Assembly (NCBI RefSeq): GCF_004010195.1
Contig: NC_057717.1
Coordinates: 106,391,127-106,455,126 of the forward strand
Length of the DNA: 64,000 nucleotides
Source of the DNA: Chiloscyllium plagiosum
Lineage: Eukaryota
Direction: 5' to 3'
The number at the start of each line of letters is the position of its first letter. Within the stretch, counting starts at the first letter, position 1. Shown here piece after piece: positions 1 through 64,000 of this stretch. The notes under the pieces are model-generated. The model was given only the letters and a program-made list of their open reading frames with translations. It made no database searches and had not been told where the DNA came from. The translations under genes and the position numbers were made by a program.

Positions 1-368
1 GGAAAGTTTCAGTCCAGCTCAGTGGGGAATGCCCCTCACTTTGCCGTTACCTGAGCCACTCATAACCGTGTCCATCTTTATTACCGAGGATTTCTACCGC
101 AGTATTCAATACTGAACGGAACAGACGGATTCTTTACATAGTGGACAATGACTGGTTCATGTCCAGGATTTGCTCCGTGTGTGTGTGTTGGGGCAGTTTG
201 AACAGACAGTTGGAATTGCTGCTCCCGGGATGGTACACCGGCAGCAACTCAGCACCGTCAGGTCTAACAGCACCGGAACAGCAGAAACCACACTGATACA
301 ACTGACTGAACTCAACGGAGCCCAGAGCTCTGCGATCTCTGCTCGAGGGACGGTGAAGAGAGTCGAGA

Positions 369-491
369 TTCTGGATTAGTGGTGCTGGAAGAGCACAGCA
401 GTTCAGGCAGCATCCGGTCCTCAGCTGTGCTCTTCCAACACCACTAATCTGGAATCAGGTTTCCAGCAACTGCAGTCATTGTTTTTACCTA
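369..491. mobile_element. Penelope-derived fold-back mini-insertion with 14-bp target duplication (copy at 1918-2040)
   Basis: Inverted arms gattagtggtgctggaagagcacagc / gctgtgctcttccaacaccactaatc; flanked by gaagagagtcgaga (355-368, 492-505). Confidence 0.8.
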
Positions 492-583
492 GAAGAGAGT
501 CGAGAGCCTGGGCTGGGTGTGGGGTTATAGAACCCCACTTCCAGCTAACCCATCAAACATTTCAGCGAACGTACGAAGCCTCA

Positions 584-1140
584 CAGCACCTCCACAGCAT
601 GGCTTACTAGTGTTGGAAACAGCTCCATCATAACCTCACTGCTCTTGTATTCAATGCCTTGAATAATAGAGGCAAGTATCCCATGTGCCTTCCTAACCAC
701 CTTATCTACCTGCCATGTGGCTTTCAAGGATTTAAGAACATCTGCACCAAGGTCCCTCGGATCCTCTGTATGTCGGGTCTGACCATTCACTTGCCTTGTT
801 AGTCTACCCAAAATGCATTAGCTCACCGTTTTCAGGATTACATTTCATTTGCCATTGTTCGGCCTGTTTTGGATCTTCTTTATTATACTGTAATCTAAGA
901 CTTTCCTGTTTATTATTTACCACACCACCAAACAAACATACTGATCATAACTTCTGCATTCATGTTTAGATCATCACCTTACACAACAAACAGCAAAGGA
1001 CCCAGCACCAGTTCCTGTAGAACCCCACTGGACACAGGTTTCCAGTCACTAAAATTCTTCAACCACCAGCTTCTCTTCTTATCACTGGCCGATTTTGGAG
1101 CCATTTGCCAAATTGCCCTGGATTCCGTGGGCTCTGATAT
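584..1140 (-). mobile_element. CR1 LINE RT fragment
   Basis: FSDWKPVSSGVLQELVLGPLLF and QVDKVVRKAHGILA in the ORF track. Confidence 0.85.
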
Positions 1141-1547
1141 TCTTGGGCAGGGTGTGAGCATTCTGAACCTCCAACCCTCTACACAAGCTTGATAGTTACT
1201 ACTGAACACTCTCTCTACCCGATAAACGCAACCACTGGGATGGCAAATGTCTCCATTTGTGATTTTAAAACCATGTTTTCCTGTTGTTTGAAAGTCTGAT
1301 ATTTCATTCTGTCTTGATCTCATGTGTACTTCCCAATCATTTATTTTCATTTGTCTAAAATGTTAATGAAAATGAAAAATCCCCTCTTGTTAAACTCTCG
1401 GGTGTAATTTCTGGTGAGGAGTGGTCTGTGGCTGTATTTGACTGAGATTAACTACATACCGTACTGGATGCCGTCACTGTTGCTGGAAAGTCCCCGGACT
1501 GTTCCGCGGACGGAGCGAGGTCACTCCAAGGACAGGAGAACATTCTT

Positions 1548-1584
1548 GGGGAAAGTTTCAGTCCAGCTCAGTGGGGAATGCCCC
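1548..1584. promoter_or_regulatory. Paired NF-kB-like sites in a CpG-richer intron-1 patch of A (the 1573-1584 site is duplicated at 24-35)
   Basis: GGGGAAAGTTTC at 1548-1559 and GGGGAATGCCCC at 1573-1584 (minus GGGGCATTCC = consensus); flank resembles 6683-6720 in intron 1 of B. Confidence 0.45.
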
Positions 1585-2395
1585 TCACTTTGCCGTTACC
1601 TGAGCCACTCATAACCGTGTCCATCTTTATTACCGAGGATTTCTACCGCAGTATTCAATACTGAACGGAACAGACGGATTCTTTACATAGTGGACAATGA
1701 CTGGTTCATGTCCAGGATTTGCTCCGTGTGTGTGTGTTGGGGCAGTTTGAACAGACAGTTGGAATTGCTGCTCCCGGGATGGTACACCGGCAGCAACTCA
1801 GCACCGTCAGGTCTAACAGCACCGGAACAGCAGAAACCACACTGATACAACTGACTGAACTCAACGGAGCCCAGAGCTCTGCGATCTCTGCTCGAGGGAC
1901 GGTGAAGAGAGTCGAGATTCTGGATTAGTGGTGCTGGAAGAGCACAGCAGTTCAGGCAGCATCCGGTCCTCAGCTGTGCTCTTCCAACACCACTAATCTG
2001 GAATCAGGTTTCCAGCAACTGCAGTCATTGTTTTTACCTAGAAGAGAGTCGAGAGCCTGGGCTGGGTGTGGGGTTATAGAACCCCACTTCCAGCTAACCC
2101 ATCAAACATTTCAGCGAACGTACGAAGCCTCATTTATCACAAAACAGGCTGAATCAGAGCAACACTCAATCCTGAATAACCATCTCTCTCTCCTTTTTGC
2201 TTCTAACACAGACCAGAAACGTGTCCAATAATGTTGTTCTTAATATTAACGAATAACAAGAAAATCAATCCTTCATTACAGTACAAGTACACACGAGAAA
2301 TGTCCGCATTTAAACATAACTGTACGCATCGTGAAGTGCAGCACAAATACACCCAGTAAACACTATCCACTGATTTTAAATATGTTTTTACCCAC

Positions 2396-2462
2396 TTGTC
2401 ACATAAGAAGTCACAGTGAAGAACTGCAGAAGTCCATGAGGTGAAAAGATCTGGAAGCTCAT
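2396..2462 (-). CDS. Probable signal-peptide exon of ICAM-like paralog A (gene continues left of the window)
   Basis: ATG at 2462; MSFQIFSPHGLLQFFTVTSYVT + A, donor |gtgggt. Same 67-nt length and phase as the B signal exon, preceded by a homologous promoter module. Confidence 0.6.
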
Positions 2463-2544
2463 GTCGCCAGAATATGGATGGGCTCTGCAATCTGTACTCG
2501 ACCTGACTAACTCAGCTCGATGTTAATGAAAATGACCTCTGTCC

Positions 2545-2598
2545 TTTCCCGGAAATTATTTAAAAAACAATGGCAAGAATTCCAGTGGAAAAATTCCA
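2545..2598 (-). promoter_or_regulatory. Paralog A promoter: GAS/STAT element plus two kB-like sites
   Basis: TTTCCCGGAAA at 2545-2555 (perfect GAS), GAATTCC at 2577-2583, GGAAAAATTCC at 2587-2597; 83-135 bp upstream of the ATG. Confidence 0.6.
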
Positions 2599-2674
2599 AC
2601 ATCTTGTTTCAACATTTGATATATTGCCATCTCCCAAATGTGGGAGGCATTCAATTCACAGCAGGCTGAGCCAG

Positions 2675-3085
2675 AGAGTCATAGAGATATACAGCTCGGA
2701 AACAGTCCCCTCGATCCCCCTTTGTCCATGCCGACCAGATATCCCAACCCAGTCTAGAACATAGAACAATGCAGCACAGGACAGGCCCTTCGGCCCACAA
2801 CGTTGTCTAGTCTCACATGCCATCTCCTGACCCATATCCCTCCAAACCCTTCCTATTCATTTACCCATCAAAATGCCTTTTAAATGTTGCAATTGTGCCA
2901 GCCTCCACCACTTCCTCTGGCAGCTCATTCCATACACGTACCACCCTGTGTGAAAAAGTTGCCCCTTAGGTCTCTTTTATATCTTTCCCCTCTCACCCTA
3001 AACCTATGCTCTCTAGTTCTGGACTCCCCCACCCCAGGGAAAAGACTTTGTCTATTTATCCTATCCATGCCCCTCATAATTTTAT
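2675..3085 (-). mobile_element. CR1 LINE 3' end
   Basis: YKIMRGMDR...SRTREHRFRVRGERYKRDLRGNFFTQ plus a ...tatgactct tail. Confidence 0.85.
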
Positions 3086-4129
3086 AGGAGAGCACTGAAC
3101 AGATCAGAAACATTCCCCAAAATTGTAAAATCAAGCCTATTCAGAGATCAAGATAAAAATAGCTCCATGTCTCTCTGCTTTCTGTCAAATGGAGAAGCAA
3201 GAAAAGCAAGTTCTTCACAACTGGGTTCCTGTTTATAACCAGACAGTTCAGCTTCGTCAGAAACAGAGAAAAGGACTGGAGTAGGCCATTCAGTCCTTCG
3301 AGCTTGCTTGTCCATCATTATGATCATGGCTGATCATCCAACTCAGTCCGCTGTTTCTGATTTCAGTGAGGTGGGAGCCGGGGCACCTTTGATCGCCTCA
3401 CTTTAGCTTTCAACAAGTGTAACCTGGTCTTGCCCACGAGGTCGCTAGGGTTGGCTGAGCTCCTTTCACTTGTTTTTTATGAAACTTTTCAAAAACTGGT
3501 GGAAATGACTTCAGCCAACCTGTGACTCCAGACCTCTAAAGACTTTCAGCATTCTGGGGGGTATCATTTATCAGAAACAGAACTGAACCATTCATACAAA
3601 CAGTGAGGCAGAAGAATAGATCAGAGGTTGGGGATTACTTGGTAAGTGACCCCAAGAATTGGTGACAAGAACATTTTTAGTGTCGCTGGAGCTTCAACAA
3701 CAGCTGATAGAGGCAAATGGTGAGTATTTGTTCTGGTTCCTTCCTGCTTCTGGAACAACCATGGGAGTCTGCAGATGAGATCCTCTGACCAGCCCTTACA
3801 GTCATATTATTTATGCACCAAAAGAGAAATTCCTGAGAAGCTCAGCAGGTCTGACAGCAGTTCGGTTTCTGTATAATGATGTGCTGCAAGCTGCCAATGA
3901 AACCACAATGCAGAAATGTAGTTAGTGAAGGATACAACCAGCTAGTCTTTAATGAAGCTTGTATTTATTTAGCATCAGATGTTACAAACATATCCCTCCA
4001 AACATGACAGCCACAATTTCAGAAGATATGTCTAATTTTCAAGATAAAGGTGAATCATCAACTATTGCCAAAAGCTGCAGACAATAAAATAAAATGCATA
4101 TATATTTAACAGACCATGGGAAATTCAAC

Positions 4130-4850
4130 AATGGTAATACCATTGGTTGTCAAGGGGGGATGGTTGGAGCTTCTGCTCTTGGAGATTGTCATTGCTTGGA
4201 GGTTTTGGGATGAATGTTACTCACCCACTATTAGTCTACTTTTCAATGTTGTCCAGACCTTGCAGCATGTGGTAATGATTGCTTCATTATTCAACTCTAT
4301 TCAGCACACGTTTTATCCCTTGACTCCCAGTCAATTCGAGCTTACTGATCACCTTGTTGGAAAACCTGGTCAAATGCTGCCTCGATGCGAAAGGAAGTCA
4401 TTTTCATCTGTCCTCTGGAGTTCAGCTTTTCTGTTCATGTTTGATCCAAGACTATAATGAGGTCTGTGGCTGAATGATCCTGGCAGAACCAAACCAAGAT
4501 GCAGCGTATAATTTGCTGGATAGGAAATGCTACTTCATAGCACCATCACTGGCACCTTTGATTATTTTGACCAAGATAATGGGGAAACTGATGGAGCAAG
4601 TGGACAAATCAGACTTGGTGTGCATTTTTAGAATAGGGCACAGATCATAATGTTCTACTTGGTCAGATGGGTGCCATTGTTGATACAAGTATTCAGCATG
4701 TTTATTGTTGCTGCGTTCTTTGTCCTCCACCATTTCTTGATGTCACATGGGGTGAATCGAATTGCCTGTGGACTCATAGGAAAAGGCTGAGCTGGATCCT
4801 TCACTTCACAATTTTGGCTGAAACACTGCATTTCCAAAGGGAAGGGATCG
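4130..4850 (-). mobile_element. Old degenerate CR1/L2-group LINE fragments
   Basis: Decayed RT-linker-like peptides (QAIRFTPCDIKKW) with many stops. Confidence 0.5.
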
Positions 4851-4884
4851 GCATCTTCACTGCTTTACTTTTATGTGTTCATGG

Positions 4885-5195
4885 GATGTGGCATTGTTGG
4901 TTCGCGGTTGTTGCTCATCCTTAATCTCCCAGAGGGCAGATAAGAAACAATTGCTTTGCTGTGGGCTTGGAGTCCCATGTGGACCAGACCAGGTAAGGAT
5001 GGCAAATATGCTCCCAGAAAGAGCATTAGTGAACCAAGTAGGTTTAATTTCAATGTTTGCCATCAGGCTAATTTGCTATACCAGACTTTTATTAATTTCA
5101 AATTTCCCAACATTCTTGGTGGGATTTGAACCCATGTCTCAGATCATTAGCCTCGTTTCTAAATTACTAGTCTAGTGATGTTACCACTAAGTCAT
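4885..5195 (-). mobile_element. tRNA-derived SINE (related copies ~5395-5505 and ~32070-32380)
   Basis: Minus-strand A box (TAGTGG) and B box (GGTTCAAATCC); shared body ...ccagaccaggtaaggatggca...cattagtgaacca in three places. Confidence 0.7.
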
Positions 5196-5884
5196 CATCT
5201 CTAAAATAATTCCAAGGCCAGTTCAATGATAAACAATGAAATAGTGGGATATGGTCTTCATGCAATAATCTCTTAGATCTGCTTTACCAACAATCAATGA
5301 CTGCTCATTAACACATCAGGATGAAACTGTGTTTGTGTGTTAATCTATTTCACTCCTCCATGTTATTCATTCTTAAAATTCCTGACCAGCAGTTAAGAAT
5401 TAACCACATTGCTGTGGGTCTGGAGTCCCAGGTAGGCCAGACTAATTAAGGAAGTCAGTTATCCTCTCAGAAAGGACACTAGTGAACCAAATGAGATCTT
5501 CTGACAGCATTTTTCCCCAATTAAACCAGTACCAAACTACACGAAATCCAACAGGTTCCATTTATCATCACTAAGACTATCCCGAGCCACTGTATTTCTT
5601 TAATAGAACATAGACTGTACAGCAGAGGAACAGGCTCTTCAGTACACCATGTTGTACCGAACATGACTGAAATCCCTTCTGCCTGCCCTTGGTCCATATC
5701 CCTCCATTTGTTGTATATTTATGTGCTGATCTAAAAGTCCCTTAAATGCCCCTAGTGTATCTGCTTCCACCACCACCCCTGGCAGCACGTTCTGGAATCC
5801 TACCAGACACTGTGTAAAAATCTTACCCCTCGTATCTCCTTTGAACCTGACCCCTTTCATGCCGGATCTAGAGTTTTCACTTAC

Positions 5885-6100
5885 TGTATATTAGACATCA
5901 ACTGTCTTCTTCCTCCTAGAATCTTCTGCTTGACGTATCACAGAACATGCAGTTGTAAAATCCTACTTCTGGATAACTTGGGAAATAGTTATCATATCAA
6001 GTACTGCCCTTTGTTCTGTTAGGATTTATCCTTGATTTATATTCTATAGTAATTGTTGATTCTGGACATGCTGTGCTGCAGTTTATTCTGATGGAGCCCC
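5885..6100 (-). pseudogene. Second, 5'-truncated, decayed D1 exon copy (tandem duplicate)
   Basis: GSIRINCSTACPESTITIEYKSRINPNRTKGST*YDNYFP with stops and a frameshift; keeps the |gtaagt donor. Downstream intron (5521-5604, 5859-5884) matches 6137-6244. Confidence 0.85.
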
Positions 6101-6244
6101 AGTCTGTTTTCTTCCACTCTGAAGAATCATTCCTTATTAAGCCAGTATCAACCTACACTAAATCAGACAGGTTCCACTTACCATCAGCAATGCCATCCCA
6201 TGCTGCTGTATTTCTTTAATGCCAGGTCTTGAGTTTATACTTAC

Positions 6245-6514
6245 TGTACACTGTGACATACTCTTTCACATCCTTTAGCTGAGGATCCAGACATTTCACA
6301 GAACATGCTGGTGTTAAATCTCACTGCTGGGCACTTGGGAAATAGTTATGGTACCAAGTAATGCCCTTTGTTCTAACGAAGTTTACTCCTGCTTTATGTT
6401 CCATATTTATTGTTAGTTTTGGACATGTTGTGCTGCAGTTCATCTCGATGGAACCTCCAAATTCCACGGCTGGGGGGTTTACATCGATTGAAACTTCAAA
6501 TCCAGTTACAGTGG
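6245..6514 (-). pseudogene. ICAM-like paralog B, D1 exon with one premature stop
   Basis: ttggcag| and |gtaagt, 270 nt. NCSTTC...NMEHKAG...FPSAQQ*DLTPACSVKC...TVY; TGA at 6321-6323 replaces the Trp seen in gene D (TAWDIS). Confidence 0.85.
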
Positions 6515-7003
6515 CTGCCAAGAAAACAAACCACAGGAGTAAACACAAGATAAGGACTCATCAATTAACTCCCCGAACTAACAGATTCAATTTGAAACTG
6601 GACTCAACTCCGTTTGTCTCAGCATAGTTACTGCTCGGTCTGCTGTTTCTCCAGCATTTTCGGTTTTTATTTTAGACCAGTACCTTGGATAGGAAGAAGA
6701 ATTTCGTTGGGAAAATTGCCTGGGACGGATCCCCATAGTAAAGGATCATCGCCCGCACTGCTGCCCCAACACGTCGCTTGTCCTTCACTTGACACGGGAC
6801 AGAGATTTGGCCACTACTCTCAAGAGTTTGCCGCCGAAGCGCTTGTCCCATTTGTAGCAGGCAACACGGCCGCAGTTGAGGCTACCGCACAAGTTAAATC
6901 GACACCGAGCAGGATTTTCTCGGTCTTTATCTCAACTTTCAACACAACCCATCATTATCATCTCCAAAATAAAATGTGCCAACGTTCAATTAAAATATTA
7001 TCA

Positions 7004-7020
7004 GGAAACCGGAAAGCCCC
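7004..7020 (-). promoter_or_regulatory. NF-kB site (GGGGCTTTCC) overlapping a GAAA-N3-GAAA motif in intron 1 of B
   Basis: Plus strand ggaaaccggaaagcccc; minus GGGGCTTTCC matches GGGRNWYYCC. Confidence 0.45.
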
Positions 7021-7098
7021 CGCCAGAGTGAGTTATGAGGTCTGGACCCACATTGGACAAAATAGTAATCCGAATTTACTTTGTTTCCTTTACCTCAC

Positions 7099-7165
7099 CT
7101 GTTATACTGAAAATTAACACGGAGAAGTAAATACCCTCAACCGATGATTTCCTCCTAAAATCCAT
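7099..7165 (-). CDS. ICAM-like paralog B, signal-peptide exon
   Basis: ATG at 7165; MDFRRKSSVEGIYFSVLIFSIT + G, donor |gtgagg, phase 1; joins in frame to the D1 exon (ATVTG/FEVSID). Confidence 0.8.
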
Positions 7166-7270
7166 AATTGTGGAGTTTGAGCAGAAGGCCCTTCACTGTT
7201 CTAAGCTGGAATCAGAAGCTGAACTGTGCTTCCTGGCTTTTCTAGAGATTCCGCTACTTTAAGACCCACA

Positions 7271-7338
7271 TCCTTTCCGGGACATTATGGAGATATTTAT
7301 TTTAGGCGATGATATGATGAAATTCCAAGAGTAATTCC
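7271..7338 (-). promoter_or_regulatory. Paralog B promoter: degenerate GAS plus two kB-like sites
   Basis: tcctttccgggacattat aligns with A's tcctttcccggaaattat; GAAATTCC at 7319-7326 and AATTCC at 7333-7338 at similar spacing. Confidence 0.5.
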
Positions 7339-8179
7339 TTTTCATTTTAATGTTTCACGTACTAACTTGGCTTTTTGAACGCCTTTGTCCATCCAATGTC
7401 CCACCTATGCGGATCAAAGACACAAAAGAATGTGTTTCTGTACCAGCTGCCTTTAAGACCCTCTGGGATTCAGGCTGCTCATTCTGAGATCCTTTCCAGA
7501 TGGATAGTCGCCATTAATGCTGGTAATGAGCTGGGATTCGTGGGCCAGGCTCAGTGGAAAGTTGTACTGGGGGCGTCCTGCCATTCTCTTAACAGTACCC
7601 AACTTAGAAACCTTGCTGTCAAGATGCAAGGCAGTAGGTAAGCCATAAATCAATACTTATTAATATTCTGGAAACCTAATAATCAAAGCAAACACATTAA
7701 CAAAAAACAAACTGTCCTTGAAAGAGACTGTACCACAAAAAATCAGATTCTTGAGGAAACTTACATTTCAAACGAAAAGGTTGCTTGGTGGAGACAATGT
7801 ACTGCCAACCATGTGTTGCGCATGAGCCACAGAAGGCCTCAAACACACTGTTAAGCATTTCCTTCCCCTCTCCAGGGCCATCCAACCTAATGCCATTAGT
7901 TATCATGGTCATCACAGACATGGTGGGCCAAAAGGCCTGATGTGTGCTGTACTTTTCTTTGTTCTATGAGTGCAGCTGCTCAAAAGAGGTAGGCCGTCAG
8001 GTCAATAGCTGCTTTGACTGTTTGCGACCTGTACTGGTTAATGATTATCTTTACCAAGCTTCTGAGGGAGGTTTTGGTGCAAATGTGAAATTCTGTACAA
8101 ACAGAGGGCACATAAGAAGGGTGTTCACCACACATGTGAACTGCTTCGCTGTCATGGATGCCAACAGTGATAAACATCA

Positions 8180-8816
8180 AACTTTTCTGGCTAGGGCTGA
8201 ACTGACAGCTAGACTACTGCAACCACTAGGACTCATAACAGCACACAAACCAACAGCCACTCTCAGACAACAACTCACCAGGACAAAGGACCCGATACTC
8301 AGTATGAGCAAAACCAATGTAGTGTACAAAATCCCATGCAAGGACTGCACAAAACACTATATAGGACAAACAGGAAGACAGCTAACGATCCGCATCCATG
8401 AACACCAACTAGCTACGAAACGACTTGACTGGCTATCCTTAGTAGCCACACACTCAGATGACAAGCAACATGGGTTCGACTGAGACAACACTACTATTAT
8501 AGGACAAGCCAAACAGAGAACAGCCAGGGAATTCCAAGAGGTATGGCATTCATCCACAGATTCAATCAATAAGCACATCGACCTGGACCCAATATACCGG
8601 CCACTGCAGCGGACAGCTGGAACTGACAATCGGAAAAGGCAGATACAAATCACTATAAATGCCGGAGGAAACATCACAGAAGCGCTTCACAGGAGGCTCC
8701 CAAGCACTGAGGATGTCACCTAGACAGGGGATGAAACGTCTGCAACACAAATTCCCAGCTCGGCGAACAGAACCACAACAACGAGCACCCGAGCTACAAA
8801 TCTTCTCCCAAACTTT
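8180..8816 (+). mobile_element. Penelope-like element 3' part (GIY-YIG endonuclease + terminal repeat)
   Basis: NVVYKIPCKDCTKHYIGQTGRQLTIRIHEH; the same terminus occurs inverted at ~19272-19540. Confidence 0.9.
8704..8743 (+). ncRNA. Minimal type I hammerhead ribozyme motif in a PLE terminus
   Basis: GCA-CTGAGGA-tgtcacc tagaca ggggat-GAAA-CGTC-TGC: conserved core, stem I GCA/TGC, GUC cleavage triplet. Confidence 0.7.
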
Positions 8817-9302
8817 GAAGGGATGGCATTGGCCAGAACATTACTTCCACAGACAGAGTGCATGAGTTCTTTTGGTGTCATCCAGCCTGCTGTCTCCATG
8901 CCACCTCAATCTATATTGTCGTGAGATGCATATTTCTGAGCTGGGGATCCCAATTGTGAGTCACAATTGAAACAGTGCATCTGAGGGAAGAAATTAATCT
9001 CTTGTATCTATCATTTAAGAGGGAGCTTGACATGAAGACATTGCTGCAGAGTCTGAAGACAGAATGTCGTAACCATGCTGCAAAATCATACCAGTATCTG
9101 ATGACCCTTTCTAGTTGGGAGATATAGTACTTTTTCAGTGAACCCAGTGCTCAACAGCAGTAGCAGTTGGAGCAGTCCTGTCCAGCACCCAACATAAATG
9201 ATGACTTTGACCTGTGTTTCTTGCCAGATGGCACCTGTCTCCTCTGGCAATGGAACCCATTTACCACTTAGTGACCAGGAATTGGAATATTTTCCTCTAA
9301 GA

Positions 9303-10270
9303 TCATAAGACATGGGAGTGGAAGTAGGCCAATAGGCTCAAGTCTGCTCTGCCATTCAGTGAGGCCGTGGTTGATCTGATAATCCTCAACTTCACTTTCC
9401 TGCCTTTTCTTCCTAATTCTTGATTCTCTTACTGGTTGAAAATCTGAGTATGTCAGCCTTGAATTCACTTGGTAATCTCTGCACTCAAGAATTCCAGAGA
9501 TTCAGCACTGTTTCTATGTAAATAATATTCAGATTTTCTTATTGCCAAATGCAGAGCCTCACATTTCCTGCCTTACATTACATCTGCTGGGATTTTGCCT
9601 ACTCACAGTGTATTTCCCTGTCTCTAACCATCTGTAGGCTTTTTGTGTCATCCTAACTGCTTGTTTTCTAAGTTATTTTGTGTCATCCACAATAGTACAT
9701 TCAGTCTAATTTCCAAGTAATTAATAGCTACTGTAAATAATTGTGGATCCAGCACAGAGCCTTGTAGCACTCTACTAGTTACAGATTGCCATCTTGAAAA
9801 TGATCCTTTGTCCCAACTCTATCTTCTATTAGTTAGTCAATCCTCATCCATGTTAATATCCTACACTCACCCTCTAGGGGTCTTTATTTATTAAGAAGCC
9901 TAACATGTGGTACTTTATCAAATTATTTTTTAAATCCAAGTATATTATGTTCAATGAATCCCCTTAATGAAATCCTGCTGACTCTGCTTGGTTTCATTAT
10001 GTATTTCAAAATACTCTACTATTACATCCTTTCTTATGAACATCTAACCAATGACAGATGTTAACTAGCCAATAGTTACTGGTTTAAATCTCCCTTTGTT
10101 TTTGAATGAGCATGTTACATTGGCTGTTTTCCAATTCTCTGGATCATTTCCTGGAAGATTACTACCATTGTACCCACCACCTCTGGAGCTACCAGAAGTC
10201 CAGACATCAAGTCACACTCCAATTGGATCTTGAGCAATAGAACTTGGATATATCTTCCATCTAGTCCATT
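9303..10270 (-). mobile_element. Degenerate CR1 LINE (RT to 3' end)
   Basis: Decayed RT motifs and a CR1-type 3' tail on the minus strand. Confidence 0.7.
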
Positions 10271-10734
10271 TTCTAACACTTTAGATTTCATTGAACTCTG
10301 TGGAGAGAAAAGTAAATCTTTATCCAGCAAAAGACTTTGGAAAACCTCTGCATCCTTTAGATGCTTCCTTTGAAGAGAAAGGGGTTATCTTCCCTTTAGA
10401 TAAAAATCTTTGATATTTCTAATCTACCTGATATTCTTCAACACTGACAGCAGCATCCACATCCTGTCTCTTAGTTGTGGTTAAAGTTACAATCTGATCT
10501 CTGGCCTTTTCCTTCTAACTCATTTTTAGACTTATTCTTACAAACTTCATTAAGACCCATGGGTCTCCCTTTCAACCTCCAGCATTCAGAACAAATGTGT
10601 CCCAATTTGTAACAATGGAAACACCTTCCAAATGTTCACCTCCATCCTCAGTACTTTCTATTCTTCTCCAATGAGGAGACCGTGGGGCATTCCCAGTTTT
10701 CCATTCCTTATCTTGGCTACTTGTCTTCCTTTCA

Positions 10735-11560
10735 AATTGCATTGAATTCATTGAATTGATTGTCATATGTACTGAAGTGCAGTTTACGAGCAGTACAGGC
10801 AGATCACAGTAAGCAAGGATGTACAGATTAAAAATACTTAGACAGAGGCATGCAGGTTACATTGCTTATTGAGACGAGAGAGTCCATTCATCAGTCTAAT
10901 AACAGCTGGGAAGAAGCTGTGCCTGGACCTACTGATATGTGTGTTCAGTCTTCTACACCTTCTGCCTGATGGAAGAGGTTGTCGGAAGTCATTACTGGGG
11001 TGCAATGGGACTTAGATTATGTGTAGCAGCCTTTCTGCGGCAGCGAGCTGTGTAAATGGAGTCCCTAGATGGAAGGTTGATTTCCATGATGGTCTGGGCT
11101 GTGCATACCACCTTCTATAGTTTCCTATAACCCTGGGCAGAGCAGTTGCCATACCAGGCCATTGTGCGCCTGATCAGCTTGCTCTCAATAGTGCATCTGT
11201 AGAAGTTGGTGAGGGTCCTTATGGACATGACTAATTTCCTGAGTCAGCTGAGCAGGAAGAGGCATTGTTGTGCCTTCTTGAATGTCACATTGATGTGGGA
11301 AATCCAGGACAGACTGTTGGTTATCGTCACTCCAAGAAACTTGACACTCTCAACCATCTCAACCTCAGTTCTGGTGATGTACATGGGGGTATGTTCTCCT
11401 TTTTTCCTGAAGTCGATGATCAGTTCTTCAGTTTTGCAGTTCTTCAGATATTGAGAGAGAGGTTGTTCTTATTGCACCATGTCACCAAGCCCTCTTCCTC
11501 CTTTCTGTATTTTGACTCGTCTTTGTTCAATATCTGCCCCACTGTGGTAGTGTCATCAGC
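10735..11560 (-). mobile_element. Rex/Babar-type LINE 3' fragment
   Basis: Minus-strand translation TLTNFYRCTIES...WYGNC, characteristic of the Rex1/Babar RT C-terminus. Confidence 0.7.
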
Positions 11561-13838
11561 ATCACAGTACATTTCATGACGTTCCACCGGATGATCTGCT
11601 TTTATGTTCAGACTGATTGTATTCCTCAGTACACCAGGGAGAACTTGTCTGCTCTTTTTCAGAATTGAGCCACGGAATCTTTTACATCCACCTGAAAGAA
11701 GAGACAGAGCATCTATTTAACAACTCGCCCAAAATACGGCAACATTGGCAATCTGACCCTCCTCACTACTGTATCAGAGTTTTATATGCTCAAAATCTGA
11801 AAAGAATTTCAATCCACCGCCTTAACAAAGAAGCAAGCATGCTGGAAAGTGACAAAGTTTGATCAACATTTATAGGCAAAGAGACTGGGAAGGACTTCCA
11901 GAGGTCAGGGCCTAGGCTGCTGAAGACAAAGTTGCGATTGATCTAAGGACAATGAAAATCAGGACGCTCATCATACCGGAATTGAAGAAGTATATAATTC
12001 TTGGAAGTTTACAGGGCGGAGGGAGTTTATGGAGATACAGAGAGGAAAGGCATGGAGGCATTTAAACATGATGTGAATTTTAAAATTGAGACTTCACATC
12101 TCGTCTTCATTTCATACATTTGGAAAACTATAGATTACAAAGATAATATTTATCTTACTAAAGCAAACGGTCACAACAGGAATTTATTTTACAGAATAAA
12201 CAAATCTTGTATCTGGCCTTCGTGTCAGTTCGTGGGGAAGAAAGTTGTTCTCATAAAGCTTTGATGATATCAATCTAGTTACCAGAGCTCAGGTGACAAT
12301 CCAGATTTTGAAAAAAATAAAAGAAAATGATCCATACAACATTTCAAAAGCAATCTAAAATGTTGAGAAATGTGCGGAACAAATTGTCATTACAAATATT
12401 ACAATAATAACTGCAAACAATTTTAGTATTGCAATGAGCTGCACTTGTTGGATACAATATCAACTACAGGATCATCGGAATTTCTCTTCAGAACATATCT
12501 CATACTAGTTTGTAATTGTTGTTGTACTACCAAGTTATGGATGATGTTTCTTAAAAGGAACTCCATTCTGATCATTTCCACTGGGGACTTGTGCATTGTT
12601 GTTGGGTTTTGCTTTGTCTAATTTATACTGTCCTCTTTTATGGGCACTGCATTTCCAGTACAAGGCCATCACAGCAATTACCATCTATACTGCTATTCCT
12701 GCAGTCACTAGTATTATCCATCTTAAATCTATGAAAACAAAGAAAGAAAAGATACACAAATCACCAACAGTGCAAGGATATATATTAAATGCAAAATGCC
12801 TGAATATTTCTGAAATCTGCGGACAATAAACACAGATGGAATGCGCCGCGCCGTGTGCTTTATTCAGCTCTTTCATGGCTGCTTTCCTGCTTGTATTCTT
12901 CACCTTCTTTCTTTCTTCCCACATCACACCCCACTCCTTGGCAGTCTGCCCTCAACTCACTGTCAATTCCCTATTTACATTCCGCATGAATTTCACACTG
13001 GTAAGTAAATTTAATGTAATGTTCCATACATATTGATATCAAGATTTATTTTAAGCTGGGTCCAGAATTTTAAGAATTCATAATTCCGATCTCTTACATT
13101 GCTAATAACACAATTAAATCTCCTGTCTTTCTTCTAATTTTCAACCCTAATATTCATTTGTATTTTCCCCAAGACACTGATTTGAGCTGCTGTGTTTGCA
13201 GTACCTCCTTGTACTTTTTCACTGCTTTTCCCTGTTGCTCCCATCACAATAAGAAGTGAAGCCCAGAGACATGTGCTGCACTCACTGATCTGCCAAAACT
13301 CTGCTCCATGGAGTCACAATGTTTGGATTCACAGCCATGAAGTGTCCCACTCCTCCTACCTTGGAGTTATTCCCCAGGCAGGTGGGGCAAACACAGAGCA
13401 GGAGGATGGTGCTTCTACACACAAAGAGGAATACATGCAAGAGACTCTCACTCTGAACCACCCGTACCCAATGTACCAGAGGCCAGTTACAGAGCAGCAT
13501 TGTTAGAGGCAGGCAACAGTTTATCCATTGTCCCATTGTCAGGAAGGGTGCAGTAAAACAGGAGCCCACACTAATAATACCAACTGACCTTTGACCCTGA
13601 TGTCCACTTGCGTCTCATCAATTCCATATTGATTGGTAGCTCTGCATTTATAAATTCCCCCTGATATTTTGCAGTTATATGGGGAGTATGCAGAAATCCA
13701 GAGGGATTAGTTTCAATGCTGTTCCTGAGGTTTACCCACTCTAATGTAGGTGAGGGTCTTCCATTGGAATTTCAGTTGAATGTAATTTCATCATCCTTAG
13801 TGACTTTTACTGGAAAGTCTGACATGGTTTTGTTATCT

Positions 13839-14859
13839 AGGTAAAAACGAGGACTGCAGATTCTGGAAACCTGAGTCTGGATTAGAGTGGTGCCGGAAAA
13901 GCACAGCAGGTCAGGCAGCATCCAAGGAGCACGAAAATCGACGTTTCAGGAAAAGAGGCAGGGAGCCTGCAGGGTGGAGAGATAAATGAGAGGGGTTTGG
14001 GGATGGCGGTGATAGGTCAGAGAGGAGGGTGGGGGGAGGTAGCAAAGAGTACCATGGGTGAATGGGGGTGGGGATGGAGGTGATAAGTCAGCAAGGAGGN
14101 NNNNNNNNNNNNNNNNNNNNNNNNNNNNNNNNNNNNNNNNNNNNNNNNNNNNNNNNNNNNNNNNNNNNNNNNNNNNNNNNNNNNNNNNNNNNNNNNNNNN
14201 NNNNNNNNNNNNNNNNNNNNNNNNNNNNNNNNNNNNNNNNNNNNNNNNNNNNNNNNNNNNNNNNNNNNNNNNNNNNNNNNNNNNNNNNNNNNNNNNNNNN
14301 NNNNNNNNNNNNNNNNNNNNNNNNNNNNNNNNNNNNNNNNNNNNNNNNNNNNNNNNNNNNNNNNNNNNNNNNNNNNNNNNNNNNNNNNNNNNNNNNNNNN
14401 NNNNNNNNNNNNNNNNNNNNNNNNNNNNNNNNNNNNNNNNNNNNNNNNNNNNNNNNNNNNNNNNNNNNNNNNNNNNNNNNNNNNNNNNNNNNNNNNNNNN
14501 NNNNNNNNNNNNNNNNNNNNNNNNNNNNNNNNNNNNNNNNNNNNNNNNNNNNNNNNNNNNNNNNNNNNNNNNNNNNNNNNNNNNNNNNNNNNNNNNNCTC
14601 ATGACCTGTCCTACTTGCCTATCTTCCTTCCCACCTATCCACTCCAACCTCCTCTCTGACCTATCACCTTCATCCCGACTCCCTTTCACCTATTGTACAC
14701 TATGCTACTTTCTCCCCACCCCAACCCCCTCTCATTTATCTCTCCACCCTGCAGGCTTCCTGCCTCTATTCCTGATGTAAGGCTTTTGCCCGAAATGTCG
14801 ATTTTCCTGCTCCTTGGATGCTGCCTGACCTGCTGTGCTTTTCCAACACTACTCTAATC
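13839..14859. mobile_element. Penelope-derived insertion (inverted termini, internal N-gap) splitting the D6 exon of pseudogene C
   Basis: PLE termini in opposite orientation; flanked by catggttttgttatct at 13823-13838 and 14860-14875. Confidence 0.8.
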
Positions 14860-15074
14860 CATGGTTTTGTTATCTTCTGAGATGGTTGTGATTGTGGCTT
14901 GTGGTTTATCTGGAAGAGAGAAGAAAAATCACTGATACAGCTCCCCAACACGGCTCCAATTAACAGGATGCCCAAACTTAGTTACATATTGTGCTGGCAT
15001 CTATCTTCCAACAATCATTTCAGAACAGGTGAATCTCCGCAGTCGTGTTACAGCCTTGAACCTGCTCATAGTCA

Positions 15075-18000
15075 GAAGAACAGACAAAGGAAGCACATGG
15101 TGAGGACAGTGCAGGGGAGAGAGAGAGAGAGAGAAAACCTGCACAGTTACTGCCTTTGCTGTTTTTGAATTCATGTGTCGCTGGACATCGGAGTGCATCT
15201 GGGAAAATTAACAAACAGTGAATTTCACAACTAATCTTGGAGGAACCGGTTTGGGCGAAGTTCACAGCACAGAATCACATAAGTTAATTGTTGTTTTAAG
15301 TCTGTCCAAGAGAAAGGCTGTATTAGTGAGTACAATGGGTTCTTTCTTGATTATATGTTTTTGGAGGTAAATCTCTTGATTAAACTTAAAATATAAGCCA
15401 TGGCTATTAATTTAACCTGGTGCAGTGTTTTGTAGAGGAATAAGACGGTGTTATTTTCTGGGTCTGTAGATTATGAAGGAGCAAAAATGGCCTTTGCAGT
15501 CACATGTACTTCTTGTAAGATGTGGGTATTTAAAGAGAGTTTAAGGGTTACTGCGGATTATATCTGCCATAAATGCTGATGGATGCGAATCTTATCAGAT
15601 CGAGTGGATCGGTTGGAGAGACAGATAGAAGCGATGAGGAATTTGCAACAGCAACAGTATGTGATGGATGGCAGTTATAAGAAAGGGGGAAAGTCTCAGA
15701 TACAGTCACATTGATGGGTTAACTCCAGGAAGGATAAGAAAGGTAGGCACCTAGGGCAGGAGTCTTTTGTGGATATACCGATTTCAAACAGGTATGCTTT
15801 TTTGGGAAATGTAGGGGGTGATGGATTCTCAGGGGAACGTAGCACGAACAGCCAAGTTTCTGGTATTGAGACTGGCACTAATGCAACGAGGGGTACGTCG
15901 GCTTCCAAAAGATCCATTGTGTTAGGGGATTCTGTAGTCAGAGGTACAGACGGAAATTTCTGTGGCCAGCAGAGAAAAGCAGAATGGTGTGTTGTTTCCC
16001 TGATGCCAGGATCAAGGAGTCTCAGAGAGGGTGCAGAATGTTCTGACAGGGGAGAGGGGCCAGCAAGAGGTCATTGTCCACATTGGAACCAACGATATAG
16101 GAAGCAAAAAGGTAGAGATTCTGAAGGGAGATTGCAGAGAGTTAGGCAGAAATTTAAAAAGGAGGTCCTCAAGGGTAGCAATATCTGGATTACTCCCAGT
16201 GCTAGGAGCTAGTGAGGGCAGGAATAGGAGGATAGAGCATATGATGAGCTGGTGTATGGGAGAAGGATTCACGTGTTTGGATCATTGGAATCTCTTTTGG
16301 GGTAGAAGTGACCTGTACAAGAAGGACGGATTGCATCTAAATTGGAAGGGGATTAATATACTGGCAGGGAAATTTGCAAGAACTACTTGGGAGGATTTAA
16401 ACTAGTAAGGTGGTGAGGTGGGACCCAGGGAGATAGTGAGGAAAGAGGTCAATCTGAGACTGTATAGTTGAGAACAGAAGTGAGTCAAACAGTCAGGGCA
16501 GGCAGGGACAAGGTAGGACTAATAAATTAAACTGCATTCATTTCAATGCAAAGGGCCTAACAGGGAAGGCAGATGAACTCAGGGCATGGTTAAGAACTTG
16601 GGATTGGGATATTATAGCAATTACAGAAACATGGCTCAGGGATGGGCAAGACTGGCAGCTTAATGTTTCAGGATACAAACGCTACAGGAAGGATAGAAAG
16701 GGAGGCAAGAGAGAAGAGGGAGTGGCATTTTTGATAAGGGATAGCATTACAGCTGTGCTNNNNNNNNNNNNNNNNNNNNNNNNNNNNNNNNNNNNNNNNN
16801 NNNNNNNNNNNNNNNNNNNNNNNNNNNNNNNNNNNNNNNNNNNNNNNNNNNNNNNNNNNNNNNNNNNNNNNNNNNNNNNNNNNNNNNNNNNNNNNNNNNN
16901 NNNNNNNNNNNNNNNNNNNNNNNNNNNNNNNNNNNNNNNNNNNNNNNNNNNNNNNNNNNNNNNNNNNNNNNNNNNNNNNNNNNNNNNNNNNNNNNNNNNN
17001 NNNNNNNNNNNNNNNNNNNNNNNNNNNNNNNNNNNNNNNNNNNNNNNNNNNNNNNNNNNNNNNNNNNNNNNNNNNNNNNNNNNNNNNNNNNNNNNNAAGG
17101 AAGCATATGTCAGGTATAGACAGGATAGATCGAGTGAATCCTTAGAAGAGTATAAAGGAAGTAGGAGTATACTTAAGAGGGAAATCAGGAGGGCAAAAAG
17201 GGGACATGAGATAGCGTTGGCAAATAGAATTAAGGAGAATCCAAAGGGTTTTTACAAATATATTAAGGACAAAAGGGTAACTAGGGAGAGAACAACACAA
17301 CAAGCAGGTAGCAACTGTGATGAAGTGCACTGAGCAGGGTCGTTGAAGAGACCCTTTCAAAGGAAAGGGTGCCTTTGCAGGAAGGACGCTTCGAGGGAAG
17401 AAGAATCAAATAGACAAAGGATTTCCCCAACCAGATGTAAACCACAGGCTTAAATCCACATAAAAAATGTGGGCGGCACGGTGGCACAGTGATTAGCACT
17501 GCTGCCTCACAGTGCCAGAGACCCGGGTTCAATTCCCGCCTCAGGTGGCTGACTGTGTGGAGTTTGCACGTTCTCCCCGTGTCTGCATGGGTTTCCTGCG
17601 GGTGCTCCGGTTTCCTCCCACAGTCCAAAGACGTGCAGGTAAGGTGAATTGGCCATGCTAAATTGCCCGAAGTGTTAGGTAAGGGGTAAATGTAGGGGTA
17701 GGGTGGGTGGCGCTTCGGCGGGTCGGTGTGGACTTGTTGGGCCGAAGGGCCTGTTTCCACACTGTAATGTAATCTAATCTAATCTAATAAAAAAAGAATA
17801 GGACCCCTCAAAGATCAGCAAGGCGGCCTTTATGTGGAGCCACAGAAAATGGAGGAGAAACTGAATGAATATTTTGCATCAGTATTTACTGTGGAAAAGG
17901 ATATGAAAGATATAGACCACAGGGAAATAGATGGTGACATCTTGCAAAATGTCCAGATTACGAAGGAGGAAGTGCTGGATGTCTTGAAACGATTAAAGGT

Positions 18001-19737
18001 GGATTAATCCCCAGGACCTGATCAGGTGTACCCGAGAACTCTGTGGGAAGCTAGAGAAGTGATTACTGGGCTATTTGCTAAGATATTTGTATCATCGATA
18101 ATCACAGGTGAAGTGCTGGAAGACTGGAGGTTGGCAAACGTGGTGCCATTCTTTAAGAAGGGCGGTAAAGACAAGCCAGGGAACTATAGACAGGTGAGCC
18201 TGACCTCAGTGGTTGTCAAGTTGTTGGAGAGAATCCTGAGGGACAGGATGTACATGTATTCGGGAAGTCAAGGACTGATTACAGATAGTCAACATGGCTT
18301 TGTGTGTGGGAAACCATGTCTCACAAACTTGGTTGTGTTTTGAAGAAGTAACAAAGAGGATTGATGAGGGCAGAGCGGTAGATGTGATCTATATGGACTT
18401 CAGTAAGGCGTTCGACAAGGTTCCCCATGGGAGATTGATTATAAAGGTTAGATCTCATGGAATACAAGGAGAACTAGCTGTTTGGATACAGAACTGGCTC
18501 AAAGGAAGAAGACAGAGGATGGTGGTGGAGGGTTGTTTTTCAGACTGGAGGCCTGTGACCAGTGGAGTGCCACAAGGAGCGGTGCTGTGCCCTCTACTTT
18601 TTGTCATTTACATAAATGATTTGGATGCAAGCATAAGATGTGTAGTTAGTAAGTTTGTAGATGACACCGAAATTGGAAGTATAGTGGATAGCGAAGTGGG
18701 TTACTTCAGATTACAACAGGATCTGGACCAGATGGGCTGAGAAGTGGCAGATGGAGTTTAATTCAGATAAATGTGAGGTGCTGCAAATTGGGAAAGCAAA
18801 TCTTAGCAGGACTTATATACTTAATGGTAAGGTCCGAGGAAGTGTTGCTGAAAAAAGGGACCTTAGAGTGCGGGTTCATAGCTCCTTGAAAGTGGAGTTG
18901 CAGGTAGACAGGATAGTGAAGAAGGCGTTTGGTATGCTTTCCTTTATTGGTCAGAGTATTGAGTACAGGAGTTGGGAGGTCATGTTGCGGCTGTACAGGA
19001 CATTGGTTAGGCCACTATTGGAATATTGCGTGCAGTTCTGGTCTCCTTCCTATCGGAAAGATGTTGTGAAACTTGAAAGGGTTCCTGGATGTTGCCAGGG
19101 TTGGAGGATTTGAGCTATAGGGAGAGGCTGAACAGGCTGGGGTTGTTTGCCCTGGAGCATCGGAGGCTGAGGGGTGACCTTGTGGAGGTTTACAAAGTTA
19201 TGAGGGGCATGGATAGGATAAATAGACAAAGTCTTTTCCCTGGGGTCTGGGAGTCCAGAACTTGAGGGCATAGTTTGTGAGAAGATTTGTAGCTCAGGTG
19301 CTCGCTGTTGTGGTTCTGTTCGCCGAGCTGGGAATTTATGTTGCAGATGTTTCATCCCCTGACTCGGTGACATCCTCAGTGCTTGGGAGCCTCCTGTGAA
19401 GCCCTTCTGTGATCTTTCCTCCGGCATTTATAGTGGTTTGAATCTGCCGCTTCCGGTTGTCAGTTCCAGCTGTCCGTTGCAGTGGTCGGTATATTGGGTC
19501 CACTCATCCACAGATTCAATCAATAAGCACATCAACCTGGAGCTGCCAGAGGATGTGGCGAAAGCTGCAACATTTAAGAGGCATTTGGATGGGTATATGA
19601 ATAGGAAGGGTTTGGAGGGATATGGGCCGGGTGCTGGCAGGTGGGACTAGATTGGGTTGGGATATCTGGGTCGGCATGGACGAGTTGGACCGAAGGATCT
19701 GTTTCCGTGTTGTACATCTCTTTGACTCTATGACTCT
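15075..19737 (+). mobile_element. Near full-length CR1 LINE (ORF1 zinc finger/esterase; ORF2 APE + RT), disrupted, with nested inserts
   Basis: IVLGDSVVRG, VHIGTND, DGLHLN (SGNH esterase); YMDFSKAFDKV, GVPQG, KFVDDT; tail gactctatgactctat. The empty site is visible in gene D at ~23640. Confidence 0.95.
17470..17790 (+). mobile_element. HE1-type V-SINE
   Basis: tRNA head ggcacggtggcacagtg...gggttcaattcc, V domain tgtgtggagtttgcacgttctccccgtgtctgc...ggtttcctcccacagtccaaaga, (aatct)n tail. Confidence 0.92.
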
Positions 19738-20364
19738 ATCTGTTATTTTGTACAGTTACAGTGAAATGTAGTCATTGTGTTAATTCACATTACAGCCACA
19801 GGGTTTGAAAATTTTAATTCAGCATTACAGCAACTGGATCTGATGGTCTAAGGATATTACACAGTGTTCCCAGTGGTCAGATTATAGGTAGATTCAAAGA
19901 TTCAATTTCCTGTAATCTGTTGCTCACACAAAATAGTTGCATTTAGAGACGAGGTTTTAGATCAGTGCTCATTTTTGACCATGCACACGTACAGTCCCCC
20001 ACGCTGCATTTGAACAGATGGGTTGGAGTATCTTTCCACTTTTCATGTTTTAATCTTTGATCCAGACTCTCTGATTTCTTGCCAATGACATGTTAAATTC
20101 TGTGATTTCTCCTTGAACTTTAAAGATCTCTGCTCTTACATTCTGTTAGGTTCATTCCAGTCAAAAAGTAAATCATGATACTGAACGACTCAAAGTTCAA
20201 ATATTCTTTAAATTCTTCAGCAAATTCTTTCCAGTGCTCTCCAGATTTCAATGTTTAGAATAAAACTGGCTTTTATTTTAAAAAGCATTGTTAGTATCAA
20301 ACAGGCCAAATAAAACACAAGATAAAAGGTGAAATAATTTTCCCTGAATACTCTGACAAAAAGC

Positions 20365-21055
20365 TAAAAATCACACAACACCAGATTATAGTCCAACAGG
20401 CTTATTTGGAAGTACTAGCTTTCAGAGCGCTGCTTCTTCATCAGGTGACTTCTTTCAGATCACATTCCCGAGATAAATTAAGGTTTTATAAAGAAAAAGG
20501 TGACATCTCAGCTCAGACAATACATTAAAGGTGTGAGGTTAGAGTCTGTATGCATTCCAATCTTGAGTCAGACTGGTTCTGTTTCCAAAATTTGCAGAAT
20601 TGCATTTGCAGATACATTCTATATTATTCAAAAAGCACACACTGTGTAGGCAGTCAATGTTTTTTATAATCCATGTGACATCTTACAAATTCCTACTTTG
20701 GAAATAGAACCAGTCAGGCTCAAGATTGAAATACATACAGACTCTAACCTCATACCTTATGATGTCACCGTTTTTTTATAAAACCTTGAATTATTTCGGG
20801 AGTGTAACTTGAAAGAAATTCTGGGATTTAGATATTAACAAATTGAAACCTGCAATCCATTCTACAAGATGAAAGGCTTAACAGTAATCTAGGTTTATTC
20901 AATATATTGCATTAGTGAATGACACTATGATGTTTTGCCATATACTGTGTCATATGATCCTACTCCACTAGCTACCTGAGAAGGGAGCAGTGCTCCAAAA
21001 TATTGTACTTGCAAACAAACCTGTCAGACTATAATGTGGTGCTGTGTGATTTTAA
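20365..21055. mobile_element. Penelope-derived ~690-bp inverted-repeat element (third PLE family)
   Basis: Arms ~20365-20590 and ~20695-21055 are reverse-complementary; hammerhead-like core on minus at 20415-20447 (CTGATGA...GAAAGCTA). Confidence 0.8.
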
Positions 21056-21198
21056 CCAAAGGAAATCACTTCCACCATCTTACTGAGAATCTCCTGCTTT
21101 GGCCAAATTCTGAATACAGCAGTTAATCAGAGAGTCTGGCTGCATCGGTGCAAATCACAGCTTCCATGGGTCTGTCAAGTTTATGTAGTTGTAAGCAC

Positions 21199-21269
21199 TG
21201 AGGAGAAAGTGAGGTCTGCAGATGCTGGAGATCAGAGATGGAAATGTGTTGCTGGAAAAGCGCAGCAGG
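21199..21269. mobile_element. 71-bp PLE terminal fragment flanked by a perfect 55-bp direct repeat
   Basis: 21144-21198 = 21270-21324. Confidence 0.9.
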
Positions 21270-22018
21270 ATCGGTGCAAATCACAGCTTCCATGGGTCTG
21301 TCAAGTTTATGTAGTTGTAAGCACAACCACTAACAACGAGGTGGAGAAAATCAGGATGAACAAGAACAGCACAGAGTTCAGGCTTGACGGTACACCTGGC
21401 TACAGCTGCATAATCCTTGAATTCCAATAATCTGAACCCTGTATTTACCCCTCTCAGGCATAACGAATTCCAAATATTCATGATCCTTGAGAAGTATTCC
21501 ATGCCCATCTGCATCTTAAATATGAAATCCCTTATTCTCACACAATGGTCCTTAATTATTGGTTGTATTAAGGTTTAAGACAGAGAAGATCAAAAGCATG
21601 GTGTCGTTGAAGCACATGGATGGAATTTTTAAATTAACGATGTTTCAAAGGTAGTTTCCATTTTATCATCTTATACAATATACGTCATAAAAAAACAATA
21701 TACAACCAAATCAACATAGCGCAGTCTTCATGTCAGCTCGTGAGAAAATAGTTATGTTTATGGAGCTCTGAAGTTAACAGAGATGAGTCTTTCCAAATGC
21801 CATAGTTCAGGTGACTATCTACTGTTTGTGAAGATCAAATTAAAAGTTTTACCACAGTAATTCAAAAATTGCCAAAAATATAGAAAGGATTGTCAGTAAC
21901 TAGTTGTCTTTACAGCTGGTATAGACTTCAACATGGCAATGAGTGGCACCCGTCAGTAACTACATGTACAACAGGACCACTGGAATATTTTGCAAAGTCA
22001 GGGCGTGTAACATCTTTA

Positions 22019-22254
22019 TCATTGGTTCAATCCATTTGTAAGTGTTTCACCATGATATGGGTCAAGATTCTTTAAAGGAACATTCTGCTGGTGTTCATGC
22101 CCATTGGGGATCTGTAGATTTTTGTTGGGTTTTGCATTCTGTACATTATAATGTCCTCTTTTATGGGCACTGCATTTCCAATACAAGGCCATCAGTGCAA
22201 TTATCAACAATACTGCTGCTATCACCACCACGACTGGTATTATCCATCTTAAAC
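22019..22254 (-). CDS. ICAM/VCAM-like gene D, terminal exon (transmembrane + cytoplasmic tail)
   Basis: Pyrimidine tract + catag|. GLRWIIPVVVVIAAVLLIIALMALYW (TM), then KCSAHKRGHYNV...GLNQ-stop; basic+Tyr juxtamembrane motif as in ICAM/VCAM tails. Confidence 0.92.
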
Positions 22255-23139
22255 CTATGAAAAGAAAGAAAGAAAAGATACACAAATCATCAACAGTCCA
22301 GGGAAATATATTGATTGCAACATGCCCGAGGATTTCCAAAATCTGTGGATTATAAACAAAGGGTATTTTCCGATGGAATGTCCTGTGTGCTTTATTCAGC
22401 TCTTTCATGGCTGTTTCCTGCTTGTATTCTTCACCTTCTTTCATTCTTCCCACATCACACACCACTCCTTGGCAGTCTGCCCTAAACTCACTGTCAATTC
22501 CCTATTTACATTCCGCAGGAATTTCACACTGGTAAGTAAATTTAATGTAATGTTCCACACGTGATGTCAAGATTTCATTTAAGGTGGTTCAGAATTTCCA
22601 GAAATCTTAATTATTCTCTGTCTCTTACATTGCGAATAGCATGATGAAATCTCCTGTCTATCTTTAAGTTTCCAACCCTAATATTCATTTGTATTTTCCC
22701 CGAGACACTGATTTGAGCTGCTGTGTTTGCAGTACCTCCAGCTTGTACTTTTTCACTGCTTTTCCCTGTTGCTCCCATCACAATGAGAAGTGAACCCCAG
22801 AGACATGTGCTGCACTCACTGATCTGCCAAAACTCTGCACCATGGAGTCGCAATGTGTGGATTCACAGCCATGAAGTGTCCCACTCCTCCTACCTTGGAG
22901 TTATTTCCCCAGGCAGGTGGGGCAAACACAGAGCAGGAGGACGGCGCTTCTACACACAAAGAGGAACACATGCAAGAGAGTCTCACTCTGAACCACCCGT
23001 ACCCAATGTACCAAAGGCCAGTTACAGAGCAGCATTGTTAGAGGCAGGCAACAGTTTATCCATTTGTCCCATTGTCAGGAAGGGTGCAGTAAAACAGGAG
23101 CCCAAACTAGTAATGACAATAGAAATATTAGATTCTGAC

Positions 23140-23448
23140 CTTTGACCCTGAGGTCCACTTCCTTCTCATCAACTCCATGTTGATTGGTAGCTCTACATTT
23201 ATAAATTCCTTGATGCTCTGAGGTTACGTACGGAATGTGCAGAAACCCAGAGGGACCAATCTCAATGTTGCTGCCGTTACAGGGGTTTACCCACTCTAAT
23301 GTAGGTGAGGGTCTTCCATTGGACTTACAGCTTATTGTAATTTCATCACCTTTAGTAACTTCTACTGGAATGCTTGACATGGTTGTGTTATTTCCTGATA
23401 TGGTTTTGTTATTTACCGATATGGTCATGATTGTGTCTCGTGGTTTAT
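23140..23448 (-). CDS. ICAM/VCAM-like gene D, Ig domain 6 exon
   Basis: cttccag| and |gtcaga; 309 nt, open. YKPRDT...ITISCKSNGRPSPTLEW...HQGIYKCRATNQHG...LRVK. Confidence 0.92.
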
Positions 23449-23805
23449 CTGGAAGAGAGAAGAAAAAGATGAAAATAGGCAGGTAGACCCACAGGATCAC
23501 TGATACAGCTCCCCAACAGGGCTTCAATTAACAGGATGTCCAAACCTCCCACATACCGTGCTGTCATCTATCTTCCAACAGTCATTTCAGAACAGGTGAA
23601 TCTCTGCAGTCGTGTTATAGCCTGGGACATACTTTCAGTCATCTGTTATTATGAGGTATATTCACAGTGAAATGCAGTCATTGTGTAAATACTAATTCAG
23701 GTTTACAGCTACTGGGTCTGACGGTCTAAGAATATCGCACTATGTTCACAGTGCCCAGAATAAAAGTAGAATCAAAGATTCAATTTCCTGGATTCTGATA
23801 CTCAC

Positions 23806-24051
23806 ACAAAATAGTTGCATTTAGAGATGAGGTTTTAGATCCGTGCTCATTTTTGACCGTGCACACGTACAGTCCCCCATGCTGCATTTGAACAGATGGG
23901 ATGTAGAGTATTTCTCTGCTTTCCATTCTCCCATCTTTGATCCAGACCCTCTGGGGATCTGGGTTCCCTTGCCCATGACATGTTAAATTCTGTGATACCC
24001 CTTCAATCCAGTTTTCTTGAGCTTTAAAGATCTCTGCTTTTGCTGGTGCAT
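23806..24051 (-). CDS. ICAM/VCAM-like gene D, Ig domain 5 exon
   Basis: ttttacag| and |gtgagt; 246 nt, open. YAP...NLTCHGQGNPDPQRVWIKDG...HGGLYVCTVKNEHGS. Confidence 0.92.
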
Positions 24052-24749
24052 CTGTAAAATTCATTCCAATCAAAAATTAAATTATGATAATGAACAACTC
24101 AAAGTTCAAATATTTTTCAAATTCTTCTGCTACTTCTTTCTCTGCAGATTTTAATGTTTAGAATAAAATTGGTTTCTATTTTAAAACCCAGTATCAGTAT
24201 CAAACAGCACCAGGCTAAATAAATAAATAAAAGTGGAATAACTTTTCATGAATGCACTGAAAGAAACAACATTCTGAGAGCTGCTTTTGAGAAATTTCAT
24301 AATTATTTTGGGTTTCTGTTGGGATTCTGAGTAATTGAGGGAAAAAAATGGCCAATACATTTTAGTGAGGAGCTCTTGTCATAGAATAATTATAATATGC
24401 TTTTTAAATACTGGGATATGACCTGAGACATGGGTAATATAAAGAGTAGCAAAGGGAAAGCGTTCCTAGACTGTGTTCAGGAGAATTTTCTCCAGCCGTA
24501 AGTGTCCAGACCAATAAGAAAGGAGCTGTCTTCAGAGAAGAAATGGTCTGGGCACAGTCAAGGTAAATTCCCACAAATGGGAAAAGGGAGACAAACAAAT
24601 GCAGATCTCCCTTGATGTCAAAGGAGATGGATATTCAGTAAAGGATGTGTGTTTATGACATGTGTCAGGTAGTAATTACAGTTGCGAACCAAGTACAATA
24701 CAGAAGGTTCAGAAGTGATGTTAAAAAGCAAAATGAGAAACAGATTTGT

Positions 24750-25712
24750 GGACTCATCCGCTTTATCCTTGATCACAATGTCTTCACCTTAGACAACCAG
24801 TTCTTCATCCAGACACATNNNNNNNNNNNNNNNNNNNNNNNNNNNNNNNNNNNNNNNNNNNNNNNNNNNNNNNNNNNNNNNNNNNNNNNNNNNNNNNNNN
24901 NNNNNNNNNNNNNNNNNNNNNNNNNNNNNNNNNNNNNNNNNNNNNNNNNNNNNNNNNNNNNNNNNNNNNNNNNNNNNNNNNNNNNNNNNNNNNNNNNNNN
25001 NNNNNNNNNNNNNNNNNNNNNNNNNNNNNNNNNNNNNNNNNNNNNNNNNNNNNNNNNNNNNNNNNNNNNNNNNNNNNNNNNNNNNNNNNNNNNNNNNNNN
25101 NNNNNNNNNNNNNNNNNNNNNNNNNNNNNNNNNNNNNNNNNNNNNNNNNNNNNNNNNNNNNNNNNNNNNNNNNNNNNNNNNNNNNNNNNNNNNNNNNNNN
25201 NNNNNNNNNNNNNNNNNNNNNNNNNNNNNNNNNNNNNNNNNNNNNNNNNNNNNNNNNNNNNNNNNNNNNNNNNNNNNNNNNNNNNNNNNNNNNNNNNNNN
25301 NNNNNNNNNNNNNNNNNNNNNNNNNNNNNNNNNNNNNNNNNNNNNNNNNNNNNNNNNNNNNNNNNNNNNNNNNNNNNNNNNNNNNNNNNNNNNNNNNNNN
25401 NNNNNNNNNNNNNNNNNNNNNNNNNNNNNNNNNNNNNNNNNNNNNNNNNNNNNNNNNNNNNNNNNNNNNNNNNNNNNNNNNNNNNNNNNNNNNNNNNNNN
25501 NNNNNNNNNNNNNNNNNNNNNNNNNNNNNNNNNNNNNNNNNNNNNNNNNNNNNNNNNNNNNNNNNNNNNNNNNNNNNNNNNNNNNNNNNNNNNNNNNNNN
25601 NNNNNNNNNNNNNNNNNNNNGTGCTTCCAATTAAACCTGTTGGACTATAACCTGGTGTTGTGTGATTTTTAACTTTGTACACCCCAGTCCAACACCAGCA
25701 TTTCTAAATCAT
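24750..25712 (+). mobile_element. Penelope-like element (RT fragment, N-gap, terminus)
   Basis: LIRFILDHNVFTLDNQFFIQTH; terminus aaacctgttggactataacctggtgttgtgtgatttt. Confidence 0.8.
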
Positions 25713-26529
25713 GACTTCTTCAAAAAGGTTGTAAAGATTGAACCAGCAATTACAGACTCATCAGTTAAACTTTGGCAATGTGAAACAATTGCTGATAAAA
25801 CAATTAATCATCATATGAAAATACTTTATAGATGTGGAAGAATCTGCATGGTTTTTTTTTTAAAGAGTCACTTTAGATCTGTTGGCTGGATGGTTGGTTT
25901 ATGAAGCATTGTGATACCGACAGTCTGGGTTCAATTCCCATCACCAGCTTTGGTTACTATGAAAGACTCTCCTTTTCAGAATCTCCCCTCATCTGAGGCA
26001 AGGTGATCCTCAAGGTATATCACCATGAGTCATCTCTCTCTAAGGGGAGAGTAGCCCTTTGGTCTGGTCAGACAACGTTGACACAATAATATCAACAACA
26101 AAATAAAGGAAAAGTAGTGTCTAAGTAACTTGGAGTAGTTTAAAGACTCTGATAGAAATAGTTGATGCGGACAAAGATGTTGAATAGGTGTACAGGCTTC
26201 CAAAAGGTGTTTGATACTGTACCACACAACAGATGTTTGAGGAAAGTGATAGGTCATGGAATAAAAGGGACTATACCAATGAGGATACAAACTTGGCTGA
26301 GTGACATGAAATGGAGAGTAACAGTTAATGAATACTTTTCAGGCTGGAAGGCTTGTGGTAGAGTTCCCCACAGTGTGGTATAAATACCTCTAATTGTATT
26401 GTTGTAAATGTTCTAGATCTTGTGTAAGGTACAATTCCAAAATGTGTTCATGTCACAAAATGTGGAAGCATTGTAAACTGTGAGGAGGACAATGTCAAGG
26501 TAATCTATAAGGGCTGAAGTAGGCAGATG

Positions 26530-27030
26530 GGTGACAGAGGCAGTGGCACAGTGGTATACAGTTAGCAACAAGTTGTCCTGGGATGCTTCAACATTGAATC
26601 TGGACCCCAGAAAGTAACATGACATTTGGTCAAACATGGACAAGGAAACCTCCTGCTGATGGCCATAATCCCCTCCTGTTCTGAATTTGTACTCCTTCAC
26701 CTTGGACATCATTTAAAGGAAGCACTAAGGTTAGCCGGGTGCAGAATGTATTCTGGGTGGGACACTTCAATGTCCATTGCCTAGAGTGACTTGGCAGCAT
26801 TACCACTGACTGAGCTGTTCACTAGACTGGGTCTGTGGAAGGTCAAGAGAAAACCAATGAGAGGGACAAGCAAACTTGACCTCATCTCTACCAATTTACC
26901 AGCTGCAGATTAGTCTATCCAAGACAGTAGGAGTGATCACCACGCAGTCCTCATGGAGACAAAATGCTGTTTCCACATTGAGGATACCCTTCATCGTGTT
27001 GTGGGCTCCATTAGTGTGCTAAATGGAATA
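26530..27030 (+). mobile_element. Old LINE endonuclease fragment (CR1/L2 group)
   Basis: Decayed APE motifs (GQGNLLL, WVG.FNVH, LDLI.TN). Confidence 0.6.
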
Positions 27031-27330
27031 CATGACTTGGAGGTGCCGGTGTTGGACTGGGGTGGACAAGTTTAAAAATCACACAACACCAGGTTATAGT
27101 CCAACGGGTTTATTTGGAAGCACTAGCTATCGGAGCGTCGTTCCTTTATCAGGTGGTTGTGGAGAATAAGATCATGATTACAGAATTTATAGCCAAGAGA
27201 GTTCAGTGTTACAGAGATGTGATACATTAAACAGTTTTAGATTAAATCTTTTGATCTTTTAGAATAGGATATGATGGTTTCTGTTCTTTGATATATAAAT
27301 CCCAGAACTTCTTTTAAATTACATACATTT
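27030..27330 (-). mobile_element. PLE terminal fragment (third family)
   Basis: ggtgttggactggggtggacaa...aaaaatcacacaacaccaggttatagtccaac. Confidence 0.8.
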
Positions 27331-27429
27331 CAATTAGATTACAGTTGTCTTGAACGTCCCTCACCTCAGCACCAAGAACTTGTGCTGCTAAGCCAATGAG
27401 GTTACCAGAATGCAACAGTTTTCCCACAT

Positions 27430-29615
27430 GAAAAGAATTCTTGCACAGGCACCTTCCACACCGTCAGGATGGTGTTTAGGACCTGGAATGTCAGGACCCT
27501 TACGGACAGTGATCGACCAGAATACCACACCACCATCATTGCTCAGGAACGCAGGAGCTATGATCCTGACATCACCACCCTGAGTGAAACCTGGTAGGCA
27601 GGGGAAGGACAGCTCAGGGACAAAGGTAGTGACTACACCTTCTTCTGGAAAGGCAAGGCTGAAGGCTTCATCCTGGAGTCGGCTTCACCATCAAAACTGA
27701 ACTGGTGCATGAACTGAAAGGCTCCTCCTTCGGGGTAAATGAATACCTCATGACACTTTGATTCCCCCTTGATGGGAATTAGTATGTCACGATAGTCAGT
27801 GCATATACACCAACTCTCAATGCAGCAGATGAGAACAAGGAGAAATTCTACTCCAACCTTGACCAGTCTCTCTCTCACGGGTCCCTGCAGCAGACAAACT
27901 TATCAACCTTGGCAACCTCAGTGCCAGAGTCAGCAAAAGTGCAGAGCTCTGGGACAATGCGATCAGGAAAGAGGGAGCAGAGATGCAAAACTCCAATGGC
28001 ACCCTTTTCCTGATCAAATGCTGAGAACACAACCTCCTCATCATTCACACACCGTTCCACCAAAGGGACAAATACAGGACAAGGTGACAACACCCCCTCT
28101 CCAAACACCCCACCTCCTTGACTGTGTCATTGTCAGATGAGGGATCAAAAAGATGTTAGAATCACACGTGCCATGACCACAGCCAGCGACTGCTGGATGT
28201 GCCACCACCTGATCCGAGTCAGGATCAACATACTTCCAGACCTGTATCAGAGGAGACAACAGAAGCAATGCCAAAGAACATTCAAAATGGAGACAATGAA
28301 ATCCTCATCCCAACTTAAAGACCGGGAGAAAATAGCCTCATACAATCAACTCGTCTCCACAAACCTAGTGACTCTCAGCAATACCGTGTCACGGATCCCA
28401 ACAGTCTCTGATCCATCCTTAAGACTGCCATTATCACTGCCTGTAAAATGCCAGTCAGCCAATCCACCAGGAAACACCAGGACTGGTTTGATGAGAATGA
28501 TATGGAGATTAAGGAACTACCAAGCTGGAAGCGCATGGCATTTCTGAGTGTAACACAAAAACTGTATCCTCTATAATGGAAAGGTAGGTTTACAGGTGAC
28601 TGAAGGCTGAGGAACAAAACCAAACCCACAACATAAAAAACGGGTGGAGAAACACTGGAGATCCAATAAATGGCTGACAGCCATGGTGTGATGGGTTTCT
28701 TCTGTGTTGTCAAGATGACATACAGACTAAACAGCCAAGGCCTCACTCCACTGCTGGCCAACGACAGAGTGACTCTTATCAAAGGTAAAGAAACCATCAG
28801 AGACCTCAAGCAGGGCTCTGTCATTGATCTGAGCATTCTTGAATGCATCCTACAGCATTCTACACACCATGGGCTCAGCAATACCCCAGCCCTGCACGAA
28901 ATAGAGAAGACTGTCCGCCATCTTAAGAACACTCAGACAGTTAGAGGAGACAGTACACCCACTAAGGTATTGAAGTGCAGAGGCAAAGATCTACTGTTGA
29001 ATTTCCACACCTTTGTCTGCCTTATCTGGAATGAGGAGAGCATCCCAGGACAGCTCTGAGATGCCGTAGTTCTGACCACTTTCAAAAAAGGAACAAGTCC
29101 AAATGTGGTAACTACAGGAGAATCTCCCTGCTATTGATGCCAAGGTCCTCCATAAATATTTCCTCCCTGTGGCTGAGGAGCTCCTGCCAGTGTCACAGTG
29201 TGGTTTTCAGCCATGGAGAGGCACAATGGACATGATTTTCATCGTGCGACAGCTGCAGGCGAAATGCAGAGACAAAAACCTCCCCTGGAATTGGCTGCCT
29301 TCGAACCTACAAAGGCCTTTGACACTGTCTTTGAGCATATGCAGGGTCCTTTTCTGTTTTGATTGTACCATGAAGTTTGTCACCATCCTTCACCTGCTCC
29401 AGGACAAAGTGGAAGTCAATGGTCAAAGACCATCAAAAGTGGAGGAGGAGCATCCAGAAAGGTATCGAGCATCTCCAGCCTTGTATGGCAGAAAATGGAA
29501 GCCAGGCCACAACATCAAAAGCAGTGCGCTGCCACACCAACACTCCACCCACCCCTTCCCCAGGTCACCACCACCTCCCTGGGAGGTGAAAAGAGTCATC
29601 TTCATCTACTAGCAA
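27430..29615 (+). mobile_element. RTE-clade LINE, degenerate
   Basis: TWNVRTL, LSETW, SDCW..HHLI, GNYR.ISLL, LPVSQCGFQPWRGTMDMIFIVRQLQ. Confidence 0.85.
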
Positions 29616-30305
29616 CCACCAACAATGATGGGTCGCATGTTGTGAGATGTAGTCAAGAGCACTCACCTCCATGGTTACACTTTAGGAAAGGAGTGATAGC
29701 CTGGTGGATAATGTAAAAGAGAGTCAATAAAATGGGACAAGGGATGAGCGGCTTCTCTTATGCGGAAAGAATGGAAAAGTTGGGATTTTGCCAATCAGGC
29801 AGTGAGGGTCAAGAGAATGTTCTGATAGTCATGTTCAAGATAATGAACCAATTGTAGACAAATAAAGAGGAGTTTTTTTAGTGGCAAAATGTTTGATAAT
29901 TATGAGACACAGATTTAAGGTGATTAAAAAAGGAACAAATGTGATGTGATTGTTTTTTTAAAGAAAGCTGTTGATTGTTTTCTAGCATGAATAGTGGAAG
30001 CAGATGCATTAGTGTCTTTCACAGGATAGTTGGAAAAATATTTGAAGGGGAAACACACACTCACATGATTGCACTCTGTGGCACAATGCACCGGGGTAAT
30101 AATGGACAGTGTCCTCACATATCCTGACCCCAGGATCTGTATCCCTTTGGTCTCAGTGACAAAGGAGCTGCTGCAGGGCAGTCCCTGTGTGAGGAGACCA
30201 ATTCAAATTGGTTCGGACTAAGAGGAAATTGGGATGAGGATTTCATTGTCTCCATTTTGAAAAAAAATCCCACTAACGTTTTGTGAGGAAAATAATGCTA
30301 CTTAC

Positions 30306-30593
30306 ACAGGACATGGAGGGTTTCAATCTGTTGTTTTATAACAGGGCTTGTCATTGACTGATCTTGAAGTTTCAGTTCAGCTTCACAGATATACTGCTGT
30401 CCATCCAGCTTAGCTTGAGCTTCTACTGTATGAGAGATAGTGAGCCCAGTACTGCTTGATCCATTCACTAATGTGTCATTTCCTTTCTTCAGTCTGAGTT
30501 CAAGATCCCCTGAGACATTTAACACAAGGCATGTAATATTAACCAGATTTCCTTCCTGGCTGGTTGGTACTTGGATTTCAGGGGAAGAGAAAG
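30306..30593 (-). CDS. ICAM/VCAM-like gene D, Ig domain 4 exon
   Basis: tttttag| and |gtaagt; 288 nt, phase 1-1, open. AFSSPEIQVPTSQEGNLVNITCLV...LDGQQYICEAELKL...TLHVL. Confidence 0.9.
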
Positions 30594-31361
30594 CTAAAAA
30601 TAATAGAACGATACTGTTAGAAACATTGTTGTATCTAGTAGTCCCTCAGTGTGAGGTTAATAACAATGAAACAAAGGCAGATTGCATTTCGTGCTCTTGC
30701 TCATCCTCTGCTTCATTGCTGTATCAGGGAGATGTACAAAGCCCTACATCATCTTTCCATGTTCCTTCAGTATCTGCAGTATCATAGTCAACATTCAATC
30801 CTGACCCAAACTCACCAAAAATGTATTCTGCTCGTTTCTGTTTGTAGAATCCTGAAATCTGTATTTATTTAAATGCAGATTTATTTATTACCGCCTGTTT
30901 CTTCCACACGGTATATTCCTGATTGGTGTATGTTTTTGCACCCCTGCAGTTTTTAGGGTACATTGGTTGTTTAAACATTTAAACATTCTCTTGTGATCCT
31001 GGAATACTAAGTGTGAGTAACACTCACCTATGAGCAGCGCATACAATGTCAATCACATTATCTCAGGATCTCGGAATACCTCGAGTCATTAAGACTTTCT
31101 CAGAATGCTTTTCATTGACAGAGGGTCATATAGAATATATGGCACAGAAACAGACCATTCCAACTAATTAGCCAATGTTTATGCTTTACTCAACCAAGTG
31201 TCTGAGTATACAAACATTTCCACAAGCTTCCCAATTTGTTACTCAATGAAAAGGATTTTATTACTGAAAGTGGTGGAAATGCTGACATGTTGTATTGTTG
31301 ACAGTGATGAACTATCAGAATGTTGTCTGATTTTGAACTCCCCCACAACCAGAATTCTTAC

Positions 31362-31655
31362 CATACACCTCAATGAAAGCACTATTATTCTTTGGGGGAA
31401 TTGATGGATATTTCTCAAAATCGGCCATACAGACGACTTCCATCAGACCAGATTCCTGTGGTGTCCATGCTGCTGTTATTCGGACAGTGTTGGAATTTGG
31501 CCTTGTGGTATCTGAGTTCAGTTCCACACCATCCTGAAACCATCTTACTCTCATCTTTTCAGCAGGATAGACATTTGAGACCTCACATGTTAATGTGACC
31601 TCTTGCTTCACTTCTTTGGGTCTTTTGTCCAGAATTATAGGCTGATCCATGAAAG
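31362..31655 (-). CDS. ICAM/VCAM-like gene D, Ig domain 3 exon
   Basis: ttacag| and |gtaaga; 294 nt, phase 1-1, open. AFMDQP...VTLTCEVSNVYPAEKMRVRWFQDG...VVCMADF...IEVY. Confidence 0.9.
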
Positions 31656-31789
31656 CTGTAATTCAGACAAGAAATTCACTTCATTTTAATTTGCCGCAGT
31701 GTGTTTCTGTTTTTAATGGACAGAGTGGAAAACTGACCAGTGTAGGTATTAGATAATACACCACCCCAGGAATATATCACATTCACTCA

Positions 31790-32106
31790 TAGTCAAAAAA
31801 CTGGAGGCGCCTCCAGGCCATAGTGCACTTTGAGAAGGAACTGTTAATGCCAATCATGGTGTGCAATTGACAAATTTGTCTGATATTTTTGACAATTATC
31901 CACAGGATAAGGGCATTACAGGCTGGACCAGCACTTATTACCCATCTAGTCATAAAACTGGAGTCATCTGCAGGAGGCCATAGTGCACTTTGAGAAGTAA
32001 CTGTTAATGCCAATCGTGGTGTGCAATTGACAAATTTGTCTGATATTTTTGACAATTATCCACAGGATAAGGGCATTACAGGCTGGACCAGCACTTATTA
32101 CCCATC
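31790..32106. repeat. Tandem duplication of ~160 bp
   Basis: 31790-31946 approximately equals 31947-32106. Confidence 0.9.
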
Positions 32107-32566
32107 CCTAATTGCCCAGAGGACAGTTCAGAATCAACCACGTTGCTGTAGGTCTGGGCCAGACAAGGTAAGGATGGCAGTTTCCTTCCCTGAAGGACAT
32201 TAGTGAACCAGATCAGTTTGTACACCAATCAGCAATGGATTCATGGTCATCATTAGGCTGTTAATTCCAGATTTTTTTTTGTTGGATTCTGATTCCTCTA
32301 CCGCAGGATTCAAATCTAGGTCATGGGAACATTATCTAGATCTCTGGATTAACGGTCCAGGAATAATATGTTTAGGCCAGCACCTCAATTCAAAACCACA
32401 AAACAGCTCAGCTATTTTAGTTTTAAATTAATTCTTGCTACTTTTCAACTATTAAGGCCTTTGACCATCGTGTATGTCAGTTTCGTGTATGTCAGTCACT
32501 CTGAGCAGTACAGGCTGATGCACTCCTGATTTACCTTCGCTTTGATCTTTACTTGCATCTGTCTAG

Positions 32567-33295
32567 AATATCCTTCTTAAGGGGGAGGGTGAGCAGCTAG
32601 AGGTCATGGTACACATCCATACCAGTGACATAGCTCGGAAAAGGGATGAGGACCTGAAAAGTGAACATAGGGAGTTAGTTTGGAATCTAAAAGGCAGAAT
32701 GAGCAGAGTAGTAATCTCAGGATTGCTACCAGTGCCACGGGCTAGTGAGGCTAGGAACAGAGAGCGAGTGCAGATGAACATGTGCCTGCAGGGCTGGTGG
32801 AGGAGGGAGGGCTTCAGATATTTGGGTCATTGAGATACCTTCTGGGGAAGGTGAGATCTGTACAAGGAGGACGGGTTGCACCTAAACTGAAGGGGCACCA
32901 GTATCCTAGGCAGGAGGTTGGTTAGAGCTCTGGGGAGGGCTTAACTAGATTGGCAGAAGGATGACAACTGGAGTTACGGACCAGAGGATGAGGTAGCTGG
33001 TGAACAGGCAAATACAGTGTGCAGAGAGTCTGTGAGGAAGGATAAACAGTTGATCGGGCAAAGTTGCAGTCAGTGTGATGGGTTGACATGTGTCTAATTT
33101 AATACAAGAAGTATCAGGAATTATGATGGTGAACTTAGACTATGGATTCGTACTTGGAGCTACAATGTTGTGGCCATTATGGAGATTTGGATATCACAGG
33201 AGCAGGAATGTTTGCTGGATGTTCTAGGGTTTAGATATTTCAAAAGGAATAGAGAGGCAGGTCAAAGAGGTGGGGAAATGGCATTGCTAATCAGG
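32567..33295 (+). mobile_element. CR1 LINE (ORF1 end, APE start), cut by a gap
   Basis: VVISGLLPVPRASEARN; WISQEQECLLDVLGFRYFKRNRE...ALLIR. Confidence 0.9.
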
Positions 33296-33795
33296 NNNNN
33301 NNNNNNNNNNNNNNNNNNNNNNNNNNNNNNNNNNNNNNNNNNNNNNNNNNNNNNNNNNNNNNNNNNNNNNNNNNNNNNNNNNNNNNNNNNNNNNNNNNNN
33401 NNNNNNNNNNNNNNNNNNNNNNNNNNNNNNNNNNNNNNNNNNNNNNNNNNNNNNNNNNNNNNNNNNNNNNNNNNNNNNNNNNNNNNNNNNNNNNNNNNNN
33501 NNNNNNNNNNNNNNNNNNNNNNNNNNNNNNNNNNNNNNNNNNNNNNNNNNNNNNNNNNNNNNNNNNNNNNNNNNNNNNNNNNNNNNNNNNNNNNNNNNNN
33601 NNNNNNNNNNNNNNNNNNNNNNNNNNNNNNNNNNNNNNNNNNNNNNNNNNNNNNNNNNNNNNNNNNNNNNNNNNNNNNNNNNNNNNNNNNNNNNNNNNNN
33701 NNNNNNNNNNNNNNNNNNNNNNNNNNNNNNNNNNNNNNNNNNNNNNNNNNNNNNNNNNNNNNNNNNNNNNNNNNNNNNNNNNNNNNNNNNNNNNN
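33296..33795. other. Assembly gap, exactly 500 N
   Basis: Counted directly; the other gaps (14100-14597, 16760-17096, 24819-25620, 58123-59003) have irregular sizes. Confidence 0.98.
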
Positions 33796-34627
33796 GGACT
33801 TTGTTAAGTGTTTATAGGAAAACATCCTTATTCAACATATGCATGTATCTATTAGGGAAAGAGCAATATTTGATCTCCTGTTAGGAAACAAAGCAAGTGA
33901 CTGAGGTGTCAGTGGAGGAGCACTTTGAAGCAAGTGATCATAATTTTATTTGTCTTAAAATAATTATAAAAAAGTATAGAACTGATCAAAAAATTAAAGC
34001 TCTAAGTTAGGGCAAGGCCAATGTTGATGGTATTATGTTCCTGTTCGTGCAAAGGGCAAGGCTGGTAGGTGTAGGGAATGCTGGATGACTAGAGAAATTG
34101 AGTCTCTGGTTAGAAAAAGGAGGTATATGTCGGGTATAGACAGCTGGGATTGAGTGAATCCCTAGACTAGTATCAGGGCAGTAGGAGGGAAATCAGGAAG
34201 GCAAAAAAGGGACAAGTGATAGCTTTGGCAAATGTCTTGGAGAGAGTTAACATTATAGAAGAGGATGTGCTGGAGGTCTTAAAATTCAAATAGGCAGATA
34301 AATCTGTCAGACCTGATCAAGTGTATCACAGAACTTTGTGGGAAGCCACGGCACAGATTACAGGGATAGAATCCCTACAGTCTGGATATTTGTATCATCA
34401 ATAGGGTGGGCACTGGAAGACTGGAGTTTGGCTAATGTGGTGACATTATTTAAGAATAGGATGTAAGGAAAAAGTGGGGAATTATAGACTGATGAGCCTT
34501 ACGTCAGTGGGGGGGCAAGTTATTGGAGGAGATTCTGAGGAACAGGATCTACATGCATTTGGAAAAGCAAAGACTGATTAGGGATCGACAACATGGCTTG
34601 GTGCATGGGAAATAGTGTCTCACTAAT
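33796..34627 (+). mobile_element. CR1 LINE fragment (subfamily of 15075/43816)
   Basis: DFVKC...DLLLGNK...; ggctggtaggtgtagggaatgctggatgact shared with ~44250. Confidence 0.85.
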
Positions 34628-36880
34628 TACATAGAACATAGATCAGTACAGCACAGTACAGGCCCTTCAGCCCTCGATGTTGTGCTGACCTGGAAGATCA
34701 AACTAACCTACATTCCCTTCATTCCACTATTATCCATGTGCCTATCCAAGAGTCGCTTAGATGTCCCGAATGTATCTGACACTACTACCACTGCTGGCAG
34801 TGCATTCTACACACACACCACTCTCTGTGTAAAGAACTACCTCTGACATCTCCTCTAAACCTTCCTCCAAACACCTTACAATTATGTCCTTCATGATATT
34901 CATTTCCGCTCTAGAAAAAATTCTTGGACTATTCACTCTATCTATACCTCTCATCATCTTGTACACCTCTGTCAAGTCATCTCTCATCCTTCTTTGCTCC
35001 AATGAGAAAAACCCTTGCTCCCTCAACCTTTCTTCATAAGACATGCTCTCCAGTCCAGGCAGCATCCTGGTAAATCTTCTCTGCACTCTCTATAAAGCTT
35101 CCGATAACGAGGCAACCAGAACTGAACACAATATTCCAAGTGTGGTCTAACCAGGGCTCTACAGAGCTGCAGCACAACTTTACAGCTCTTAAACTCAATT
35201 CCCCTGCTAATGAAAGGCAACATACCGTGTAACTTCTTAACAACCCTATCAATTTGGGTGACAAATATGAGGGATCTATGGACATGGACCCCAAGATTGC
35301 TCTGTTCCTCTACACTGCCAAGAATCCTGCCTTTAATCCTATATTTTGTATTCAAATTCAAACTTCCAAAATGAATCATTTCACATTTTTCAGGTTGAAC
35401 TCCATCTGCCACTTCTCAGCCCAGCTCTGCATCCTGTCAATGTCCCGTTGCAACTACACCAGCCCTCCAAACTATCAACCACTCCACAAACGGTCATGCC
35501 ATTGTCAAACTTATTAACCCACCCTTCTACTTCCTCACCAAGTCATTTCTAAAAATCACAAAGAGCAGAGGCCACAGAACAGATCCCTATGGAACATCAC
35601 TGGTCACCGAGCTCCAGGCTGAATACTTTCCATCTACTACCACCCTCTGTCCTCTATTGGCCAGCCAATTCTGTGTCCAGACAGGAAATATCCCTGTAAC
35701 CTATGCTTCCTTACTTTCTGAATGCCCCTACCATGAGGTACCTTATCAAATGCTTTGCTAAAATCCATTTACATCATATCCATTACTCTACCTTCATCAA
35801 TGTTTTTTGTCATATCCTTCAACAAAGCTTGTGAGGCATGACCCGCAACTCACAAAGCCATGCTATCTCTAATGAAACTATGGTTTTCCAAGTAATCATC
35901 AGTCCTGTCTCTCAGAATCTCTCCAATAATTTGCCCACTACAGACATAAGACTGACTGGTCTGTAATTCCCAGAATTATCCCTATTCGCTTTTGTAAACA
36001 AGGGAATAACATTTGCCACCCTCCAATCATCTGCTACTACTCCAGTGGACAGTGAGGACATAGATCATCACCAAAGGCACAGCAATCTCTTCCCTTGCTC
36101 CCTGTAGTAATCTTAGGTATATCCCATCTGGCCCATCATTTCAGCACATCCTCTTTCTTAACATCAAACTGTTGAAGCATATCAGCCTGCTTTAAGCTGT
36201 CCTCACAAAGGTAAAAGTCCCTCTCAGTAGTGATTACTGAAGCAAAGTAATCATGAAGGACCTCCCCTACCTCCTCCGACTCCAGGCACAAGGTCCCTCC
36301 ACTATCCCTGATCTACTTTGACTCTGGCCATCCTCTTGTTCCTCACATAAGTGTAGAATTCCTTAGGGTTTTCCTTAATCCAATCGCTAAAGCATTTTCA
36401 TGCCCCCATCTAGCTCTCATAAATCCATTCTTCAGTTCTTTCCTGGCTATCTCGTAACTCTCTGGAGCCCTGTCTGATCCTTGCCTCCTCAACCTTAAGT
36501 AAGCTTCATTATTTCTCTCGATTAGATCTTCCACATTTCTTGTCATCCAAGGTTCCTTCACCCTACCATCCCTTTCTTGCCTCAGTGGGACAAACCTGTC
36601 CAGCATTATCAGCAAGTGCTCCCTAAACAACCTCCACATTTCTGTTGTGCATTTTTCTGTTCCCAATTTAGACACAGCAGTTCCAGGGTAATAGTACTGT
36701 AATTCCCCCTCTCCTAGTTAAATACTTTCCCAAACCATCTAATCCTATCCCTCTCCATGACGATAGTAAAAGTTTCTCACTATCATCGAAATGCTCTCCC
36801 ACCAAGAGATTTGACACCTGACCTGGTTCCTAGCCAACTACCAAATCCAATATGGCCTCCCCTCTAGCTGGCCTACCTAC
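34628..36880 (-). mobile_element. CR1 LINE ORF2 to 3' end
   Basis: LVRPHLEYCVQFW, QRRFTRMLPGL, (ttctatg)n-like tail. Confidence 0.92.
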
Positions 36881-36882
36881 AC

Positions 36883-37458
36883 GGTAAAAACAATGACTGC
36901 AGATGCTGGAAACCAGATTCTGGATTAGTGGTGCTGGAAGAGCACAGCAGTTCAGGCAGCATCCAAGGAGCAGTGAAATTGACGTTTCGGGCAAAAGCCC
37001 TTCATCAGGAATTCCTGATCTAATCTAATCTAATCTTTCGGAGCACTGCTTCTTTGTCAGGCAGCTAGTGGGGCAGGATTATAGGACACAGAACTTATAG
37101 TGAACGATCAAGCTGTCATAAACCGATGCAATATTTTGAACAAACCTAGATGGCTGTTAAGTCTTTAATCACTTAAAATGGGTTGCAGGTTTCAATTCAT
37201 TAATATGTAAATCCCAGAACTTCTTTCAAGTCACTATCATGAGATAACTTAAGGTGTTATAAAAAAGGTGACATCTCAGCTCAGACAATGCATTAAAGGT
37301 GTGAGGTTAGAGTCTTGTCTGTATTCCAACCTTGAATCAGACTGGTTCTATTTCCAAAGTAGGAATTTATAAAATTTCACATGGACTGACTGCCTACAGC
37401 TTGTGTGTTTTTTGAACAATATGGAATATATCTGCAAATACAATTCTGCAAATGCAAA
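36883..37458 (-). mobile_element. Stacked PLE terminal fragments (two families)
   Basis: Match the termini seen at 369-491 and 20365-21055. Confidence 0.8.
36981..37008 (-). ncRNA. Minimal hammerhead ribozyme motif (second PLE family)
   Basis: Minus strand CTGATGA-A-GGGC TTTT GCCC-GAAA-CGTC. Confidence 0.7.
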
Positions 37459-40400
37459 GACGTGGGTTTCACAGGGGCAGGAATGGTTGCTTGATGTTCA
37501 AGGGTTTAGAATGTTTAAAAAGAACAGGGAGGGTGGAAAACAAGGAGGGGGTGGAGCATTGCTAATCCGAGAATGCATCACAGCTACAGAAACAAAGGTT
37601 GTTGAGGAAGGTCTGTCTACTGAGTCGTATGGGTGGAAGTTAGGAACAGCAAGGGAGCAGCCACCACATTGGGGTTTTCTACAGACCCCCAATAGCAGTA
37701 GGGAGATTGAAGAACACATAGGCGGGCAGATTCTAGAAAAATGCAGAGGTAGCAGGGTTGTAGTTATGGGTGATTTCAACTTTCCCAATATCGACTGGAA
37801 CCTCTTCAGTGCAGATAGTTTGGATGGAGCCGTTTTTGTCAGGTGTGTTCAGGAGGGTTTCCTTACTCAGTATGTAGACAGACCGATGAGGGGAGAGGTT
37901 ATTTTGGATTTGGTGCTCGGTACTGAGCCAGGACAGGTGTCAGATCTCGCGGTGGGAGAAACTTTAGTGACAGTGATCACAACTGCCTAAAATTTAACAT
38001 AGCCTTAGAGATGGAAAGGAGCAGTTACCGAGGGAAGATATTTAATTGGGGAAAAGGAAATTATGATGCTATCAGACAGGAGTTGGGAAGTACGGACTGG
38101 GAGCAATTGTTCCACAGAAAGGACACAGCAGACATGTGGAGACTGTTTAAGGAGCAGTTGTTGCGAGTGATGCACACATTTATTCCTCTGAGACAGATAA
38201 GAAGGGGTAAGATTAAGGAACCTTGGATGATGAGAACACAGGAACTTCTCGTCAAAAGGAAGAAGGCAGCTTACAAAGGTGGAGGAAGAAAGGATCCAAC
38301 ATAGCTCTAGAGGAGTACAGGCTTGCAAGAAAGGAGCTCATAAATGGACTGAGGAGAGCCAGGAGGGGGCATGAAAAAGGCTTGGCAAATAGGATTAGGG
38401 AGAACCCAAAGGCATTTTACTCATACGTGAGGAATAAGAGAATGATCAGGGAGAAGGTAGGGCCGATCAGGGATAGCGGAGGGAACTTGTGCATGGAGTC
38501 TGAGCAGATAGGGGAAGCCCTAAATGAGTATTTTGCTTCAGTTTTCTCCAAGGAAAGGGAGCTTGTTGTGAATGAGAACTTTGAGGAGCTAGGATACAGG
38601 CTTGACCAGATCAAGGTTGATGAAGTTGATGTGCTGGAAATTTTGGAAAACATTAACATTGATAAGTTCCCAGAGCCAGATTTATCCTAGGTTGCTTCAG
38701 GAAGCAAGAAAGGAGGTTGCTAAGCCGATGGCGAAGATCTTTGCCTCCTCACTCTCCAAGGAAGTCGTGCCAGAGGATTGGAAGGAGGCGAATGTTGTTT
38801 CTCTTTTCAAGAAGAGTAATAGCGAAATCCCTGGCAATTACAGACCAGTCAGTCTTATGTCTTTGGTCAGCAAAGTTTTGGAAAGAATTCTGAGGGATAG
38901 GATCTGAGACTATTTGGCAAAGCATAGCGTGATTAAAGGCAGTCAGCATGGCTTTGTGAGGGGCAGGTGAAAGTGAGGTCTGCAGATGCTGGAGATCAGA
39001 GCTGAAAATTTGTTGCTGGAAAAGCGCAGCAGGTCAGGCAGCATCCAGGGAACAGGAGAATCGACGTTTCGGGCATAAGCCCTGGTCATGCCTCACAAAT
39101 CTTATTAAGTTCTTCGAGGAGGTGACAAGACAGATCGACGAAGGTCGAACAGTGGATGTGGTGTATATGGACTTCAGCAAGGTATTTGATAAGTTCCCCA
39201 TGGTAGGCTCATTCATAAAGTCAGGAAGTATGGGATACAGGGAGATTTGGCTATCTGGATTCAGAATTGGCTGGCTGACAGACAGCAGAGAGTGGTTGTA
39301 GATGGAAAGTATTCTGCCTGGAGGTCAGTGTTGAGTGGGGTTCCGCAGGGCTCTGTTCTTGAGCCTCTGCTTTTACTAGTTTTTATAAATGACTTGGACG
39401 AGGTAGTTGAGGGGTGGGTTACCTCCCTGACCTATCACCTCCATCCCCACCCCCATTCACCTATTGTACTCTATGCTACTTTTTCCCCACCCTCCTCTCA
39501 TTTATCTCTCCACTCTGCAGGCACTCTGCCTCTATGACTGATGAAGGGCTTTTGCCCGAAACGTCGATTTTCCTGCTCCTCAGATGCTGCCTGAACTGCT
39601 ATGCTTTTCCAGCACCACTCTAATCGAGAACCTGTTGAACTATAACCTGGTGTTGGGTGATTCATAAGACTGATAAAAGCAGTCTAAATGGACTTCAGCA
39701 AAGTGTTCAACAAGGTTTCACAATTGGCTTGAAGGTAGGAGACAGAACATGGTGGTGAAGAGTTGTTTTTCAGACTGGAGGGCTATGATCAGCAGTGTGC
39801 CACAGGGATCAGTGCTGGATTCACAGGGTTTTGTCATTTATATAGAAGTTTTGGATCTGAATATAGCAAGTATGGTTGGTGAGTTTGTAGATGACACCAG
39901 AATTGGTTGCGTAGTGGACAGTGAATAAGATTATCTCAGAGTACAATGGGACCTTGGTCAGATAGGCCAATCGGCTGAGAAGTGGCAGATAGAGTTTAAG
40001 TTGGATAAATGTGAGGTATTGCATTTTGGCAAGCTAAGCAAGGGCATGAGTTATACAATTAATGATAGGGAGTACTGCCAAACAAAGAGACCTAGAGGTG
40101 GAGATGCATAGTCACTCGAAGTGTAATACATAGGTAGACAGGGTGGTGAAGAAGGAGTTTAGTATGCTTGTCTTCATTGGTCAGAACACTGAGTATAGGA
40201 GTTGGATGCCATGTTGTGGCTGTACAGGACATTGGTGAGGCCACTTTTAGAATACTGTTTACAATTCTGGTTATCCATCTATAGGAAGGATGTTGTTAAA
40301 CTTGAGAGGGTGCAGAAAAATTTACAAGGATGTTGCCGGGATTGGAGGGTTTGAGCTATAGGCAGAGACACAATACCATTGGAGGCTGAAGGTGATCTTG

Positions 40401-40772
40401 TAGAGGTTTATAAAATCCTAAGTGGCATAGATAGGGTGAATAGCCAAGGTCTTTTTCCCTGGGTAGGGGTGTCCAAAACTAGAGGGCATAGGTTTAAGGT
40501 GAAAGAGGAAAGATTTAAAAAGGACCTGAGGGATCACTTTTTCAAGCAGATGGTGGTGCGTGCATGGAACAAGCTGCCAGAGGAAACGATGGAGGTGGAT
40601 ACAATTCCAACATTTAAAAGGCTTCTGGATGGATATATGAATAGGAAGGGATCAGAGGAGATATGGACAAAATGGTGGCAAATGGGATTAGGTCAGATTG
40701 GGATGTCTAGTTGGTGAGGATGAGTGGACTGGAGGGTCTTTTTTCATGCTGTATGAATCTATGACTCTATGA
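37459..40772 (+). mobile_element. CR1 LINE ORF2 segments with nested PLE fragments (38967-39083, ~39420-39665)
   Basis: [26 protein letters not shown], tail tctatgactctatga. Confidence 0.92.
39538..39565 (+). ncRNA. Minimal hammerhead ribozyme motif (second PLE family)
   Basis: CTGATGA-A-GGGC TTTT GCCC-GAAA-CGTC. Confidence 0.7.
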
Positions 40773-42210
40773 GTTCCCAAGATAATTAAGAAGATTTTTA
40801 AAATATAAACACTTGAATCATGTTAGATTCCAAGGCTATGGGCTAACTGCCAGATAATGGATAAGAATAAATAGCTGTCTGATGATCGACATGGACACAA
40901 TGGGTCCAGTAGCCCCTTTCCCTGCTGTACAACTCTATGGTTCTAGATGGATGTTAAGTGGTGATGAGCTCAACAGGAACGGATAATTTTTTTGTTATGG
41001 TTCTTCGGGAAAAAACATTTTGGTTGTTGGCTAGAAACCTGTGGTGAATTCAGAAAAGCAAATAAGCCTGGATGGCAAAATGACCACAGTTTAGATAATT
41101 TTAATGTGAGGAGTATAATAAATAGGACAGACCAGCTGAGGGCAGTATGATACCATACATGGCTTAAAGAGGGTCAGGAAGGATTTCTGGCTCCAGAACT
41201 TTCCGACACGATAGAGAGGGATTAATCAGAAAACTGGGTAGCAATTGTGGTTGAAGAAACAATCATATTTTTAAGGAGGGATGACAAGTTGGAAGCATCA
41301 TCATATGAAGCCACATGGATTGCACTAAGTACCATAAAAAGGGCAGCTAAACTCTTGGGAATGTACAACAGACTTCGAGAGGGAGACAGAAGAACAAAGA
41401 TGTTGGCAAACTCGCAGAAGTGCAAAAACAACAAAGTAGTAATAGTTTGTTTTTTTTTACCTACCCCAATATTAACTGAAATAGTTTTAATGTGAAAAGA
41501 ATGGAGGGAACTGAATTCATTGAGTGCATTCATAGAGTCATAGAGATGTACAGCATGGAAACAGATCCTTCGGTCAAACCCGTCCATGCTGACCTGTTCA
41601 GAGGCATTCTTTCAATATTTGCTCTGGGAGTTGTAGTTTTTAAAATCAAAAACAATACTGTGCTCACTACAGAGATCACAGATACAGTTGATTAAAGCAA
41701 GTAAATGTGAATTGTCGAAGAAAAGATTCTTTGAAGTAGTCATGCTGAAGAATCCACACAAAATACACTGGGGTAAGTCCCCCAGCCCACTCCGCTCTGT
41801 GCTATGACAACAGGTTGAAAGGCAACAAGGCTGGCAATATAATGGGCAAGGTATCAGAATGGGAGGCCAAAATCCTCCTGTTACCATGACATATTGTCAG
41901 TAGCAGGAGAGGGCAGCCATTTAAATGGCTCATTTAAAGACCACTTCCTGCCCTCAGGCTTCCTGCAGCTTCCAGGGGAGGGTGGCTCTTCTTAAATGGT
42001 ACTGCATGGTCCATGCATTGAACTGCACATGTGTGGACTTTGGAAGTTGCTGTCTGAATACTCTTCAATGAAGGTAAGCTCTGATTACCTCATTTCTACG
42101 AAATGTGTCAATATGTTTTATTTTGTTTTTTGTTTTTACCTCTGGAAGTTACTCTGAATACGAAATAGATTCAGTGCCAATGTATTGACTGTGATTTGTT
42201 TACTTGGCAG

Positions 42211-42483
42211 TAAATGTGGCAGGACTTGACATTTGGATCGACGTAACCCCTCAAGTTCTGGAATTTGGAGACTCATTGAAGGCAAACTGCAGTACATCAT
42301 GTGTGGATTCAAACCTATTAATTGTCTTGGAATATAAATCAGGGCTAAGTCCTCAGAGAAAACGTGAAAGTACATGGATATCAGACTTCTTCCCAAATGT
42401 CACAGCATGGGATATTTCTGTCCCTTGTGTTGTGAGATGTAAGAATGAACACAACTCAGCCAAGAAAGTGGTCCCTGTTTACA
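42211..42483 (+). CDS. ICAM/VCAM-like gene D, N-terminal Ig domain (D1) exon
   Basis: ttggcag| acceptor and |gtaagt donor; 273 nt, phase 1-1, open. VNVAGLDIWIDVTPQVLEFGDSLKANCSTSC...IVLEYKSG...WDISVPCVVRC...VY shows the CxxxC...CxxxC four-cysteine ICAM N-terminal domain pattern. Confidence 0.9.
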
Positions 42484-42764
42484 GTAAGTGAAAATTATTG
42501 TAACAAAATAATTGTGAGTGATAGAGATTCCCTACTGGCTCAGTAAATATCTATTTTCCGTGGTTTAAATACTGGAATGCCGAAATAAATTAAGGCAAAT
42601 GGGATGTTTTAACACACATTGAAACTCAGCTAAGTGATATAGCCTAGTCATCTGCTGAAACCAGTAACCACACCAATTCCCTTAGAATAAGTTTGTTTCC
42701 ATCAGGTTTCACCTTCTTCCTGCCTTGTGTCCATTTTAAGCCTTTGCATTCCACAATTACGATA

Positions 42765-42955
42765 TGGAGTTGCCAGTGTTGGACTGGGATGGACAATGTC
42801 AGAAGTCGATTGACACCAGGTTATAGTCCAACAGGTTTATTTGAAATCACAAGCTTTTGGGGTGTTGCCCCTTCACTTCATCTGATGAAGCAGCAATGCT
42901 CCAAAAGCTTGTGGGTTTAAATAAACCTGTTGGACTATAACCTGGTGTCGTCTGA
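42765..42955. mobile_element. PLE-derived short inverted-repeat insertion
   Basis: acaccaggttatagtccaacaggtttattt ... aaataaacctgttggactataacctggtgt. Confidence 0.8.
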
Positions 42956-43349
42956 CATTCTGCAATTAGTTATTTTCCTCAGAGTAGGAACTTCAAAATG
43001 AAATTCATTATCTCAAAAAACAACTACTGCCTGCTTTAAAACAAACACACAAATCCTTCACTCTCTATCTCTGTAATCTCCTCCAGCCCAATAAACCTCT
43101 GATCTCTGCACTGTTCTAATTCAGGCATTTGGTTCATCTCGAATTTTATCACCACTATTGCAAACTGTGCCTTCAATTGCCAAGTTGTTAGGCTCTGGAA
43201 TCACTCCCTTAACCTCAATCTTTCTCTCTCTCCTCCTGTAAGGCACTCTCTAGATCATACCCTCTTTCAATCATCTGCCCCAATACCTCCTCATGTAACT
43301 TGGTGTTAACCATTCATGGGGAAATTGAAGCTCCAGTATTTATAGTCAA

Positions 43350-46300
43350 TGTAACAGTAGTGATTGTAACAAGGTCAGCCAAATGGACACTATACAATAT
43401 AAGTTCACTGGCTGGGGCTGTTAATCAGGAGTATTCCGTTCATTCTGAGAGCTGGCTCTGAGAGATCCAGATCAGTGTCAAAGACTATCCACATGTAAAT
43501 AAAGGGTGACTCCACGATGGCTTACTGGCTTATGTGAAGTAATTTCAGTGGCAATGAGAAGAAATCCTGAAGAAATTCACTCACAATAGTTATCTCTGAA
43601 TTGGCATAAGCATTTCTGATATTGTGTCATTATTTAGGAAGCTTGACTCATTTGATCCTGCCATCAAAGACTGGGCCCTGTATGCGGAAAGAATGCATTA
43701 TTGCTTTCTGGGCAAATGATATTGGGGCAGATGAAAAGCAATGAGTAATACTCTTGACAGTTCGTAGATCTACAGCTTTTTTGGTTATTAGGTACCTAAC
43801 TTTTCTTGAAGCATCAGATTTTAACTTTCCAAACATCACTTGGGACTGCCATCGTGTTAAAGGTTTAGATGGAGAGGAATTTCTTAAGCGTGTACAAGAC
43901 AATTTTCTGATTCAGTTTGTGGACGTACCTACTAGAGAAGGTGTAAAACTTGACCTACTCTTGGGAAATAAGACAGAGCAGGTGACTGAGGTGTCAGTGG
44001 GGGAGACTTTGGGGCCAGTGAACATAATTCTTTTCGCTTTAAAATAGTGATGGAAAAGGATAGACCAGATCTAAAAGTTGAAGTTCTAAATTGGAGAAAG
44101 GCCAATTTTGACGACATTAGGCAAGAACTTTCGAAAGCTGATTGGAGGCAGATGTTCACAGGTAAAGGGACAGCTGGAAAATGGGAAGCCTTCAGAAATG
44201 AGATAACAAGAATCCAGAGAAAGTATATTCCTGTCAGGGTGAAAGAGAAGGCTGGTAGGTATAGGGAATGCTGGATGACTAAAGAAATTTAGGGTTTGGT
44301 TAAGAAAAAGAAGGAAGCATATGTCAGGTATAGACAGGAGAGATCGAGTGAATCCTTAGAAGAGTATAAAGGAAGTAGGAATATACTTAAGAGGAAATCA
44401 GGAGGGCAAAACGGGGACATGAGATAGCTTTGGCATATAGAATTAAGGAGAATCCAAAGGGCTTTTACAAATATATTAAGGACAAAAGGGTAACCAGGGA
44501 GAGAATAGGGCCCCTCAAAGATCAGCAAGGCGGCTTTTGTGTGGAGCCACAGAAAATGGGGAGATACTAAATGAATACTTTGCACCAGTATTTACTGTGG
44601 AAAAGGATATGGAAAATATAGACTTTAGGGAAAAGGATGGTGACATCGTGAAAAATGTCCAGATTACAGAGGAGGAAGTGTTGGATGCCTTGAAATGGTT
44701 AAAGGTGGATTAATCCCCAGGACCTGATCAGGTGTACCTGAGAACACTGTGGGAAGCTAGAGAAGTCATTGCTGAGCCTCTTGCTGAGATATTTGTATCA
44801 TCGATAGTCACAGGTGAGGTGCCGGAAGACTGGAGGTTGGCTAAAGTGGTGCCATTGTTTAAGAAGGGCAGTAAAGACAAGCCAGGGAACTATAGACCAG
44901 TGAGCCTGACCTCTGTATTGGACAAGTTCCTGGAGAGAATCCTGAGGGACAGGATGTACATGTATTTGGAAAGGCAAGGACTGATTTGGGATAGTCAACA
45001 TGGCTTTGTGCGTGGGAAATCATATCTCACAACTTGATTGAGTTTTTTGAAGAGGTAACAAAGAAGATTGATGAGGGCAGAGCAGTAGATGTGATCTCTA
45101 TGGACTTCAGTAAGGCGTTCGACAAAGTTCCACGTGGGACACTGATTAGCAAGGTTAGATCTCATGGAATACAGGGAGAACTAGCCATTTGAATACAGAA
45201 CTGGCTCAAAGCTGGAAGACAGAGGGTGGAAGAGGAGGGTTGTTTTTCAGACTGGAGGCCTGTGACCAGTGGAGTGCCACAAGGATTGGTGCTGGGCCCT
45301 CTACTTTTTGTCATTTACATAAATGATTTGGATGCAAGCATAAAAGGTACAGTTAGAAAGTTTGCAGATGACACCAAAATTGGAGGTGTAGTGGACAGTG
45401 AAGAGGGTTACCTCAGATTACAACAGGATCTGGACCAGATGGGCCAATGGAATGAGAAGTGGCAGATGGAGTTTAATTCAGATAAATGTGAGGTGCTGCA
45501 TTTTGGGAAAGCAAATCTTAGCAGGACTTATACTTATAAAGATTTACAAAATTATGAGGGGCATAGATAGGATAAATAGACAAAGTCTTTTCCCTGGGGT
45601 TGGGGAGTCCAGAACTCGAGGGCATAGGTTTAGGGTGAGAGGGGAAAGATATAAAGGAGACTTAAGGGGCAACGTTTTCACGCAGAGGGTGGTACCTGTA
45701 TGGAATGAGCTGCCAGAGGATGTGGAGGCTGGTACAATTGCAACATCTAAGAGGCATTTGGATCTGTATCAGGATTTTTGACTAGTTAAGATGACTGGCA
45801 GAGGCTTGTGACTTTGGTTAATCCTTAATGAGATGCTGAGAGACCATTTGGTCTGTGGGATTAATGATGTGAGCATGCAAAAACACTTAGTAACTGAAGC
45901 TCAGCTGGAGTTTAAACAAGCAAAACCAATGGCTTTATCATTGGAAAATGCAGTAAGCGGAGTACCTAAGTTGCAAGGTATTCTGATGGAAATGGCACCT
46001 TTGCCAGTCCAATTGAACATGTGAGTGAAGGCAGTTACAAAGCATCACTCAAGTCATATCCTAACAGCTGACACCACAGCAAAACCCCAAAACAAACTCA
46101 AGCCTTTGCCAAACAGTTAAACTTTTCTCGAGGCTCCAGGCTGAGCCATTGTAGTTGTTATTGGTATGCATACCTGAGAGAGCAAAAGAATCCCACTGGG
46201 TCTGAATTAAGTAACAGAGCTCATAGGCCAATACCTAGAAGTATGCACACCAAGGGATGTCCACCTACATCTGATTTGGAACCATTAAATTGGTTAGCAA

Positions 46301-49300
46301 CATTCAAAACAAAACCAATCAAAATAAATGTCTGGTTAAATGGTCACCTGGTTCTTTTGGAGGTCGATACTAGCACAGCTATTTTAATGTTTGCAGAGCC
46401 GGTCTTTAACAAAATTCACTCTCGACTCCGGGTTTGCACAAGACCTCAGTTTGACTGAGAGCCTTTCCCAGAGAACCTTTACAGATAAAAGTTACAACTT
46501 TGTTTCCGGTCTCTTATAAGAAGAAGCTGGTTCAGTTACCACTGATTGTAGTGAAAGGGTCAGGCCAAGCTTGATGGGCAAAATTAGTTAAGAAAGACTC
46601 AACTTGACTGACTCAACATTTTTCAGTTAGAAATGGCTGTGTCAGTGAAATAAGTCCTAATTAAATACCCGGATGTTTATCAGGAAGGTCTAGGTAGTAT
46701 CAAAGGAGCCAAGGCCTCCTTGCATGAGGACCAGGAAGCAATTCCATGATTCTGCAAGGCTTGCCCAGTGCTATTTGCCTTACTTGCAAAAGTAGAGGCA
46801 GAAATGAGGAGGTTGCAAAACAAAGTAATCATCAAACCAATCCAATTTGTGGACTGGGCAGCCCAGTAATAGCTGAAGCCCAGTAATTGTGAAGCTTGAC
46901 AGATTGGTTTACGTTTGTGGGTGAACATTTTAAACAAATGGTGAACTGCGTTTAGTAGCAGGATAAATACCCAATCCCTCACACTAAGGATTTATATGCA
47001 AAGCCAGCAGGGGTGAACATGGACATGAGCCATGCGTATTTGCAAGTGAGGTCAGACGACGACTGTCAGAAGCATGTTACAGTTATTATCCATAATGGTT
47101 TGTACCAATGAATGACACTGCCATTTGGGGTATCATCAGCCGGTGCCATTTCTCAGTGGACGATGGAGAACATTTTAAAGGGTTTACCCAAATCCCCATC
47201 TACCAAGACGATTTGCTAATAAAAGGGAAGACTAATAAGAAGCACTTTGAGAACTTGGATATAGTCCTTAGACATTTCTCCCAGGTGGGCGTATGCCTTG
47301 GAAGGGAAGAATGTTGGTTTCAGGCATCCCAAGTGACCTCGTGGGCAAGACCGGGTAACACTTGGAAGCTGAAGTGAGGGTGATCAAAGATGCCCCAGCT
47401 CCCAACTCAGTATCAGAACTTAGGTCTTTCCTTGGGCTGGTGAACTATTCCGGATAGTTCATACATAATGTGGCCTCCATCCTAGCACCTTTGAAATCAA
47501 CTCTTTAAAAAGAGTTAGCCTTGGAAATGGTCATGCAGCCAAGCCATAGTTTTCAGGGAAGTCAAAAAACAGCTATCATCCTGTAAGTCATATTAAGATT
47601 CTAAACGGGATCTGGTACTGACATGCGATGCCCTGATGGAGAATGAAGGTTTGGCAGTGATGTTTGGAGTCAGGATGTTCCACCAATACTTTGACAGACA
47701 TAAATTTGTAATAATAACAGACCACAAACCCTTCTAGGTCTACTTAAAGAGGACAAGATGTGGAGGTGGTGGTGTTGGACTGGGGAGGAATACGTTCAAA
47801 ATTGCACAACACCAGGTTGTAGTCCCAACAGATTTATTTGGATGTACTTGCTTTCAGAGTGCTGCCCCTTATAGCTACAAATTATGATCCTGCCCCACTA
47901 GTTACCTGCTTAAAGAGGACAAGATGTGGAGGTGTCAGTATTGGACTGGGAGGACTACATTAAAAATCACACAACACCAGTTTATAGTCCAATAGGGTTA
48001 TTTGGATGTACTTGCTTTCAGAGTGCTGCCCCTTATAGCTACAAATTATGATCCTGCCCCACTAGTTACCTGAAAGCTAGTACTTCCAAATAAAGCTGTT
48101 GGACTATAAACTGGTGTTGTGTGATTTTTAACTGAAGAGGACAAGGCAGTGCTGCTCACAGCTTCACACTGAATTCAGCGGTGGGCTCTAGTTATAAGTC
48201 TGTACAATTACAGGTTGGAACACTGTCTGGGAGGCCAAGGAGCAAATGTAGTTGCACTGAACCGCCTCCTGCTGGAAGGTACACCACCGGTGGGACCACT
48301 ACAAGAAGAGTCCACTCTGGTATTAAACTTTTTGGACACACTTCCAGTCACAGCTGACAATATCAGACTCTGGACAAAGATCCAGTCCTGGCAAAACTGA
48401 ACCAGCTGGTGGTGATGGGGGAGGAAGCCAAAGGGCCATCACAATCAGAATTGAAATGTTTCTGGACCTAGAGAGATCAGATCACAGTCGAGGACAGCAT
48501 TTTATTATGGGGAGCAAGAGTGGTTGTTCGTAGCAAGGGTCAGCACCAAGATACTGACTGAACTCCACAGGGGTGTACAAGGGTTTCCAAAATGAAGACA
48601 TTGATGAGAAGTTATTGGATTGGAGGATTGGATACAGACAAAGCTGCATTGGTGGGGCAATACACACAAGGACAAAAATCACCAAAAGCACTCCCCACAT
48701 TTGTGGAAATGGTTGGGTAAACACTGGATTCGGTTACACTTTGACTATGCAGCTCCTTTCATGGGCTCAATGTCCTTAGTCTTTTTGGATATCCACTCAA
48801 AATGGCTGGATATGTGTAGAGTTAATTTGTCTTACACATGGATGATGACAGAGTACTGCAAATATTTTACAATACGTGGACTGTTCGAGATGTTGGTCAC
48901 AGATAACAGACTATCATTTCAAGCAGGGGACTTGACTATTTCCTAAAGCCGAATGATATGCATCACATAAGACAGCTCTGAGCCATTCCATCATCCAATG
49001 GTCGGGCAGAAAAACCATTTCAAATTTTGTAGGCAGGCTAAAAGAAATAGCCTACAGCTTCACTCGATACCAAACTGTCCCAGTTCCTGTTTGACTATCG
49101 ACCCATCCCTCATGCAACTACAGGGATAGCTCCAGCAGAGTTGCTAATGGGTAGAAGACTCCACAACAGGTTAAACCTGATCTTCCTAGTCTTGAGGGGA
49201 GGGTGAAATGGCATCAGAAACATCAATGCTGGACACAATGCTCCACTAAATGAGAGAGACAGTTTACTTTAGGGCTCAAAGTTTGGTGTAGGAACCGTGG

Positions 49301-50046
49301 GAATGGCCTTGAATGCGCTGGAGGCACAGTCAATGTAAGGTCAGGTCCAGTGATGTCTAAGGTTTGGATAGGTGCAACAGTCCTGAACAAGTACATGGAT
49401 CATATGAAAGCTGCAAACATTGCAGGAGCAAAATGTGCCCTGCTCTTCGCTGCCTTTCTGACTGTTCAAAAACTCATGGGGTCTCTGTCTCCGGTAAGCA
49501 TTTAAGGTACTACAGAATCTGAGGTGGATGTCACTGTCTCAATGCCTTTGCCACCTAAAGAGGAGAATAAAGAGGGAGGGATGTAATAATTGTAATGAGG
49601 TCAGCCAGGTGGACATCATAGAAACTGAAACAACTGCAGATGGTGTAAATCAGAAAAAAAATCAAAATTGCTGGAAAAGCTCAGCAAGTCTTGCAGCATC
49701 TGTGGAGAGAAATCAGAGTTAATATTTCCTGTCAAATGACCCTTCCTCAGAACAGGGAAAGGGTCACTTGACCCCAAACATTAGGTCTGATTTGTCTCCA
49801 CAGATGCTGCCTGACCTGCTGAGTTTTTCCAGCAATCTTGATTTTTGTTTCTGGGTATCATAGAATGAGTTCCCTGATTAGGCTCTTTATCTGGTCCAAT
49901 CAGGGAGCCGTGGCTGACAGGTATAAACAGGAGTGTCAGAGGTTCTGATCACTCTGAGAGCTGGCCCTGACGGAGATGGATTAGTCTCCATGTGTAAATA
50001 AAGGGTGACTTGGTGACAGGATACCGGCCTCTGTTGAAATATTTTA
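43350..50046 (+). mobile_element. Degenerate Gypsy/Ty3 LTR retrotransposon in the D1-D2 intron
   Basis: LTRs 43350-43547 and 49582-50046 (shared gtaaataaagggtgact, ctgagagctggc); PBS-like gtggcaatgag; PPT 49567-49580; gag (EMLRDHLVCGIND), protease (LEVDTSTA), RT/RNase H and integrase (HFDYAAPFMG) remnants. Confidence 0.9.
43816..45762 (+). mobile_element. CR1 LINE nested in the Gypsy gag region
   Basis: DFNFPNITW...NYRPVSLTS...GVPQG...KFADDTK. Confidence 0.93.
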
Positions 50047-50177
50047 CTAACCTTTTGTCGAATGTGTACACACACTTACATCTCTTATGTATCTGAGTAA
50101 ATGTGTGGGGAAATGGAACATGGTCCTCAGGTACACTATTTCAGTGAAACCTGTTAACTGTGATTCTCCTTTAACAG

Positions 50178-50492
50178 ATCGAGAGATAAGCATTACAGTA
50201 CTTCCTGAAGTACTGGAGATTAACAGAACATATCGTCTGGAGTGCATTGGCCCAAGAGTCTATCCAAACAACAAACTCATTCTCACATGGCTGAGAGGGA
50301 GTGAGATTGTCCAGAGAGATTCCACAGGTGAACTAGGTCTTCCGGATGAAGATAAAAGGTTGAGAAATGTCTTCAATTTCGTTGCGAGTCGATCAGATGA
50401 TGGACAGGAGTACACCTGCTTGGCTGAAGTGGACTTGGACTCTAATACCACAAAGTCAATCACAAACTCTTCTGTCACACTGCAAACTTACG
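50178..50492 (+). CDS. ICAM/VCAM-like gene D, Ig domain 2 exon
   Basis: ttaacag| and |gtgagt; 315 nt, phase 1-1, open. YRLECIGPRVYPNNKLILTWLRG...SRSDDGQEYTCLAEVDL...TLQTY is typical of ICAM/VCAM D2. Confidence 0.9.
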
Positions 50493-51226
50493 GTGAGTTC
50501 CAATTGCTCAAGATATTACAGACAAAAAAAAACTTATCTTGTATTATGGTGCAAATATCCAGTAAATGTAAATGTTTGCTTTAAGTCAGCCAGAGCATGT
50601 GCAAACCATAGTTTGACAGTGAAGGCCTACAATCATTTTGCAATCACTTTCTTTTTTACCATGCTGAGTCTTAATAATATAATTCCAAAACATATTCAAG
50701 GCCCATTCTGATTCCTGAGGCTTGAGTTTCAAACTGGGAACATTAAGTGGGGACAGAAGCTGCTACTGGCTCAGTCAGGGAATCCAGAATTGACGTGCTC
50801 TGTCCCTTCCAATACCTGGGTCATTTCCAGGTCCTAATCTCATGCCATACACTGACACAAAGCACATCATTTCCAGAATCCATAACTGAAACCAGTAGCA
50901 GCTTCTGCCCCCAGTTAATGTCACTAAGCACCTGGTGAAGATGGGAACTGACTGCTGAGCACGACCCTCAAAGGCAGTCTGCAGCAATGGGCGAGCTACT
51001 GCTTTGCAAAACTGAGAAAGCAGTAGAGAGAAGGGTTAGCAGACTTTTAGTGCAGAGAAGATGGCAATCAGCCAATACACATGAAAAACCCATTATTAAA
51101 AACTGTTCTTCCTCATTGTGGTAACCCCAACAAAGTACACCGGAATCACTAATTAATCTCCTCATGGAGCTTGTTGAGTATAAGTTCCCTTGGTAACAGG
51201 CAATGGCCTGCCGAACTGGAACTCAA

Positions 51227-52262
51227 CACCTTATGGTGTAGTGGTAGTGTCCTTACCCCTGGACCTGGCAGCCAAGGTTCTAGACCCACCTGCTCCAGAG
51301 ATGTGTAATAACATCCCTGAACTGGTTGACTAGAAAAATAGGTTAGTCCCTTCCCTCTCTCCCTACCCACGTCTCTCTTTTGATGGTTTGCATTTACCCA
51401 ACAGGCTTTGCGTGTAAATATTGAATTGGATGTTTATACTGGTGATGGCTGGTAATTGTTTTAAAAAGGCATGGTTATTTTGATGGTGGGAAGGCCGCTC
51501 AGTTGTAGGTAATAGCACTTCAGAGTAAAATAAAGTATTGCCAGAGGGTCTTGTGGTACAATGGTATAGTCTCTATCGCTGAGCCAGGAGGTCTTGGTTC
51601 ACATCCCACCTGTTCCAGAAGGTGTGCAATAACATCGATGATCAGGTTGATTAGAAAATAAGTTTAAAAAAGAAAATATTACCATTGTACATAATGGGAT
51701 TTTAATCGTAAACAATTAATTGGCTACACAAGTGAATGCTGGTGGTTGTTAGTAAAACACATAAAAGTCATAGTGATTTGGGTGGTGGTAACATCGCTCA
51801 AACGTGCATGTTAACACATCTGGGTGTTAAAAAAAAGAATAAATAAATAAATAAAACAAGACCCATGGGGGGGGGCGGATACAGTTCTTTATTTTCCCCT
51901 CCAATTCCATTTTGATTTAGTTTCTTCCTGCTTTCCCTAAATCCCCTCCTGCTCATTTTTGGTGGTTCATATTGGTCATAATGGATTTGCTTGTGAATCT
52001 CTAATTGGCTACAGGGATGTTTTTATTGGTGGTGGTTAATAGTTAAAAACAAAACATAAATGTCACAGTGATTTGGGGGTGCGATATCCTTCTGGTTGTG
52101 CGTAAGAGCATTTCTGGATACAGAAGAAGGAAAAAGGAGATAAAGGCAGAACCAGGAGACCTGGTTCAAGTCCCACCTCCACCAGAAGTGAGTCATAATA
52201 TCTCTGAACAGGTTGATGAAAATAAAAGCAGATGCAGGAGGCCCACTTATAGTGCAGTGGGA
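51227..52262 (+). mobile_element. Three short tRNA-derived SINE-like copies (~51230, ~51550, ~52150)
   Basis: tggtgtagtggtag...ggttc(aag/aca/tag)...cccacctgctccaga...aataacatc...gaacaggttga repeated. Confidence 0.6.
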
Positions 52263-53795
52263 ATAGAACTTAGAACGGTACAGCACAGAACAGACCCTTC
52301 GGCCCTTGATGTTGTGCTGACCTTTTATCCTACTTTAAGATTAAACTAACCCACATAACCTTTCATTTTACAATCATCCATGGGCTTTTCCAATGTCCCC
52401 AATGTATCTGACTTTACTACCACTGCCGGCAGTGCATTCCACACACCCACCACTCTCTGTGTAAAGAACCGACCTCTGACATCTCCCCTAAATCTTCCTC
52501 CAATCACCTTAAAATAATGCCCCACATGAAAACCATTTCCACCCTGGGAAAAAGTCTTTTGCTATTCACTCTGTCGATGCCTCTCATCATCTTGTACACC
52601 TCTATCAAGTCACCTCTCATCCTTCTTCGTTCCAATAAGAAAAGCCCTAGCTCCCTCTTCCTTTCTTCATAAGACAGCCCTCCAGTCCAGGCAGCATCCT
52701 GGTAAATCTCCTCTGCACTCTCTCTAAAGCTTCCACATCCTCCCTATAATGAGCTGACCAGAACTGAACACAATACTCGAAGTGTGGTCAATCAGGGCTT
52801 TATAGAGCTGCAGCAATACCTCATGGCTCTTAAACTCAATCACCCTTTTAATGAAAACCAATATATCATACGCCTTCTTAACAACCCTATCAACTTGGGC
52901 GGCAGTTTTGAGGGATCTATGGACATGGAACTTGGGCGGCAGTTTTGAGGGATCTATGGACATGGACCCCAAGATCCCTCTGTTCTTCCATATCAGCTTG
53001 AATCCTGCCTTTAACCCTGTATTCTGCTTTCAAATTCGACCTTCCAAAACGAATCACTTCACACTTTTCCAGGCTGAACTCCAAATGCTACTTCTCAGCC
53101 CAGCTCTGCATCCTGACAATGTCCCATTGCAACCTACAACAGCCCTCCATACTATGCACCACTCCTCCAACCTTCGAGTCATCAGCAAACTTCCTGCCCC
53201 CCCCCCTTCCACTTCTTCATCCAAGTTATTTATAAAAATCACAAAGAGCAGAGGTCCCAGAACCAATCCCTGCAGCACACCACTGGTCACTGAGCTCCAG
53301 GCTAAATACTTTCCATCAACTACCACCCTCTGTCTTCTATGGGCCAGCCAATTCTGTATCCAGACAGACAGGTTTCCCTGAGTCCCATGCCTCCTTCCTT
53401 TCTGAATGAGCCTTCCATGGGGAAACCTTATCAAATGCCCTGTTAAAATCCATAGACACCACACCCACTGCTCCACCTTCATCAATGTGTTTTGTCACAT
53501 CCTCAAAGAATTCAATAAGGTTTGTGAGGCATGACTTGCCCCTCACAAAGCCACGCTGACTATCTCTCATCAAACTATGCTTTTCTAAATAATCATAAAT
53601 CCTTTCAGAAACCTCTCTAATAATTTGACCACGACCGACATTAGACTGTCTGGTCTGTAATTCCCAGGATTATACCTATTTCCTTTCTTCAACAAGGGAA
53701 TAACATTTACCACCCTTCAATCATCTGGTACTGCTCCTGTGGACAGTGAGGATGCAAAGATCATCGCCAAAGGCACAGCAATCTCTTCCCTCACT
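52262..53795 (-). mobile_element. CR1 LINE RT to 3' end, cut by a gap
   Basis: GKSCLTNLIEFFEDVTK, SSVTSGVLQGLVLGP; same subfamily as 34628-36880. Confidence 0.92.
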
Positions 53796-54295
53796 NNNNN
53801 NNNNNNNNNNNNNNNNNNNNNNNNNNNNNNNNNNNNNNNNNNNNNNNNNNNNNNNNNNNNNNNNNNNNNNNNNNNNNNNNNNNNNNNNNNNNNNNNNNNN
53901 NNNNNNNNNNNNNNNNNNNNNNNNNNNNNNNNNNNNNNNNNNNNNNNNNNNNNNNNNNNNNNNNNNNNNNNNNNNNNNNNNNNNNNNNNNNNNNNNNNNN
54001 NNNNNNNNNNNNNNNNNNNNNNNNNNNNNNNNNNNNNNNNNNNNNNNNNNNNNNNNNNNNNNNNNNNNNNNNNNNNNNNNNNNNNNNNNNNNNNNNNNNN
54101 NNNNNNNNNNNNNNNNNNNNNNNNNNNNNNNNNNNNNNNNNNNNNNNNNNNNNNNNNNNNNNNNNNNNNNNNNNNNNNNNNNNNNNNNNNNNNNNNNNNN
54201 NNNNNNNNNNNNNNNNNNNNNNNNNNNNNNNNNNNNNNNNNNNNNNNNNNNNNNNNNNNNNNNNNNNNNNNNNNNNNNNNNNNNNNNNNNNNNNN
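53796..54295. other. Assembly gap, exactly 500 N
   Basis: Counted directly. Confidence 0.98.
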
Positions 54296-55209
54296 ATACA
54301 TGTACATCCTGTCCCTCAGGATTCCCTCGAATAACCTGCCCATCACTGATGTCTGGCTGATCATCCAACTCATTCCCCTGTTACTGATTTCACTCCATAT
54401 CCTTTGATCCTTTTAGTCCTAAGAAATACATCCACATCTTTCTCAAAAGTCGTCAATGTTTTGGCCTCAACAGTTTTCTGTAGCAGAGAATTCCAAAGGC
54501 TGACCACAATCTGGGGAAAATGAAATCCTTCTAATGTCAATCCTAAATAGCCTACCCTGTATTCTTGGACTATGACCCCTGGTTCTGGATTCCCTGGTCA
54601 TTGGGACCATCCTTCCTGTATTTATCCTCTAATCCTATTAGAATTTTATAGGTTTCTAAGAGATCCTTCCTTATTCTTATAAATTCTAGTGAATCTGGTC
54701 CGAACCAATCCAGTCTGCCTCCATACATCAATCTGGCCATTCCAGGAGTTAGTCTAGTAACAAAAACAGAAAGTGCTGGGAAAACTCAGTAGCTCTGACA
54801 GCACCTGTGGAGAGAAAGCAGAGTTAATGTTTCGGGTCCAGTGACCCCCCTTCAGAACTCAGACAGTTATTTTGGGGAAAGCACAAGGCAGGCAGTAGGG
54901 GTATTGGATATTGATTCAAATTGAACAGATGTGATTAATGGTGTTCCCCAGGGATTCATACTTGGACCTCATTCTTTCACTATGATTAATTTGATGAAGG
55001 AACAGCAAGTGATGAATTGAAGGTCACTGATGAAACTCAGTTAGGCCACATGGTAATGACTACAGACAGGGCAGAAAGGAACAAAGAGACAATTAATAGA
55101 TTAAGTGAATGGGCACAACATGGTTAGATGGAGTTCACTGAGAATAAGCACAAAGTTTTCAACTTTGGATGAAGAAAATATGATTGGAGTATTTTCCAAG
55201 TGGTGATAA

Positions 55210-57675
55210 GACCATAAAACCATCAGACATAGGAGCAGAAATTAGGCCATTCAGCCCATCGAGTCTGCTCCATCATTCAACCATGGCTGATAAGTTTATC
55301 AACTCCATTCTCCTGCTTTCTCTCCATAACCCTTGATCACCATGATACTCAAACACCTACCTATCTCAGCCTCCACCACCTTCTATGGCAATGAGTTCCA
55401 TAGATTCACTACTCTTTCGCTGAAGAAGTTTTCCCTTATCTCTGTTCTAAAAGGTCTTCCCTTCACTCTAAGGCTATGCCCTTGGGTCCTTGTTTCTCTT
55501 AACCATGGAAACATCTTCCCAATGTCTATTCTGTCCAGGCCATTCAGTATTCTGTATGTTTCAGTTAGATCCCCCTCACCCTTCTAAACTCCATCGAGTA
55601 TAAACCCAGAGTCCTCAAATGTTCTCATATGTTAAGCTTTACATTCCTGGGGTCATTCTCGTGAACCTCCTCTGAAAACACTCCAGAGCAAGTACATCCT
55701 TCCTGAGATTTGGGGCCCAAAACTGCACACATTGCTCCAAATGTGGTCTGACCAGACCCTTATAGAGTCTCAGAAGGACATTGTTACTTTTCTATTTAAG
55801 TCCTCTCAAAATAAATGCCATCATTGCATTTGCCTTCCAAACTATTGACTCCACCTGCAGGTTTTCCTCGAGTGAAATCTGGACTAGAACTCTCAAGTCT
55901 CTTTACATTTCAGACTTCTGAATTTTGTCTCCCTTTAGAAAATAGCCCATGCCTCTATTCTTCCAACCAAAGTGCATGACCTCACACTTTCCTACATTGT
56001 ACTTCATCTGTTACTTCTTTGCCCACTCTCCTAACCTGTCCAAATCTTTCTGCAGCTTCCCACTTCCTCAATACTACCTGTCCCTCTACCTATCTTTGTA
56101 TAGTTTGCAAACTTAGCCAGAATGCCCTCAGTCTCTTCATCTAGATCATTAATGTATAAAGTGAAAAGTTGTAGACCCAACACTGAGCCTTGCAGAACAC
56201 CACTTCTCACAGACTGCCACCCTGAGAATGATCCTTTTATCCCCATTTTCTGCATTCTGCCAGACAGCCAAGCTTCTATCCATGCTAGCACCTTGCCTCT
56301 AACACCATGGGCCCTTATCTTACTCAGTAGCCTTCTGTGCAGCACCTTGTCAAAGGCCTTCTTGAAGTCATCCATTGGCTCTCCTTGGTCTAACCTGCTC
56401 ATTACTTCCTCAAAGAATTCTAGTAGATTTGTCAGGCAAGACCTCCCCTTGATGGAACCCTGCTGACTTTGCCCTATTTTACCATACACTTCCAAGTATT
56501 CAGAAATCTTATCCTTCACAATGGAGTCCAATCTTACCCACGTTTGAGGTCAGGCTAATCGGACTGTAATTTTCCATCTTTTGCCTTACCTCCTTTTTAA
56601 ACGGGTGTGTTACGTTAGTGATTTTCCAGTCCTCTGGGGCCCTCCATGATCCTAGTGATTCCTGGAAGATCACCACTAACACCTCCATTATCTCTTCAGC
56701 TATCTCCCTTAGAACACTGGGGTGTAGTCCATCTGGTCCAAGTGGTTTATCCACCTTCCGGCCAATCAGGTTTTCTAGCACTTTCTTCCTGGTGATGGTC
56801 ACCATACTCATTTCTGGGCTCCCCCCCACAACTCTCTTGAATGTTTGGGATATTACTCATGTCTTCGACCATGAATACTGGCGTGAAGTAATTATTCAGT
56901 TCCTCAGCCATTCCCTTATTCCCCACTATGATCTCTCCAGCACCATTTTATAATGTCCACTTTTGCCTCTTACTCTTATAGTCTTCCTTGATATTGCTAG
57001 CTAGCTTAGCCTCATATTTAATCTTCTCCCTACTTATTTCTTTCTTTGTTGCCCTCTGTTGGTCTTTGAAAAGTGTGATGCTGGAAAAGTGCAGCAGGCC
57101 AGGCAGCATCCGAGGAGCAGGAGAATCGACGTTTCGGGTATAAGCTCTTCTTCAGGAATGAGGCTGGTGTGCCAAGCGGGCTGAGATAAAAGGTGGAGGG
57201 GGGTGGAATTTGGGGAAGGGGCTCTGGGAACACGATAGATCTCAGTCCCAACCCCCGGATTCAGCACCGCCTTCTTGACCTGCAATCTTCTTCCCGACCT
57301 CTCCGCCCCCACCCCTCCTCCGGCCTATCACCCTCACCCTCACCTCCTTCCACCTATCGTATTCCCAGCACTCCTTCCCCAAATTCCACCCGCCCCACCT
57401 TTTATCTCAGCCTGCTTGGCACACCAACCTCATTCCTGAAAAAGGGCTTATGCCCGAAACGTCGATTCTCCTGCTCCTTGGATGCTGCCTGGCCTGCTGC
57501 GCTTTTCCAGCACTACACTTTTCAACTCTGGTCTCCAGCATCTGCAGTCCTCACTTTCTCCTCTCTGTTGGTTTTTGTAAGCTTCCCAATCCTCTGGTTG
57601 CCCACTGCCCTTCACCACATTATATGCTTTCTCTTTTGCTTTTATGCCATTCCTGACTTCCTTAGTCAGCCATGG
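55210..57675 (-). mobile_element. CR1 LINE ORF2 with nested PLE insertion (57069-57562); resumes at ~59105-59470
   Basis: GRSCLTNLLEFFEEV, DFKKAFDKV, GPDGLHP; LGGSDHNMIEF at ~59350. Confidence 0.9.
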
Positions 57676-59100
57676 TTATATCCAATCCCTCTACACCTCC
57701 ATCAGCCATGACCAGGGCCTCCAAGCCCTCCGTTTCTTCTTCTCCCAACATCACCAACAGAACCCTTCCACCGACACTCTCATTCGTTTGGCTGAACTGG
57801 CCCTCATCCTCAACAATTTCTCCTTCGAATCCTCCCAGTTCCTCCAGAACAAAGGGGTAGCTATGGGCACCTGTATGGGTCCCAGCTATGCCTGTCTTTT
57901 TGTTGGCTACGTAGAACAGTCCATCTTCCGTAATTACACTGGCACCACTCCCCACCTCTTCCACTGTTACATTGATGACTGCATTGGCGCCACCTCGTGC
58001 TTCCACGAGGAGGTTGAGCAATTCATCAACTTCACCAACATATTCCACCCTGTCCTTAAATTCACCTGGACCATCTCTGACACCTCCCTCCCCTTCCTGG
58101 ACCTCTCCATCTCCATTAATGANNNNNNNNNNNNNNNNNNNNNNNNNNNNNNNNNNNNNNNNNNNNNNNNNNNNNNNNNNNNNNNNNNNNNNNNNNNNNN
58201 NNNNNNNNNNNNNNNNNNNNNNNNNNNNNNNNNNNNNNNNNNNNNNNNNNNNNNNNNNNNNNNNNNNNNNNNNNNNNNNNNNNNNNNNNNNNNNNNNNNN
58301 NNNNNNNNNNNNNNNNNNNNNNNNNNNNNNNNNNNNNNNNNNNNNNNNNNNNNNNNNNNNNNNNNNNNNNNNNNNNNNNNNNNNNNNNNNNNNNNNNNNN
58401 NNNNNNNNNNNNNNNNNNNNNNNNNNNNNNNNNNNNNNNNNNNNNNNNNNNNNNNNNNNNNNNNNNNNNNNNNNNNNNNNNNNNNNNNNNNNNNNNNNNN
58501 NNNNNNNNNNNNNNNNNNNNNNNNNNNNNNNNNNNNNNNNNNNNNNNNNNNNNNNNNNNNNNNNNNNNNNNNNNNNNNNNNNNNNNNNNNNNNNNNNNNN
58601 NNNNNNNNNNNNNNNNNNNNNNNNNNNNNNNNNNNNNNNNNNNNNNNNNNNNNNNNNNNNNNNNNNNNNNNNNNNNNNNNNNNNNNNNNNNNNNNNNNNN
58701 NNNNNNNNNNNNNNNNNNNNNNNNNNNNNNNNNNNNNNNNNNNNNNNNNNNNNNNNNNNNNNNNNNNNNNNNNNNNNNNNNNNNNNNNNNNNNNNNNNNN
58801 NNNNNNNNNNNNNNNNNNNNNNNNNNNNNNNNNNNNNNNNNNNNNNNNNNNNNNNNNNNNNNNNNNNNNNNNNNNNNNNNNNNNNNNNNNNNNNNNNNNN
58901 NNNNNNNNNNNNNNNNNNNNNNNNNNNNNNNNNNNNNNNNNNNNNNNNNNNNNNNNNNNNNNNNNNNNNNNNNNNNNNNNNNNNNNNNNNNNNNNNNNNN
59001 NNNATTTTCCTGCTCCTCGGATGCTGCCTGAACTGCTGTGCTTTTCCAGCACCACTCTAATCTAGAATCTGGTTTCCAGTATCTGCAGCCCTTGTTTTTA
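57676..59100 (+). mobile_element. Penelope-like element RT (N-gap) and terminus
   Basis: IQSLYTSI...GVAMGTCMGPSYACLFVG...YIDDC...LPFLDLSI. Confidence 0.92.
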
Positions 59101-59960
59101 CGTGGTTACCTCATCTTCCCTGTACCGTGCTTTCTTTTCCTTGGGATAAATCTCTGCATGTCTCCTTAATTACTCCCAGAAATTCCTGCCATTGCTGTTC
59201 CACTGTCTTTCCTGCTAGGCTCCTTTCCCAGTCAATTCTACCCAGATGTTCCCTCATGCCTCTGTAGTTGCCTTTATTCAGCTGTAATACCGTTACCTCT
59301 AATTTTAACTTGTCCCTCTCAAATTGGAGAGTAAATTCAATCATATTATGGTCACTGCCTCCTAAGGGTTCCTTCATCCTAAACTCCCTTATCAAGTCTA
59401 CCTCATTGCACAACATTAAATCCAGTATTGTCTGTTCTCTAGTGAGCTCCACCACAAGCTGCTCAAAAAGTCTGACACGTGAAGGCGCAGGGAGTTTTAA
59501 GAGTCTTAGAATGAAATGAAGCTCATGGATATGTACAAAAAATAATTTAATGGGCTACTGAAATGTTGGCCTTAATTTCAAGGAAGCTAGAATGGACGTT
59601 AAATCAAGCTTTTGTGAAACTGAGTTTTGAGCACTGTACTGAGTTCATTTCTGGGCATTGTACATCTCCAAGTATATATTGGATTTTGGAACATGCCAGA
59701 ACAATACCAGGACTCAGATGATTAAATTATAAAATTGCAGAGATTAGGTTTGTATTCCCTTCAGTTTAGAAGATTAAGCAGTGATCTAATTGAAATAATT
59801 ATGACCATTACAAGAGTTCGTAACGTTGGTAGAAACTGTTTTCTGTGCTGAGGGGACTGTAAACAAGGGTAAGGCTGTCGGGGTGACATCAGGGAGCACT
59901 TCTTCAAACAAGTGCATATAAAATCATATGAGCTACATTAACCATAAATGTGTTTCTTAC

Positions 59961-62710
59961 TCAGAGGTGGCATGTAGCTGCCATTGGCATTCCTAATTTC
60001 ATTTCAACCCCACCCAGAGCTGACAATATCAGGTTTAATCTGGTGCGGAGTCTTCTCCCAGTCAACAACTCTGCTGGAGCTATCCTTATAGATGGGTGAG
60101 GGGTGGTCCTATAAGCAAACAGGAATCGGCACAGTTTGGTATCAAGAGGTGCTGTAGGCTGCTTCTTTAGCAATGCCTTCAATATTTGGACCGCTCTTTC
60201 CTGTAGACCATTAGATGATGGTATGGAGCTGTCTTTATGTACTGAATATCATTTGACTTTAGGAAATAGTCAAGTTCCCTGCTGGTAAATTACATCCCAT
60301 TGTCCGCGACCAAAATTTGCAGTAGTCCATGTATCACGACCGATACTTGCAGCTTCTCAATTGTCATCCCTAATTTTGCTGTACAGACTTTATGCAAATC
60401 CAACCACTTTGGGTGGACATCCACAATGAGCAAGAATATTGATCCCATGACAGGACCAAGTCCAGGGTTTACCCAGCCATTCCCACAAATGTAGGGGCAT
60501 TGCTGGTGGCAGTTTTTGTCCTTGTTAGCACTCTGGGTATTGCCCCATCTACACAGCTATATCGGCCTCCAACCCTGGCAACCAGACATCGCTTCTTGCT
60601 AGCGTCTTCATCTTAGAAACTCCTGAATGACCCTGGTGGAGTTCAGCCAGTATCTGGCAGCAACCTTTACTCAGGACAGCACCCTTGCTCCCCACAATAA
60701 TACCTGGTCTTGCCAGGTTTCAATCCTGGTTGCAATGGCCCTTCTGTTTCCCCCATTACCATCAGCTGTTTTAGTTTCTCTAGGACAGGATGTTTTGTGT
60801 GCCCATAGTCAGATATTGTCAGCGGTGACTGGAAGGGTGTCCAGGAAGTTCAAAACCAAAACAGACTGTTCGAGGGGAGGCACCAGTGGTGGAGTGTCTG
60901 CCAGTGGGAGGTGGCTCAAGGAATCCGCACTGACCATTTGGCTTCCTGGATGGTGTTCTAACTTGGACTTGTATGCGCTGGGAATAAGGGCCTGACACTG
61001 AATTCTCCTGGAATCTATGGGTAGCACCACCTTATCTTCCATCAGAAACCCTAGCAGGGTTTGTGATCTGTTATTGTGACACATTTCCATCACTAAAGCT
61101 ACTGCTGGAACTTCCTCACACCAAAAATGACTGCCAAGCCTTCCTTCTCTATCTGGGTGTAATGCGTTCACCATCAGCCAAAGTGTGGGAAGCATGTGCT
61201 ATCAGGATTCCTCTCCTTTGGGTTTCCGGTGAACCAACACTGCTCCAATACCATGTGGGGAGGCATCGCATGTCAGCACTACCTCTCGCTTCGGATCGTA
61301 GTTGACAAAGATCTTAGATTAGATTAGATTAGATTCCCTAATCTGGAAACAGGCCCTTCAGCCTAACAAGTCGACACTGACCCTCCGAAGAGTAACCCAC
61401 CCAGACCCATTTCCCTATATTTTCCCCTGACTACTGCACCTAACACTATATCAGTACGACCTCTCGCTTCGGATCGTAGTCGGCCAAGACCTTAGATGAC
61501 AAAAGCTGCGTTTTCCCTAAAGGCTACTTCGTGGCTATGTGACCATTTCCAAGGCTGACTCTTTATCAACAGCAGGTGTAAGAGTGCAAAGATAGAGGCC
61601 AGGTTACGTATGAATTTTCTGTAATAATTTACTAACCCATGGAAAGACCTATGTTCTGGTACGGACATGGGAGCCAGGGCTCCTTTGATCACCCTCACTT
61701 TATCTTCCAATGGGTGTAACCCAGTTTTGGAAAAGAGCACAGGCTGACAATACCCCAAATAGCAGTCTTGTGTCTTGGTATAAACCCTTATAGGTATTAA
61801 TTATAGTGTACTTCTGGGACTCATCCAATCACAATTGTGGGTAGGCATGGCTCATGTCCAGCTTCGTAAAGGAGAGCCCTCTCACCACCTTCGCATACAA
61901 GTCCTCTGTGCGAGGGATTGGGTATTTATCCAGCTGCAAGAGGTGGTTTACTGTTTGTTTAAAATCCCCACAAAGATGAACTGAGCTATCAGGCTTCACA
62001 ATCAGTACGACCAGTGCCACCCATTCTGTAACTGCACTGGTATGATGATTCCTTTGCTCTTCAGCCTCCTGATTTCTGCCTGTACTTTTAGGGCAAATGG
62101 TATTAGGCAGGTGTCGCAAAATCTCGGAATTGCTGCCTGGTCAAGATGTAAAGTGGCTTTGGCCCTTTGATAGTCTCAAGCCCTTTGTGAAATACTTCTG
62201 GGTATTTCACTAGGACTTCACTGATGTAGCCATTTTCTAATCGAAAAATGTTGAGCCAATCTAGGTGAATCTTTCTCAACCAATTCTGCCCTAATAGGCT
62301 TGGGCCCCAAGCCTTTTACTCCCATCAGTGGGAACTACACCAACTGCTTCTCATAGGTAATCGGAAGCCAAACTTTTACCCTCAATCTGCAACAGTTCCC
62401 CAGTGTATGTTAATAGTGTGGCTAAGATCTTGCACAAACGTAATGGTTGGAGTCCCAAGCGAATCTTGTTAAAGACCAAATCTGCAACCACAGATACAGC
62501 TGCACTGGTATCGACTTTCATGGGAACTGGGTGACCATTTCACTGAACATTAATTTTAATCGGTTCTGAATTGGAAATTGCTAAGCACTTTAATTGTTCC
62601 AACCCACATGTACGGGGACTTTCCAGGGTGTGCACTCTTCTGGGTGACAGCCTATAGGTTTTCTTACTCAGGTCGGGCCCTATAGGAGTCTTTTGTTGTC
62701 TCAAATCCAT
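59961..62710 (-). mobile_element. Degenerate Gypsy pol (protease, RT, RNase H, integrase) with HE1 3' fragment at ~61315-61450
   Basis: LCGDFKQTVNHLLQLDKYPIPR, GLVNYYRKFI, FLFAYRTTPH. Confidence 0.9.
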
Positions 62711-62711
62711 A

Positions 62712-64000
62712 TTATGGCAGCAACGACAATGGCTACAAATAAGGAAGGAGAAGATTGAATATGAGGGTAAACTAGTTGGTAATATTTGGAAAGATTGCAA
62801 GAAGTTTTTTTCGTATATAAAGAGCAAAAGGAGGCAAAAGTAGACATTGGGCTGCTGAAAAATGATGCTGGAGAATTAATGATGAGGAACAAAGAAATGG
62901 CTGATGAACTGAATAAGTATTTTGCATCAGTCGTCTGAGGCTTTATAAAACTCTGGTCAGACCACATTGAAAGTATTATGAGCAGTTTTATGCCCCATAC
63001 CTCAGGAAAGATGTATTGTCCCTGGAGCAGGTCCCAACGAGGTTCATGAGAATGATCCCAGGAATGAAAGGCTTAACATACAAGGAACGTTTGAGGATTC
63101 TGGATCTATACTCGATAGAGTTTAGAAGGATGGGGGGATCTGATTGAAACTTTCAGAATACTGAATGGCTTGGACAGATTGGATATAGGGGAGATGTTTC
63201 CATTGGTAGGACAGACGAGGACCCAATGGCGCAGCCTCAGAGTAAAGGGGAATCCAGCATCAATCCCTGTGGAACACAGCTGTGCTATGGACCAGACCAG
63301 ACCTTCTCAAAATATTTTAAGAAGGTAGCCCAGACCCTAACCTTTTCTTATTTTGAAGGTAAATGTCAGATGCTGTTTTCCAGGTGCAGTGCAGTTGGTC
63401 AAATTACTTGACGTTAAGCAAAACATAATTTATTCAAACACTGCAGTTAAAGTGCAATAAAAGAAACAAGAATTTGTGAATAACAACTCCATTGGAAAAC
63501 TTAACAGAGTAATAAATACAGTAATTATTACTAATTAACTATTTCAATATAATGAATCCATAAGCATATTCTTGGCAAAAGGCAAATTCAGAAAACAGAT
63601 TGTCACATGGATAGCATAAAGCAGACAGAGGACCCCCAGCTTTTGGCTGTAACCAAGAGAGGTACAAAAATAGCTTCCATCTCTTCAAGACCCGAACAGC
63701 AATTATTGAAAACTACACCTAAAATCCCTGGTTCTGTGAGTGGATTTTAGGTGTAGTTTTTGGAGGGTGGCTAATGTTATACCACTTTTTAAGAAAGGTG
63801 GGTGAGAGAAAGCAGGAAATTATAGACCAGTTAGTCTGACCTCAGTGGTGGGAAAGATGCTGGAGTCTATGATAAAGGATGAAATTACTGCACATCTGGA
63901 TAGTAGTTACAGGATAGGACAGAGTCAGCATGAATTTATGAAGGGGAAATCATGCTTGACTAATCTTCTTGAAGTTTTTGAGGATGTAACTCTGAAGTTG
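62712..64000 (+). mobile_element. CR1 fragments (62712-63250, 63760-64000) around a possible solo LTR (~63283-63740)
   Basis: MADELNKYFASV; NYRPVSLTSVVGKMLE; the middle segment is unclassified. Confidence 0.65.

Follow-up and report, generated by a model that had tools for sequence, protein, structure and literature searches.

Which genes are represented by the immunoglobulin-domain exons scattered over both strands of a 64-kb stretch of the Chiloscyllium plagiosum genome (referred to as the window; features at positions 2396–50492), and to which family of adhesion proteins do they belong? The preliminary description of this DNA read them as at least four paralogous units, A to D among them, of a six-domain ICAM-like family in fast turnover. 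We regard as fairly probable a scrambled shark ICAM tandem cluster, comprising the exons of a six-Ig membrane protein and two broken copies, with first domains (D1) predicted to bind leukocyte I-domain integrins via a glutamate and second domains (D2) kept alike by gene conversion.

Eight exons of the window are intact. The signal-peptide exon (2396..2462, minus strand) encodes a sequence identical to the N-termini of the public models P0001, P0002 and P0010 at 20/22, 19/22 and 17/22 positions, respectively, all three models having the same D1 class. The D1 exon of class A (42211..42483), encoding four cysteines and the integrin-type glutamate, and the exon of D2 (50178..50492), the domain homogenised among paralogs, are located on the plus strand. 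The minus strand harbors the exons of D3 (31362..31655; Pfam ICAM1_3_5_D2, 1.5e-7), D4 (30306..30593) and the I-set domains D5 (23806..24051, missing in some public isoform models) and D6 (23140..23448, with a 21-bp internal tandem repeat), as well as an intact exon for the transmembrane segment (TM) and cytoplasmic tail (22019..22254), which is identical to P0004 at 78/78 residues. All junctions (7/7) are in phase 1 with GT-AG ends, and the joined exons give 675 amino acids with no internal stop, i.e. a type I membrane protein with one phase-1 exon per Ig domain. The model has 16 N-x-S/T sites; Cys 49, 53, 95 and 99 form two CxxxC motifs of an N-terminal Ig domain with two disulfides, and the tail is basic. 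The signal exon, D1 and D2 belong to one gene type. The former unit A is just the signal exon that D1 and D2 lack, and the count of four paralogous units is thereby reduced.

Units B and C are broken partial copies, which supports the earlier view of a tandem cluster with decayed members. As described previously, unit B is limited to its 5' part with two D1 exons, all on the minus strand: a signal exon (7099..7165, 21/23 identical to the P0008 N-terminus), a D1 exon with one in-frame TGA at 6321–6323 (6245..6514, 80.6% identical to the intact P0008 of C. punctatum) and a second, partial D1 remnant (5885..6098) with no 5' part, a stop and a frameshift. D2 is absent from the 3.6 kb separating units B and A. 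Unit C is indeed a 3'-only pseudogene with frameshifts and stops, also on the minus strand. It is formed by a D5 pseudo-exon with deletions and stops (19928..20142), a D6 pseudo-exon interrupted by ~1 kb of inserted sequence bounded by a 16-bp target-site duplication (13589..14909; the insertion extends across a gap, 14100–14597) and a TM/tail pseudo-exon with a stop within the TM segment (12535..12728). As to C possibly being the 3' half of B, its tail is a mosaic, with top scores to P0008 and D-type tails and a distal part resembling Stegostoma P0019. False duplication of haplotypes, named beforehand as a possible refutation, was not found: C and D share 76–85% nucleotide identity, and D1 of B and D only 43% of amino acids.

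The arrangement of these exons indicates that the window is likely a mis-assembled, scrambled part of the bamboo-shark ICAM-type cluster. Both D1 and D2 lie inside a block of exactly 20,000 bp (33796..53795, no strand assigned) flanked by two 500-N gaps, which is likely a misplaced and misoriented scaffolding fragment. The ends of the block are retroelement sequence, and no unique neighbour was matched to them within the window; a search of the block and of the sequence to its right gave no signal exon that could serve D1. Flipping the block in place brings all exons into one orientation, as proposed earlier, but leaves the signal exon on the far, downstream side of the stop codon, ~20 kb away, and hence does not by itself repair the locus. 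The synteny of ICAM genes is marked by TYK2, RAVER1 and S1PR2; no recognisable flanking gene is present within the 64-kb window, and the open reading frames 137–454, 2206–2511 and 10118–10384 have no Pfam match. Copy counts taken from the GCF_004010195.1 assembly are unreliable.

The ownership of D3–TM is a separate matter. The window is identical to the C. plagiosum public model P0004 at 39/91 positions in D1, 101/105 in D2 and 457/457 in D3–TM (D2 versus the rest, Fisher p 0.0012). Since P0004 carries a different signal exon, D1 and D2, unit D may be a chimera joining exons from two paralogs; the claim that it is complete except for the signal exon holds for the intactness of its exons and is doubtful as to their common origin. 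Comparison of D3–D5 with Hemiscyllium ocellatum gives 265/276 identities for class E and 258/276 for class A, and the long tail end is found in 5/8 class-A rows and 3/17 class-E rows. We lean slightly towards a neighbouring class-E paralog as the owner of D3–TM; gene A (the class-A gene of the signal exon), or a collapsed mix of it with the class-E paralog, is a serious possibility.

These are genuine exons of ICAM/VCAM subfamily genes. The window D1 matches Pfam ICAM_N at 2.2e-7, above the cut-off, and is 96% and 92% identical to orthologs named ICAM5-like, far above chance; the ICAM-like assignment made earlier is thus retained. Of the 60 matches, 55 are named relatives, drawn from 18 species of sharks and rays, with same-species paralogs mostly on equal-sized contigs. 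Within the subfamily, sequence comparison places the shark genes most likely on the ICAM side. The D1–D4 profile retrieved from the PDB ICAM-5 (1e-18), ICAM-2 (1.7e-17), ICAM-1 (3.7e-15) and VCAM-1 (5.4e-10), and the homology runs in a single stretch (residues 30–415 to ICAM-5, 37–494 to ICAM-1). The best whole-protein PDB match is CEA, via D5–D6 only. A CEACAM or Siglec identity was rejected: D1 matches ICAM_N only, there is no N-terminal V-set, and neither family, whose appearance had been set as a refutation, occurs among the 44 matches of the D1–D4 profile. An orthology with ICAM5 was rejected as well; mammalian ICAM5 has nine Ig domains against six here, and its representative P0219 falls within the mammal-type ICAM rows, at a distance from the shark group.

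The integrin-type glutamate and four cysteines are found in 63/63 first domains, the glutamate being positioned 8–10 residues after the second cysteine in every one of them. It aligns to ICAM-1 E34 and ICAM-3 E37, at the end of D1 strand C, while in HMMER alignments to ICAM-2 and ICAM-5 it is off by two columns. According to the accessible part of PMC4237329, E34 and E37 bind the alphaL MIDAS; a point against such binding in sharks is that the same source reports no alphaL subunit for elephant shark. The D1 structure model (pLDDT 91.8; 20/51 rows of the underlying alignment are bony ICAM-like proteins) has only ICAM chains in its first nine Foldseek rows, and its fold Z-scores are tied between ICAM-5/2/3 (11.6–11.3) and VCAM-1 (10.7), with 9.9 for MAdCAM1. 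In the 57-row D1–D2 tree, none of whose rows is identified as MAdCAM1, the cartilaginous-fish rows come together (100/99) and are separated both from the Asp-type VCAM1 group (100/100) and from bony ICAMs (96/94). As this tree lacks an outgroup, the sharks stand between VCAM1 and bony ICAMs, and the placement of the root decides their side.

VCAM1 and MAdCAM1 share the four-cysteine D1 fold with the shark proteins, and the ICAM_N profile matches gar VCAM1 (4.6e-16) along with the shark group. This unrooted position, the tied fold scores, the many public models named VCAM1-like and, weakly, the lack of an Asp-type shark VCAM1 among the 120 of 145 matches listed in a word-limited search would agree with VCAM/MAdCAM-like ligands of alpha-4 integrins, or with a shark-specific branch having a non-integrin ligand (a homophilic partner or a pathogen). 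Alpha-4 integrins are served in VCAM1 and MAdCAM1 by an aspartate in the loop after strand C. Shark D1 differs in having glutamate at the ICAM position in 63/63 cases and lacks the Asp-x-Pro loop motif of the 11 VCAM-type rows; ICAMs surpass VCAM-1 by 5 to 9 orders of E-value, and Pfam C2-set, which matches gar VCAM1, recognises 0/4 cartilaginous-fish proteins. We therefore consider such ligands improbable. On the ICAM reading, the shark proteins are predicted to bind white-cell integrins much like human ICAMs, and the leukocyte-adhesion role suggested previously is probable.

Paralogs were compared at the protein level, on automatic gene models, for 31 shark units from 8 lineages (the Lamniformes rows are all of class G). 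In D1 trees, members of the same paralog class cluster together; in D2 trees, members of the same lineage do. For D1, identity is 0.38 when different classes of one lineage are compared and 0.56 when one class is compared across lineages; the corresponding medians for D2 are 0.93 and 0.82. On the D2 tree, lineage changes 7 times, as few as 8 lineages allow, and class 16 times, the classes having been named from the D1 tree, where their count is circular. The AU test rejects a D2 clade made up of class G (p 1.5e-4) or of class A (p 4e-56), and likewise a D1 clade of Heterodontus or of Stegostoma. Diagnostic columns of D2 are species-type in 7/9 species and class-type in 0/3 classes. D1 of class G occurs in Heptranchias, Pristiophorus and Heterodontus as well as in carpet, mackerel and ground sharks (100/98), and D1 of class A ranges from Heterodontus to Mustelus (94/98). 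In rays the D2 homogenisation is weaker, with within-species medians of 0.58–0.88. These comparisons suggest that the near-identical D2 of paralogs likely results from repeated regional gene conversion within each lineage.

A similar D2 might also arise as an artefact if assemblies were collapsed or gene models chimeric, as the window is visibly mis-assembled and the public models P0003, P0009 and P0080 resemble fusions of neighbouring genes. The pattern, however, recurs in 7/8 shark lineages, whose genomes were sequenced in separate projects, and the copies are set apart by small, fixed differences; the D1–D2 pair of the window lies on a single stretch without gaps; such an artefact is very unlikely. 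Four young paralogs of a six-domain family under fast birth-and-death turnover would agree with the decay of B and C, with a domain number varying from 3 to 11 and with the separate expansions of class-E D1 seen in carpet sharks, in carcharhiniforms and in rays. Young duplicates nevertheless predict agreeing D1 and D2 trees, whereas the trees disagree; the D1/D2 gene has unit A as its signal exon, and classes G and A span several shark orders. This account of the locus is therefore unlikely. Birth-and-death is contradicted for classes A and G and is a fair description inside class E. Fast turnover as the main process, put forward in the preliminary description, is mostly wrong, since the same three D1 classes recur in different shark orders, and homogenisation has affected D2, lineage by lineage; the supposed fixed six-domain architecture gives way to 3–11 Ig domains in public shark and ray models, and the supposed expansion beyond mammals to about 4–5 genes per shark genome.

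In a protocadherin-like locus, several promoter/signal/D1 cassettes would each be joined by splicing to a common set of downstream exons, an arrangement that would account for the 5'-only unit B. The tandem position and homologous promoters of B and A, with no D2 between them, fit this idea, as does the identity of C. punctatum P0001 and P0008 in D3–D4. These two models also differ in D2, D6 and tail, D2 differs in 30/31 same-species cross-class pairs, and the D6 of class G is distinct, at about 45% identity; we give this arrangement little credence. The scrambled cluster with conversion of D2 is thus the preferred reading. In this cluster the D1 glutamate would coordinate the metal of a beta-2 integrin I domain, D2–D6 would serve as a glycosylated stalk, and the basic tail may connect to actin adaptors; D1 may escape conversion by being too diverged or under selection.

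Putative promoter motifs were found on the minus strand of gene A (2545..2597), a palindrome at 2545–2555 and a site at 2587–2597, which we take to be GAS/STAT-like and kB-like, respectively. Unit B (7274..7326, minus strand) has a degenerate presumed GAS-like site and a kB-like core with the same 43-nt spacing; the number of matches in 64 kb, two, is not above chance (18/100 shuffles). Such predicted sites may allow induction of gene A by interferon-gamma and NF-kB. The available portion of PMC10215618 places STAT and kB sites near a human ICAM start codon in the same order as the shark motifs.

The shark genes resemble the human ICAM1/ICAM3/ICAM4/ICAM5 cluster (19p13.2) and ICAM2 in their tandem arrangement and approximate number, in one exon per Ig domain and in the four-cysteine D1 with an integrin-binding glutamate, D1–D4 being collinear with ICAM-1 and ICAM-5. 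They differ by two I-set domains after D4, a tail longer than in human ICAMs with a Gly-x-Tyr motif, and D2 homogenised to 89–100%. For human ICAM-1 and ICAM-3, the accessible part of PMC10886500 gives identities of 38% (D1) and 77% (D2), a contrast similar to that of shark paralogs. In teleost protocadherin clusters and CEACAM, as far as the accessible parts of PMC1852091 and PMC7042247 go, distal recognition domains are divergent and proximal ectodomains homogenised within a lineage, similarly to shark D1 and D2; in contrast, whole single-domain exons of separate genes are involved in sharks. No study of a shark ICAM cluster and none joining ICAM1 and ICAM3 with gene conversion was found in the literature searched, to which most subscription papers do not belong. 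The gene family itself is already known and automatically annotated, so the surprise is moderate.

If this reading is true, many shark genes labelled ICAM1/2/3/4/5-like, VCAM1-like or hemicentin-like would constitute one ICAM-side group; the shark genes are a separate group in which no member is the ortholog of a particular human ICAM, and labels such as ICAM5-like and VCAM1-like are therefore best-hit names. Whole-protein or D2 trees would then mislead on shark ICAM orthology, and the cluster would offer a clear example from nature of gene conversion confined to one domain in a family of immune adhesion proteins. More tentatively, three D1 classes may have been kept since before the shark orders split, with distinct integrin or pathogen specificities, while conversion rewrote the adjacent D2 in each lineage. 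Under this tentative extension, taken together with the human ICAM-1/ICAM-3 contrast, D2-limited conversion would be a rule recurring across jawed-vertebrate ICAM clusters, and the kB-plus-GAS module would date cytokine-inducible ICAM expression to the jawed-vertebrate common ancestor.

The Ig-type exons lie where the preliminary description placed them. The signal exon of unit A (2462–2396) is on the minus strand; D1 (42211–42483) and D2 (50178–50492) are on the plus strand within a 20,000-bp block, and every other Ig-type exon is on the minus strand, including D3 (31655–31362), D4 (30593–30306), D5 (24051–23806) and D6 (23448–23140), followed by the transmembrane/tail exon (22254–22019), also on the minus strand. 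All eight are bounded by GT-AG splice sites and meet in phase 1; joined, they give 675 residues with no internal stop, a six-Ig type I protein with an ICAM-type D1 and, at 16 N-x-S/T sites, predicted glycosylation. A 21-bp tandem repeat (23375–23425) adds seven residues to D6; it occurs in the C. plagiosum and H. ocellatum proteins and in neither C. punctatum nor the 3' pseudo-copy, unit C.

The local assembly is suspect because of the block itself and of an exact repeat. Two of the six N gaps in the window are of exactly 500 N and flank a piece of exactly 20,000 bp (33796–53795); such a piece between fixed-size gaps is a typical product of scaffolding cuts. The 583-bp repeat (1–583 identical to 1550–2132), probably a false duplication, touches the left end of the window and would fall in intron 1 of the gene starting at exon A. 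Gene order and splicing at the locus are predicted. Two proteins are close orthologs of the D1 exon: P0001 of C. punctatum (96%) and P0002 of H. ocellatum (92%). Exon A, which stands alone, agrees with their N-termini at 20/22 and 19/22 residues, and in Stegostoma P0010 an A-like N-terminus likewise goes with a D1 of this class, so A, D1 and D2 represent one gene type (class A). Of the units proposed earlier (at least four), B and C stand as decayed copies, and A is a signal exon going with D1/D2. From D3 to the tail, the exons agree at every residue (457/457) with P0004, a public C. plagiosum model, which matches the window at only 5/22 residues of the signal exon, 39/91 of D1 and 101/105 of D2 (Fisher p 0.0012 for the D2 mismatch against the identical remainder); its own signal exon, D1 and D2 are not found within the window. 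Either these downstream exons come from a neighbouring paralog of P0004 type, with the block originating to the left of the window, or the class-A gene supplies them, by itself or in a collapsed mix, and P0004 is a chimera. The region also holds two broken, oppositely oriented copies (~68% identical) of an element carrying protease-, RT- and integrase-like fragments (46175–49184 and 60025–62703), and intronic tandem duplications at 31815–32106 (160 bp, 98%) and 47743–48072 (164 bp, 90%).

Unit B consists of a signal exon (7165–7099, minus strand), a D1 interrupted by a single TGA, and a further, incomplete D1; D2 is absent from the 3.6 kb preceding the next promoter. Unit C retains D5, D6 and the transmembrane exon with frameshifts and stops; an insertion, marked by a target-site duplication of 16 bp, interrupts its D6. 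With 76–85% DNA identity to the intact copy for C and 43% identity to the intact D1 for B, they are not haplotype duplicates. In the transmembrane/tail exon of C (12535–12728), the juxtamembrane segment has a Cys in common with this species' intact tail (22019–22254), at a position that is Tyr in C. punctatum and H. ocellatum, and the distal tail resembles Stegostoma P0019; this mosaic is possibly a short conversion tract.

Automatic annotation already covers the shark genes, and they belong to a known family. A search with P0001 gave 60 proteins; 55 of these are named relatives, spread over 18 species of shark and ray and variously labelled (ICAM1/2/3/4/5-like, VCAM1-like, hemicentin-like), with 3 to 11 Ig domains per model. 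Carpet sharks and Heterodontus have ~4–5 genes per species, judged by accessions, with paralogs mostly on a contig of one size within each species. Models P0003, P0005, P0009, P0015 and P0080 contain several D1-D2 pairs in succession or D6 in as many as six tandem copies, either real exon duplications or neighbour-gene fusions. The proposed ICAM-like identity is supported by the D1-D4 profile, which places ICAM-5, ICAM-2 and ICAM-1 (1e-18 to 3.7e-15) ahead of VCAM-1 (5.4e-10), with no CEACAM or Siglec among its 44 matches; the top PDB match of the whole protein is CEA, via D5-D6 only. The D1 model (pLDDT 91.8; alignment of 51 rows, 20 bony ICAM-like) has ICAM chains as its first nine Foldseek rows, the Z-scores being tied between ICAMs (11.3–11.6, rmsd 2.0–2.1, 84–85 aligned) and VCAM-1 (10.7, rmsd 2.3, 84 aligned). 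The ICAM_N profile also matches gar VCAM1. Four Cys and one Glu are invariant in 63 distinct D1 sequences (at least 78 residues; shorter ones and a single teleost row excluded). This Glu aligns to ICAM-1 E34 and ICAM-3 E37, which contact the alphaL metal site (PMC4237329); the profile alignment to ICAM-2 and ICAM-5 is two columns off. A 57-row D1-D2 tree without outgroup took in 10 of the 63 units from sharks and rays and 47 of the 139 representatives; the labels of most bony rows come from motifs, ten having been checked by look-up, nine of those in the tree. Its cartilaginous-fish rows including chimaera form one group (100/99), with an Asp-type VCAM1 group (100/100) on one side and bony ICAM-type rows (96/94) on the other, in unrooted form. 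We file the shark genes as ICAM-side co-orthologs, not ICAM5. A search for an Asp-type VCAM1 of cartilaginous fish shows none among the 120 matches listed of 145. Teleost P0095, P0101, P0109, P0132 and similar proteins, one named hemicentin-1, are built of reiterated D1-D2 units of ICAM type, in most cases bearing the Glu, and form a single group on the ICAM side.

The D1 and D2 trees of 63 matched units are in conflict: D1 classes span shark orders and D2 clusters by species or family. Class G has 15 rows (100/98) from Heptranchias to Mustelus, class A seven (94/98) from Heterodontus to Mustelus, and class E is the looser remainder with the ortholog of unit B. Birth-and-death, proposed earlier for the family, does occur, as B and C demonstrate, but mainly inside class E. 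The comparison of identities used 31 units from sharks, with ray units, internal repeats and near-copies set aside, classes named from the D1 tree itself and the larger D2 tree already viewed. Between classes of one lineage (n=57) D1 identity is 0.38, and across lineages in one class (n=134) it is 0.56, the D2 values being 0.93 and 0.82. The D2 tree has 7 lineage changes, the minimum for 8 lineages, versus 16 class changes; in AU tests, D2 clades of class G and of class A are rejected, as are D1 clades of Heterodontus and of Stegostoma. D2 copies are unequal in 30/31 same-species pairs and are thus separate exons, and diagnostic D2 columns occur in 7/9 species and in no class. D3-D5 are 96–100% alike (species medians) among the shark paralogs having them, class G has its own distinct D6, and homogenisation is weaker in rays. 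Since the lineage-specific shared D2 changes go beyond purifying selection alone, we infer, from protein-level comparison of automatic gene models, that repeated gene conversion or unequal exchange would homogenise D2.

Fugu protocadherins (PMC1852091) and CEACAMs (PMC7042247) are known cases of regional conversion. In human ICAM-1 and ICAM-3, D1 is 38% and D2 77% identical (PMC10886500), which hints that the pattern of diverged D1 and similar D2 recurs there. Mostly open-access literature yielded no study of a shark ICAM cluster and none that treats gene conversion together with ICAM1 and ICAM3.

The protein is predicted, with reasonable confidence, to bind leukocyte beta-2 integrins in a Glu-dependent manner. 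Partners for it are plausible, but the published record is uneven: alphaE and alphaL are both assigned to cartilaginous fish in one review (PMC8359198), the primary study detected alphaE alone in elephant shark (PMC4237329), and myeloid cells of nurse shark spleen are described as expressing alphaM, alphaX and an 'Icam3' (PMC10529500). Upstream of each signal exon, A and B, a kB-like core and a GAS-like site are spaced by 43 nt (-135/-92 for A, -161/-118 for B). The GAS-like sites are the only two matches in the window to the GAS pattern; their count is not above chance (18/100 shuffles), and the placing of both upstream of signal exons is striking. In human ICAM1, counted from the start codon, the interferon-gamma element spans -116 to -36 and a kB site spans -187 to -178 (PMC10215618), and inducibility of the shark genes is a candidate property, a lead. 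The origin of ICAM1 was put at bony fish by BLAST (PMC7916592); the Glu-type group of sharks and chimaera argues for an ICAM lineage older than bony fish.

Follow-up and report, generated by a model that had tools for sequence, protein, structure and literature searches.

A four-cysteine first domain (D1), one Ig domain per phase-1 exon, and a single-pass membrane segment are features of the ICAM family. The mammalian ICAM-1, ICAM-3, and ICAM-5 (PDB 7bg7/1z7z, 1t0p, and 4oi9) are similar to the shark gene considered here in having an ICAM_N first domain, but differ in the number of Ig domains, which, according to PMC10215618, is five in ICAM-1 and ICAM-3 and nine in ICAM-5, versus six here; the "5-like" label of the shark proteins is an automatic one. 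The biology of the gene is ordinary, with annotated orthologues in close relatives. P0018 of Chiloscyllium punctatum (668 aa) and P0017 of Hemiscyllium ocellatum (673 aa), both ICAM5-like gene models and, as far as seen, not sequenced mRNAs, carry all seven parts in order in one chain, as expected from the D1-D2-D3-D4-D5-D6-TM architecture proposed in the initial annotation of this locus. The long single-stretch matches of P0018 were to ICAM-5 (E 3e-23) and ICAM-1 (E 2e-21), while the best E-value in the comparison with structure chains belonged to a CEA model chain covering D5-D6 only. By title, no paper on this locus was present among the matches listed for literature on ICAM in Chiloscyllium and in sharks.

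Two kinds of artefacts known from other genomes are relevant for comparison. Inversions of short contigs are common in Hi-C scaffolding, as stated in PMC6719893, and 500 N is the default gap of 3d-dna and SALSA2 according to PMC9292758. The locus resembles the cases in these papers in the short piece, the uniform 500-N joins, and the conflict with gene structure, and differs from them in being a tandem cluster of near-identical exons, where placement is doubtful besides orientation. Chimeric mis-annotation of adjacent genes, in which exons of neighbouring genes are fused in one public model, was attributed to thin RNA evidence in PMC12220653; in the present case, a flipped block of the assembly would be the cause.

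The analysed window is a 64,000-nt stretch of the Chiloscyllium plagiosum genome (GCF_004010195.1, NC_057717.1:106,391,127–106,455,126, forward strand). It contains six N runs, with sizes of 498, 337, 802, 500, 500, and 881 bases, so that two of the six are exactly 500 N (33296–33795 and 53796–54295) and, as had been noted, differ in this from the other four. These default-size gaps flank a short block of exactly 20,000 bases (33796–53795, plus strand), a length absent from the initial annotation and found here. The block is oriented against the rest of the window's ICAM-like exons: the 12 ICAM-like exons and pseudo-exons outside it are all on the minus strand, and the two inside it are both on the plus strand. 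Its orientation is therefore at odds with the independent gene order, considering both this strand census and the one-chain orthologue models. A round block length is a mark of bin-based cutting in Hi-C scaffolding, and such a length between 500-N gaps offers a cheap flag for like errors in the same assembly.

Block-internal D1 and D2 exons are located at 42211–42483 (273 nt) and 50178–50492 (315 nt) of the plus strand, and the minus strand carries D3 (31655–31362, 294 nt), D4 (30593–30306, 288 nt), D5 (24051–23806, 246 nt), D6 (23448–23140, 309 nt), and an exon encoding TM and a long cytoplasmic tail and ending in a stop (22254–22019), confirming the reported split of the gene between two strands. 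The seven exons were said to be open and in phase 1, and indeed none has an internal stop and all six Ig exons end in phase 1; AG acceptors were found in 7/7 exons and GT donors in 6/6 Ig exons. The predicted in-frame join of D2 and D3, with TLQTY followed directly by AFMDQP, is reproduced and also occurs in P0015, P0016, P0017, and P0018. In addition, a leader (signal-peptide) exon of the block-D1 type, unnoticed before, was identified at 2462–2396 of the minus strand by its match to P0018, with whose N-terminal end it shares 20 of 22 residues (E 7e-18). It comprises 22 codons and one base, has a GT donor, ends in phase 1, and joins the block's D1 in frame. When the leader and the seven exons were joined by script, a stop-free frame of 675 aa was obtained, with identities of 626/668 to P0018, 623/673 to P0017, and 602/673 to P0015.

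In Pfam searches, D1 exceeded the ICAM_N threshold (30.9 bits; cut-off 21), D3 passed ICAM1_3_5_D2, D5 and D6 passed Ig families, and D2 and D4 gave weak Ig matches. The four cysteines of D1 are arranged as two C-x3-C pairs, each phase-1 exon encodes one Ig domain, and there is a single hydrophobic membrane segment. VCAM-1 D1 carries an aspartate-bearing IDS motif; the shark D1 has IVLEY at this place, without IDS, and a VCAM-1 identity was rejected. The IVLEY motif aligns with IALET of ICAM-3, whose glutamate we take to be the equivalent of ICAM-1 Glu34, and the glutamate position is kept, although the pairwise match is weak (E 0.039). Glu34 is given as the integrin-binding glutamate of ICAM-1 D1 in PMC10215618. 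The product is predicted from sequence to be a type I membrane protein of 675 aa with six Ig domains and ICAM-like beta-2 integrin binding via the D1 glutamate.

Comparison with related proteins linked the block's D1 to the orthologues rather than to the C. plagiosum model P0015 (ICAM5-like, 673 aa), with identities of 96% to P0018, 92% to P0017, and 44% to P0015. It groups with P0018, P0017, and P0026 (99/96) and with P0038 (95/96). The block's D2 is 96% identical to P0015, from which it differs at 4 of 104 residues, and 93% identical to P0018. D3, D4, D5, D6, and TM of the window are 100% identical to P0015, while the D5 and TM exons show 96% and 91% identity, respectively, to both P0017 and P0018. 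Overall, P0018 and P0017 share with the joined window exons the leader type, the D1 type, the six-Ig order, and the long tail (93.7% and 92.6% identity, respectively), but they are modelled as one chain, whereas the window has D1-D2 on the other strand from D3-TM and places the leader downstream of TM. Among carpet-shark proteins matching the full 77-aa tail, three of four have the block's D1 type, the exception being P0015. The pairing of D1 and tail is nevertheless not exclusive, since P0016 of the congener combines the TM type of the window with another D1, and P0046 and P0047 of Mustelus match the whole tail with D1s of 43% identity.

The initial annotation expected the gene to be divided into two by public gene models; instead, P0015 places the leader, D1, and D2 of another paralog on the D3-TM exons. 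It seems somewhat more probable that P0015 is a chimeric model skipping the flipped block, though it could represent a genuine second gene. If a chimera, it would mislead expression counts, the design of antibodies and primers, and shark ICAM trees. No protein of at least 159 aa carrying the block's D1 was found under the C. plagiosum name (two matches among 29 candidates, both from relatives), and 24 matches of D1 to 50%-identity representatives, among which a leader-bearing transcript fragment was sought, included none above 56% identity. The locus is thus of use for curation, as it provides an expressed D1 type for which this search gave no protein under the C. plagiosum name.

Of the 24 sequencing runs listed as matching D1, none is RNA by its record, and four were aligned to the window. 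D1 contigs of runs X11 and X13 have the exact exon limits with no differing letters and continue on both sides in letters other than those of the flanking introns, indicating that they are spliced. The D3 contig of X11 likewise shows exact exon limits and non-intronic flanks, and D3 contigs of both X11 and X13 differ from the D3 of the window at four letters. Four other letters were also seen there in X5, the depth of which was 18–20 over D3 versus 7.5–12 in the block, depth not being equal to copy number. Other D3 copies or alleles therefore exist, to one of which the block's D2 may be spliced. The raw single-cell run X22 gave no reads on the window from the roughly 6% of it that was sampled, which carries no weight as a test. 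The strand-switch joint from 50492 (plus) to 31655 (minus) was not found among the best 15 of 2,293 joints, which were mostly repeats; similarly, neither gap was bridged, in either arrangement, by a contig among the best 24 of 163,234 pieces, and no adjacency across the gaps among the best 18 of 4,869 rows of the loose-end table, again mostly repeats.

All four gap edges carry CR1 elements. The left gap cuts a 5'-truncated B/C-like CR1 comprising the ORF1 end and the endonuclease start (32574–33295, plus strand) and is followed by an old A-type fragment that starts at the end of the endonuclease region (33796–34630, plus strand). A C/B-type CR1 extending from the reverse-transcriptase part to the 3' tail is cut by the right gap (52263–53795, minus strand), on the other side of which a short A-type reverse-transcriptase fragment runs into the gap (54296–54358, minus strand; over 63 nt, it matches A-type copies at 82–86%). 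Identities are 72% to a B-type copy and 61% to an A-type one for the element that ends at 33295, 75% to A and 66% to B for that starting at 33796, and 87% to C, 75% to B, and 67–68% to A for that at 53795. The claim that the CR1 at 33295 resembles the one at 53795 more than the one at 33796 is borne out by these values, and the strand fits too; a random cut would hit such a CR1 on the needed strand in about 6–9% of the window. However, the left join as assembled likewise keeps CR1 sequence in order on a single strand, with about 260 nt missing versus about 1,130 nt for the flipped join. A search for a target duplication linking the CR1 halves across the flipped join gave at best an 8-mer, located 27 bases from the tail and no better than chance; a control element had none either.

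The 500-N gaps, the 20,000-base block, the strand census, and the one-chain relatives make scaffolding mis-orientation, as initially suggested, the most likely explanation. The orientation of the block is probably a Hi-C scaffolding error, possibly combined with a wrong place, and the true order of the gene, on a single strand, is likely leader-D1-D2-D3-D4-D5-D6-TM. The scaffolder would have cut out the 20,000-base piece, at a Hi-C bin edge as the uniform 500-N joins and round length suggest, and reinserted it reversed and possibly misplaced; the orientation may have been lost since a 20-kb piece gives little Hi-C orientation signal. The block's D2 would then splice to the D3 of the window or to a near-identical copy. 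Most likely, the inversion is not in the animal. A real inversion, fixed or polymorphic, that arose by recombination of opposite CR1 copies and broke the gene in the sequenced animal is very improbable. CR1 does occur on both sides of both gaps, and the switches from B/C to A at the left gap and from A to C at the right one look at first sight like reciprocal products. However, when placed on one reference copy, the crossover at the left gap must be 0–260 nt past the endonuclease landmark, and that at the right gap would need to be both above about +1,340 and below about +1,130, which is impossible; also, the two CR1 subfamilies are just 61–68% alike; highly similar inverted copies with one shared crossover position are not seen in the sequence outside the gaps. 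Both breakpoints, moreover, lie within the uniform gaps that bound the block of round length, and contigs of two runs have D1 spliced on both sides. It is hardly credible that there are two divergent incomplete genes, a plus-strand one with D3-TM beyond 64000 and a minus-strand one with its front end elsewhere, given that no plus-strand leader lies upstream of D1 inside the block, no further plus-strand Ig exon is present in 50493–64000, and all 12 other exons are on the minus strand.

Flipping was claimed to restore an intact gene, but the matching leader at 2462–2396, the only one in the 64-kb window (none in the block and none in 54296–64000), sits beyond the TM exon in the present assembly, so that a simple flip would leave it on the wrong side; therefore, a flip alone may not restore the locus. 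An in-place flip may suffice, another copy of the leader then lying beyond 64000 or in sequence missing from the assembly. About as likely, the true place of the block is after the leader at 2462 and before another D3-TM copy, collapsed or unplaced. Alternatively, the misassembled block could be part of a distinct paralog situated to the left of the window, following the leader at 2462 and having its own downstream exons, in which case D3-TM of the window would belong to the leader-D1-D2 of P0015, and this model would be correct. This is consistent with the in-phase fit of the leader to D1, with the 274 letters preceding D1 in the X11 contig, equal by length to 67 coding bases of the leader plus 207 bases up to a repeat starting near 2668, with the D1 of another type in P0016, and with the several D3 versions in reads. 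It is nonetheless unlikely in view of the CR1 subfamily match of 33295 and 53795, and because the zebra shark pairs the leader type of P0015 with a different TM (P0025) and the block's D1 type with the long tail (P0026).

The left part of the window contains a second paralog cassette (7165–5976, minus strand), with an intact leader (7165–7099), a D1-like exon with one stop (6514–6244), and a D1 fragment (6098–5976); its D1 is 87% identical to that of P0016. In the exon scan of the window, no D2 was found between this cassette and the leader at 2462. One could hypothesise, as an improbable reading, that the cluster is a row of alternative leader-D1 cassettes (7165–6244; 2462 with the block's D1) spliced onto shared or homogenised D2-TM, a variable-first-exon design like that of clustered protocadherins or UGT1A. 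If true, such a design would diversify the integrin-binding domain of shark ICAM, and the scrambled assembly would reflect the repeated design. The lack of a D2 between the two leaders would fit this reading, as would the labelling of P0016 and P0018 of the congener as isoforms X2 and X1, with identical D3-D4 under different D1s; against it, D2, D6, and the tails of these two proteins differ by few residues, as in separate genes. For a STAT-type site upstream of the leader, identity with the promoter element of human ICAM-1 found no confirmation, and the motif count (three found versus 1.5 expected) is near chance. The minus-strand pseudo-exons of further paralogs between 5976 and 20140, also unnoticed in the initial annotation, include decayed copies, with stops and frameshifts, of D5 (20140–19927), of D6 (14909–13589), which is interrupted by an insertion bearing a 15-base target duplication, and of a short-tail TM exon (12728–12517).

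Seven open exons of an ICAM-like gene were confirmed at the positions proposed in the initial annotation, with those of the Ig domains D1 (42211–42483) and D2 (50178–50492) on the plus strand, and those of D3 (31655–31362), D4 (30593–30306), D5 (24051–23806), D6 (23448–23140) and the transmembrane/tail region (TM, 22254–22019) on the minus strand. All seven have an AG acceptor, and D1 to D6 also have a GT donor and end in phase 1. Of the six runs of N in the window (498, 337, 802, 500, 500 and 881 bases), the two 500-N gaps bound a block of exactly 20,000 bases (33796–53795) carrying D1 and D2. The window belongs to a tandem ICAM-like cluster, in which 12 of 12 ICAM-like exons and pseudo-exons outside the block are on the minus strand, and both of those inside it are on the plus strand. 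In Pfam, D1 and D3 scored above threshold for ICAM_N and ICAM1_3_5_D2, respectively, D2 and D4 gave weak Ig matches, and the glutamate of D1 pairs with the ICAM-3 glutamate in a weak pairwise match.

A database search with D2 recovered 54 proteins among 193 candidates, every named one being from a shark or ray; these are gene models. In P0018 (C. punctatum) and P0017 (Hemiscyllium ocellatum), whose D1 is 96% and 92% identical to that of the block, D1 to D6 and a long tail occur in one chain. A scripted join of the leader (signal-peptide) exon at 2462 with the seven exons yielded a stop-free protein of 675 aa, with 93.7% identity to P0018 and 92.6% to P0017. On a D1 tree of 18 rows (two window exons and 16 of the 54 proteins, mainly of carpet sharks), the D1 of the block clusters with P0018, P0017, zebra shark P0026 (99/96) and Mustelus P0038 (95/96). 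The full 77-aa tail was matched by four carpet-shark proteins, three of which carry the D1 type of the block; this pairing is not exclusive, as P0016 (C. punctatum) combines a shortened tail of the same type with a different D1, and Mustelus P0046 and P0047 have distant D1s yet match the tail over its full length. Across sharks, identity to the D2 of the block is 73–96% and that of most D1 types 30–60% (P0001–P0054), and several of these models contain repeated D1–D2 units. Judging from domain type and conserved D1 residues, the protein would be ICAM-like in its working, integrin binding being a prediction; it differs from ICAM-5 in domain count and from VCAM-1 in the D1 motif. A literature search, judged by title, found no publication on this locus.

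An assembly error most likely hides a leader-D1-D2-D3-D4-D5-D6-TM gene, an ordinary artefact with a consequence for curation. Scaffolding tools may cut at bin edges, and on this basis the exact length of 20,000 bases would reflect such cuts. A passage in PMC9292758 gives uniform 500-N gaps as the default of 3d-dna and SALSA2, and one in PMC6719893 describes short pieces as often inverted because their Hi-C weight is similar in both orientations. The CR1 retroelement ending at 33295 is B/C-like (72% versus 61% to A), that at 33796 A-like (75% versus 66%) and that at 53795 C/B-like (87% and 75% versus 67–68%), which bears out the proposed resemblance of the first to the last. When flipped, the join yields a single colinear CR1 lacking about 1,130 nt. 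The left join as it now stands likewise makes a colinear element, lacking about 260 nt, but its subfamily switches. Since a random cut would fall in a B/C CR1 on the needed strand in 6–9% of the window, the match backs the flipped join by about ten to one at best, and no target duplication confirming this CR1 was found. A real inversion is highly improbable: a CR1–CR1 crossover was rejected because the left breakpoint must lie 0–260 nt past the endonuclease landmark, and that on the right would have to be both past about +1,340 and short of about +1,130. Two divergent genes, as the present strands would have it, are scarcely credible.

The public C. plagiosum model P0015, named ICAM5-like, is 100% identical to D3, D4, D5, D6 and TM of the window, but its front end differs, with a leader and D1 of another type (D1 44%) and a D2 differing at 4 of 104 residues. 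In a D1 search covering proteins of 159–2000 aa, two of 29 candidates were listed, P0018 and P0017. Public annotation therefore did not split the gene, contrary to what had been expected; it seems to have left out the exons of the block and borrowed an upstream front end. P0015 is rather likely a chimera, because its leader type is paired with a different TM in zebra shark P0025, although it may instead represent a genuine second gene. That P0015 is correct and the block has distinct downstream exons of its own is unlikely.

The original reading of a mis-oriented block thus stands as a likely assembly error, but flipping alone leaves the leader unexplained, the sole one of the right type within the window, intact and in phase with D1, being at 2462–2396 on the minus strand, 20 kb beyond the TM exon. 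A second leader copy might lie in unassembled sequence or beyond 64000; about as plausibly, though short of even chances, the block might follow leader 2462, with a second D3–TM copy collapsed or placed elsewhere. Both options give nearly the same protein.

Four of 24 listed sequencing runs were compared over 30540–50539. Contigs of runs X11 and X13 cover D1 at its exact limits with zero differences, and their further letters (274 before and 65 after in X11, 201 and 39 in X13) are not intron sequence; they behave as spliced RNA, the records not being certain on RNA. The 274 letters equal 67 leader coding bases (2462–2396) plus 207 bases to the next repeat, a match that is only suggestive of a tie to this leader. 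An X11 contig also coincides with the exact limits of D3 and extends beyond them by 35 letters upstream. We infer the D2–D3 join, since none of the 15 joints listed, out of 2,293, was a strand switch. The D3 contigs and the window disagree at about four letters, including a change (V73I) also present in P0016, P0017 and P0018, and X5 depth, which is not a copy number, is about twice as high over D3 as over the block; together these suggest more than one D3.

Immediately upstream of D3, 31790–32106 is a tandem repeat of a 159-base unit in two copies 94–98% alike. Two decayed copies of one element, 68–76% alike, lie at 46175–49184 (plus) and 60025–62703 (minus), in opposite orientation as presently assembled; by eye, their frames resemble a gypsy-type polymerase. 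Elsewhere in the cluster, decayed exons for D5, D6 and a short-tail TM (20140–12517), a second-type leader (7165–7099), a D1-like exon with a stop (6514–6244) and a D1 fragment are on the minus strand. An insertion of roughly 1 kb, with a clean target duplication of 15 bases, interrupts the decayed D6 (13589–14909); because this insertion extends across the 498-N gap, it confirms the join there. The second-type leader and D1 (7165–6244) have no D2 before the next leader; this D1 is free of stops in P0016 and also in P0061, an unnamed protein of 121 aa that runs on into the same intron sequence. Just downstream of leader 2462, 1–583 and 1550–2132 are 100% identical over at least 583 bases (period 1,549), explicable by a young LTR-like element, by tandem duplication or by duplication in the assembly. 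STAT-type 9-mers number 3 in the window versus 1.5 expected. About 85–95 bases upstream of the ATG of this leader lies a palindromic STAT-type site (2545–2555), an 11-mer that may be identical to the interferon-gamma element in the promoter of human ICAM-1.
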